The position numbers were made by a program, and so were the translations under genes. The notes beneath the pieces are model-generated. The model was not told the DNA's origin. It ran no database searches and saw only the letters and a program-made list of their open reading frames with translations. A DNA stretch of 64,000 nt. It comes from Malacoraja senta. Taxonomy: Eukaryota. Position 1 is the first letter of the stretch. The number at the start of each line of letters is the position of its first letter. This document shows, one piece after another, positions 1-64,000 of this stretch. The stretch spans positions 11,472,001 through 11,536,000 of the forward strand of contig CM075993.1 in assembly GCA_038087875.1 (NCBI GenBank), written 5' to 3'.

Positions 1-3000
1 CAAACCTGCACATCTTTGGAGTGTGGGAGGAAACTGGAGCACCTAGAGAAAACCCATGCAGTTCACAGGAGAAGGTACAAACTGTACAGACAGCATCGGT
101 AGTCAGGATCGAACCTGGGTCTCTGGCGCTGTGAGGCAGCAACTCTACCGCTGCACCACCATGCCGCCCTTGAATAACACACAGGGTGCTGGAGAACTCA
201 GCAAAGTCAGGCTGCATCTTTGGAGGGGAGGGACAGACAACGTTTTGGGTTGAAACGTCCATATCCTCGACCTTCCACAGAGGCTGCCTGACCTGCTGAG
301 TTCTTCCAGGACTTTGTGTGTTATAATTACTGCCAACAGTGGCTGAGCTAGTCATGTTCATGTACTTGGGTAATCTGGGTACAGCTGTACACTAGTGAAT
401 GGTTTTAAGGAGGATTCTGCACAGAAGGGGAGGGTCATCATATGGTCATAAGGAATAGGAGTCGAATTAGGCCATTCGGCCCATTAAGTCTACTCCACCA
501 TACAATCATGGCTGATCTATCTCCCCCTCCTATTCTCCTGCCTTCTCTCCATAACCTCTGACATTCGTACTAATCAAGAATTTATCTATCTCTGCTTTGT
601 GCATCCAATATTTGTGGTGGTCATTTTTGGTGAGGGCAGAAGTGTGAACTATTATCTAGTGGTGGGACCAGTGGAGATGGAACATGTTGGCCAGTATGGG
701 CAAGCTGGGCCGAAGGGCCTGTTTCCACACTGTATCACCCTATGCCTCTATGGTCAACACTCTTGCTTCTTGTTGTTTAAAGCTTGCAATAGAAGAAACT
801 CTAGATAGTAAAATGAACCACAACCAAAATAAATGGGAACCTTGGAAAAGTGAATGCATAAAATGAGCTTCGATGGGGATGACAGAACATTTTGTGGAGC
901 AGTGACAGGCTAACTGCAAGGACATTTGTAGGATACATTTGCTCAGTGTTGAGATGGAAGGGCAGATTTACCTGGGGAATTGGTTCAGAAAGCTGTTGTA
1001 TCAGACATATATTTTATAGAGTTATACAGGATGGAAACACTTCCTAAGTCTAACTCATCCATACCAATCAAGAGGCCGAACCAACCCTCATATCCCTCAG
1101 AATCTTTCTCATCCCTCAGAATCATTCTTACCGGTCCAAATATCTTTCAGACATTGTAATTAATCATGCCACTTCCTTTGCCAGCTTGTTCCACAAACCC
1201 ACGGGTCTTTGTGTAAAAAAACTTAGCTCTTCAGATTCCCTTTAAATCTTTTTTCTCTCACCTTAAGAGAGGGACGGCAGTTCGCAGGCTGGGCCTGTCG
1301 TGGGCAATGGAAGGGATTGGGAGCCGCTCTGGTACAACGAACCGGGACTTTGAACCCGATAAAATGGCGCCGGCATTATTATATGCAAAATTAATTTTAC
1401 TGTGGTAATGTTAAATTGCATATGTGACAACAAATATCCATTTATCCATTGATATCTATTGATATCCATAATATCCGATTATTATTTCATGTTTCATGTA
1501 CATTTCATGTTTCATGTATTTTGTGTTTTTTTGACTGTTGGAAGATCAATTTCCCTCCCGGGATAAATAAAGTTATATTAAATAAAGTATCCTGCAACTT
1601 TTATGCCCCTTATAATTTTATAAACCTCTGTAAAATCACCCCTCAGCATCCTTGGCTCCAGAGAAACAGTCCCAGCTTATCCAGTTTGTCCTTGTAATTT
1701 GTCCTCCAGACTGGGCGACATCATGGTGAATTTTGTTTGCATCTTTAGCTTAATCACATCTTCCCTGCGGTGTGGAGACCACGACTGCACACAATACTCC
1801 AAGTACAGCCTAGCCTCCATTTTGTACAACTGTAACATGATGTCCCGACTCCTACACTCACAGCTGTGGCCAAACAAGGTGAGAGCCAGCCATACGCCCA
1901 TTCACCATTCCGTCTACATTTAGTGATTCAGAGATACAGCACGGAAACTGGCCCTTTGGCCCACTTGAGTCCACGCCGACCAGCGATCACATCGTATACA
2001 AGCGCTATCCTACACACTATGGACAATTCACAACAGAAGCCAATTAACCTACAATCTTGTACATCTTTGGAGTGTGGGAGGAAACCGGTGCTGCCAGAAA
2101 AAACCCACTCGGTCACAGGGAGACCATGCAAACTCCGCACAGACAGCACCCGAGGTCAGGATCGAGCCCGAGTCTCTGGTGCTATCTCTGCCTTTGACCT
2201 TGTTCTGATGAATGCTGCTTGTATGGGTATAAATGATAAATGTAAGGATGAGGAATTTTAGGAAGGAGATGAGGAATTTCTTGTCAGAGAGTGGTGAATC
2301 TGTGGAATTCTTTGCCACAGAAGGCTATGGAGGCCGTCAGTGGATATTTTTAAGGCAGGGATAGATAGATTCATGATTAGTACGGGTGTCAGCGGTTATG
2401 GGGAGAAGGCAGGACAATGGGGTTGAGAGAGAGCCATGATTGAATGGCGGAGTAGACTTGATGGGCTGAATGGCCTAATTCTACTCCTATCACTTATGAC
2501 TGTCGGGGTGGTGGTGGGGCATCGCGATCAGCGGTCGATGAGCAAGATGGGGTGAGGGGAAGACAATGATGACCCGGTGTGGGGGACGGTGAGAGAACAA
2601 AAGGGGACCCAGTGTGGGGGAGAGGGGGGGTGCACTAGTTTTAGAATCCTCGGCCTGCATTTGTTTGTTTGTTTGTTCGTTGGTTCTGGTGAAGGCGCTG
2701 TGCACACTGCAGCCACACAACAATCGCTTGCTTTTTTCTTTTTTTGTTCACTTTTAATTTAATTTTAATTTCAAGTTTTCGTTTACCTTGTTGAGTGTTG
2801 TGACTATTGGCAAACCAATTTCCCTCGTGAGATGAATAAAGTTCTATCGTATCGTATCGTATTGTAGCAATGTGCATGAGACCACCAGGAAGAGGCAATG
2901 AACAGAAACATGGTCGTGGCAGGGACAATATCGCCCAGTGCTGGAGATGCTGTTCTCTGTAACCATGAGTGTGAGTTGTTTATCCAGATTAAGGACCTCT

Positions 3001-3703
3001 CCTGGGAGTGGAGCAAGGTCAGAGAGGGAGGAAGAGGATTCAGTTGTTGTTACAGCACTGACCTCCACAGACTCATACAGCGCGGAACCAGGCCCTTAGG
3101 CCCAACATGCCCATGCCGACCAAGTTCCCCCATCTACAGATGCCTGCGTTTGCGTTTGGCCCATATCCCTCAAAACCTTTCCTTCCCTATCCATGTACCT
3201 AAATGCCTCTCATGTGTAGGAAAACGCCAAGCAGAAAGCTGCCGCACAGCTGGAGTTTGCAATAAGTAACTTTCCCAGTGAGTGGCAGCATGGAGGGATG
3301 GAATGTTCTCTCTTCGTCAAGTTAGCAATAATAAATAAAGAACAGAAAGCAAGCGTGAAGTGGCCGCAAGCACATGTATTTACAGGAAAGAGAGGGTTAT
3401 GGTTGTGCGGAGTTTGCACGCTCTCTCTGTGACCCCATCATTTTTTTCTGGGTGCACCAGTTTCCTCCCACATCCCAAAGACGTGCAAATTTGTAGGCTA
3501 ATTGGTCCTCTGTAAATTGTTCCTCGTGTGCAGGAAAGAAATGGTTTACCTGTGATCGCTGGACAGCATGGACTCGATAGGCCAAAGGGCCATGCTGTAT
3601 TCCAAATCTAAACAATATGTGTAGGCAGACAAGGTTAGTTTATCTGGCCATTATGTTCAGCACATGGACTCGAAGGCCTGTTCCTGTGCTTACTGTTCAA
3701 TGT

Positions 3704-4005
3704 TTAGTTTAGAGATACAATGCGGAAACAGGCCCTTCGGTCCACCTAGTCCGTGCTGACCGGCGATCCCCGCACACTAACACCGTCCAACACACTAGGG
3801 ACAATTTACAATGTTACCAAGCCAATTAATCTGCAAACCTGCATGTCTTTGGAGTGCGGGAGGAAACCGGAGCACCCGGAGAAAACCCACGCAGGTCACA
3901 GGGAGAACGTATTAAACTCTGTACAGACAGCACCCTTAGTCAAGATTGAACCCGGGTCTCTGGGACTGTAAGGCAGCAACTCTACCGCTGCGCCAGCATG
4001 ACGCC
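3704..4005 (-). mobile_element. V-SINE (HE1-like), representative minus copy; others at ~1-170, 1920-2180, 6058-6362, 18583-18893, 21515-21820, 26998-27272, 43104-43395, 50870-51320, 53565-53872, 60630-60893
   Basis: Reverse complement of the same consensus. Confidence 0.85.
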
Positions 4006-4269
4006 TTTGAAATGTTACAATGTTGTATGTTCCACTACACCTCAGCTGATCATCACCCCCACAACACCCCCTGAAAACACAGTCAAATAATCTATCTCAA
4101 ATGCCATCAGCATTTTGCAGGAGATCTCGTCAACTTTGCAACACCAGATCTCTTCTCCTTTGTGAAGTTATACATTATTTCTTGATCTCTGGATGAGGTG
4201 CACAGTAAGAAAGAGATGGACAGAAAATGCTGGAGTAACTCAGCAGGTCAGGCAGCATCTCTGGAGAAT

Positions 4270-4500
4270 ACATGGACTTTAGTAAGGCGTTCTACAAGGT
4301 GCCGTATGGTAGGCTGCTCTGGAAGGTTAGATCTCTTGGTATCCAAGGAGAAATAGCTGAATTGATAGCAAATTGGCTCCATGGAAGGAAGCAGAGGGTG
4401 ATGGTGGAAGGTTGCTTCTCGAACTGGAGGCCTGTGACTAGTGGTGTGCCTCAGGGTTCGGTGCTGGGCCCGTTACTGTTTGTAATCTACATCAATGATT
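4270..4500 (+). mobile_element. CR1 RT fragment running into a gap
   Basis: [11 protein letters not shown]...[20 protein letters not shown]. Confidence 0.85.
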
Positions 4501-4700
4501 NNNNNNNNNNNNNNNNNNNNNNNNNNNNNNNNNNNNNNNNNNNNNNNNNNNNNNNNNNNNNNNNNNNNNNNNNNNNNNNNNNNNNNNNNNNNNNNNNNNN
4601 NNNNNNNNNNNNNNNNNNNNNNNNNNNNNNNNNNNNNNNNNNNNNNNNNNNNNNNNNNNNNNNNNNNNNNNNNNNNNNNNNNNNNNNNNNNNNNNNNNNN
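4501..4700. other. Assembly gap (200 N)
   Basis: Run of N. Confidence 1.
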
Positions 4701-5070
4701 TTCCCTCTCATCCTTCTAAACTCCAGAGTGTACAAGCCCAGCCGCTCCATTCTCTCAGCATATGACTGTCCCGCCATCCCGGGAATTAACCTTGTAAACC
4801 TACGCTGCACTCCCTCAATAGCAAGAATGTCCTTCCTCAATTTAGGGGACCAAAACTGCACACAATACTCCAGGTGTGGTCTCACTAGGGCTCTGTACAA
4901 CTGCAGAAGGACCTCTTTGCTCCTATATTCAACTCCTCTTGATATATTAAGGCCAACATGCATTTCGCTTTCTTCACTGCCTGCTGTACCTGCATGCTTA
5001 CTTTCATAGACTGATGAACAAGGAGCCCCAGATCCCGTTGTACTTCCCCTTTTCCCAACTTGACGCCATT
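4701..5070 (-). mobile_element. CR1 ORF2 C-terminal fragment
   Basis: LYRALVRPHLEYCVQFWSP...RLGLYTLEFRRMRG. Confidence 0.85.
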
Positions 5071-7593
5071 GAAACTCAACACAAAATCTCAAGATCAGAA
5101 AGTATATCTGAAAGTTGAAGCCTTAAAACCCATTCTCTGTCGGGGTTCCTTGTTGGAGTCAAGAGAGGACGTATAGGGACAACTGTTGGATCTCCTGGAG
5201 TACAGGGGAAAGTAGCTGCCTTCCCAGTATTGATGCTTTTTGATCTCTGTGTGATCACAGGATCGTTTCCTGCTTTTTACAGTATTAAACTGCTGAGCAT
5301 TCTTCAGTTAATACTATGTTTTTGAAGACACAGGGAACTGCAGATGTTGGAATCATGAGCAGAATGCGCAGTGCTGGAGGAACTCAGTGGGTCAGGCGGC
5401 ATCTGTGGAGAGAATGGATGTGACATTCCAGGTGTAGAAGGAAACACCATCTGTCCATTCCCTCCTCAGATGCTGCCTGACCTGCTGAGTTCCTCCAATA
5501 CTTTGTGTTTTGCACTGTTTTTATGGATTAGTTCACCTGGTCAACCAGAATATTTCAGCGTTCGAGATACTAGCATCTGCAGTTCCTTGGAGGGCCGGTG
5601 AGGAGAGCAGCCATGGGAGGGAGTGCACGGCCTCGACGGGGGAGTGGCCGCTGGAGGCCCTGCAGCAGCCTGGGGCTCGGCTGGACCGGGCGCCGCTTCA
5701 AGAGGCCGAGCGCGTGGACCGGACGCGGCCTACAGCGGTGGAGCAGCGGCGGAGGTCACCACGGCTACGCTTGGCCAGGCCGACCCGGCAATGTCGCCAT
5801 GACAACGGGCCTTCATGGTCAGGTCAAGATCCCTGCACTTACAACAACTGGGACTTAGAAATGGCACCAAACTGGCGACTCTGTAAACTGTCTCAGTGTC
5901 CTGCTGCTACACACTGGTACTGTATCTGAGATACTTATCTAATATGTATCTTAGTGATTACATATAGTGATACTTTTACTGAACTGTATACAAAAATGTA
6001 TTTCACTGTACCTCGCTACATGTGACAATAAAGTACCGTTGAACCACTGTGAGAACCAGTTTCGAGATACAGTGCGGTAACAGGCCTTCCAAAGTCAGTC
6101 CCAATGAGTCCAAGCCGATCAGCGATCACCACACACCCTAGCATTATCCAACGCTCTAGGGACAATTTAAACTTTTACAAAAGCCAATTATCCTACAATC
6201 TTGTACATCTTTGGAATGTGGGAGGAAACTGGAGCACCCAGAGAAAACCCACGTGGTCACAGGGAAAATGTACAAACTCTGTATAGACAGCACCCCTAGT
6301 CAGGATCGAACCCGTGTCTCCGGTGATGCAAGGCAGCAACTTTGTCATTGCGCCACTGTGCTGGCCTTACTTACAATACCATTCGGGTCTCATCTTGATA
6401 CAACACAGTAGAAGGCCATTTGGGACATTGGTTCCCTGCTAGCTCCCATCGCTCCATACTCATTATTTCTCTATCGTGTGAAGTTTGACAATCATACATA
6501 ACCATAATCATAACACCAATTATGACAGATTACAAAATGTTAACATAGAGACAACACATGAGCGGCACGGCACGGTGGTGCAGCGGTAGAGTTGCTGTTT
6601 TACAGCGCCAGAGACCCGGGTTCGATCTTGTCTACGGGTGCTGTCTGTACAGAGATTGTACGTTCTCCCCGTGACCTGCGTGGGTTTTCTCTGAGATCTT
6701 CGTTTTCCTCCCGCACTCCAAAGGCGTACATTAGTTGTAGATTAATTGGCTTGGTGTATGGTCAAATTGTCCCTCGTGTCTCGGAGAGCGTTAGTGTGCG
6801 GGGATCGCTGGTTGGCGCGGATTGGGTGGGCCGAAGGGCCTGTTTCTGTGCTCTATCTCTAAATTAAACCAAACTAAACACAAAAACATTTCCACCACTC
6901 GGCAGCGGATGAAATCAGTTGGAGAAGGTGAATTTCTCCGGCATCTGTCCGTATCACTAAGGATGGGATGATTGATGCAGTGCTGGAATATTCTTCTCTA
7001 AAACATTCAGTAACACAAACTGGTGATGAATTATTTAACTGGTGGTGACTGCAAGCGTGCACAAGGATGCATCATTATAAGTGGGATGACCAACCGACTT
7101 CCACATTCATTAATTCACAAAACAGTTCAATCAATCTTGCCATTGAATGCCACGGGCAGTTGTGTCAAGTCTAATGCACTCACAACAGTTTGTACCAGCT
7201 GGTTTCTCGGGGATTGGCAGCAGCAACAATTAATTTACTCACTTCAAATAAATATGGGAAATTGTGGGGATATTAATGGGAAAATGCCTGTTTGTCAAAG
7301 ATGCCACAAGGGAGAGCTTTCCACACTTAAACTGAAGCTCGGATGTGTGTGTAGACATGTGCTAGAGTGGCTGCTTGTCTCTACGTCCATTCCAGCCTAC
7401 ACCATGAGGACAATCCTCTGTCTATCCTTCTCACTGAGGAGGGGAACCACAAACTGGAAATCCAAGCCTAGTTTCCAGTGAGCAAGAACACAAGACACAA
7501 AGGCCATCTGAATTTTGTGCCTGAAGTTTGAGTCTGAAGAAGGGTCTCAACCTGAAACATCACCCATTCCTGCCTGCCTGTCCTGCTGAGTTA

Positions 7594-7774
7594 AGGGCCT
7601 GTCCCACTTGGGCATCATTTGCGCGTCATGCAGATGGCGTGCGAAGATTTTGTACATCCCAAAATCCTGGGGCGGCGTGCGACCACGCGTCACTGCCTAC
7701 ATCTGCACGCACCATGCACGCGTCGTGATGCGTTAATTATGTCGCGTAAATGACGCTCAAATGGGACAGGCCCT
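7594..7774. mobile_element. PIF/Harbinger-like MITE
   Basis: TIRs agggcctgtccca... / ...tgggacaggccct. 3-bp TSD TTA at 7591-7593 and 7775-7777. Splits gctgag|tta|ctc of a Penelope-derived repeat. Confidence 0.85.
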
Positions 7775-7997
7775 TTACTCTGGCATTTTAGTGTCTATCT
7801 TGAATTTTGTGCTAACTTGTTGCTCTTGTTAGTTTAGCTTAGTTTAGTTAAGTTGAGTTCAGTTAAGTTGTTAAGTTAAGCTTAGTTAAGTTGTTAAGTT
7901 AAGATTAGTTAAGTTTAGTTTAGTTTATTGTCACGTGATCAAGGTACAGTGAAAATCTTTTATTGCATGCTATCCAATCAGCGGAAAGACTATACAT

Positions 7998-8688
7998 AGA
8001 GTCATAGAGTGATACAGTGTGCAAACAGGCCCTTCAGCCCAACTTGCCCACTCCGGCCAACAATGTCTCAGCTACACTGTTTCCACTTGCCTGCGCTTGG
8101 TCCATATCCCTCCAAACTTGTCCTATCCATGGTAGACAAAAGTGCTGGAGAAACTCAGCGGGTGCAGCAGCATCTATGGAGCGAAGGAAATAGGCAACGT
8201 TTTGGGCCGAAACACTTCTTCAGACACTATCCATGTACCTAACTGTTTCTTAAACGTTGGGATAGTCCCAGCCTCAACTACCTCCTCTGGCAGCTCGTTC
8301 CATACACCCACCACCCTTGGTGTGAAAAAGTTATCCCCTCGGATTCCTATTAAATCTTTCCCCTTCACCTTGAACCTATGTCCTCTGGTCCTCGATTCCC
8401 CTACTCTGGGCAAGAGACTGCATCTTTCCGATTTATTCCTCTCATGATCTTATACACCTCTATAAGATCACCCCTCATGCTCCTGCGCTCCATGGAACAG
8501 AGACCCAGCCTACACAAGCTCTCCCTTTAGCTCACACCCTCTAGTCCTGGCAACATCCTCGTAAATCTTTTCTGAACCCTTTCAAGCTTGACAATATATT
8601 TTCTATAACATGGTGCCCAGAACTGAACGCAATATTCTACATGCGGTCTCACCAATGTCTTATACAACTGCAACATGACTCTCCCAAC
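7998..8688 (-). mobile_element. CR1 3' fragment; same subfamily at 14236-14440(+), 14590-14935(+), 55405-55600(-), 55710-55800(+)
   Basis: PRVGESRTRGHRFKVKG...WNELPEEVVEAGTIPTFKKQL; 3' end tgtatcactctatgactct. Confidence 0.82.
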
Positions 8689-8689
8689 T

Positions 8690-9775
8690 TATAAAGTCTA
8701 CTACTCCCAATTCTTCCGTCTACGCCACATCTGCGCCCATACTAGAACATCCAAGATGTCCTCATTCTTCATGGAACGTGGGTTCCCCTCTCCCATCATA
8801 GATGAGGCCCTCACTCGTGTCTCCTCGGTACCCCACAGTTCCGCCCTTGCTCCCCCTCCCCCTAGTCGCAACAGAGACAGAGTCTCCCTTGTCCTTACCT
8901 TCCACCCCATCAGCCGTCAAGTACAACACATAATCCTCCGAAATTTCCACCACCTCCAACGAGATCCCACCATTTGCCACATTTTCCCATCTCCACACCT
9001 TTCCGCCTTCCGCAGAGACCGTTCCCTCCGCAACTCCCTGGTTAACTCATCCCTTCTCACTCAGTCCACCCCTCCCCAGGTACCTTCCCCTGCAATCGCA
9101 GAAGATGCAACACCTGTTGCTATACCTCATCCCTCGACTCTGTCCAGGGACCCCGACAGTCCTTTCAGGTTAGGCAGAGGTTCACTTGCACCTCCTCCAA
9201 CCTCATCTACTGTATCCATTGTTCAAGATGTGGACTCTTATACATCGGCGAGACCAAACGCAGACTGGGCGATCGTTTCGCGGAACACCTTCGCTCAGCC
9301 CGCGTGAACCAACCTGATCTCCCGGTTGCTAAACACTTTAATTCTCCTTCCCATTCGTACACAGACCTTTCTGTCCTCGGTCTCCTCCATTGTCAGAGTG
9401 AGGCTCAACGCAAATTGGAGGAACAGCATCCCATATTTTGCTTGGGCAGTTTACAGCCCAGTGGTATGAACATTGATTTCTCTCACATCAAGTAGCCCCG
9501 GCATTCCCTCTCTCTCTAACCCTCCCCCACCCAAGTTGCACCAGCTTCTCGTTTTCACCCAACAAACAGCTATCAATAGCCTGTTTCCTTCATCATCGTT
9601 ACTTTTTTGCATATCTTTCATTCATTGTTCTTTATCTCTCCACAACACCGTCTATATCTCTCGTTTCCCTTATCCCTAACCAGTCTGAAGAAGGGTCTCG
9701 ACTCTAAACGTCACCCATTCCTTCTCTCCAGAGATGCTGCCTGTCCCGCTGAGTTACTCCAGCTTTTTGTGTCTG
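8690..9775 (+). mobile_element. Penelope-like element 3' part with GIY-YIG endonuclease and terminal repeat
   Basis: Frame from ~9199 reads NLIYCIHCSRCGLLYIGETKRRLGDRFAEH...VAKHFN...GSLQPSGMN. Upstream YSQFFRLRHIC and LVLTFHP motifs; frameshifted. Ends in the repeat that carries the hammerhead-like motif (9685). Possible TSD tctcccaac. Confidence 0.88.
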
Positions 9776-10681
9776 TCTCCCAACACATGTTGGTTCTCCA
9801 AACCTCGAATACAATCGAGCAATCCACAGTGTACAGATACAGGATAAAGGGAATAATGTTTATTGCAAGATAAATTCTGCTTAAACATAGTCCGAGGGTC
9901 TCCAATGAGGTAGATGGTAGCTCAGGACTGCTCGCTAGCTGGTGATAGTTACCTGCTAACAGCTGGGAAGAAACTGTTCCTGAATCTAGAGGTGTGCGTA
10001 TTCACACTTCTGTACCTTGATTGATTGATCGATCGATTGATTGATCGATGGGAAGATACAGCATGGCAACAGGCTCTTTGACCCACCGAGTCTGTACCCA
10101 TTCACACTAGATCTATGTTATCCCACTTTCTCATCCACTCCCTGGACAACAGAGGACATTTACAGAGGCTGATTAACCTGCATTTCTTTGGGAGGTGGAA
10201 GGAAACTAGAGCACCCGGAGGAAACCCACGCGGTCACAGGGAGAACGTGCAAACTCCACACAGACAGCACCCGAGGGCAGGATCGAACCTGGGTCTCTGG
10301 CGCTGTGAGGCAGCATCTCTCACAGTTGCGGAGTGTTTATGGACCAGCTCCATTTATACTTCGATGAGGCAGGACAGTACAGCCTTGACTTGAAACACTC
10401 ACTTACGTAATTGGTTTGTGCTGGTGTAGGGGTACATAAGGTAGGGAAACAGGGCCTTTGGGCCACCAAGTCCATGCTGACCATCTAGCACCCATTTACA
10501 CGAGTTCTACACTGATTCTATCTATTATTCTCCCCACATTCACATCACCCTCCATGTTCTACCCCTCACTTCCACTCCAGGGCCAATCACAGCAGCTAAT
10601 TAACCTGCCTCTGTCTCTGGATGTGGGAGGAACCAGAACCACCCCTGATAGAGGGTTCCAGACGTTTATCACTCACTAAAT

Positions 10682-11097
10682 CAGGGGTCGGCATCCTACG
10701 GCCCCCAGGCCGAATGCGGCCCGTAACCCAAAACCATCCGGCCCGTGAGCGCCGAGCGCCGAGCTCTGGCTGTACCGCATCCTGCGCAAAGCCGCCAGCA
10801 TGGCCGCGCACCTTCTGTGAACACGTTTAAGAAAGAACTGCAGATGCTGGAAAAATCGAAGGTAGACAAAAATGCTGGAGAAACTCAGCGGGTGAGACAT
10901 GCAAGGATTGCATGAGGCTGCCTCACCCGCTGAGTTTCTCCAGCATTTTTGTCTACCTTCTGTGAACACGGGATTTGATGCCTGCCATCTGGGGAGGGAT
11001 GGGGGCGGGATCCATGTATACATGTGATAGATGTGGCCCGTCATCGCTCACAGACATGCGTCCTGGCCCCTATGCAGAACAAGGTTGCCCACCCCTG
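10682..11097. mobile_element. hAT (Charlie-like) MITE with a nested Penelope-derived fold-back
   Basis: TIRs caggggtcggcatcct / aggttgcccacccctg and subterminal cggccc motifs. The 8-bp flanks match only partly (cactaaat / ccctgtac). Confidence 0.7.
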
Positions 11098-11362
11098 CCC
11101 TGTACATCTTCTTTAAACTTTGCCCCTCTCAGCTTCAAGTAGTGTCCTATTGTCTTCGACATTTCTCCCTGGGATAAAGGCTCTGTCTGTCAGTCTAGCC
11201 GATCTATCTATTTTTATCTATCCATGCCTCTCATAATCTTATATACAGTACTTCTCTCGTCTCTCTGCAGCCCCGACACTCCAGTAAGAACCATCCCAGT
11301 TTGTTCAGCATCTCAGTAGCTCTAATCCTCATATCCAGGCATCGTTCTGGTAACTTTCTCCT

Positions 11363-12094
11363 ACAATTACAATTACAATACCGTTTATTGTCATTTCAAC
11401 CTCAAATGAAGTTCAAACGAAATTTGGTTTCTGCAGTCATACAACAAGAAAAGAACCAAGACACACACCAACACAATTTACACAAACATCCATCACAGTG
11501 AACTGTGTTGGAAAGAAAAGTCTTGTCTCTCCCCTATGTTCCATTCATCTCCCGAAGTTAAAGCCCCCGGCGGGCGATGGCAAGTCCCGCGGCCGTTAAA
11601 GCCGCGCCGGGCGATGTAAGGCTCCCTTCTGGGTGATTTTCAGCTCCGCAATTTGGGCGGGAGAAGTTGCCGTTGCGGGAGCTCCGAAAAGCGGTCTCCC
11701 ACCGGGGACCCGATGTCACCGTCCACAGGACCTGAGGTTGGAGCCTCCGAAGCTCCGGAGTCGGGTCGCAGCCGCGCGCCACCACAACGCTCTACGCTCC
11801 GAGGCCGGCCAGCTCCACGATGGTGAGTCCGCAGGCTCCGCGACTGGAGCCCCCAGGTCGTTCCGGTTGGAGGCCGCTCCACGGTGCTAGGCCCCAACGA
11901 CAACGGAGACCCGACAGGGAAAAGGTCGGGTCCCCTGTACAGGGAAGAGATTTAAAAGTCCCCCCCCACCCTCCCCGCCCCCCACACATACACAGTTAAA
12001 AACAATTTAAAAAACACTACAAACTATACACTCAACGGGACAAAAAATTAAAAAAAGACAGATGGACCGCAGAGGCCGCTGCAAACGTCAGTCG
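11363..12094 (-). mobile_element. Non-coding non-autonomous retroelement with Rex1-like 3' tail and GC-rich body
   Basis: Minus-strand 3' end aatgacaataaacggtattgtaattgtaattg. Flanked by ctcct duplication within an old CR1 fragment. Confidence 0.6.
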
Positions 12095-12971
12095 CTCCTG
12101 CATCCTCACCAAAGCCTACACATCGTTCCAGTGATGTAGTGACCAGAATGGCACGCAATACTCAAAACGTGGCCTCACCAAAGTCCCACAGAGCTGCATC
12201 ATGACTTCCTGACTCTAAGACTCAATGCCCAGATGGATGAAGAGGAGCATACTGCAAACCTTATTTACCATTCGATCTACTTGTTGTGAACTTGGACCCT
12301 AATATCCCTCTGTGAATCAATACTATTAGGGGTCATGCCATTAAATGATTACCTTTCCCAACAAATCACACTTGCTCGGATTCAACTCCATCTGCCATTT
12401 CTCCACCCATTTCTGTAGCTGATCTATATCCCACGGTATCATTTGTCAGTCCTCTTTATTGTCCACTACTCCACCGATTTATTTTGGTGTTGTTTGTAAA
12501 CTTCCTAACCAATCCATCCACATTGATGTCCAAGTCATCTACATACATATCACAAATAACAGCGGTCCCACCACAGATGCCTGCGGTGCTCCACAAGTCA
12601 CCGACCTCCAGCCAGATTGCTTGGATTCCCAACTGGCTTGCACATAGAAGGGTGGTGGTGGTGGCAAGGTGTGATTCTGGCTGGGGCATAGCAAGTCAAT
12701 AGACAATAGACAATAGGTGCAGGAGTAGGACATACGGCCCTTCGAGCCAGCACCGCCATTCAATGTGATCATGGCTGATCATCCCCAATCAGTACCCCGT
12801 TCCTGCCTTCTCCCCATATCCCCTGACTCCGCTATTTTTAAGAGCCCTATCTAGCTCTCTCTTGAAAGTATCCAGAGAACCTGCCTCCACTGCCCTCTGA
12901 GGCAGAGAATTCCACAGACTCACCACTCTCTGTGAGGAAAAGTGTTTCCTCGTCTCCGTTCTAAATGGCTA

Positions 12972-13576
12972 AAGGCTCTGTCTTACCTGTTTGCGGTCAT
13001 CGGCGGTGAAGCGCAGCGTCGCCGGTAGCGGGGACCGCGCGGCAACGGCGAGAGCGCCGCGCCTATCTACTGGAGCGCCGCACGGATGCTGCGCGGGGTC
13101 CGAGTAATTCAAACACGGCGGGTCCCACGTGCTTGCGGTAAGTAAAAAAAAGGGCGGGCCGACTGCGATGACGTCGGCCCGCCGCACGTGACTCACTAGC
13201 GGCGGCTGTGGCGGCGGCCATCCTGATCGCGGCGCTGTAGCGGTGGCTGTGCCTGCGGCCGTGCCGCACACGTGCCTCACTGGCAGAGGCACGTGCCTCA
13301 CTGGCGGAGGCTGTGGTAGTGGAGGTTTGACGCACGGCGCTCGAGCCATACTGGCGGCGGCCCGTGCGGGCGGCCGTGCCGCACTCGTGCATCACTGGTG
13401 GAGGTTGTGCGGTGAGTATATAGTTTTCGACATTGTCGGTTTTATTTTAGCACCGTGCGGTGTTGGGAACACCGCCGCACGGCCCCAGAATTGTACGTTC
13501 TCACGAGTGCGCGGTCTATGGCGGCAGATTCTTCCCGTTTCGCCGCCAATGACCGCAGACCCGTGAGACAGGCCTT
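12972..13576. mobile_element. GC-rich PIF/Harbinger-like MITE (~605 bp)
   Basis: ~40-bp imperfect TIRs (aaggctctgtcttacctgtttgcggtcatcggcgg / ccgccaatgaccgcagacccgtgagacaggcctt). TWA-type target. Interrupts a minus-strand CR1 3' end (12695-13670). Confidence 0.78.
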
Positions 13577-15254
13577 TTACTCCTTATTCTTAAACTGTGG
13601 GCCCTGGTTCTGGACTCCCCAACATCGGGAACATGTTTCCTGCCTCTAGCGTGTCCAAGCCCTTAACAATCTTGTTACCGTGGATCCCAAGCATCTTCAT
13701 CTTCTGGATCAGCCGACCAAAGCAGATGTCATCAAATGCCTTACTTTTGCCTTACAGACTCGGTGGGCCGCGCTATATTTCTAAACTAAACTAAATCCAT
13801 TTGCAATTTATACACCTCACACTCAGTGTGGCTTCATCTCACTGCCATGGTCACAGCATTGTCGTTCAACCATTCGACCCAGAATACCGTCATTTGGTCA
13901 CAGCACCCAGAGTCACCAACATTACAACTGCTGGGCCAGTACACCATTAGTACAGCAAGGTCACTGTACATGTGTTGTATGTTTATCAATATGCACTGTC
14001 CCTGAAAAAATTAAAAATTTTAAAAAAAATTAAAAAAATACAAATGCTGGTTTCAACTGAAGATCGACACAAAATGCTGGAGTAACTCATTGTGACAGGC
14101 AACATCTCTGGAAAGAAGGAATGGGTGACGTTTCAGGTCAAGACTGTACATACATTATGTTACCAGAACCCTTGCAGTACAGTGTCATCCTGTACCATCA
14201 GCTGGAGACTTCAGGCCCAGAGTCCTATCACACAAAGGGTTGTGGCTGCCAGAGGAGGTAGTTGAGGCAGGGACTATCCCAACGTTTAAGAAGCAGTTAG
14301 ACAGGTACATGGATAGGACAGGTTTGGAGGGATATGGACCAAACGCAGGCAGGTGGGACTAGTGTAGCTGGGACATGTTGGATGGCGTGGGCAAGTTGGG
14401 CCGAAGGGCCTGTTTCAACGCTGTATCACTCTATGACTCTTGACTATCACCACACCATCATTCGCATAGGGCAGCCACTACAACATCAGATTCAGCAGAC
14501 TAATTCAAACAAATTGGAAGAGCCACAAATGGGAATATTTAAAAAAAACACAAGGATATTAAAATCAATACCTCAGAAATCAATACCTTGTGTACAAAAT
14601 CATGAGCGGGATAGATCGGGTAGACGCACGGAGTCTCTTGCCCAGAGATGGGGAATCGAGGACCAGAGGACATAGGTTCAAGGTGAAGGGGAAAAGATTT
14701 AATAGGAATCTGAGGGGGAACCTATTCACACAAAGGGTGGTGGGTGTATGGAACGAGCTGCCAGAGGAGGTAGTTGAGGCTGGGACTATCCCAACGTTTA
14801 TTAAACAGTTAGACAGGTACATGGAGAGGACAGGTTTGGAGGCATATGGGCCAAATGCAGGCAGGTGGGACTAGTGTAGATGGGGCATGTGGGCCGGTAT
14901 GGGCAAGTTGGGCTGAAGGGCCTGTTGCCACACTGTGAAAACGGTCGTCAGGAAAGTTGTGAGCCTGTTTAAAAGTGATTTAGGGAAGGAAAGTGAGAAA
15001 ATGGACATTGAATCATTAATTTGTGTCGGCAAGTCACAGGAGAGGAAGGAGACGGCATGCCCGGCAACTCTTCCTGAATCAGCTGTGGGGGTTCATTAAA
15101 ATTATTCTAATGGAGATAATAATTACATGAGGGACTGATATTAGAGTCAGATTTTTCAAGTCTGGTTTGAACTCTATGTTGAAACAATAATGATGCCAAA
15201 TCAGATCTGGGTTTGTTAGAACAGCCCCAGGGGAGACAATTGAACAGAAACAGT

Positions 15255-15830
15255 GGGTGAACAGAGAGATCTTACAGATGCACCATAGTAAGCATTTTAT
15301 CGGAGCATCACACCTTGGTTTGGGAACAGCTCCATCCAACACCCCAAGAAATTGCAGCGAATTGTGGACACAGCCCAGACCATCACACAAACTAACCTCC
15401 CATCCATTGACTCCATTTACACCTCACATTGCCTCGGCAAGGCCAGCAGCATAATCAAGGACGAGTCGCACCCCGGCCACTCCCTCTTCCCCCCTCTCCC
15501 ATCGGGCAAGAGGTACAGAAGTGTGAAAACGCACACCTCCAGATTCAGGGACAGTTTCTTCCCAGCTGTTATCAGGCAACTGAATCATCCTACCACCAAC
15601 TAGAGAGCAGAGCTGAACTAATATCTACCTCATTGATGACTCTCGGACTATCCTTGATCGTACTTTACTGGCTTTACATTGCACTAAACGTTATTCCCTT
15701 ATCATGTATCTATACACTGCGAATGGCCCGATTGTGATCATGTATTGTCTTTCTGCTGACTGGTTAGCACGCAACAAAAGTTTTTCACTGTACCTCGGTA
15801 CACATGACGATAAAGTAAACTGAAACTGAA
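15255..15830 (+). mobile_element. Rex1/Babar-type LINE 3' fragment; related pieces at ~9790-10015(-), 21220-21510(+), 28075-28420(-), 34880-35000(-), 50085-50280(+)
   Basis: LQRIVDTAQTIT...IIKDESHPGHSLFPPLPSGKRYRS...FRDSFFPAVIRQLN. Confidence 0.8.
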
Positions 15831-15852
15831 TGGCAGATGAACTAAATGTTCT

Positions 15853-16119
15853 TTAGTGGTCAGAAGCATTAGTGGTCAGAAGCATTAGTGGTCAGAAGCA
15901 TTAGTGGTCAGAAGCATTAGTGGTCAGAAGCATTAGTGGTCAGAAGCATTAGTGGTCAGAAGCATTAGTGGTCAGAAGCATTAGTGGTCAAAGCATTAGT
16001 GGTCAAAGCATTAGTGGTCAAAGCATTAGTGGTCAGAAGCATTAGTGGTCAAAGCATTAGTGGTCAAAGCATTAGTGGTCAGAAGCATTAGTGGTCAGAA
16101 GCATTAGTGGTCAGAAGCA
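15853..16119. repeat. Minisatellite (ttagtggtcagaagca), 17 units: 12 of 16 bp and 5 of 15 bp
   Basis: Direct reading; contiguous units without spacers. Confidence 0.95.
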
Positions 16120-17419
16120 GTCATGATATCAGATACAAGGGATTGTCTGTTAACAGCTCACTTGGGAAAATAATCAGGTTTCAGTTTTAGTTTAGACATG
16201 GAGCACAGAAACAAGCCCTTCATCCCACAGAGTCCTCGTCGACCATCACACTCGTTCACACTAGTTCAATGCTATTGAGGTGGAACGTCTTTAGTCAGAG
16301 GGTAGTTAATCTGTGGAACTCAATGCCACAGGCAAGGCAGTGGATATTTTTAAGGCAGAGATAGACAAATTCTTAATTAGAACGAGTGTCAAAGGTTATG
16401 GGGAGAAGGCAGGAAAATGGGATTAGGAGGCAGAGATCAGCCACGATTGAATGGCGGAGTAGACTCGATGGGCCAAATGGCTTAATTCTATGTTGTCAAC
16501 TTGTCAACTTGTGTTCCCTCCCTACACACTTTTAGAGTGGGCCAATTAACCTACAATCCTGCACGTCTTTGGGATGTGGGAGAAAACTGCAGCACCCAGA
16601 GGAAATCCATACAGCCACAGGGCGAACATGCAAACTCCACACATACAGCAGCCGAGGTCACGATTGAGTTTGGTTTAGTTTAGAGATACAGCATGGAAAC
16701 AGGCCCTTCGGCCCACCGTCCAGCGATCCCCGCACATTTGGGGCTGCACGGTGGCGCAGCGGTGCAGTTGCTACCTCACAGCACCAGAGACCCGGGTTCG
16801 ATCCCGACTACGGGTGCTGTCTGTACGGAATTTGTACGTTCTCCCCGTGACCTGCTGAGGTTTTCTCTGAGATCTTTGGTTTCCTCCCACACTCCAACGT
16901 TTGTAGGTCAATTGGCTTGGTATAAATGTTTATAAAAAAATTGTCCCTAGTGTCGGATAGTGTAAATGTGTGGGGATCGCCGGTCGGTGTGGACTGAAGG
17001 GCTTGTTTCCGCGCTGTCCCTCTAAACTAAATTACAATTAACACTCTCCAACACACACTAGGGACAATTTGCATTTACACCAAGTCAATTAACCTACAAG
17101 CCTGTACGTCTTTGGAGCGTGGGAGGAAACTGAAGATCTTGGAGAAAATGCACACGATCACAGGGAGAACGTACAAACTCCGTACAGGCAGCACCCGTAG
17201 TCGGGATCGAACCCAGGTCTCTGCTGCTGTAAGCGCTGTAAGGCAGCAACTGTACCGCTGAACCACCGTGACGCCCTTATTTTGCTTATTGAAAAGAACT
17301 ATCCTCATGTCATCCAAACAGATCAAATGTATTATTCATAAATACAATGTCAAACTCAAATACAATAACCATATAACCATATAACGATAGATAGAGCAAA
17401 GGGGAATATCAGAGAATAT

Positions 17420-17819
17420 CAAAGATCCTATAGCAAGCAAGATAGTCCACTCGACGGAAAAGACGTAGAACGGTCATGGGCAGATTCATGGGTAATTTTC
17501 GGCCCCATTTCCGTAACCGGCTTCCGTCTCCGCACCAAAGATCCCATAGGATAATAGTGCGGAGACGGAAGCCGATTACGGAAACATCCTCGTAAAAATA
17601 AAAGTTATTTGGTAAAAATCTTCGCCTCATTTTCAGAATTTTAATTTATTAACACAAACTGTTCCCCCCCAACGTTGATTACACTGCGAGTCGGGTCGGG
17701 TCGGGTCGGGTTATGGAAATGGATGAAAAAAAGGCCCATGTTCCGCTCTGTTGCGTACCACACGTCAGCCCATTGCATTTAGCAGGAGTGGTCTATCTTG
17801 CTCCGCTATAGGATCTTTG
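17420..17819. mobile_element. 400-bp MITE with 8-bp TSD (hAT- or P-superfamily-like)
   Basis: ~33-bp TIRs caaagatcctatagc..gcaagatag.ccactc. Perfect TSD gagaatat at 17412-17419 and 17820-17827. Confidence 0.88.
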
Positions 17820-18029
17820 GAGAATATGGTTCTTATCATAGTAGTGCACCAGTCCCATAGACAAAGTCCAATGTCCACAATAAGACATTGCTTCCCAGAG
17901 ACATCTGAGATGAGCTCAATTTCTGATATAATATATAACTTGTTTTCAGTATTAGGAAGGATAGGTGGTTTTAAAACAAAGTTAAATGTTGTTATAGATT
18001 AGGGAACAAACGCAAGCTTTTATTGTTAT

Positions 18030-18500
18030 ATACTGTAGAGAATGGCAAAACCCTAAAAAAACATTAATGGGCAGAGGGATCTTGGAGTCCATGGTCACAG
18101 CTCACTAAAGGTGGCAGGCAGCACAAGTGGATAGGGTGGTAAATAAGGCATATGATATGATGTCTTCATTGCCAGGGGCAGTGAATAGAAGGGTCATGTC
18201 TTGTTGCAGCTCTAGAGGAGATTGGATAGGCTACTTTTGAAGTATTGCATGCAGTTCTGGTCGCCCCCATTACAGAGAAGATGTGGGGGCTTTGGAGAGG
18301 GTGCAGAGAAGGTTTACCAGGATGCTGCCTGGATTAGACGGTTTCAGCTACAGGGAGAGAGGTTGGACAGACTTGGATTGTTTTCTCTGAAACATTGGAT
18401 AGACTTGATAGACGTATATAAAATGATGCGAGGCATAGATAGGGTAGACAGTGGGAACCTTTTTCCCAGGGTGGAGTTGTGCAACATTAGAGGGCATACC
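18030..18500 (+). mobile_element. Older, degenerate CR1 fragment
   Basis: LKYCMQFWSP, ERLDRLGLFSL, VYKMMRGIDRVD remnants with indels. Confidence 0.75.
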
Positions 18501-19350
18501 CTAATGTGGACATTGGACTGCTCAAGGAACTGCTACGCTACAAGTATAAGAATCATATTTTCTGTAAGGACTATGTTTAGTTTTGTTTAGTTTAGTTTAG
18601 AGATACAGCACAGAAACAGGCCCTTCAGCCCACCGGGTCTGCGCTGACCAGCGATCCCCGCACATTAACACAATCCGACACTCATTAGGGACAATTTTTA
18701 CATTTACCGAAGCCAATTAACCTACAAACCTGCACGTCTTTGGAGTGTGGGAGGAAACCGAAGATCTCGGAGAAAACCCACGCAGGTCACGGGGAGAACG
18801 TGCAAACTCCGTACAGACAGCACCCGTAGAAGAACCTGGGTACCCGGCGCTGCATTCGCTATAAGGCAGCAACTCTACCGCTGCGTCACCGTGACCAACC
18901 ATGTATCTTTCCCTTTGCTCTATCTATTGTACTTGAGTTTGACTTGATTGTATTTATGTATAGTACATCTAATCTGTTTGGATAGCATGAAAAACAAAGT
19001 ACCAGTATGACAATAATGAACTTAAAGCTAAACCCAGAGTCAGTGTATACTGAGTAGGGCAGAGAGGAATGGTGGGGAGGGAGTGGAATCAGTACAAATT
19101 GATAATGTACAGATCATGTGTAGGAAGAAACTGCAGATGCTGGCTCTGTAGGAAGGAATTGCAGATCTTGATTAGTACTGGTGTCAGGGGTTATGGGGAG
19201 AAGGCAAGAAAATGGGGTTAGGAGGGAGAGATAGATCAGCTTTGATTTAATGGCGGAGTAGACCTGATGGGTCGAATGGCCTAATTCTGCTCCTATCACT
19301 TATGATCCTATGATAAGTTCATAATGTGTAAATTCAGAATGGCATCGTAC

Positions 19351-19520
19351 CTTTAGTCAATGTCCCACACACCTCCATCACTAGCCCTGGGTGAGTCCTA
19401 CCCAAGCCAGGGTGGTGCACAGTGGTACACAGACTGGAGATTGTGGCCCTGGAAGTCCTCGGTGTAAACGCTGGACTTCATCAAGCCTCATGCCATCGGG
19501 TCAAACACGGCCGAGGACAC
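19351..19520 (-). other. Candidate internal exon (170 nt), probably mostly 5'UTR, ending in ATG-GAG-GTG-TGT-GGG-ACA-TTG-ACT-AAA-G (MEVCGTLTK, phase 1)
   Basis: Unique sequence bounded on minus strand by a strong acceptor (gcttttgttggttttctag|G) and donor (AAG|gtacga). All three frames stop internally. The last ATG (19376-19378) has good Kozak context gtgATGG. Confidence 0.45.
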
Positions 19521-20362
19521 CTAGAAAACCAACAAAAGCTTCACAGCTTCAAAAACACCCGGCCTAGCCTTAACAAGTCCACATCTCAGGACCGGTCCCC
19601 ACACGGAAACTGGGGCACAGCGGTAGAGTTGCTGCCTCACAGCGCCAGAGACCCAGGGTCGATCCTGACCACGGGTGCTTGTCCATACATTCTTCCCCGT
19701 GACCTGCCTATGTTTTCTCCGGGTGCTCCGGTTTCCTCCCACACTCCAAAGACGTACGGTTGTAGGTTAATTGGCTTCAGTAAAAATTGTAGATTGTCCC
19801 TATGTTTAGGATAGTGAAAGTGTACTGGCCAGTCTGGACTCGGTGGGCCGAAGGGCCTATTTCCGCGCTGGATCTCTAAAGTCTAAAGTAAATTCTGAAG
19901 TGCTATTCTCCTGCCTTCTCCTCATAACCCTTGACACCCGTTCTAATCAAGAATTTCCCAATCTCTGCCTTGAAAATATCCACTGAGTTCTAGCGCGGAG
20001 TGCTGGCAACATCCTCGTAAATCTTCCCTGCACTCTTTCCAGCTTAACGGCTTCCATCCCATCGCACGGATCGTATTCCTGATCCTATTGAGGTCTGATC
20101 CATCCAGCTGGTGTAGGTCCCAAGGTGTCTGCCTCTAATTTTACAATAACCCCTGCCTTCCCTCTCCCTCCCCCTTCCTCCCTCCACCACCCTTGTCATC
20201 CTACTAGTTCCACTGTTCGCATCTTTGCATCCTTTTGTTATCACCTCTTCCCCAGCCAACAATGGACCATTATGAGCTCCACCCTTCCTTGGTCATCTGT
20301 TGCCAATCCTGCTTTGTTCTGGTCTTATCTTACCTCCGGTTCCCTCCCCCCCTACTCTCAGT

Positions 20363-20390
20363 CTGAAGAAGGGTCTCGACCCGAAACGTC
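20363..20390 (+). ncRNA. Minimal hammerhead-ribozyme-like motif (Penelope type)
   Basis: CUGAAGA-a-GGGUC-uc-GACCC-GAAA-C-GUC: CUGANGA box, stem II, GAAA box and NUH site with loop-less stem III. Stem I is only ~2 bp. Confidence 0.6.
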
Positions 20391-20804
20391 ACCCATTCCT
20401 TTCCTCCAGAGATGCTGCCTGTCCCGCTGACTTACACCGGCATTTTGTGTCTACCTTCGGTGTAAACCAGCACCTGCAGTTCCTTCCTGAACATCCTCGT
20501 CAATCTTGGCTGCCCTCTTTGCAACTTAACGGCATTTTTCCCATCACAAGGATTGCGTTCCTGATCCTATTGAGGAGCGATCCATCCAGCTGGTGCAGGT
20601 CCCAAGGTCTCCGAGCTATTGCCCTGGACTATCCATTCTCCTGATCATCTACCTGGGTCAGTACCTGTCGGCTCGTGGTCCTGGGAATAATCTGAAGCTT
20701 ACAACATTTTAATCGGTGTGCTGACTTAGTAATGTGTGCTTGCTAAACTCCATGCCTCCTGTTGTGGGTACCAGCAATGACCACAATCTCTGCCTCGTCA
20801 CCCA

Positions 20805-21066
20805 TATAACCATATAACCATATAACCATTACAGCACGGAAACAGGCCATCTCGGCCCTTCAAGTCCGTGCCGAACATTTTTTTTTTTTAAAAATAAATA
20901 CTTCCCCCTAGTCCCATCTACCTGCACTCAGACCATAACCCTCCATTCCTTTCCCGTCCATATACCCATCCAATCTATTTTTAAAGGATAAAATCGAACC
21001 AGCCTCCACCACTTCCACTGGAAGCTCATTCCACACAGCTACCACTCTCTGAGTAAAGAAGTTCCC
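20805..21066 (-). mobile_element. Short CR1 3' end of the (ccatataa)n-tail subfamily
   Basis: Near-identical to 35863-36132. Confidence 0.85.
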
Positions 21067-22399
21067 ACCCGCTTCAGAACACTCTGCAGCTAATCAGTGA
21101 CATGCCTGCCCTGGCACCAGACAGGCCACAGACCACCCTGGAGTTACCTCTCCTTCCCCATGAACTACTGAATCCCCCATCACCATTTTGATTGTAGATG
21201 CAGGCCAGGCAAGGCCATCACACAAACCAACCTCCCTTCCATTGACTCCATCTACACCTCACGCTGCCTCAGCAAGGCCAGCAGCATAATCAAGGACCAG
21301 TCTTATCCCGGTCACTCCCTCTACTCCCCTCTCCCATCAGGAAGTGTGAAAACGCACACCTCCAGATTCAGGGACAGTTTCATCCCAGCTGTTATCAGGC
21401 AACTGAACCATCCTATCACCAACTAGAAAGCAGTCCTGACCTACTAGCTACCTCATTGGAGATCTTTAATCAAACTTTACTGGGCTTGCACTAAACATTA
21501 TTCCCTTTGTCATGTTTAATTTAGTTAGTTGAAAGATACAGCGTGGAAAGAGGCCATTCGGCCCACCAAGTCCCTGCCAACCAGTGATCCCCACATACTA
21601 ACAGTATGTTACATACACTAGGGACAATTTAAAATTAAACCAAGCCAATTAACGTTCAAACTTGTACGCTTTTGGAATGTGGGAAGAAAGCGGAGATCCC
21701 GAAAAAAAGCCACGCAGGTCACGGGGAGAATGTACAAACTCCGTACAAACAGCATCTATGGTCAGGATCGAACACGGACCTCTGTGAGGCAGCAACTCTA
21801 CCGCTGCACCACTGTGCCACCTAGTGTATCTGTACACGGTGGATGGCTCGATTGTAATCATGTTTAGTCGTTCCATTCTTCTCCCTTCCCTCCTATGCGG
21901 TTGGTCCACGTGTTACCATCTCAATAAATAATAGACGATAGACACTAGGCAATAGGGGCAGGAGTAGGCCATTCGCCCCTACGAGCCAGCAACGCCATTC
22001 AATGTGATCATGACTGATCATCCACAATCGGTACCCCGTTCCTGCCCTCTTCCCATATCCCCTGACTCCACTATCTTTAAGAGCTCTATCTAACGAAAGC
22101 ATCCAGAGAATTGGCCTCCACTGCCCCATCCCCCCACCCACCAACCTGAGGAATCATCATCTCTCCGACACCACCCGAAAAAACAGGTCTGGTCCATTGA
22201 ACATAGAACAGTATGGGAACAGGCCCTTCGGCCCACAAACATAAAGCCAAGATACTCTCCTCTGCCTGCCTTCACCCTACAAACAGCTAACAATGTCGTT
22301 TCCTTTATCATCGTTACTTTTTTTGCATATCTTTAATTCATTGTTCTTTATCTCTCTACATCACCATCTAATCTCTCATTTCCCTTATCCCTAACCAGT

Positions 22400-22427
22400 C
22401 TGAAGAAGGGTCTCGACCTGAAACGTC
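22400..22427 (+). ncRNA. Minimal hammerhead-ribozyme-like motif
   Basis: ctgaagaagggtctcgacctgaaacgtc, same core, at the end of a Penelope 3' fragment (~22270-22530). Confidence 0.55.
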
Positions 22428-22988
22428 ACCCATTCCTTCTCTCCAGAGATGCTGCCTGTCCCGCTGAGTTACTCCAGCTTTTTGTGTCTTTCTTCGGTTT
22501 AAACCAGCATCTGTATTCCTTCTTACGCATAACGTCAGATGAGCAAAGTTTAAAGGATAGAAACGGGACCGGTTTTTTATAGAGAGAGTGATGGATGCCG
22601 TGAACGTCAGGGGCTGGTGATGAAGGCAGATATGATAGTGGCATTTAGAGGTTTTTAGATAGAGAGTAGACACGAAATGCTGGAGTATCTCAGCGGGACA
22701 GGCAGCTTCTCTGGAGAGAAGGAATGGGTGATGTTTTGGATCAAGTCCTTTCCAGAGACTTTAGATCGGTACAGGGAATGGAGGGGAATGGATCACATAG
22801 AGGGAGAGAGATTTGTTTAACGGTTTGATCGCCACAGACCTTGTGGGCAGAAGGGCCTGTTCCTGTGCTGGACTGATCAATGCTCTATTTAACAGGAGCT
22901 GTTTAAGTAACAACTGTGATATTAGTAAGGGACAAAGGAAGGTGAAGGGCAGGAATAATCTAGTTTGGGAAGCGTTAAAAGCTGGTAG

Positions 22989-23451
<463 letters not shown>

Positions 23452-25363
23452 ATTAAACACATCCTTCTCTCTCTCTCTCATTCTCTCTCTGTATTTGCTC
23501 GCTGCACCGCTGCATGTGCCTCTCCCGTGCTAGTTTCCCGCTCTGTGTTGTTGTGCCTGAGTATTTCAGCGTACTGCATTGCTGCCCTGCGGACTGATGC
23601 ATCCCACACTAATGCAGCAGCATCAGGGGTTTGGTTTCGAGCTTGCTCTCCCCTCCTCCCACTTGTCCAATCCCATCAGGACCAGAAGAGTTCTGTCCCA
23701 TCTCAGGAAGCAACATCCATTAGCTCAGCGTCTCCCTGGGTACGATCCTTTCACAATAACCTGAAGGCTATGTGTCAGGCATCACACTAGGATGGCTTTT
23801 CTGCTTCATCCCTCAATGTCGGGAGCTGTTAGGGGCTAGTTGTTCACAATGTCACGTGAATGTCACTCTCTCTGCTTGCCACAGTCTCCCACTTTACCAT
23901 CTCCAATAGTATCACTGAAACATTCATTGTCCCTCTATCGGGCGGCACGGTGGCGCAGCGGTAGAGTTGCTGCCTCATAGCAACAGAGAACCAGGTTCGA
24001 TCCTGACCACGGGTGCTGTCTGTACGGAGTTTGTACGTTCTCCCGTGACCTGCGTGGGTTTTCTCCGGGTGCTCTGGTTTCCTCCCACACGCCAAAGACA
24101 TAGAGGTTTGTAGGTTAATTGGCTTTGGTAAAGATTGTAAATTATCCCCAGTGTGTAGGATAGTGTACAGGGATCACCGGTCGGGGCGGGCCATACACAC
24201 AACACCCTTTGTCAGGCCAATTAACCGTCAAACCCGGGTCAGAGTTTGGTTCATTCGCCTTCGTATTCCTGTCACGATACGATACAATGAGATACGATAG
24301 AACTTTATTGATGCCAGGAGGGAGATTAATCTGCAAGATGCATGAAACGTGAAATTAAAGTGACGAGTGGAAAGGATTGGGGATGTGTAGAGACAAGGAC
24401 TTTAAGACTTTGCCTTCCATCACAGTGAGGAGGTGCCTGGTAGACCCACTGTGGTGGATGTTAAACTGTGTTCAGTGTGTGTTTTGTTATTTTATTCTAT
24501 GTTATAACTGCAAGGTATACAATTTCGTTCAGACTGAAATGTCTGAATGACAATAAAGGATACTTTACTTTAGAGAATGGGGGCGGGGGGGGGGGGGGGG
24601 AGTCAGTCTCAGTCGACCCCATGACAGAAGGGGGAGGAGTTGTACAGTTTGATAGCCACAGGGAAGACGGATCTCCTGTGGCGTTCTGTCCTGCATCTAA
24701 TACTGTGTAAATGTGGCCCAGCCATGTATCGGCACCTCCGAGCAATCCATCCAGAATCCTGTGCATCTTTTCATATCCCACAAATATTGTTCATAAATGA
24801 TAGGAGCAGAATTAGGCCATTCGGCCCATCAAGTCTACTCCGCCATTCAATCATGGCAGATCTATCTCCCCCTCCTAACCCCATTCTCCTGCCTTCTCCC
24901 CATAACCGCTAACACCCTACATTTCTAAAAGTCGGGAGCTGAGGAATCCTGCCGACAGTCTCGATGCCTGGTCATCCGTAGGGATGAAGAAGTGATCCTT
25001 TCATTCAGTCAAAAACTGACTGCGGGTGCTGTCTGTGTGGAGCTTGTACGTTTTCCCAGGGACCACGTGGGTTGGCTCCGGGAGCTCCGGTTTCCTTCCA
25101 CACTCCAAAGACGTGGTTAATTGGCTTTGGTAAAAATTGTAAATTGTCCCCAGTGTGTGTAGGGTCGTGTTAATGTGCAGGGATCGCTGGTCGGCGCGGA
25201 CTCGGTGGGCCGAATGGCCTGTTTCCGCACTGTGTCTCTAAACTATTACTAAACTAAAAACACAAATCCTCTGCTTCATTCGTTGCAGGTCACGACCCTT
25301 CTTCAGACTATTTTTGTATAAAATAGTAAAGATAGGGCAGTGGGGGCCTGGAAAAAGTCCAGT

Positions 25364-25391
25364 CTGAAGAAGGGTCTCGACCCGAAACGTC
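25364..25391 (+). ncRNA. Minimal hammerhead-ribozyme-like motif
   Basis: ctgaagaagggtctcgacccgaaacgtc, identical to the 20363 copy. Confidence 0.6.
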
Positions 25392-26087
25392 ACCCATTCC
25401 TTCTCCCCAGAGATGCTGCCTGGCCCGCTGAGTTACTCCAGCATTTCGAGTCTACCTTCAGGTTTACTAACACACATCTTGAGGATTCTGATTGAATGCC
25501 CTTTGAAAGATGGCGTACACAATGTCAGCCGCTCGATCATCTAGTTGAGCAAATAATTCAATCAGTTTCACCAGTCATGGTTTGTCTTTGTGTAATGTGT
25601 GCTGGAGTGCGTTCACCCAGATGGCTATTCATTGGTCTCATATAACATAGAACATCGAAAAATATTTGCAGGAGTAGGCCATTCAGCCCTTCGAGCCAGC
25701 ACCGCCATTCAATATGATCATGGCTGATCATCCCCAATCAGTACCGTTCTTGCTTTCTCCCCACATCCCTTGATTCCGTTAGCCCTAAGAGCGAAATCTA
25801 ACTCTCTCTTGAGAAGTGATGTGCTCACTCAATCTCTCCCTCTCTCGGAGCCAGAATGGGGGTGTGGATACTGGGAGAAAGTGACTGAGTGGGCATGACA
25901 GAGTGAGACTGACAGAGAGAGGGAGAGACTCAGTGTGCCTGATGTAACCAGACAACAGACTCATCTGCAGCCTCTCCTCTCCTCTCTCCCCTCATCTTCC
26001 ACACTCCCTGTCTCCAGACCAGATCTCTGCCATTCACACGCTCGTTCTCTGTGTCACACACACTCACTCTCTCTTCCAGCACCTGCG

Positions 26088-26458
26088 TACCTACTGACGT
26101 ACCTACCTATCTACCTACCTACCGACCAACCGACCTACCTACTAACCTACCTACCTACCTACCGACTGGCCTACATACCGACTGGCCTACATACCTACCT
26201 ATCTACCTATCTACCGACCAACCGACCTACCTACTAACCTACCTACCTACCTACCGACTGGCCTACATACCGACTGACCTACCTACCTACCTACCTACCT
26301 ACTGACTGACCGACCGACCTACCTTCCCCACTCATTCCCTCACCCACTTACTCCCTCTCTCTCACTCTCTTTTTCTCACACTCTCACACACTCTCTCTCT
26401 CTCTCACACTCACTCTCTCTCTCCCTCTCACACACTCTCTCACACTCACTCACACACA
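26088..26458. repeat. (CTAC)n/(CGAC)n compound microsatellite followed by a (CT/CA) tract
   Basis: Direct reading; contains an internal ~90-bp duplication. Confidence 0.92.
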
Positions 26459-29400
26459 TGCAGTGATAGAATATAAAACAGTACAGCGCAGGAACGGGTC
26501 TTTTGACCCACTGGCTTGGATAGAGTGGATGTGGAGAGGATGTTTCCACTAGTGGGAGAGTCTAGCACCAGAGGCCATAGCCTCAGAATTAAAGGACGTA
26601 CCTATAGAAAGGAGACGAGGGGGAATTTATTTAGTCAGAGGAACTCATTGCCACAGACGGCTGTGGAGGCCAAGTCAGTGGATATTTTTTTACGGCAGAT
26701 ATAGATAGATTCTTGATTAGTACAGGTGTCAGAGGTTATGAGGAGAAGGCAGGAGAATGGGGTTAGATAGATCAGCCACGATTAAATGGCAGAGTAGACT
26801 TGATGGGCCGAATGGCCAAATTCTACTCCTACCACTTATGACCTTATGAACACATCCCTGCCCGCATCTCTTGCGCCACAATCTCCAGGAAGAGCTCCCT
26901 CTGGTAGCCCACTCCGGTGTTGCTCCAACCTAACCTGTCCTTCATCTTGTACCCTGGGACAGGCAAAGTGGACAAATTGGTACTCCGTTAGCCTGTTCAG
27001 TTTAGAGATACAGCGCAGAAACAGGCCCTTAGGGCCCACTGAGTCCGCACCGACCAGCGATCCACGTATACTAACATTATCCAACACACGCTGGGCAAAA
27101 ATGTTCAATTTTACCAAAGCCAATTAACCTACAAACCTGTACATCTTTGGATTGTGGGAGGAAATCCACGGAGGGAGAACATAAAACTCCGCACAGACAA
27201 CAACCGTAGTCAGGATCGAAGCCGGGACTCTGGCGCCGGGAGGCAGCGACTCTACCGTTGTGCCACCGTGCCATCCAGTTGTAAACTTGCCATTTGAATG
27301 TTCTAGTTCCATGAATCCTCAGCGCCTGCACCTCCATTACCTGTGGCATCTTGCTATTTAGGCTACCTGAAGTTAGAGAAATCAATATTCATACCACTGG
27401 CTGTAAGCTGCCCAAGCGAAATATGAGATGCTGTTCCTCCAATTTGCATTTAACCTCACTCTGACAATGGAGGAGACCGAGGACAGAAAGGTCTGTGTGG
27501 GTAAGAAGGAACTGCAGATGCTGGCCGAAGATAGACACAAAAAACTGGAGTAACTCGGCGGGACAGGCAGCATCTCTGGAGAGAGGGAATGGGTGATGTT
27601 TCAGGTCAAGACCCTTCTTCAGACTGGTGAAGGGTCTGTAGAACGCTCGACCCAAAATGTCACCCATTCCTACGGAGATCTGAGTGGGAATGGCAACCGG
27701 GAGATCGATAGATAGATCCGTCTGAAGAAGGGTCTCGACCCGAAAAGTCACCGGTTCCTTCAGTCGAGGGATGCTGGCTGACCTGCTGAGTTACTCCAGC
27801 ATTTTGTGTCTATCTTCTTATAGATAGGTGACATTTTGGCTCAGGACCCTACTTGTACAGGTGCACCTGCTCTGCACCCTCTCAAAGGCCTCCACACCCT
27901 TCCTGTAATGGGGCAACCAGAACTGCATGCAATACTCCTAACCAAAGTCCTACATGTCTGCTTCTTGACCTCCTGACTCGTATACTCGATGCCCCGATCC
28001 TATACCCCATACCACCCTATCCTTTAGCATGGCCACTTTCAGGGCATTATGGGCTTAGTTCAGTTTAGTTTATTCTCATGTGTATGAAAAGCTTTTGTTG
28101 CGTGCTAACCAGTCAGCGGAAAGACAATACATGATTACAATCGAGCCATTTGTAGTATATAGATACATGATAAGGGAATAATGTTTAGTGCAAGGTAAAG
28201 CCAGTAAAGGATAGTCCGAGAGTCTCCAATGAGGAAGATATTAGTTCAGGACTGCTCTCTGGTTGTGGTAGGATGATTCAGTTGCCTGATAACAGCTGGG
28301 AAGAAACTGTCCCAGAATCTGGAGGTGTGCGTTTTCACACTTCTGTACCTTTTGCCCGATGGGAGAGGGGAGAAGAGGGAGTGGCCAGGGTGCGACTCGT
28401 CCTTGATTATGCTGCTGGCCTTGGGGAGTCACAACAGTCTTTATCAAGACAGTCAAAGATACCATAAAATGAAAATAAAAACTGCAGGTGTCGAAGGTTG
28501 AAATAAAAACAGAAAATGTTGGGAAGGTCCAGCAGGTTCGGCAGCATCTGCGGAAGAGAAACCGTAACCATTTGAGGATAAAACCCTGCAGAAGGTCACT
28601 CCCCACAGGACATGTTCCGGACAGGGAGAAAGATGATAAAGCAAGGATGACCTTGGATAACGAGCGGTTGCAAATTAATGGCAAAAAGAAGAAGCTCGCA
28701 TAAGTAAGGTTCAGAAAGCTAAAGACAGACACAAATACAGGAGCAACTCAGCGAGTCAGGCTGCATCTCTGGAGAGAAGGAATGGGTGATGTTTTTTTTC
28801 TCATTTATTATATTATTTACAGTGTACTATACGGTAGAGTTGCTGCCTTACAACCCTCACAGCGCCGGAGACACGGGTTCGATCCCGACTACGGGGGCTG
28901 TCTGGACAGAGTTTGTACGTTCTCCCCGTGACCGCGTGGGTTTTCACCGAGATCTTTGGTTTCCTCCCACACTCCAAAGACGTACAGGTTTGTAGGTTAA
29001 TGGGCTTGTTTAACGTGTAAATTATCCCCAGTGTGTATAGGGTAGTGTTAATGTGCGGGGATCGCTGGTCGGCACGGACCGGGTGGGCGGAAGGGCCTGT
29101 TTCCGCGCTGTATTTCTAAACTAAACTAAGTCTGCCATTCAATCATGGCTGATCTATCTCTCCATCCTAACACCATTCCCCTGCCTTCTCCCCATAACCC
29201 CTGACTCCTGACAGGTAAACTCAAGATAGACACAAAAAGATGGAGTAACTCAGCGGGACAGGCAGCATCTCTGGAGAGAAGGATTGGGTGACGTTTCAGG
29301 TTGAGATCTTTCTTCCAACCAAGCACGTTACAGACCTCCATTCCCAACACTGCTATCAGTAATATCACATTGGTTAGGTTTCCTTTTGTCACATGTACCG

Positions 29401-29674
29401 AGAAACAGAAAACCTTTGTTTTGTGTGCTATCAAGTCCAACCATACTGTACCCGAGTCCAATCAAGCCACGCATAAATACAACAGGTAGTGCAGAGAGAA
29501 AAGTACCAGACTTCAGAATATAGTGTTTCAAATAGAGAAAGTGCAGATTTAAAAAAGTGCAAGGGCCGCATTGAGGTAGATTGGGAGATTGAGACTGCAT
29601 CTTAGTTTATGAGAAGTCTGATTATCAAATGTCCAGTTTGTATCAGAACTGCAAAGTATCATTGAGAGATCATG

Positions 29675-29985
29675 GTGGCACAGTGGCACAGCGGTAGAGT
29701 TGCTGCTTTGCAGCGCCAGAGACCAGGGTTTGATCCCGACTACGGGTGCTGTCTGTATGGAGTTTGTACATTCTCCCCGTGACCTGCGTGGGTTTTCTCC
29801 GGGGATCTCCAGTTTCCTCCCACATTCCAAGGACGTACAGGTTTGTAGGTTAATTGGCTTTGGTAAAAATTGTAAATTGTCCCTAGTGTGTGTGTAGGAT
29901 AGTGTTAATGCGTGGGGATCGCTGGTCGGCACGGACCTGGTGGGCTTAGGGGACTGTTTCTGTGCTGTAGCTCTAAACTAAACTC
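29675..29985 (+). mobile_element. tRNA-derived V-SINE (HE1-like), representative full-length copy; other + copies at ~6562-6878, 16741-17032, 19611-19890, 23941-24190, 28831-29128, 34416-34680, 61251-61570
   Basis: Pol III A box (tggcacagcgg) and B box-like (ggtttgatcc here, ggttcgatcc in other copies). V-domain gagtttgtacattctccccgtg...tttcctcccaca.tccaa.gacgtacagg. CR1-like 3' end with (taaac)n tail. Confidence 0.88.
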
Positions 29986-30417
29986 AATGGGGGGGATCTT
30001 ATAGAAACATATAAAATTATAAAAGGACTGGACAAGCTAGATGCAGGAAAAATGTTCCCAATGTTGGGCGAGTCCAGAACCAGGGGCCACAGTCTTAGAA
30101 TAAAGGGGAGGTCATTTAAGACTGAGGTGAGAAAAAACGTTTTCACCCAGGGAGTTGTGAATTTATGGAATTCCCTGCCACAGAGGGCAGTGGAGGCCAA
30201 GTCACTGGATGGATTTAAGAGAGTTAGATAGAGCTCTAGGGGCTAGTGGAATCAAGGGATATGGGGAGAAGGCAGGCACGGGTTATTGATTGGGGACGAT
30301 CAGCCATGATCACAATGAATGGCGGCGTTGGCTCGAAGGGCCGAATGGCCTCCTCCTGCACTTATTTTCTATGTTTCTATGTAACTAAATCATGAATCTG
30401 TAACATTAACTCTTTTA

Positions 30418-33293
30418 TCACAAAGTTCTTGGATACCTGTAATCTTCCAAAGTTAGAGCTGAAGGAACAAGAGGAACTGGGTGCACAAATCTCAATTAAG
30501 GAATTAGAAGATACAATAAACTCACTAAAAAATGGAAAAACACCAGGCCCTGATGGATTTACTAATGAATTTTATAAAAACTTTTATGATAAAATAATAC
30601 CAAGATTACAAAAAATGTACCAATACGCTTTTAAAAAACGAATACTACCTGATACATTAGCGGAATCAACGATTACATTAATACCTAAGAAAAATAAGGA
30701 TTTAGAAGAACCTGGCTCATATAGAGCTATAGCATTGTTAAACACAGATCAAAAAATATTAGCGAAAACATTAGCCAGAAGATTAAGTAAATACATTAGT
30801 AAATTAATAAACCCAGATCAGACAGGGTTTATCCCTAAGAGATACTCATCTAACAATATGAGACGTCTACTCAACATAATGCACTCACACAAATCTGAAG
30901 ATCAAGAATTATCAATTATTTCGCTGGATGCTGAAAAAGCATTTGATCAAGTAGAATGGAATTATATGGATAAAGTATTACAAAAATTTCAACTGGGAGA
31001 GAATTTTATTTTATGGATTAAGTTACTATATAACAAACCTACAGCTAGAATACTTACTAATAACATATTATCCTCGAAATTTCAACTATCAAGGGGAAAT
31101 AGACAAGGATGCTCATTATCACCACAGCTGTTTGCTCTCATTATTGAACCGCTAGCAGAAAAAATTAGAATACACCCTGATATTCATGGATATAATACTA
31201 AAGACTCATATAATAAAATATCTTTATACGCGGATGATATATTATTGTATATTACAAAACCTCAAATCACTATACCAAATATATTAAATTTAATTGAAGA
31301 CTTCGGATCTTTTTCTGGATATAGAATAAATTGGAATAAAAGTGAAATTATGTCAATAAAACCGAAAGATTCAACACATCTTTTAAAATTCCCTTTTAAA
31401 ATAGCTACAGAAAAATTTAAATATTTGGGAATCGAAATTACCAGAGCATATCAAGGTATGCTCAGGGCAAATTTTGACCCCCTACTTAATAAACTGAATA
31501 CATTAATTAAATTCTGGAAAACGCTTCTGATGTCTTTAATAGGCCGAATAAACGCAATAAAAATGATCTTTTTACCACAAATTTTATACCTATTTCAATC
31601 AATTCCTATATACTTACCTAAGAAGTTTTTTAAAAAACTCGACTCAGATATCACTAATTTTATATGGGACTATAAATCACATAGAATACAAAAAACCCAT
31701 CTGAATAAATCTAAAGTATTGGGGGGTCTAGCACTACCCAATTTTATGTATTATTATTGGTCAGTAAATATTAAAAACATGATTCAACTGATGGATAACT
31801 CCGCCCAGCAAGTAGACTGGATTGTAATGGAGAAAGAGGATTGCTCCTCTAGAAACATTGGAGCGATCCTCCTCTCTCCAATGAAATTGAATAACATAAA
31901 CTATAATAAGAACCCAATTATTCATAGTACAATCCGTATTTGGAAACAAATAAAACAAAATTTAAAATTAAGAAACTTATCACTTTTATTACCTATAGTC
32001 AATAACCCTTCATTTAGTCCTTCTATTATAGATAAAGCTTATACACAATGGGATAGACTAGGAATTAAAACGCTTGGTGACTTGTATGAAACTGGAAAAT
32101 TACTTTCATTTCAACAATTACAAATAAAATATAAACTCGGAAATAATCAATATTTTAAATACTTTCAAATATGCGACTATTTGAAAAAATATATAAAAGA
32201 TCATCATAATAACCCAGCAGATGTACTGGACGAGGCAATGCAGACAAAAGCGGAATCAGCAAACTTAATATCATATTTGTACAATATTATCTTAAATGTA
32301 CAAATACCATCTACGGAGGGTATCAGAAGAGACTGGGAACAAGAGTTAGCTATTAAAATTTCAAAGGAAAGTTGGAATGAATACTTATTAAAAGTACATA
32401 AATGCTCGATTAATGTAAGACACACTTTAATACAATTTAAAATTTTACATAGATTATATTATTCGAAAACTAAAATTCATAAAATTTTCCCAAACGTATC
32501 ATCTATTTGTGATAAATGTCAATCCCAAGAAGCAACTATAGCGCACTCATTTGTCTTCTGTACAAAAATTCAAAAATTTTGGAATGAAATTTTTGAAATC
32601 TTTACAAAGTTATTTAAAACAAGACTGATACCCAAAGCAGAATGGATTATCTTCGGAATAACGGAAGATGATCCAGAACTAAATGTGTTTCAAAAGAAAT
32701 TAATGGATTATGGGTTAATAACTGGAAAAAAGCTAATTCTAAAATTTTGGAAGAAGGCTCCAATACCAACTATAAATATGTGGATTTCAAATATGTTTGA
32801 AACACTACACCTTGAAGAGATAAGACTCCTCCTAGCAGGTAAACCAGATCACTTCCACCTGACGTGGTCTGCATTTATAGAATTATTACAAACATAGGGT
32901 GCAAAAGTACTTTAAAAAAATAAAAAATTGAGGTCGGGTAAGGGGGGATGATAGTTGAAGAGTTGGTATGTCCTATTTACGTGATGCTCAAAAAAAAAAA
33001 CATTTGTTTTTCTTTTTTTCTCTCTCTCTTTTCTTTTCTTAGGGCCTATTTCTTAACTCTTTTTCTTTTTGTTTTTAATTTCGCTCTCATAGGGTCCTCG
33101 TCCTTTTTTTTTTGTTGTTACATTTTCTACACTTTTCTACACTTGCACTTTTTCCTTCACTTTCTTCTCTCTTTCAATCTTTTCTTTCTTTAGTGTAAAA
33201 AAAATAAATAAAGGGAGTACATTAATTGTAAGAAGATATAAATGACGAGTATTAATGTATGTGGCTGTGATGTAATGTACTTCTAATAAATAA

Positions 33294-33324
<31 letters not shown>
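30418..33324 (+). mobile_element. L1-clade LINE, 5'-truncated, recent insertion
   Basis: RT ORF, T-rich 3'UTR, AATAAA and ~26-nt poly(A). Flanking 10-bp TSD aactctttta at 30408-30417 and 33325-33334. Confidence 0.93.
30429..32897 (+). CDS. L1 ORF2p fragment: reverse transcriptase plus C-terminal CCHC zinc knuckle; endonuclease domain missing
   Basis: Motifs PGPDGF, YRAIALLNTDQKILAK, DQTGF, SLDAEKAFD, RQGCSLSP, YADD, KYLGI and CDKC-x8-H-x4-C. No internal stops over 822 codons. Confidence 0.9.
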   Translation: MDTCNLPKLELKEQEELGAQISIKELEDTINSLKNGKTPGPDGFTNEFYKNFYDKIIPRLQKMYQYAFKKRILPDTLAESTITLIPKKNKDLEEPGSYRAIALLNTDQKILAKTLARRLSKYISKLINPDQTGFIPKRYSSNNMRRLLNIMHSHKSEDQELSIISLDAEKAFDQVEWNYMDKVLQKFQLGENFILWIKLLYNKPTARILTNNILSSKFQLSRGNRQGCSLSPQLFALIIEPLAEKIRIHPDIHGYNTKDSYNKISLYADDILLYITKPQITIPNILNLIEDFGSFSGYRINWNKSEIMSIKPKDSTHLLKFPFKIATEKFKYLGIEITRAYQGMLRANFDPLLNKLNTLIKFWKTLLMSLIGRINAIKMIFLPQILYLFQSIPIYLPKKFFKKLDSDITNFIWDYKSHRIQKTHLNKSKVLGGLALPNFMYYYWSVNIKNMIQLMDNSAQQVDWIVMEKEDCSSRNIGAILLSPMKLNNINYNKNPIIHSTIRIWKQIKQNLKLRNLSLLLPIVNNPSFSPSIIDKAYTQWDRLGIKTLGDLYETGKLLSFQQLQIKYKLGNNQYFKYFQICDYLKKYIKDHHNNPADVLDEAMQTKAESANLISYLYNIILNVQIPSTEGIRRDWEQELAIKISKESWNEYLLKVHKCSINVRHTLIQFKILHRLYYSKTKIHKIFPNVSSICDKCQSQEATIAHSFVFCTKIQKFWNEIFEIFTKLFKTRLIPKAEWIIFGITEDDPELNVFQKKLMDYGLITGKKLILKFWKKAPIPTINMWISNMFETLHLEEIRLLLAGKPDHFHLTWSAFIELLQT

Positions 33325-33330
<6 letters not shown>

Positions 33331-35142
33331 TTTACTTCCTTTGTCCACAGATTCTGCCTGACCTGCTGAATATTCTTATTTGCTTCAGGTTTCTCTGGCC
33401 ATGTCCCGTGTCTCACTGTTCTGTCATTACTTCTCCTCTCTCCTTGCTTTCCATCATTTTGACTCTATTTGTACCTCCTCTGGTAGATCAGCTCCGATAC
33501 CCTCTTTATCTTCTATGTCTGTCCATAGCCTTTGTGTCTTTTTTTTCCTGTGGAATGGGTAGGATCATTCCTTCCATAGATGCCGCCCGACCCATTGAGC
33601 CTCAAGCAGTTTATATTTTGCTGAAGTCCAGCATCTGCTGTGTCCAATGTTACAAAGTTATTGGAGAACAGTCATTGTTGTGTACTCTGTAGGAGGCTAC
33701 ACATAAGTTCATAAGTTGTAGGAGAAGAATTAGGCCATTAGGCCAAGCAAGGGTTACCTGAAGTTAGAGAAGTCAATGTTCATACTGCTGGGGTGTAAGC
33801 TGGCCAAGCAAAATATGAGATACTGTTCCTCTAATTTGCACTTGGCCTCACTCTGACAATGGAGGAGGCCCAGGACAGAAAGGTCATAAGGTCATAAGGA
33901 ATAGGAGTAGAATTAGGCCATTTGGCCCATCAAGTCCACTCCGCCATTCAATCATGGCTGATCTATCGTTCCCTCTTAACCCTATTCTCCTGACTTCTCC
34001 CCATAACCACAGACACCCGTACTAATCAAGAATACAATACCACACAATACCACAATGTCAGTCCTTACAGATGGAATTACGATTTTGTTCAGGAGAAAAC
34101 ATGACAGACTTGCCAAGATAAACATGGGCGTGAAAATGCAGGTCTTCCTCATCAGGGGCTTTGTCCCTCTGGTCAGACTGGAGGGAGAGTTTCAGCTGAT
34201 AGCCCAGTGCTTCTCAGTAAATTAACCACTTTCCTCGAAGATTACATTTTAGACTTTAGAGATACAGCATGGCAACAGGCCCTTCAGCCCACCGGGACCA
34301 GCGATCGCCCCGTACACTAGCACTACCCTACACAACCTAGGGATAATTTACAATTTCCAGAAGTTCATTAACCTACAAACCCGCACGTCTTTGGGATGTG
34401 GGAAGAAACCTGAGCATGGCAAGGTGGCGCAGCGGTAGAGTTGCTGCCTTACAGAGTCAGAGACCCAGGTTCGATCCTGACTACCGGTGCTGTCAGTACG
34501 GAGTGACTGCGTGAGTTTTCTCCGGTTTCCTCCCACATCCCAAACACGTTCAGGTTTGTGGGTTAATCGGCTGGATAAAATTGTAAACTGTCTGTACAGT
34601 GCAGTACAGTGCGGGGATCGCTGGCCGGCGTGGACTCGTGGGCTGAAGGGCCTGTTTCCTTGCCATATCTCTAAACTAAAAAAAACGAAAACAAACACAG
34701 AGGAAACCCGCACGGTGACAGGGGGAATGTGCAAACTCCACACTACCAGCGCCGGAGGTCAGGATCGAACCTGGCTTTGTGAGGCAGCGGTTCTGGTACA
34801 CTTTAGCTCACACCTCCATGGGCTCAGCTCCATCCATCCCCTCTCTGGCTGGGGGCCAGATCCTCGGGGTCAGTTCAGTTTAGTTTATTGTCACATGTAC
34901 TGGAGGTGTGCGTTTTCACATTTCAATGCCTTTTGCCTGATGGGAGAGGGGGGAAGAGAGAGTGGCCGGGGTGCGACTGGTCCTTGATTATGCTGCTGAG
35001 GTGTAGATGGAGGCAGGCTGCTTTATTTTCAGTGAGTCTGCTGCAGACAAGGGATTATTATAGGTGAGTAACTGCAGATGCCACTGGCTGTGATTTCCAG
35101 GATGATGTATTTAGCTGAACATTTTCGATGTCGTGCTGGCTG

Positions 35143-35254
35143 GATGCCGGGGCTAGGACCCAGCGGCACTCTCCAGACTCGATGCCGGGGCTAGGACCCA
35201 GCGGCACTCTACAGCACTCGATGCCGGGGCTAGGACCCAGCGGCACTCTCCAGC
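35143..35254. repeat. Three-copy 38-39 bp tandem repeat (gatgccggggctaggacccagcggcactct...)
   Basis: Direct reading. Confidence 0.92.
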
Positions 35255-35862
35255 TCTCAGCTCCCTCATTACCTTGCTGGACATTTATCACCAGGCTGCT
35301 TGAAGTGCCCAGAGGTGGGATCGAGCGTGGTTATTTTCAGAGCCATTTGTGGCCGTATTTTAAAAATAAAACGGATTGTGTTGCCAGCTCACAAAGTCCT
35401 AGGAGGGTTTTTTTCAAAAGTAGAAAGTTAACTAAGAAATTAATTGGGAGAAGTGATTTTTTCCTCATCAATGACAAATGTGATGGTTAGAGGCAAAAAG
35501 TGTTAACAATTGGATATTTCCAAGGCAGAGATGGATAGATTCTTGATTAGTGCGGGTGTCAGAGGTTATGGGGAGAAGGCAGGAGAATGGGGTTAGGAGG
35601 GAGAGATAGATCAGCCATGATTGAATAGCAGAGTAGACTTGATGGGCCGAATGACCTAATTCTGCTCCAGGAACATGAAATTATGGACATGAACTGAGGG
35701 GCAGAAAGGGAAGGAGACGGAAAGTACCAAAGTACAGGACTGTTCGCTTCATATCTGCCTTTCAGTGGTGCAGTGGGTACAACTGCTGCCTCACAGCGCC
35801 AGGTACCCGGGTTCCATCCTGACTGTGGCCTGACAGGGAGGCAGACAAGTGGGTCACGGTTA

Positions 35863-36765
35863 TAACCATATAACCATATAACCATTACAGCACGGAAACA
35901 GGCCATCTCGGCCCTTCAAGTCCGTGCCGAACATTTTTTTTTTCTTCTGTTTTTTTGTAAATAAATACTTCCCCCTAGTCCCATCTACCTGCACTCAGAC
36001 CATAACCCTCCATTCCTTTCCCGTCCATATACCCATCCAATCTATTTTTAAAGGATAAAATCGAACCAGCCTCCACCACTTCCACTGGAAGCTCATTCCA
36101 CACAGCTACCACTCTCTGAGTAAAGAAGTTCCCCCTAATGTTCCCCCTAAACTTCTGTCCCTTAATTCTCAAGTCATGTCCCCTTGTTTGAATCTTCCCT
36201 ACTCGCAATGGGAAAAGCTTATCCACGTCAACTCTGTCTAACCCGCTCATAATTTTAAAGACCTCTATCAAGTCCCCTCTTAACCTTCTGCACTCCAAAG
36301 AATAAAGACCTAACTTGTTCAACCTTTCTCTGTAACTTAGTTGCTGAAACCCAGGCAACATTCTAGTAAATCTCCTCTGTACTCTCTCTATTTTGTTGAC
36401 ATCCTTCCTATAATTAGGCGACCAAAATTGTACTCCATACTCCAGAATTGGCCTCACCAATGCCTTGTACAATTTTAACATTACATCCCAACTTCTATAT
36501 TTAATGCTCTGATTTATAAAGGCCAGCACACCAAAAGCTTTCTTTACCACCCTATCTACATGAGATTCCACCTTCAGGGAACTATGTACAGTTATTCCTA
36601 GATCCCTCTGTTCAACTGCATTCCTCAATTCTCTACCATTTACCATGTACGTCCTATTTTGATTTGTCCTGCCGAGATGTAGTACCTCACATTTATCAGC
36701 ATTAAACTCCATCTGCCATCTTTCAGCCCACTCTTCCAAATGGCCTAAATCTCTATGTAGACTTA
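35863..36765 (-). mobile_element. CR1 3' fragment of the same subfamily as its host, inserted antisense into host ORF1
   Basis: 254-aa ORF nearly identical to the host ORF2 C-terminus. Same (ccatataa)n tail. TSD ggtta at 35858-35862 and 36766-36770. Confidence 0.88.
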
Positions 36766-36960
36766 GGTTAGGAAGGGCAATGGGCAGAGGCAGGGACTAG
36801 TGAGTACCCCGGTGGCTGTACACCTTGAAAATAAGTACTCCTGTTTGAGTATGTTGGGGGGGACAGCCTTCCTTGGGGTAGCGACAGCGGCCGGGCCTCC
36901 GGCACAGAGACCGGCCCTATTGCTCAGAAGGGTAGGGAAAAGAAGAGGAGGGCAATAATA

Positions 36961-37621
36961 AGAAAGCGAATGGTATGTTGGCCTTCATAGCAAGAGGATT
37001 TGAGTATAGGAGCAGGGAGGTTCTACTGCAGTTGTACAGGGTCTTGGTGAGACCACACCTGGAGTATTGCGTACAGTTTTGGTCTCCAAATCTGAGGAAG
37101 GACATTATAGCCATAGAGGGAGTGCAGAGAAGGTTCACCAGACTGATTCCTGGGATGTCAGGACTTTCATATGAAGAAAGACTGGATAGACTTGGCTTAT
37201 ACTCGCTAGAATTTAGGAGATTGAGAGGGGATCTTATAGAAACATACAAAATTCTTATGGGGTTGGACAGGCTAGATGCAGGAAGATTGTTCCCGATGTT
37301 GGGGAAGTCCAGGACAAGGGGTCACAGCTTAAGGATAAGGGGGAAATCGTTTAAGGTGCAGATGAGGAAAAACTTTTTCACACAGAGAGTGGTGAATCTC
37401 TGGAACTCTCTGCCACAGAGGGTAGTTGAGGCCAGTTCATTGGCTATATTTAAGAGGGAGTTAGATGTGGCCCTTGTGGCTAAGGGGATCAGGGGGTATG
37501 GAGAGAAGGCAGGTACGGGATACTGAGTTGGATGATCAGCCATGATCATATTGAATGGCGGTGCAGGCTCGAAGGGCCGAATGGCCTACTCCTGCACCTA
37601 TTTTCTATGTATCTATGTATC
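36961..37621 (+). mobile_element. CR1 3' fragment of a different subfamily, nested in host ORF1
   Basis: LVRPHLEYCVQFWSP and RLRGDLIETYK motifs; (ctatgtat) tail. TSD taata at 36956-36960 and 37622-37626; removing the insert restores R-A-I-I-G-D-S. Confidence 0.88.
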
Positions 37622-38121
37622 TAATAGGGGACTCTATGGTTAGGGGGTCGGATAGGCGATTCTGTGGACGCAGTCAGGAGACCCGGATGGTAGTTTGCCT
37701 CCCTGGTGCCAGGGTCAGGGATGTGTGTGAACGCGTCCAAGATATCCTGGAATCGGAGGGAGAGGAGCCTGAGGTTGTGGTACATATAGGTACCAATGAC
37801 ATAGGTAGAAAAAGAGAAGAGGTCCTGAAAGGAGAATTTAGGGAGTTGGGAGGAGAGTTAAGGAGAAGGACCGCAAAGGTAACAATCTCAGGATTACTAC
37901 CTGTGCCACGCGACGGTGAGAGTAGGGATGGAGTGAGGTGGAGGATAAATGCGTGGCTGAGGAACTGGTGCAGTGGGCAGGGATTCAAATTTCTGGATCA
38001 TTGGGACCTCTTTTGGGGAAGGTGTGACCTGTACAAAAAGGATGGGTTGCACTTGAACCCGAGGGGGACCAATATCCTGGCGGGGAGATTTGCAAAGGCT
38101 ACTGGGGAGACTTTAAACTAG
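37622..38121 (+). pseudogene. CR1 ORF1 SGNH/GDSL esterase-like domain
   Basis: IGDSMVRG, CLPGARV, VVVHIGTNDIG and DGLHLN motifs typical of CR1 ORF1 esterase. Confidence 0.88.
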
Positions 38122-38164
38122 AACGGTTGGGGGGAGGAACTCAAATAGAGAAAGCTAGTAGAAA

Positions 38165-40892
38165 ATGTGGGAGGCAGATAAGGGAAGCACTCGGACCCAA
38201 AATGTAGGGGAGAAAGAAGAAAAAGATAATAAACAGAGAATAAGTGGTGGTGGATTTCTTAAATGTGTATATTTTAATGCTAGGAGCATTGTAAGAAAGG
38301 TGGATGAGCTTAGAGCCTGGATTGACACCTGGAAGTATGATGTTGTGGCGATCAGTGAAACATGGTTGCAGGACGGCTGTGATTGGAAACTAAATATTCC
38401 AGGATTTCGTTGCTTCAGGGGTGATAGAATTGGAGGGGCAAGAGGTGGGGGTCTTGCATTGCTTGTCAAGGAAGATATTACAGCAGTGCTTTGGCAAGAT
38501 AGATTAGAGGGCTCGTCTAGGGAGGCTATTTGGGTGGAACTGAGAAATGGGAAAGGTGTAGCAACACTTATAGGGGTGTATTATAGACCGCCAAATGGGG
38601 AGCGAGAATTGGAAGAGCAAATATGTAAGGAGATAGCAGATATTAGTAGTAAGCACAAGGTAGTGATTGTGGGAGATTTCAATTTTCCACACATAGACTG
38701 GGAAACACATTCTGTAAAAGGGCTGGATGGTTTGGAGTTTGTAAAATGTGTGCAGGATAGTTTTTTACAGCAATACATAGAGGTACCTACTAGAGAAGGG
38801 GCAGTGCTGGACCTCCTGTTAGGAAATGAGACAGGGCAGGTGGTGGAGGTATGCGTTGGGGAGCACTTCGGGTCCAGTGATCACAATACCATTAGTTTCA
38901 ATATAATTATGGAGAGGGTCAGAACTGGACCTAGGGTTGAGATTTTTGATTGGAGAAAGGCTAACTTTGAGGAGATGCGAAAGGATTTAAAAGGAGTGAA
39001 TTGGGAAATGTTGTTTTATGGGAAGGATGTAGAAGAGAAATGGAGGACATTTAAAGGTGAAATTTTAAGAGTACAGAATCTTTATGTCCCTGTTCGGTTG
39101 AAAGGAAATAGTAAAAATTGGAAAGAGCCATGATTTTCAAAGGAAATTGGACACGGTTCGGAAAAAGAGAGAGATCTACAATAATTATAGGCAGCATGGA
39201 GTAAATGAGGTGCTTGAGGAGTATAAAGAATGTAAAAAGAATATTAAGAAAGAAATTAGAAAAGCTAAAAGAAGATATGAGTTTGCTTTGGCAAGTAAGG
39301 TGAAAGTAAATCCAAAGGGTTTCTACAGCTATATTAATAGCAAAAGGATAACAAGGAATACAATTGGTCCATTAGAGAGTCAGAGTGGACAGCTATCTGC
39401 AGAGCCAAAAGAGATGGGGGAGATATTGAACAATTTATTTTCTTCGGTATTCACCAAGGAGAAGGATATGGAATTATGTGAGGTAAGGGAAACAAGCAGA
39501 GTAGCAATGGAAACTATGAGATTCAAAGAAGAGGTGGTGCGGTCACTTTTGAAAAATATGAAAACGGATAAGTCTCCAGGTCTGACAGGATATTCCCTAA
39601 GACATTGAGGGAAGTTAGTGTAGAAATAGCAGGGGCTATGACAGAAATATTTCAAATGTCATTCGAAACGGGAATAGTGCCGGTGGATTGGTGTACTGCG
39701 CATGTTGTTCCGTTGTTTAAAAAGGGTTTTAAGAGTAAACCTAGTAATTATACACCTGTTAGTTTGACGTCAGTGGTGGGCAAATTAATGGAAAGGATAC
39801 TTAGAGATAATATATATAAGCAACTGGATAAGCAGGGTCTGATTAGGAACAGTCAACATGGATTTGTGCCTGGAAGGTCATGTTTGACTAATCTTCTTGA
39901 ATATTTCGAAGAGTTTACTAGGGAAATTGATGAGGGTAAAGCAGTGGATGTTGTCTATATGGACTTCAGTAAGGCCTTTGACAAGGTTCCTCATGGAAGG
40001 TTGGTTAAGAAGATTCAATTGTTGGGTATTAATGGTGGAGTAGCAAGATGGATTCAACAGTGGCTGAATGGGAGATGCCAGAGAGTAATGGTGGATGGCT
40101 GTTTGTCAGATTGGAGGCCGGTGACTAGTGGGGTGCCTCAGGGGTCTGTGTTGAGTCCACTGTTGTTTGTCATGTACATCAATGAAATGGATGATGGTGT
40201 GGAAAATTGGATTAGTAAGTATGCAGATGATACTAAGATAGGTGGTGTTATGGATAATGAAGTAGATTTTCAAAGTCTACAGAGAGATTTAGGCCATTTG
40301 GAAGAGTGGGCTGAAAGATGGCAGTTGGAGTTTAATGCTGATAAATGTGAGGTGCTACATCTCGGCAGGACAAATCAAAATAGGACGTACATGGTAAATG
40401 GTAGCGAATTGAGGAATGCAGTTGAACAGAGGGATCTAGGAATAACTGTGCATAGTTCCCTGAAGGTGGAATCTCATGTAGATAGGGTGGTAAAGAAAGC
40501 TTTTGGTGTGCTGGCCTTTATAAATCTAAGTTACAGAGAAAAGATTGAACAAGTTAGGTCTTTATTCTTTGGAGTGCAGAAGGTTAAGAGGGGACTTGAT
40601 AGAGGTCTTTAAAATGATGAGCGGGTTAGACAGATTTGACGTGGATAAGCTTTTCCCATTGAGAGTAGGGAAAATTCAAACAAGGGGACATGACTTGAGA
40701 ATTAAGGGACAGAAGTTTAGGGGTAACATTAGGGGGAACTTCTTTACTCAGAGAGTGGTAGCTGTGTGGAATGAGCTTCCAGTGGAAGTGGTGGAGGCAG
40801 GTTCGATTTTATCCTTTAAAAATAGATTGGATGGGTATATGGACGGGAAAGGAATGGAGGGTTATGGTCTGAGTGCAGGTAGATGGGACTAG
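38165..40892 (+). pseudogene. CR1 ORF2 (APE endonuclease + RT), disrupted by a stop, frameshifts and an ~170-bp deletion
   Basis: YFNARSI, ISETW, GVYYRPP, GDFN, SDHN (APE); [29 protein letters not shown] (RT). Split over ORFs 38165-39133, 39147-39608, 39605-40612 and 40545-40892. Confidence 0.92.
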
Positions 40893-40906
40893 GGGGAAGT
40901 AAAAAA

Positions 40907-40937
<31 letters not shown>

Positions 40938-41712
40938 ACAAATAAATAAAAAATTGTTCGGCACGGACTTGAAGGGCCGATATGGCCTGTTTCCGTGCTG
41001 TAATGGTTATATGGTTATATGGTTATATGGTGTGTGTGTGTGTGGAGTTTGCATGTTCTCCATGTGACTGGAGATTGGCAGGTTCTTGATTAGTACGGGT
41101 GTAGGGGGAGAAGGCAGGAGAATGGGGTTGAGATGGAGAGACAGACTAGCCATGATTGAATGGTGGAGTAGACTCGACGGGCCGAATGGCCTAATTCTGC
41201 TCCTATAACTTATGAACCTATGACCGCCTGGGTTTCCTCCGGGTGCTCAGATTTCCTCCCATATTTGAAAGATGTGCGGGTTTGTAGACTTATTGGCCTC
41301 TGTAAATTGCCCCGACTCTGTAGGGAGTGGACGTGAAAGTGGAATAACATGAAACGTGTGATCAATAGTTGCCATGGATTTGGTGGGACGAATGGCCTAT
41401 TTTCATGCAGTATTTTTCAATCAATTCAAGACATGAATGCCATCACAGAATCGTACAACATGGAACAAGACTCTTCAGTCCACCGAGTCCACGCTGAAAA
41501 TCAAACATCTTATTTACTAATCCTACACTAGTACCAGTTTTTTTATTCTCCCCAAATCCTATCAATTCTCCCCAAGATTTACCAGGAGAGATCAACACTC
41601 GCCAATTAACAAAAAGCAGTATGTCTTTGATTCTGAAGAAGGGTCTCAACCCGCAATGTAACCCATTCCTTCTCTCCAGAGATGCTGCCTGACCCGTTGA
41701 GTTACTCTAGCA

Positions 41713-42007
41713 CAGGGGTGGGAACCTGCGGCCTTAAGGCAGCATGTGGCCTTCTAGGCCATTAAGTGCAGCCTTTTGAATGAATCCCACATTTTGTAGA
41801 ACAAATCCTTTTATTTTCATTAATATATTTTTGTTCGTCTTTTATTATTTTTATTTTAATCTTAAAATGAATGTAATTAAAATACCAAAGAGTAAAAGAA
41901 GATTCAACGAAATAATCCTATATCTAATTGAAGTTTCTTGGATGCGGCCTTATTAGATTACAGCTAACTTAATGCGGCCTTCAACATGAAAAGGTTCCCC
42001 ATCCCTG
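41713..42007. mobile_element. hAT (Charlie-like) MITE, 295 bp
   Basis: TIRs caggggtgggaacct / aggttccccatccctg. Perfect TSD ctctagca at 41705-41712 and 42008-42015. Confidence 0.88.
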
Positions 42008-44003
42008 CTCTAGCATTTTGTGTCCATCTTTGGTTCAAACCAACATCTGCAGTTCCTTCCTACAGAATATCTTTGAGTGTGGGAGGAATCAGAATATCTG
42101 CGGGAAAGCATGGGAGGTGACAGGGTGCAAACTCCACACAGACAGCACTGGCCCTGGGTCACTGGAGCGGTGAGGCAGCAGCTCTAGAGGGAAGCCAATT
42201 AACCTACAACCCTGTACGTCCTTTGGGGTGTGGGAGGAAATCAGAGCACCAGGTAAAAACCCAAGTGGTCACGGGGAGAACGTACAAACTCCATACAGAC
42301 AGCACCCGTAGTCAGGATCGAACCCGGGTCTCTGAGGGGATAACAGGTTCAACATTTCTGAAAAGTTACAAATGGTTGGATTCTGTATTGTAGATTTCTT
42401 ATAAACATTCTTGGTAATTTTCACTTCATGCCCACCAGTGACAGCTCCTTCACTACCCCCTCCAACAATTCCTCCTTTCATTCCTTCTTCAATTGTGTCA
42501 TTACTAAGCACGTGGTGAAAAATGAAGATGAATGTTTGTAGAGAGTCGACAATACAGATCTCCGGCAGAGTGTCGCTGCTGCCTCCACACACTGCACCAA
42601 AGACACAAGTTCGATCCTGACCACGGTTGTTCTTGGTGTGGGGTTTTGACATTTTCCCTGTAGGTTTCCTCCCACATCCCAAAGACATGCAGGTGTGTAG
42701 GTTAGATTGGCCCTCTGCATATTGTCCCTTGTGTGTAGGAGTGAGGAAGTGGGGTAACATAGAACGGGTGATCGGTGGTCGGCATGGACTCAGTGGGCCG
42801 AAGGGCATGCATTCTAAACTAAACAAAAACTAGTGAAATAATTGGAGAGGTTTGGAGAAGATATTCCAGAGCAAAGACTGACGACAGCATGAGCATGGAA
42901 ACAGGTTCTTCGGCCCATGTCGACCAAGGTCAGGAGCAAAGCCGTGTCTCTGGCATTGTGAGGCAGGAGATCAAACAGCGAGGCTATTGCACCATGTTCA
43001 AGATGCCCTTAAAACTTGCTCGTTTGTTTCATCTTTTGGACACCTGCCCACCTATCCATATAAAACAGATGTTAACATTGATAAGGTCGCCTGTTAATTC
43101 CAGTTTAGTTTAGTTTAGAGATACAGGGCGGAAACAGGCTCTTTGGCTCACCGTGTCCGCGCCGACCAGCGATCCCCGCACACCAACACGATCCTACACA
43201 CTAGGGGCAATTTACATCAGAAGCCAATTAACCTACAAACCTGTACGTCTTTGGGGTGTGGGAGCACCAGGTAAAAACCCACATGGTCACGGGGAGAACG
43301 TACAAACTCCGTACAGACAGCACCCGTAGTCAGGATCGAACCCGGGTTTCTGGCGGTGTTAGGCAGCAACTCTACCGCTGTGCCACCGTGCCACCCTAGA
43401 GGAGTATAGAACTCATCTGGTGGAGTTTGCAGAGGCACAAACACACAAGCCAACCTGGGAAGCTATCCAGGCATTGCTGTTCATGGATTTAGCTTCCAGC
43501 ATTGCACCATGGTGAGAATGATCTAAAATCATCTTATGTAGGAAGGAACTGCAAATGCTGGTTTAAACCGAGGATAGACACAAAGGCTGGACAGATAGCA
43601 TCTCTGGAGAGAAGGAATGGGTGACTTTTTTAGTCGGATCTGAAGAAGGGTCTCAACCCGAAATGTCACCCATTCCTTCTCTCCAGAGATGCTGCCTGTC
43701 CCACTGAGTTACTCCAGCACTCTGTATCTAAAATCGTCTTGATGGAAGTAGTCAGAGGGTGGTAATAGAAGGCATTCTTCACATTGGAGATTTGTGACCA
43801 TCAGTGTGGAGCAGGGATCGTTGCTGGGTCCACTGTCAGGTTGTTGTATGTATATATCATTTGGATAAGAATATAGTTGGTATGTGACGGACTTGAGGAC
43901 CTGAGCTGTATGGCGAGGTTGGCAGACTGAGACTTTATTCCTTGGAGTGCAGGAGGCTGAGGGGTGATCTTATAGAGGTGTATAAGACCATGGGTGGAAT
44001 AGA

Positions 44004-44700
44004 TTTCAGATTCAAATTTCAGATTCAAACTTTATTGTCATTGTGCAGTGTACAAGCACAGAAATGCAGTTAGCATCTCACCCAGAAGTGTGAACACAGA
44101 ATAATGGAACAGTAACATATATACATATGTATATACAGTGGCAGTAGTGCAATTTTCAGGGGGGGTAGATCAGTCACTGGGGGAATGCATGTCCGGGGGG
44201 GGGGGGGGTGACTGGCAATCCACTGAGGTGCAGAGTTAAGTAGTATAACAGCCGCAGGAAGAAGCTGTTCCTGAACCTGCTGGTCCGGCAACGGAGAGAC
44301 CTGTAGCGCCTCCCGGATGGGAGGAGGGTAAACAGTCTGTGGTTGGGGTGAGAGAGCAGTCCTTGACGATGCTGCGCGCCCTTCGCAGACAACGCTTGCT
44401 CTGGACAGACTCAATGGAGGGGAGTGAGGAACCGGTGATGCGTTGGGCAGTTTTCACCACCCTCTGCAGTGCTTTCCGGTCGGAGACAGAGCAGTTGCCA
44501 TACCATACTGTGATGCAGTTGGTAAGGATGCTCTCGATGGTGCAGCGGTAGAAGTTCACCAGAATCTGAGGAGACAGATGGACCTTCTTTAGTCTCCTCA
44601 GGAAGAAGAGACGCTGGTGAGCCTTCTTGACCAGTGTTGAGGTATTGTGGGGACCAAGAGAGGTCATCAGAGATGTTGACCCCCAGAAACCTGAAGCTGG
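44004..44700 (-). mobile_element. Rex1/Babar LINE 3' end, inverted copy of 48830-49525
   Basis: ORF 44236-44667 is essentially identical to the plus copy, with the same tail junction. Confidence 0.85.
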
Positions 44701-47700
44701 GTCTGTTAGGCTAGACCCCGGTCTGTTAGGTTAGACAACCACACCTCTTCAACCCTCACCCTGAACACCGGCATTCCACAGGGCTGTGTGCTGAGCCCTC
44801 TCCTCCCTCTTCACCTACGACTGCACACCTGTACATGGTACTAACACCATCATCAAGTGCAGATGATCAGGGCCGGCCTTAGGAGGTGCGGGGCCCCAAT
44901 TGGGAATTTTTTTTATAGTAATATAAATATATAATTATAAATGAGATATTCAGGCATGTGTCATGAGTAATATGAGCCAGTCGGCTTAAAATCTTAAACC
45001 GCACGCGCATGCGCAGATTGTTCTCTCCGTAAAAATTAAAATAAATAAAGTAACAATTCAATTTGCCCACGGCTTCCAAATCTCCTTCTGAATTACTGAA
45101 TGGGTGGGGGGTGGAGGGTGACGGCAGGTGGAAAGATGGTGGGAAAAACAGGAGCACACCGGGACAACATGAATCAGTTGTCATCTTATTGAATGACTAT
45201 ACTTGTTCAAGGGACCAATTGGGGGAGAGTCCCTTTCACAGCATGTGGGGAGTCTAGCCAGGGGTAAAGTTGCGGGGGAGGGCGGGGAGCGTTGAGAAGG
45301 AGGGGGTCGGGTTCATTGCCAGTAACCCACTCACTCACCGCTGCCACGGCGCTCCGTGCACCACCACATTGCGGCCGGGGAGGGAAGCAGCTCACGTGGC
45401 TACGAGCGGCCTCCATCACCGGACAGCGGAACCGACTGCCATCTCAGCACCTTCTGCCGGCCCGCTCACCTCTGTCTGAACAGTGAGGAGACCGGCTCAA
45501 GAGCAAAGATCATAGAGCGGAGCGGGTCAGCGGGTGATGGATAACATCACAGCGGGCGGTGGAGCTTACTCCTGTGCCAGCTGCGAACAAGGGATCAATT
45601 GAGGTTACTCACCCTGATACATGGAGTAAGCTCCACCGCCCGCTGTCCTGTTATCCATCGCCCGCTGGCCCGCTCTTGAGCTGGATGCTGGCCATGATCC
45701 CCGACCCCCTCCTTCTCAACGCTCCAGCCCTCCCGCAACTTTACCCTGGCCAGACTACCCACACGCTGTGAAAGGAACTCTGCCCCCCCCCCCCCAGCAG
45801 CGCTGTCCTTTTACAGCCGCTTCCCACTTTACAGCCTCTTCCATCAGCTGCTAGCAATGAGGGATAGACAGCTATCCCTCAGTACAGCAACATCGTTCTC
45901 GATGTTGCTGTACTGAGGGATAACAAAGTCTATCTTTCTTGGCTAACAACCTAACCTTCGGCCTCCAAGATGCAGGTACATTTTCTAGCAATGTTACAAA
46001 ATTTTGTGATTTAAAAAAATCAAGTCTGCAATTTACCCCATCAGATAAAGCATAAAAAGACGTTTAAATTTGACACCTAATTCACTTTCATATCTTCAGT
46101 ATAAAAACGTTATGGCCATTTTCATACTCTCGGAAATTAGCATCTTGTTCCCTATTGCTTTTCCATTGACTTAACACAAAAGCTGTGATCGAGGACAGTC
46201 AAAAGCCCACAACTTTCTTAAAAATTAAGAGAACTGAATGAAAATTTCAGCATTTCAGCATTCTGAAACAATATACAACATCTTACTTGGATGACCTGAA
46301 ATTAAAGCATATAATTAGTTAATTACCTAATTGTAGCTCATTACAAAATTGACCGTTGACGGAAATAGTAATAAACACCCAGACTGCTTGAAAATACAAA
46401 AATGTGATATTCTCAAGCTCAGAAATTTAATATTATTGTATTATATGCTGTAAATCCGTAACAGATAGGTAAATAAATTACAATTTCTAGTAATAGACCA
46501 GGTCTTTATGGGGAAGATCAGTTGCTAGCTGGTACATTGGCATATTCATAATCAGTAGCATCATCATACTCTCAGATTGTAACCAATAAGCAACTCTGTA
46601 CACCTTGTTTTTCCTCAACTTTTCAATTTTGGCATTGTAAACTACAGGGTTTTGCTCTTCAAACCACGCATGACATGCCTTTCTGCCACTACTTTCCCAT
46701 TAAGAATGTCCTGTAGATTCCATTTCTTAAGAAAAGGATAATTTTTAAAAATAGCTAAGTATCCAAATGTCAACTAATCCCATTCACACAAGAATATAAC
46801 ATGATTTTTAAATCTCACTGTCATGAATTTATATGTCAGATCAGTGATGGAAATGGGTTTTAGGAACTAGAGGTACACTAAGGTCCATGGGGCTGAGGTT
46901 GGGAGGAAGGGGGAGGGTGCGGGTGGGGGAGGTAGACGCTATAAGCCCCCCCATGAGAAATTTTATCTAACTCTGAAATTGAAGATAGACAAAAGCTGGA
47001 GTAGCTCAGCAGGACAGGCAGCTCAGCGACTCTGGAGAGAAGACCCTTCTTCAGACTGAACTGAACTCTCATCGGTGAGAGTACTTGTGATTGTCTGAAG
47101 AAGGGTCTCGACCAGAAACGCAACCCTCTCCCCAGAGCCCCTGCCCGTCCCGCTGAGCCACCACAGACAGGGAGTTGAAGGTAGTCCACCTTCAACTTCA
47201 GAGCCAAACAAAAAACACAGAGTGCTGGAGGAACTCAGCGGGCAAGCAGCACCCGCGGAGGGAACATATCACTTATTTTCGCGAGCATTTCTAAACGTAG
47301 TTTCCAGTGACCGTTTGACGAAGTAACTAGCAGTGCCAGGACTACACAACGCACTAACGTCTGAGGCAGGGTGTCCAACGGCGGAGGTAATGTTCACCGA
47401 AAACATTTATTATAAACGTGGTAACAACATACAAGGAAGGGTCCCAAGGGTCACTCGGCCCAAATAACGCTAGGCTACAGATAGACACAAAAAGCTGAGT
47501 AACTCAACGGGACAGGCAGCATCCCCGGAGAGAAGGAATGGACAACGCTTGGCTTTGGCAGCTTTCGGCCTCGTGAGGTGTTATAAATATTGACCTCGGT
47601 CAAAAAAAGCTGAAACAGGGCAGGTGACATATTTAACTAACTTTAAAATCTCCAGTATTGCACTGCACCCACATACAGACATGGCTCCATGTATCACAGA

Positions 47701-49525
47701 GAGACAAGACCACTGGAGATTGTTATTTATTTATTATTGGGTCTTGTGCCACTCTCCTTCCACCAGCACCTGCCTCCACAGTCAACCTTCAATTTTCCAG
47801 CATCTGCAGTTCCCTTCTTAAATACTATATCACTTATCAGGAGCCGCCACGGGCCAGGACCCCCGTGTCTGACCCGAAACGTTGCCTATTTCCTTCGCTC
47901 CATAGATGCTGCCTCACCCGCTGAGTTTCTCCAGCATTTTTGTCTACCGCAAAATGTCAATGGCTCCGGGAATGCCGAGGCAACAGGGTGAGAGAGAGGG
48001 AGTGAGAGGAGCTAGAGAGAGACGAGATGGGGAGCGGGAGAGAGAGATCGCGAGAGAGAGGGAGGGAGGGAGAGAGCGAAAGACAGAGAGACACAACGTG
48101 GGCCGGTAGGTAAATTGAATGACTAACCAGCACACCAAGAAGCTCACCAAGAAGAAGCCCTCAATCATGATGGTGAGTTTTAAGAAATTCTCAATGTGTC
48201 ATCAATGCATCGATCTACATTCCTCAGTAAATGTAATTGTGTTTTGAACAAGTATTAATGACGCCACGTGAATTGTATTCAAAGGAACGCAGCGTCATTA
48301 ATACTTCTTCAAAAACACAATTACATTTACTGAGGAATGTGGATCGATGCATTGATGACACATTGTATAACTACTTGTTAACTCCTGGCTGTTAACAAGT
48401 GCGACAGTAGTAGTTAACCAATCGTTTGTGTCTGATGGCCGCGCAGCGGATGTTATCCATGTTGTTTTGTAAAAAATCCGTATGGCGAATGTTTAAAAAA
48501 AAATCTTTATTTAACAAAGCAAATTTGTATTTCCGTACGAAATACGGAAAATTAACGCGGGGACCCCCTCAGGCGCGAGGCCCAATTGGGAGAAATCGGT
48601 CAATTGGCTTAAGGCCGGCCCTGCAGATGATACAACGGTGATTGGCCTCATCAGCGACAACGATGAGTCGGCCTATAGGGAGGAGGTCCAGCTCCTAGCA
48701 GCATGGTGCGCTGACAACAACCTGGCCCTTAGCACCAAGAAGACCAAGGAGCTCATTGTGGGCCACAGAAGGTCTAGGGGCGGCACGCACACCCCCATCC
48801 ACATTAACGGGACGGAGGTGGAGCAATGTTTCCAGCTTCAGGTTTCTGGGGGTCAACATCTCTGATAACCCCTCTTGGACCACAATACCTCAACACTGGT
48901 CAAGAAGGCTCACCAGCGTCTCTTCTTCCCGAGGAGACTAAAGAAGGTCCATCTGTCTCCTCAGATTCTGGTGAACTTCTACCGCTGCACCATCGAGAGC
49001 ATCCTTACCAACTGCATCACAGTATGGTATGGCAACTGCTCTGTCTCCGACCGGAAAGCAACTGCAGAGGGTGGTGAAAACTGCCCAACGCATCACCGGT
49101 TCCTCACTCCCCTCCATTGAGTCTGTCCAAAGCAAGCGATGTCTGCGAAGGGCGCGCAGCATCGTCATGGACTGCTCTCACCCCAGCCACAGACTGTTTA
49201 CCTCCTCCCATCCGGGAGGCGCTACAGGTCTCTCCGTTGCCGGACCAGCAGGTCCAGGAACAGCTTCTTCCCTGCGGCTGTTACACAACTTAACTCTGCA
49301 CCTTGGGATTGCCAGTCACCCCCCCCCACCCGGACACTCCTTCCCCCAGTGACTGATCTCCCCCCCCCCTGAAAATTGCACTACTGCTACTGTATGTACA
49401 TATATATTATATATGTTACTGTTCCATTATTCTGTGTTCACACTTCTGGGGTGAGATGCTAACTGCATTTCTGTGCTTGTACACTGCACAATGACAATAA
49501 AGTTTGAATCTGAATTTGAATCTGA
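44701..49525 (+). mobile_element. Rex1/Babar-clade LINE 3' part, interrupted by the hAT element
   Basis: LTLNTGIPQGCVLSP (44750-44800), ADD|TTVIGLISDNDESAYREEV, KKAHQRLFF..NFYRCTIESILTNCITVWYGNC (DUF1891-type). Tail aatgacaataaagtttgaatctgaa. Confidence 0.85.
44868..48623. mobile_element. Large non-autonomous hAT-type DNA transposon (3756 bp)
   Basis: Perfect 14-bp TIR cagggccggcctta. Perfect TSD cagatgat at 44860-44867 and 48624-48631. No transposase ORF visible. Confidence 0.88.
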
Positions 49526-49667
49526 AATCTATTCCACCCATGGTCTTATACACCTCTATAAGATCACCCCTCAGCCTCCTGCACTCCAAGGAATAAAGTC
49601 TAATTAGTCTGCCAACCTCGCATATAGCCTCAGCCTCAAGTCCCGGCAACATCCTCGCAAAGCTTCT

Positions 49668-49867
49668 NNNNNNNNNNNNNNNNNNNNNNNNNNNNNNNNN
49701 NNNNNNNNNNNNNNNNNNNNNNNNNNNNNNNNNNNNNNNNNNNNNNNNNNNNNNNNNNNNNNNNNNNNNNNNNNNNNNNNNNNNNNNNNNNNNNNNNNNN
49801 NNNNNNNNNNNNNNNNNNNNNNNNNNNNNNNNNNNNNNNNNNNNNNNNNNNNNNNNNNNNNNNNNNN
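49668..49867. other. Assembly gap (200 N)
   Basis: Run of N. Confidence 1.
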
Positions 49868-52845
49868 ATCTGTGGAATTCTTTGCCACAGAAGGCTGTGG
49901 AGGCCAAGTCAATGGATATTTTTAAAGTAGAGATAGATAGATTCTTGATTAGTACGGGTGTCAGGAGTTATGGGGAGGAGGCAGAAGGATGGGGGTTGGA
50001 TGGAGAGATAGATCAGCCACGATTGAATGGTGGAGTAGACTTGATGGGCCAAATGGCCTAATTCTGCTCCTCTGACCTTATAACCATGGTTTGGGAACTG
50101 CTCCATCCAAAACGGCAAATAATTGCACAGAATTGTGGACGCAGCCCAGACCATCACACAAACCAACCTCCCTTCCATTGACTCCATTGACACTTCACGC
50201 TGCCTCCATAAGGCCAGCAGCATAATCAAGGATCAGTCTTAGCCTGGCCAATCCATCTTCTCCATTCTCGCATCGGGCAAATTCTACAGAAGAATGAAAA
50301 TCACAGTCTACCCCACGACAGAAGGGGGAGGAGTTGTACAGTTTTGGTACACGTGACAATAAACTAAACTGAACCAAACGAATTAATCTACTCATTTCTG
50401 ATTTCATATGATCTCTGTCTCATTTGGACTATGCTGCTTTGTAGCAAATGCCACCCACTGTAATTCTCGGTAGACAAAATTGCTGGAGAAACTCAGCGGG
50501 TGCGGCAGCATCTATGGAGCGAAGGAAGGGTTTTGGCCCAAAACGTTGCCCATTTCCTTCGCTCCATAGATACTGCCGCACCCGCTGAGTTTCTCCAGCA
50601 ATTTTGTCTACCTTCGATTTTCCAGCATCTGCAGTTCCTTCTTGAACAGTGTAATCCTCTCCATGTTCTGTACCAGAGGTTTCAAATATTATTAATATGG
50701 ACTACAAGTTGAGTTTTCAGTGCATGTGGATTTCTTCTGAGAATGAGGGTCTTACCTGAAAAAGTCCTCTAAACCAAAGTAAAATATCATTAATATCATT
50801 AAGTGATTAAAACAGAACAGAAAATATTTACCATGCTCAACAGGTCAGGCTACATCTGTGGGAGGAGAGACTTTAGACTTTAGAGGTACAGCTCGGAAAC
50901 AATTTTTTCGGCACCATCCAGCCATCATCCCGTTCACAAACGCTATCCCACGCTCACTAGGGACAATTTACAATTTTACCAAAGCCAATTAACCTACAAA
51001 CTCGCACGTCTTTGGAGTGTGGGATGAAACCAGAGCAACTGGAGAAAACCCACACGGTCACAGGGAGAACATACAAACTCCGTACAGACAGCACCCGTGG
51101 TCAAACCAGAGCACCTGGAGAAAACCCACATGGTAATTTATAAAGGCCATTTAGCCGGCACGTCTTTGGGATGTGGGAGGAAACTGGATCACTCAGAGGA
51201 AACCCACAAGGTCACTGGAAGAGCATGCAAACTCCACGCGGACAGCACCTGAAGTCAGGATCGAACCAAGATCTCTGGTGCTGTGCGGCAGCAGCTCCAC
51301 CTGCTGTGCCACGTTGCTGTCCTTCGAGCATGAGTGACCTTGGGGGAGTATCTGCGGACTTCTCTCATTCATTTGATCTCCCATCTGGGCCCTGCGCTGA
51401 AGATCACTTATATACGTGCAACACATTAAGATTTTGTGATAATTTGTGTACATGCTCAGAGGTAACTGTTTATATACTGGGGCAGGATGACAGAAGTGAT
51501 CAATGCACCAACATTAAGAGCAGTTAATCCCGAGTCCCCAGTGTAAACAATCAAATGGCGCAGCGGTAGTGTTGTGCCTCACAGCGCCAAAGATATGGGT
51601 GTTGTCTATGTGGAGTTTGTATGTTTTCCCTGTGACCACGTGGGTTTCCTCCAGGTGCTCTGGTTTCCTCCCACATCCCAAGACGTGCAGGCCAAATGGC
51701 CTTTGTAAATTACCCCAAGTGTGTAGGGAGTGGATGAGAAAGTGGAATAACACATAACTGGTGTGAACATGGTTGGCGTGGATTCGATGGGCGAATATAA
51801 AGCTGTATCTTTAAAGTCTGTTCAATGCACAAGGAGAACAAGTTTGGTTTATTTAGTATAAATATTTATTATATTTCAATCCACACACATTGGCAAATGC
51901 AGTATTTCAAAGTCACAGTCTGCTGGTTTTTGATTTATTTTACAAGATTCATGCTAGCGGCGACGTTTGATGAAGAGAACAGAAACATAAGAAGGCCATT
52001 CGGCCCTTCGAGCCTGTTCTGACCCCACCCAAACACCATTTTCCTGCATCAATCCTGTAATCAAAACGCAAAGTGCTGGAGGAACTCAGCAGGTCAGGCA
52101 GCATCTGTGGAGGGGCTGGATGGGTGACGTTTCAGTCTGAAGGAGGGTCTCTAACCGAAGTGGCATCTGCCCATTTCTCTCCACTTGTACTGCCTGACCC
52201 ACTGAGTTCCTCCAGCACTTTGTTTTTTGCTCAGGATTCCAGCATCTGCAGTTCCTGGTGTCTCAATCCCGTATGGCTTTGAATCCCACGGTATCCAACA
52301 GCCTTCTGAATCAGTGAGAATGGGTCCCAACCCGAAACGTCACCTATCCACGTTCTCCAGATACGTTGCCTGATCCGCTGAGTTACTCCAGCACTTTGTG
52401 TCTATTTTAGTTGTTGTCAACCAGCATCTGCAGTTCCTTGTTTCTTGCCTTACATTCTCTATCCTGCATACAGCCTCGCAGTGAAGAATTCCAAAGACGT
52501 CCAGGTTTAAGTTAATTTGCTTCGTATAAGTATAAATTGTCCCTAGTGTGTGGAGGAAAGTGTTCATGTGTGGGGATCGCTGGTCGGTGCGGACTCGGTG
52601 GGCCGAAGGGATACAGTTTCTGCACTGTATCTCTAACCGAAACTGAATTACCCCGTCAATCTCTAAAATAATTCCCTCTCAATTGCACACCTCTCATTTT
52701 TCTAACCTCTACAGAGTGCTCTCTTCATTGGATAATGTCCCCATCCCCATAAGTCAAATGAATAAATGTCCACCACTCGTTCTGTCAAGAATGTACTCTT
52801 CCTTGGTTAAAGAGACTAGACCTGCACACAATAGCACAGTCTGCT

Positions 52846-53535
52846 ATGAAAGTAAGCATGCAGGTACATCAGGCAGTGAAGAAAGCGAATGGCATGTTGG
52901 CCTTTATAACAAGAGGAGTCGAGTATAGGAGCAAAGAGGTCTTTCTGCAGTTGTACAGAGCCCTAGTGAGACCACACCTGGAGTATTGTGTGCAGTTTTG
53001 GTCTCTTAATTTGAGGAAGGACATTCTTGCTATTGAGGGAGTGCAGCGTAGGTTCACAAAGTTAATTCCTGGGATGGCGGGATGTCATATGCTGAGAGAA
53101 TGGAGCAGCTGGGCTTGTACACTCTAGAGTTTAGAAGGATGAGAGGAATCTTATTGAAACATATAAGATTGTTAAGGGTTTGGGACACGCTGGAGGCAGG
53201 AAACATGTCCGCGATGTTGGGGGAGTCCAGAACCAGGGGCCACAGTTTAAGAATAAGGGGTAAGCCATTTAGAACGGAGCCGAGGAAACACTTTTTCTCA
53301 CAGAGAGTGGTGAGTCTGTGGAATTCTCTGCCTCAGAGGGCGGTGGAGGCAGGTTCTCTGGATGCTTTCAAGAGAGAGCTGGATAGGGCTCTTAAAGATA
53401 GCGGTCAGGGGATATGGGTAAAAGGCAGGAACGGGGTACTGATTGGGGATGATCAGCCATGATCACATTGAATGGCGGTGCTGGCTCGAAGGGCCGAATG
53501 GCCTACTCCTGCACCTATTGTCTGTTGTCTATTGC
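52846..53535 (+). mobile_element. CR1 3' fragment; related copies at 29986-30382(+), 54851-55180(+), 56890-57268(-), 59608-60025(-), 63392-63870(+)
   Basis: KKANGMLAFITRGVEYRSKEV...PHLEYCVQFWS, and conserved 3'UTR gatcagccatgatcacattgaatggcggtgctggctcgaagggccgaatggcctactcctgc. Confidence 0.85.
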
Positions 53536-56500
53536 CCAGGGCCCCTATACTTGTTCAGTCAGGTTTTGTTTAGAGATACAGCGCAGAAACAGGCCCTTCG
53601 GCCCATCGAGTCCACCCCGACCAGAGATCCCAGCACATTAACACTATCCCACACACACACTAGAGACCAATTGCGATTTTTACCGAAGTCAATTAACCTA
53701 CAAACTTGTACATTTCTGGAGTGTGGGAGGAAACTGGAGTACCCGGAGAAAACCCACGCAGGTCACAGGGAGAATGTACAAACTCCATACAGATAGCACC
53801 CATAGTCAGGATCGAACCCGGGTCTCTGGCGCAGTAAGGCAGCAAATCTACTGCAGCGCCACCGTGATGCCCTAATCTTCACTCTTGCTTTGATTGAATG
53901 ATCAGTGTGGCCCACCGAGCCCATGCCGACCCGTTCATACTAGTTCTATGGTTGGAAAGGAATTGCAGTTAGTGGTTTACACCGAAGATAGACACAATAT
54001 GCTGGAGTAACTCAGCCGGACGGATAGCAGTTTCTATCGAACCCCTTCTTCAGACCCGAAGTGTCACTTCCTTTTCTCCAGAGGTGCTGCCTGCCCGAGA
54101 GTTTTTCCAGCATTGTGCTTCTGTCCGCACTAGATCTATGTTGTCCCACTTCCTCAGCCGATCATTACACATTCGGGACAATTTACAGAACCCAATCAAC
54201 CTACAAACCCGCACGTCTTTGGAATGTGGGAGATAACCAGAGCACCCAGAGGAAACCCATGCAATCACGTGGAGAACATGCAAACTCCAAACAGACAGTA
54301 TCCATGGTCAGGATCGAACCTAGGTTTCTGGCGCTGTTTCTACCAGATGCGTCACTAAATCTCTTGAGGAGAACCAGTCTGTAAAGGTTGGAAGAATCAA
54401 AGATGGTGCAATTGGGAGAGAATTCTTTCAGGGATTGATGGGGTAAATGGTTGCTGGATAATTGCCACTCCTTGCCTCGGTGTTAACTGTGTGTGGACAG
54501 TTGAATAATGACATTCTTACTTGCAGCTGCATAATAGGCCTAGAAATACAATACACAGAGATAATATATAATAAACAAAGGTTATTAGACAAATAATCCC
54601 AATACTAGTCCAAAAAGGAGCAAACTTCTTAGTTCATCCTACGACACTCACTCCATAGTTTATCAGCCTGGTGATTGTCGGGATGATAGTATTCTGAACC
54701 TGGTGGTCAGCTTTTCACACTCCTACTTCCTAATGTTAAGGATGGAACTGCAGATGCTGGTTTAAACTGAAGATAGACACAAAATGTTGGAGTAACTCAG
54801 CGGGACAGACAACATCCCTGGAGAGAAGGAATGGGTGACGTTTCGGGTCTATGTTCCCGATGTTGGGGGAGTCCAGAACCAGGGGCCACAGTTTAAGAAT
54901 AAGGAGTAAGCCCTTTAGAACAAAGACGAGGATACACTTTTTCTCACAGAGAGTGGTGAGTCTGTGGAATTCTCTGCCTCAGAGGGTGGTGGAGGCCAGT
55001 TCTCTGGATGCTTTCAAGAGAGAGCTAGATCGGGCTCTTAAAGATAGCGGAGTCAGGGGATATGGGGAGAAGGCTGGAATGGGGTACTGATTGGGGATGA
55101 TCAGCCATGATCACATTGAATGGCGGTGCTGGCTCGAAGGACCAAATGGCCTACTCCTGCACCTATTGTCTATTGTCTGATGTCTGTCTGACGAAGGTCT
55201 GAAGAAGGGTCTCGACATGAAACGTCACCCATTCCTTCTCTCCAGAGATGTTGCCTGTCCCGCTGAGCGACTCCAGCATTCTGTGTCTATCTTAGGTACA
55301 GGGCAGCACAGTGGTAGAGTAACTCCCCAACTGCCTGGGTGAATGCAGCACCAACAACCATCCAGGGTGGAGCAGCCACATCAACGAGAAACAAGACATA
55401 GAGGCATAGAGTGATACAGTGTGGAAACAGGCCCTCCGGCCCAACTTGCCCACACCGGCCAACATGTCCCAGCTACACTGGTCCCACCTGCCTTCGTTTG
55501 GTCCATATCCCTCCAAACTTGTCCTATCCATGTACCTAACTGCTTCTTAAACGTTGGGATAGTCCCAGCCTCAACTACCTCCTCTGGCAGTAGTTCCATA
55601 CATTGTTCCATACATCCACCACACACGGACCCCCCCCCCACACACAACCCCGTCCAGACCCATGTCCGGTTCAGCACCTCCCGCCGGACCCCCGGCTCTC
55701 CAGCCCCGCAGGCAGGTGGGACTAGTGTAGCTGGGGCATGTTGGCCGGTGTGGGCAAGTTGGGCCGAAGGGCCTGTTTCCACACTGTATCACTCTATGAC
55801 CTTCACCCCCCCCCCCCCCCATCCCCTCCCTCACACATAGTGTGTTGCTCTCGCCACCTCCGGCCGTTCTGTGCGCCTCTGGGTTTAACCCCGGTGAAAA
55901 GCCCCGACTCTCGGCTCGGAGAGTCGCTTCTTGTCCCCCGATCCCGAGACCCCAGCGCCCGTGTCTAGCACCCGCCCCCCCCCCCCTCGCCAACCACAAG
56001 ACCCCGGAGATTACTGCCTGGGGTCCCGGGTCGGAGACAGGGGGTCCGGTGTCCGGTGTCCGGTGATGGGGAGGGGTACTGGGCGGTGTGGGTCCGGGGC
56101 GGAGATAGAGGCACACAGCGTGAAAACAGGCCCTTCGGCCCAACCTGCCCATGCCGACCATCAACTCTTTGGAGAGAGGAGGGGCGGAGATAGAGAGAGT
56201 AGATCGGGCCAGTGTACACCTGGAACAGGGATTGCTCGATGTACCCTGATGAAGGGCCTCAATATTCGTGTCATCGTTGACCGCAGTACAATACCTGGTC
56301 TCCCCCCCCCCCCCCCTACAACTGATGTGGAGGAAGGAACTGCAGATGCTGGTTTACACCGAAGTTAGACACAAAATGCTGGAGTAACTCAGTGCGACAG
56401 GCAGCATCTCTGGAGAGAAGGAATGGGTGACGTTTCGGGTCGAGACCATTCTTCAGACTGAGTCAGGGGAGAGGAAAACGAGAGATATAGACGGTGATGT

Positions 56501-59500
56501 AGAGATATATAGAATGAAAGATATGCACTATCAGGTGACGATGATAAAGTAGACAGGCCATTGTTAGCTGTGGGCTAGGTGAAAAAATGTTAGAGACAAT
56601 GAGACTCAACATGGCGACTTTGAAACTAGTACAACAACTTTGGTGGGGGATGGAGAGAGAGAGAGAGAGAGCGAGGGGATGCAGAGGTTACTTGAAGTTA
56701 GACAAATCAATATTTGCAATGACCTTTGGCAAGGAATCTCCAAAGGAGCATCACCCCTATATAGAGAGAATCAAACTTCAAGCGCAGAGCATGTTGTACA
56801 TACCCGGCACTGGGGGAGGGGGGGGGGGACTAGGGGGGTGGGGGCAGTAGGGGGAGGGGGGGGGGGACAGGTGCGAGACTATTTCACTGAACATAGAAAC
56901 ATAGAAAATATGTGCAGGAGGAGGCCATTTGACCCTTCGAGCCATTGTGATCATGGCTGATCGTCCCCTATCAATAACCCGTGCCTGCCTTCTCCCCATA
57001 TCCCTTGACTCCACTAGCCCCTAGAGCTCTATCTAACTCTCTCTTAAATCCATCCAGTGACTTGGCCTCCACTGCCCTCTGTGGCAGGGAATTCCACAAA
57101 TTCCCAACTCTCTGGGTGAAAAAGTTTTTTTCTCATCTCAGTCTTAAATGACCTCCCTTTATTCTTAAACTGTGGCCCCTGGTTCTGGACTCGCCCAACA
57201 TTGGGAACATGTTTCCTGCATTTAGCTTGTCCAGTCCTTTTATTATTTTATATGTTTCTATAAGATCCCTTGTGCAGACGAGTGTGTTGGGGGGGGGGGG
57301 GGGTGTTCCGAGTCCGGGATCAGGGGACGTTGCAGGCGCTACTCTGATGCAGGACCCAGTGAGGGAGGAGCGGACGGAACCGACCCACCCTCGCCCTCCC
57401 TTGAAGTCGCTGCCGGACAGCGGGCGGAGATCATCACCCCGACGGCGGCGCAGATCCCAATCTCCCCTCCCCCCCCACCCCACCTCCTGCCAGTCTCCCG
57501 CAGCCCCGGGGTGGGATTGACTGAGCAACCCCCGGGTAAGGGGTCCCCGTAGGACCCAGGCCCCTGAACCGCGCTCCCCTCACCCTTGCCCCGTCCGCGG
57601 CGCCACACCAATGCAACTGCCGGAGCGCACTGCTGAGAATCAGCGAAGATAGACACAAAATGCTGGAGTAACTCAGCGGGACAGGCAGCACCTCTGGAGA
57701 TGACCTTTCGGGTCGAGACCCTTCTTTTCGACTCGAAACCTCACATTCCTTCTCTCCAGAGATGCTGGCCGACCCGCTGAGTTACTCCAGCACTTTGTGT
57801 CTGTTTTCGGTGTAAACCAGCATCTGCAGTTCCTTCCCACATGCTGAGAATCTGCTTTATCGGGGCTGGTACCCACACATGGCTCTTCCCGTGGACACTG
57901 GACTCCGGCCGGCGTGGCTGAGCGAAGCCCCCCCCGTCAGTGCAAGGGTCGGGCCAGGAACCAAGGAGAACCTGGTGCGGAATAATTTGTAACTTTGTCA
58001 GCGGTCTTTACGTGGCGACTCTTTGCATACCTTGGGTGCGCTAGCAATGAGTTTCACTGTGACAATGAAGATGGGTCTCGACCCGAAACAGCGCTTATTT
58101 CCTTCGCTCCATAGATGCTGCCTCATCCGCTGAGTTTCTCCAGCATTTTTGTCTACCTTCGATTCTTCCAGCATCTGCAGTTCCTTCTTAAACATGAAGT
58201 ATTCATTCCTCCCTTCATTCATTAATTCATTCATTCATTAATTCATTCATCCATTCCTACATTGCTCCATACTGCCCCCACAAGACACCCAGTGCCTGGT
58301 CGCCCCCCTGCCCGCCAGTACTGCAGAGTGACTCCAGGGGGCGTGCAGGCCAATCTTACATTCTCAACATTATTGCCCTTGATTATAACTTCATATGTGA
58401 TAGGAGCAGAATTAGGCCATTCGGCCCATCAAGTCTACTCCACCATTCAATCATGGCTGATCTATCTCTCCCACCTAACCCCATTCTCCTGCCTTCTCCC
58501 AAATAACCTCTGACACCCGTACTAATCAAGAATCTATCTACCTCTGCTTTCAAATATCCACCGACTTGGCCTCCACAGCCTTCTGTGGCAAAGAATCCCA
58601 CAGATTCACCACCCTCTGACTAAATAAATTCCTCCTCATCTCCTTTCTCCATGTGAAGAAGGGTCCCGACGGAGTCAGGGGATATGGGGAGAAGGCGGGA
58701 ACAGGGTACTGATTGGGGATGATCAGCCATGATCACATTGATCGAATGTGCTGGCTCGAAGGGCCACATGGCCTGCTCCTGCACCTATTGTCTATTGTCC
58801 CGTACCGTCAACTCGCCACGTTCTCCACAGATGCTGCCCGACCCACTGAGTTACTCTGGCAACAGACACAACGTGCTGGAGTAACTCAGCGGCTCAGGCA
58901 GCATCTCTAGAGTAAAAAGGATGGTTGACGTTTCAGGCCAGGACCCTTCTTCAGACTGAACGTAGAGAGGAGGGAACTGGAGGTAAGAAAAGGCCAGAAC
59001 AACGCAGGGCCGGCAATAGATGACCAAGGATCATGCAGCCCATTGTGGGCTGGGGAAGAGGTGATGATAAAGGGATATGAGGATGCGAAGTGGAATTAGA
59101 AGGACGACTAGCATTGGGGGTGGACGGAGAGAGAGGGGATGCAAGGGTTACTTGAAATTAGAAAGATAAAGATTCATACCGCTGGGTTGTAAGCTGCGCT
59201 AGCGATATATGAGGTGCTGTTCCTCCAATTTGCGTGCGGCCTTACACCGGCACTTTGTGCCTTTTTTTTTGGTAAACGGGCATCTGCAGTTCCTTGTGTC
59301 TACATCCCCGCTCACATGGAAAGTTGGTTCTTCAATACTGTACTGGACACGCGAGGCCGATCGGCCCATAACGATATCGCTGCCTCCCTACCCTGCAACG
59401 CCACTGCCGCAGGGGAAATGTCCATGCTCCCCTCCCGCGATAAACTCGGGATAAACCCCGGAAAACAGCTCACAACACAAACAAAACCAGCAGAAACCCG

Positions 59501-62239
59501 AATCCCTCCACACGGCACAGTGACGGAGCGGTAGAGTTCCTGCCTTGTCGTGCCTGAGACTCAGGTACGATCTTGTTCATACGTTCATAAGTTGTCGGAG
59601 CAGAATTAGAAACATAGAAATAGAAATTAGGTGCAGGAGTAGGCCATTTGGCCCCCCCTTCGAGCCTGCACCGCCATTCAATATGATCGTGGCTGATCAT
59701 CCAACTCAGTATCCTGTACCTGCCTTCTCTCCATACCCTCTGATCCCTTTAGCCACAAGGGCCACATCTAGCTCCCTCTTAAATATAGCCAATGAACTGG
59801 CCTCGACTACCCTCTGTGGCAGAGAGTTCCAGAGATTCACCACTCTCTGTGTGAAAAAGTTCTTCTCATCTCGGTTTTAAAGGATTTCCCCCTGATCCTT
59901 AAGCTGTGACCCCTTGTCCTGGACTTCCCCAACATCGGGAGCAATCTTCCTGCATCTAGCCTGTCCAACCCCTTAAGAATTTTGTAAGTTTCTATAAGAT
60001 CCCCTCTCAATCTCCTAAATTCTAGAGAATTAGGCCATTCGGCCCATTAATCCGCCATTCAATCATGACTGATCTATCTCTCCCTCTCATCACATTCTCC
60101 CGCCTTCTTTTCGTTGTACTGAAAAGTGCAATGACAAAAAAATTGAATCTGAATATGAATCTGAATAACCCCGGACACCCGTACTAATCTCCCCTTTAAA
60201 AATACCCATTGACTTGGCCTCCGCAACCGTCTGTGGCAATGAATCCCACAGATTCACCACCCTCTAAAATACAAGATGCTGCCTGACCCACTGAGTTACG
60301 CCAGCATTTTGTGGCGATCTTCGGTGTAAACCACCCTCTGCAGTTGCTTCTTACACAAATACATTTAGTGGTAGTTTGGATGTTAATTTGCTTCTGTAAA
60401 TTGTAAATTGTCCCTAGTGTGTGCAGGCTAGTGTTAGTGTGCGGAGATCGGTAGCCGGCGCGGACTCAATGGGCCGAAGGGCCTGTTTTCCCGCTGTATC
60501 TCTAAAAACTACAGTAAAGAGATTTTCTCCCAATATAAGGGACCTGCGTACAATGTATCTTTGGGCAGTGTGAGGGACCGCGGCATCACTTATACAGTGA
60601 CAAAGAGACATTTTGAAACTAATTTTTAAGTTTAGTTTAGAGATGCAGCGCGGAAACAGGCCCTTCGGCCCACCGAATCCGCGCCGCCCACACACTAGGG
60701 ACAATTTACACTTATACCAAGCCAATTAACCTACAAACCTGTACGTCTTTGGAGTGTGGCAGGAAACCGAAGTTCTCGGAGAAAACCCACCCACGCGGGT
60801 CACGGTGAGAACGTGCACACTCCACATAGACAGCACCCGTGGTCAGGACCGAACCCGGGTCTCGGGCAGCAACTCTATCGCTGCGCCGCCGTGCGTTCCT
60901 CCACACAACCCAAAGATACACGCGACCTCGATATTCGTGCCATCCTTGCCCACAGTACAAAGCCTGGCCTCGCCGGCCCTCTACAACGGGTGTGTAGGAA
61001 GGAACTACAGATGCTGGTTTACACCGAAGATAGACACAAAATGCTGGAGTAACTCAGCGGGACAGGCAGCGTCTCTGGAGAGAAGGAATGGTCTGAAGAA
61101 CCATTCAATACTCGAAGTGAAACATCACCCATCCCTTCTCTCCAGAGATGCTGCCTGTCCCGCTGAGTTACTCCAGCATTTTGTGTCTATCTTCACCACA
61201 ACTGGTCTTTTCCAAAAAATCCCTGGCACACGAGTTGATTGTACAACTTTTGGCGGCGCAGCGGTAGAGTTACTGCCTGACAGCGCCAGAGACCCGGGTT
61301 CGATCCCGACGACGGGTGCTGTCTGTGTGGAGTTTGCACGTTCTCCCCGTGACCTGCGTGGGGTTTCTCCGAGATCTTCGGTTTCCTCCCACACTCCAAA
61401 GACCTACTTTGTAGGTTAATTGTAGTCTGTAGGATAATTGGCTTGGTATAAATGTAAAATTGTCCCTAATGTGTGTAGGGTAGTATTCATGGGCGGGGGT
61501 CGCTGGTCGGGGCAGACTCGGTGGGCCGAAGGGCCTGTTTTCGCGCTCTATCTCTAAACTAAACTAAACTTTGATACACAGACACACCAACATGTAGCCC
61601 CGACACCCGCATCTTAAAGTCACCGCGAATTCTCCAGTCCCGGTCGTAGTTATTATTGTATTTGTTTAAAAGTCGCAGAAAATATCATTTTCATTCATTT
61701 AAACATGAAAAAGCATTAGCTCCACAACACATTACCCCTTCCAATAGCACCGACCGCGAGTGCACTTGAAACGGATTAGTCCGGATATATTAACATCGCG
61801 GGGTAGCGGAGAGACAGAGAGAGAGAGAGAGATTCCGTCCCGACTGACCGGCAGTGGGCTGGCAACCGGCTCCGGGGCAAACGGGACTCGCAGTCGCCCT
61901 CCGGTTTGGGAAGTAGTTGGACCCTGCCTTCACCCCCTCCCCTCCCATAGTCCAAACTTTGCTCCCACTCCCACCGTCCCAGCCACAATTCCAGGGATGT
62001 GCCACCTCCCCTCCTATCCCTCCCCACCCCACTCCACCCCGGCCACTCCGGCGGCCACTCCCGGGGCAGCCAGTGCGCTCCGCTCCGCGGGCCCGGCGCT
62101 TGGACCAGCGCTACTGTCTGTCTTGTCACGGACCGGGTGCCGGGAGCGCAGCACCAGGGTAGGGGTGGGGACGAGGGGACGAGGGGCCGGCCGCCGGCCG
62201 CAGACACACACCCACACGCCGGCATCCAGACCACCCCAC

Positions 62240-62882
62240 ACTGGCCCGGGTCATTCCACACACCCCCCCGGCCCGGGAAAACCCACCCCCCTCCTCCCGG
62301 ACTCCACACACCTCTGGCCCGGGTTAATGACACCTTCTATCCCGAGACGCTCCACACACCCGCTGACCCGGGTCATTCCACACACCTATAGCCCGGGTCA
62401 CCCTACACCCCTTCTCCGGACTCTACACACACTCTGTCCCGTGTTACTCCGCATCCCTTACCATGGGACAGTCGATACGCCTAACCCGGGTCATTGCACA
62501 CACCTATAGCCCGGGTCACCCTACACTCCCTCTCCCGGAACTCGACACACACACACACACTCTGGCCCGGGTTACCCCACACCCCGTATCCCGGGACGCT
62601 CCACACGTCCTGACCCGGGTCATTCCATCTACCCCTGGCCCGGATCACCGTACAGCCCCCTCCCGGACCTCCACGCCTACTCTGCCCCCGGATTAACGGG
62701 GACCCCTATCCCGGGAAGCTGCATACCCCCTGTCCCGGGTCATTCCATCTACCCCTAACCCGGGACATTGCACATACACCTAGCCTGGGTCACCCTATAC
62801 CGCCTCTCCCGGACAGCACCCGCACTCTGGCCCGGGTTACCCGCTATCCCGGGACAGCCCACACCCTCTGACCCGGGTCCCC
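62240..62882. repeat. Degenerate higher-order minisatellite: ~120-bp units built from ~24-bp CCCGGG-cored subunits
   Basis: cccgggtcatt recurs at 62245, 62367, 62485, 62614 and 62734; cccgggtcc at 62872. Confidence 0.85.
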
Positions 62883-62954
62883 CACACCTCTGTCTCGCCG
62901 CCGCCGGGCCCTGCCGCACTGCCGGGGCCGGGGCTGGGACCGCTGCTGGGTTAC

Positions 62955-63039
62955 CTCTGCTGCTGGAGCTACTGTGTCGGCGGGCGGGCGGCTGCTGGTG
63001 GCCGTTCTCCTGGAGGCTGCGGGCGGCTGCGGGCTCCAT
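62955..63039 (-). CDS. Candidate first coding exon (or uORF start) of an unidentified host gene; encodes MEPAAARSLQENGHQQPPARRHSSSSSR + G (phase 1)
   Basis: Minus strand reads gtgccATGG (ideal Kozak), 28 open codons, then AGAG|gtaacc donor. Non-repetitive, GC/CpG-rich setting. No homology recognised. Confidence 0.5.
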
Positions 63040-63148
63040 GGCACAGTCAGACTGGCAGCGCCGGGCAACAGCCGCAGCGGCGGTACCGGGACGCGAGCAG
63101 CCGACACCCAGCGCCCGGCATCCCGACTGCGTGGCGAGGCGAGGCGAG

Positions 63149-63150
63149 GG

Positions 63151-63202
<52 letters not shown>
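63149..63202. repeat. (GGCA)n microsatellite in the putative 5'UTR
   Basis: Direct reading. Confidence 0.95.
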
Positions 63203-64000
63203 CGGCCGCAGCCGGGCCCGGGAGATCGGAGCCGCTGACTTAATCCTTCACGCTGCAAACATTCCCGCAAATCAGCGGAGAAAACTGCGTCGGAGGGGGT
63301 GAGGAGGACCGGGCCCGGGTATTTAAAGAGTAACAGCAGCAGCTCACATCCCCTGGAGGCAAGACTCAGTGTACAGCCCAGTAATCTGCCCCTCTTATAG
63401 AAACATATAACATTATTAAGGGATTGGACAGGCTAGATGCAGGAACAACGTTGGGGGGAATCCAGAACCAGGGGTCACACAGTTTAACACTGAGGGGTTG
63501 GCCATTTAGGACTGAGAGGAGGAAAAACTTTTTCACGCAGAGAGTTGTGAATCTGTGGGATTCTCTGCCACAGAAGGCAGTGGAGGCCGATTCACTGGAT
63601 GTTTTCAAGAGAGAGTTAGATTTAGCTCTTAGGGCGAACGGAATCAAAGGGTATGGGGAGAAAGCAGGAACGGGGTACTGATTCTGGATAGACAAAAATG
63701 CTGGAGAAACTCAGCGGGTGAGGCAGCATCTATGGAGCGAAGGAAATAGGCAACGTTTCGGGCCGAAACCCTCCTTCAGGATTGTGGATGATCAGCCATG
63801 ATCATATTGAATGGCGGTGCTGGCTCGAAGGGCCGAATGGCCTACTGCCCCCCATTTTCTATGTTTCTTCGCATCACACACTCACACACACATAACTCAG
63901 GTCTCTCGTCGTCAGCGTGACAGGGGCTGGAAGTACTGGTGAACATAGAAACATAGAAACATAGAAAATAGGTGCAGGATGAGGCCATTCGGCCCTTCGA

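Follow-up and report, generated by a model that had tools for sequence, protein, structure and literature searches.

Truncated hammerhead-bearing repeats, probably of Neptune-type Penelope-like origin, in 64,000 nt of Malacoraja senta DNA

A minimal hammerhead ribozyme motif recurs on both strands of a 64,000-nt stretch of Malacoraja senta DNA, which we call the window (contig CM075993.1). The original prediction regarded these motifs as ten or more potential self-cleaving modules, spread by Penelope-derived repeats through an intron, with antisense copies lying in the host pre-mRNA. This raises the question of whether the copies are working ribozymes that act on a host transcript or remains of a transposable element, and what their ends reveal about how they were inserted.

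Occurrence and fold of the motif

Inspection revealed the motif at all 12 positions of the original prediction. It is exact at 20363-20390 and 25364-25391, carries a single stem II change (C11.1 to U) at 22400, and is variant at 7534, 9685, 27722, 41633, 43640, 47095 and 55199. The two antisense motifs span 56429-56456 and 58927-58954, at most 1 nt from where they were first placed. The motif said to close the GIY-YIG Penelope fragment is present at 9685, but its catalytic G12 is gone. The count of ten or more motifs was real but too low. A fuzzy motif search, run without a control, gave 22 matches in the window, 14 of them on the plus strand and 8 on the minus strand. With a profile made from 13 copies of the window itself there were 54 matches at E<=0.01, or ~0.8 per kb, and five shuffles gave 0, 1, 0, 0 and 0; the hammerhead is spanned by 23 of the 54 matches. 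Furthermore, a relaxed, homology-free hammerhead descriptor found five loci in the window versus none in 100 shuffles. An Rfam covariance-model scan of the window returned no hammerhead family among 27 matches at E<=10, and its hairpin-type matches were rejected as inverted pairs or chance. Hammerhead pattern scans found 0 loci in metagenome contigs and 0 in viral contigs. The main copies are listed in Table 1.

The motif fits the published minimal type I consensus, which bears out the claim that a Penelope-like element (PLE) carries a minimal hammerhead. All 11 bases of the core (CUGANGA ... GAAA ... UH) are present in the majority sequence and in copies 20363 and 25364. There is an extra A between A9 and 10.1 and a G10.1-C11.1 pair, and stem II has 4 bp and a 4-nt loop. 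The 5-bp stem II with a 2-nt loop that was drawn originally cannot form, being ruled out by RNA geometry. Among 22 aligned window copies, 90.9% of the stem II cells are paired. Stem III has no loop 3 and has an ACGU palindrome in subfamilies A and B, and position 15.2-16.2 is C-G in 13 of the 22 rows and U-G in 3. Stem I has 2 bp with a U-A closing pair, in agreement with the original caveat that it is only ~2 bp, and its predicted probability in monomers is <=0.0002. Helix I is usually 3-5 bp in PLE minimal hammerheads and 2 bp in 6 of 56 published rows (PMC4209133); these 2-bp cases have two G-C pairs, whereas the window stem I is weaker. Subfamily B has a UUCG loop and a GUU cut triplet, as in copy 8124..8225. 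An alignment read by eye gave four motif differences between subfamilies B and A (loop, 11.4, H17 and 1.1), a small number, all of them tolerated or wobble-keeping and none in the core.

In contrast to the published minimal hammerheads (PMC4209133), the 3' strand of stem II is duplicated just past the cut site in the window copies, which makes a competing hairpin possible. This hairpin is paired as well as the hammerhead stem II (90.9%), and is predicted to hide the core and to be dominant in subfamilies A and B. With 12 downstream bases included, the predicted probability of stem II is <=0.01 in both perfect copies, and it is 0.02 in the 20363 copy with 150 nt added upstream. The hairpin was rejected as a universal feature, being weak at 52314 and absent from that register at 56456 and 58954. 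Stem II covariation had been proposed as a check. Among the 22 window copies, no covariation for the hammerhead fold exceeded shuffled controls (456 of 500 shuffles reach the score), and the pair changes are one-sided wobbles. One explanation is that the hammerhead is vestigial, with a source element that no longer cleaves and a sequence kept as a promoter, a protein-binding hairpin or a reading-frame start. The predicted dominance of the competing hairpin and the very short stem I are consistent with this, as are Naiads, which spread well without a hammerhead (literature), and the anole element, which inserted in vitro without need for cleavage (PMC11167929). However, the four subfamily differences spare the core, the hairpin is weak in copy 52314, and the anole ribozyme, although silent alone, cleaves with protein (PMC11167929). 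We consider a vestigial hammerhead unlikely.

Decay of the copies and the putative host gene

Among the 23 motif-spanning matches, 2 are perfect and 5 pass the relaxed descriptor, which leaves fewer than the ten or more potential self-cleaving modules first proposed. No intact hammerhead pair in tandem was found in the window, where the three same-strand neighbours are all defective. The original prediction expected the core to be more conserved across copies than its flank. It is not significantly so; divergence is 12/187 (6.4%) in the core and 90/1004 (9.0%) in the tail (p=0.32). Such a result is expected of dead retroelement copies and is no argument that the ribozyme of the source element does not work. 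In the hammerhead, CpGs have diverged in 28 of 114 cases (p=1.4e-5 versus the core), and decay falls on three CpGs. In public contigs (two sequencing runs from one study, contig kind unrecorded, silent on expression and RNA ends), G12 accounts for 74-77% of depth versus 91-94% for a non-CpG stem base. Inserted copies thus appear to decay neutrally, and fastest at the three CpGs, where changes would affect the stem III palindrome and C11.1/G12.

The putative first coding exon of a host gene (Table 1) has a donor score of 6.5 and a CpG o/e of 0.76 at 73% GC. Its 40-residue frame starting at 63041 had no protein match among 121 candidates, which is weak evidence. Two simple scans and a reading of the translations recognised no internal host exon in the listed unique segments. 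With neither an internal exon nor a protein match for the first exon, the description of the window as an intron is unproven.

One reading in line with the original prediction is that many intronic copies self-cleave and cut or regulate the host pre-mRNA. If the exon 63041-62954 is real, 23 of the 52 matches below it have the pre-mRNA sense, and copy 58927-58954 retains all 11 core bases. In addition, a preprint reports that Xenopus retrozyme copies are fewer in introns than between genes (bioRxiv 10.64898/2026.07.22.740005). However, the host gene is itself putative, and 58927-58954 is the only one of the five descriptor matches on the putative host strand; the plus strand has the two perfect copies, which face away from the putative gene, as well as two of the remaining three matches. 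Copy 56429-56456 lacks G10.1, no minus-strand partner with intact core and stems was found nearby, and head-to-head pairs are predicted to fold into long duplexes. Published monomers did not cleave and dimers cleaved weakly (PMC4209133), and of 9 Xenopus dimers, 8 failed to cleave (literature). The strands show no clear bias against the host sense (29 plus versus 23 minus). An effect on host pre-mRNA is not supported, and we regard it as very improbable. The analysis shows that the supposedly intronic copies here are mostly dead.

Table 1. Hammerhead-bearing copies and other features of the window
Position	Strand	Feature	Basis
7532..7593	+	Defective solo copy; CpG decay has destroyed the stem III palindrome	
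8124..8225	-	Subfamily B solo copy, G12 lost	
8690..9495	+	3' end of Neptune-type ORF: RT end, cysteine linker, GIY-YIG; frameshifted, 5'-truncated	Pfam, homologues
9496..9684	+	Pseudo-LTR body, pyrimidine-rich, CAG end before hammerhead	Aligns with other four pLTR-bearing copies
9685..9778	+	Hammerhead (G12 lost) and short tail, end of GIY-YIG fragment	
20134..20495	+	pLTR, perfect minimal hammerhead (20363-20390), long tail	
22271..22532	+	Partial pLTR, hammerhead 22400-22427 (G10.1.U11.1 wobble), long tail	
25360..25465	+	Solo perfect hammerhead (25364-25391) and short tail, starts at hammerhead 5' edge	
27361..27817	.	Complex insertion: minus hammerhead and tail fused to endonuclease C-terminal piece, then two plus defective hammerheads (27636, 27722)	
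41631..41712	+	Solo defective copy, A13 lost	
43533..43737	.	Head-to-head pair; plus arm 43640-43667 keeps core, U.G in stem III, 1-bp stem I	
46975..47157	.	Head-to-head pair of two defective arms	
50463..50650	.	Head-to-head pair of subfamily B with a long-tailed and a short-tailed arm	
52063..52446	.	Head-to-head pair, then tandem third copy; all defective	
55198..55308	+	Solo copy, stem II broken	
56323..56714	-	ORF end, pLTR, hammerhead 56429-56456 without G10.1, long tail	
57615..57845	.	Head-to-head pair without the 5' core	
58862..59235	-	Endonuclease end, pLTR, hammerhead 58927-58954 (intact core, G.U closing pair, 1-bp stem I), short tail; best minus-strand copy	
60989..61195	.	Head-to-head pair with a long-tailed and a short-tailed arm	
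62954..63041	-	Putative first coding exon of host gene: ATG in Kozak-like context, GT donor, CpG island, TATA-like box upstream	Sequence
63687..63779	-	Solo copy of subfamily B with altered A9, lying upstream of the putative host start	

Parent element and ends of the inserts

The frame at 9046-9495 contains a CX4CXXC cysteine linker, which was also seen in homologues. The ORF of this fragment has 45 homologues, the best of which is 76% identical and comes from skate; RT and GIY-YIG homologues of 889-897 aa are 46-49% identical to it, and the Pfam match to GIY-YIG has an E of 3.4e-4, just below the cut-off. The nearest named relatives of the element are from skates, rays and sharks. A cysteine linker between RT and endonuclease marks Neptune-like elements, and the Neptune clade has been reported from vertebrates. 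The window element resembles this clade in its RT end, cysteine-rich linker, C-terminal GIY-YIG and homologues of ~890 aa, but differs from Neptune elements in that the window holds only the 3' part, which is frameshifted and lacks the RT core. The parent element thus appears to be Neptune-type, as assigned by the cysteine linker and not by a tree. The hammerhead lies 190 nt past the GIY-YIG stop codon at 9495, and likewise behind the ORF ends at 56714 and 59235; it sits between the pseudo-LTR (pLTR) and the tail of the element.

The 5' ends of 13 of 48 copies fall at the hammerhead 5' edge (p=2.5e-6 under a naive uniform null), and 5 of 53 copies, beyond these 48, extend into the pLTR. A pile-up at the cut site was rejected in the window (2/48, p=0.6), and there was none among the 12 loose-end rows listed, out of 3316, from public contigs. 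The 3' ends form two clusters ~38 nt apart, 25 of 53 at 91-105 and 19 of 53 at 125-135. There are 11 head-to-head pairs in the window, 7 of which have one long and one short arm. PLEs have a 30-40-bp one-sided tail and inverted adjacent copies, and the PLE hallmarks of 5' truncation, inverted adjacent copies and an optional 30-40-bp tail are all seen in the window. Loose ends at the 5' edge in public contigs have a weakly pLTR-like consensus (agreement 0.36), which suggests that some of them are diverged pLTRs and not true junctions. Tail-to-5'-edge tandem joints exist elsewhere in the genome; public contigs gave 77 and 59 cases of a tail end joined to the 5' edge.

The sharp common 5' edge could also mean that the short unit of hammerhead and tail is a separate non-autonomous SINE- or retrozyme-like element with its own amplification. 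The tandem joints are consistent with this, and the summed depth of hammerhead and tail bins in public contigs is ~7-18 times that of the best endonuclease bin, a ratio that is not a copy number. Moreover, a preprint derives animal retrozymes from pLTRs and reports them in one chondrichthyan (bioRxiv 10.64898/2026.07.22.740005). However, the same hammerhead and tail are also attached to pLTR and endonuclease, the window holds no long tandem array, and the mechanism of the full element itself gives two 3' ends and inverted pairs. A separate element therefore seems improbable to us.

Another explanation takes the 5' edge as a splice acceptor and the pLTR as an intron with its donor at the ORF stop, so that splicing alters stem I or the template end. 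Directly before the hammerhead, each of the five pLTR-bearing copies has a pyrimidine tract and CAG, with scores of 5.4-8.1 in home-made matrices, in which 3% of AG sites exceed 7. A donor-like site (4.5-7.5) lies at the ORF end in 4 of 6 copies scanned, and one annotated stingray protein appears to run from the ORF end into other sequence. In Drosophila virilis an intron ends at helix I, but the U-rich 5' flank belongs to the general consensus (PMC4209133). Furthermore, the short copies share no upstream exon sequence, and no clean donor-to-acceptor joint was found among the 15 joints listed, out of 659, from public contigs. The CAGT at the hammerhead 5' edge also reads as an initiator. We hold the splicing explanation to be doubtful. 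A spliced upstream exon that lengthens stem I was rejected, since the short copies have no common upstream sequence.

The best explanation overall, which we consider likely, is that the window repeats are decayed, 5'-truncated Neptune-type copies of a mostly uncleaved template, fossils that affect host RNA barely or not at all. They would have arisen when the 3' end of a Neptune-type PLE of a cartilaginous fish was inserted; this PLE would be very abundant, and its source element probably carries a minimal type I hammerhead between pseudo-LTR and tail. If the source hammerhead cuts, it would do so after GUC, as a dimer via the ACGU palindrome, and probably only with the element's protein, because the competing hairpin would otherwise hide the core. 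Reverse transcription would begin internally, at either of two RNA positions ~38 nt apart, the template would be mostly uncleaved RNA, and copying would often stop at the hammerhead 5' edge, most likely the 5' end of the RNA. This would produce the pattern observed, that is, 95-135-nt inserts of hammerhead and tail, often in head-to-head pairs.

More tentatively, the copies may be a fossil record of the PLE life cycle, in which a short, uncleaved RNA beginning at the hammerhead 5' edge serves as template from two internal starts, RT jumps to a new template (giving tandems) or switches strand (giving head-to-head pairs), and the rival hairpin holds the ribozyme off until the element protein refolds it. 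If so, these could be among the most numerous ribozyme-derived repeats in a vertebrate, at ~0.8 matches per kb, and would provide a SINE-like unit and a huge sample for mapping template ends.

Comparison with known systems

The window motif shares with the minimal hammerheads of Cervera and de la Pena 2014 (PMC4209133) the core, the extra base between A9 and 10.1, the G10.1-C11.1 pair, a loop-less palindromic stem III, a U-rich 5' flank and a site behind the GIY-YIG ORF. The copies are also alike, being mostly solo and truncated, with opposite-strand neighbours 100-700 bp apart. The 56 published rows include no cartilaginous fish, and the window repeats are a cartilaginous-fish Neptune-type member added to the class described in 2014. 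The hammerhead of an Acropora Neptune element has the same layout as the window motif.

Animal non-LTR retrozymes (Li et al. 2026, bioRxiv 10.64898/2026.07.22.740005) are likewise short, non-coding and related to the pLTR; they carry a type I hammerhead, include many monomers and were found in one chondrichthyan genome. By their definition, 2 or more consecutive units of a tandem repeat must each have a complete hammerhead, and the window contains no such repeat.

Poseidon of Anolis carolinensis (Frangieh et al. 2024, PMC11167929) belongs to a clade other than that of the window element. Its ORF has its ATG inside the hammerhead, whereas the main window subfamily has no ATG there. The 5'-end pile-up at the hammerhead edge that was seen in the window is not mentioned for Poseidon in the available text. 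In Poseidon, as in the window, the hammerhead lies ~100-135 nt upstream of two alternative 3' ends, and two internal start sites and protein-dependent cleavage are described for it. Priming on both strands, unprocessed RNA as the template and no reads at the cut site are described as well, to which the window copies can be likened. The end pattern in the window is consistent with insertion of RNA that has not been cleaved, which was demonstrated in vitro for the anole element; the end statistics support that result from genomic copies and in a second clade.

Hammerhead copies and their decay

The 28-nt minimal type I hammerhead was found at all 12 positions given in the original prediction, and its identification as the minimal hammerhead of a Penelope-like element was right and fits the published consensus. 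Its stem II has 4 bp and a 4-nt loop, rather than the 5 bp and 2-nt loop first described. Fuzzy search of the window gave 22 matches (14 plus, 8 minus), and a profile made from 13 copies of the window gave 54, with 0, 1, 0, 0 and 0 matches in five shuffles; the 53 matches taken further cover 4,792 bases. A homology-free descriptor found five loci in the window (see table) and none in 100 shuffles. An Rfam scan of the window returned no hammerhead family among 27 matches at E<=10.

Among the 23 matches spanning at least 25 of 28 motif positions, 2 are perfect; besides the weakened copies in the table, the remaining 18 each lack a core base or no longer form a stem II pair, the stem III pair or the one at 10.1-11.1. 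G12 is missing from the copy that follows the GIY-YIG ORF. Nearly all copies in the window are dead, and the ten or more potential self-cleaving modules proposed earlier come down to the five descriptor matches, with the two perfect copies among them. In 19 copies outside subfamily B (variant copies with a UUCG loop and a GUU cut triplet), differing non-CpG cells numbered 12/187 in the core and 90/1004 in the tail, the part 3' of the hammerhead (Fisher p=0.32). The core is therefore not significantly more conserved than its flank, and this comparison is generous if anything, because picking motif-spanning copies favours conservation. At the motif's six CpG positions, 28/114 cells differ (p=1.4e-5 versus the core). 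We also aligned contigs of two public runs from one study to 8640-9800 (299,324 and 174,352 records); of the two motif positions among those listed, G12, which lies in a CpG, accounts for 74% and 77% of the depth, whereas a stem base outside any CpG accounts for 91% and 94%. Covariation in the hammerhead fold across 22 copies was not above shuffles. The decay of the copies is neutral; this gives no support for a function of the copies and is compatible with a function of the source element.

Coordinates of hammerhead loci and other features (window positions)
Position	Strand	Feature	Interpretation
20363; 25364	+	descriptor match	perfect motif
22400	+	descriptor match	G.U at 10.1-11.1
43640	+	descriptor match; core kept	U.G in stem III, 1-bp stem I
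58927	-	descriptor match	G.U at 10.1-11.1; no intact partner nearby
27361-27498	-	endonuclease C-terminal fragment, ends 5-10 nt past stop codon	joined in frame behind hammerhead tail via short microhomology
33751-33885	-	endonuclease C-terminal fragment, boundaries near-identical to the previous	flanked on each side by a copy of a different element's 3' end
47041-47093		head-to-head pair spacer with small perfect 7-bp hairpin	resembles last bases of pseudo-LTR
30396-32897	+	unbroken 833-codon frame, RT and weak zf-RVT matches, AT-rich block (33% GC), then poly-A run	presumably young L1/Tx1-like insertion
37555-40892	+	near-full-length element; GDSL esterase, AP endonuclease, RT frames; frameshifted	presumably CR1-like
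35934-36327		95% inverted partner of 3' end of the 37555-40892 element
44236-44730	-	non-LTR fragment, Pfam ALKBH8_N match	shares 181-nt 99% inverted repeat with 48515-49352
48515-49352	+	fragment of same non-LTR element
6148-6370; 42168-42354; 53653-53876 (examples)	both	very abundant short repeat dispersed window-wide	looks like a tRNA-derived SINE, candidate HE1 type of cartilaginous fishes
15837-16151; 22906-23385; 26061-26368		one tandem array of 15-16-bp units and two long tracts of simple repeats
13050-13500; 11700-12150		CpG-rich (o/e 1.2 and 0.88), unique-looking, distant from putative promoter	probably young element insertions
~4500-4700; 49640-49850		assembly gaps, 400 N total	within non-LTR fragments
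63041-62954	-	candidate first exon	plausible

Carrier element and putative host gene

The frame 9046-9495 matched Pfam GIY-YIG (E 3.4e-4; 21.3 bits, under the cut-off of 22.6), and it contains a CX4CXXC linker ahead of the match. Homologues made up 45 of 176 candidates, and the best named ones (56-76% identity) are skate, ray and shark proteins; four of 889-897 aa have an RT domain, and both of the two scanned among these have RT plus GIY-YIG. Since this cysteine linker marks Neptune-like elements as opposed to Penelope/Poseidon in the excerpts of PMC8557442 and PMC3846280, the carrier appears to be of Neptune type. Its order is ORF end, a pseudo-LTR (pLTR) of ~190 nt, hammerhead and tail, and pLTR sequence is kept in five copies (9683, 20361, 22398, 56323 and 58828). 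In the main subfamily (e.g. 20363-20495), one open reading frame spans the hammerhead together with the long tail; by eye, it is not kept in subfamily B. The anole element has an ATG in phase with this frame, whereas the main subfamily has none there. The stingray isoform P0009, which bears the annotation 'divergent protein kinase domain 1C', consists largely of the element's RT-endonuclease end followed by a few other residues, a continuation hinting that a donor-like site at the ORF stop may be used. The homologues P0001 and P0002 are host-element chimeras too.

The candidate first exon of a host gene is plausible; it falls inside a CpG island and has a TATA-like box ahead of it. Copies below it (29 plus and 23 minus matches) are likely intronic, and only likely, because window scans recognised no further host exons and a protein search with the candidate exon gave no match. 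The original prediction placed the antisense copies in the host pre-mRNA; if the exon is right, both perfect copies are antisense to this pre-mRNA, and the only descriptor match in its sense is the weakened 58927.

Ends, arrangement and predicted folding

We aligned 53 of the 54 matches to a reference, leaving out 28480-28587. Five of the 53 reach into the pLTR. In 13 of the other 48, the 5' start lies between -2 and +4 relative to the upstream border of the hammerhead (p=2.5e-6, naive uniform null), and in 2 it lies at the cut site (p=0.6). By eye, the flanks upstream of these 13 are unlike one another and unlike the pLTR. This border carries CAGT, which we take to resemble an initiator motif. 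The pile-up would mark the 5' end of the RNA, probably a transcription start at this CAGT; alternatively, the border may be a splice acceptor. No description of such a pile-up was found among open-licence papers and preprints. In the contigs, summed depth at the positions listed climbed from 2.9 million immediately before the hammerhead to 43.6 and 78.7 million across the hammerhead and tail, whereas the endonuclease reached no more than 5.8 million; at least 1,270 and 953 loose ends lay ahead of 9681, and at least 77 and 59 contigs joined the tail end back to 9680-9684, although contig depth is not copy number and the counts are saturated. Diverged pLTRs may account for part of the depth step and loose ends. 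The 3' ends are bimodal: 25 lie at positions 91-105 of the model and 19 at 125-135, while 2 fall between these clusters and 7 are shorter. Neighbours form 11 head-to-head pairs, of which 7 combine a long arm with a short one; a further 2 pairs are tail-to-tail, and 3 lie on the same strand. The head-to-head pairs are predicted to form long duplexes from either strand. These junction statistics are the part that deserves genome-wide study.

For the isolated perfect motif, the predicted probability of stem II is 0.96-0.99. Adding at least 12 downstream bases lowers it to 0.01 or less (0.02 for 20363 when 150 nt upstream are included), since the G-rich strand is then predicted to pair with a second ACCC right after the cut site. 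Given 3 upstream bases, this rival pairing has a predicted probability of 0.83-0.99; it is also predicted in the subfamily B copy 63779 (0.72-0.94), is weak at 52314 (0.01-0.12) and is absent in that register at 56456 and 58954. Across copies, the rival helix is paired as well as stem II (90.9%). The active dimer was computed at -6.1 kcal/mol, whereas the best dimer folds reach -23.7 and -28.1; this gap is overstated, as the energy model takes no account of the tertiary core.

Comparison with published hammerheads

The consensus in the available part of PMC4209133 comprises the core, an extra base ahead of 10.1, the G10.1-C11.1 pair, a palindromic stem III without a loop and a 5' flank rich in U, and every one of these is present in the window motif. 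A 2-bp helix I occurs in 6/56 rows listed there, all with two G-C pairs, whereas the window motif has a U-A closing pair. No shark, Callorhinchus or Leucoraja entries were found in the available hammerhead listing of that paper. According to the same excerpts, minimal hammerhead monomers were uncleaved and dimers weakly cleaved; 1/9 Xenopus dimers were cleaved in the accessible part of bioRxiv 10.64898/2026.07.22.740005, which also describes hammerhead-bearing tandem repeats derived from pLTRs in one chondrichthyan. In the portion of PMC11167929 at hand, the anole ribozyme cleaves only when the element's protein is present, the element can insert without cleavage, and no RNA reads end at the cut site. 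In the window, the two clusters of 3' ends and the inverted pairs agree with the optional tail and inverted structures in the excerpts of PMC8557442 and PMC3846280, and with the two internal start sites of the anole element (PMC11167929, in part). The arrangement of hammerhead plus element is already known, and the Acropora Neptune motif, as given in the available part of PMC4209133, has a layout like that of the window motif.
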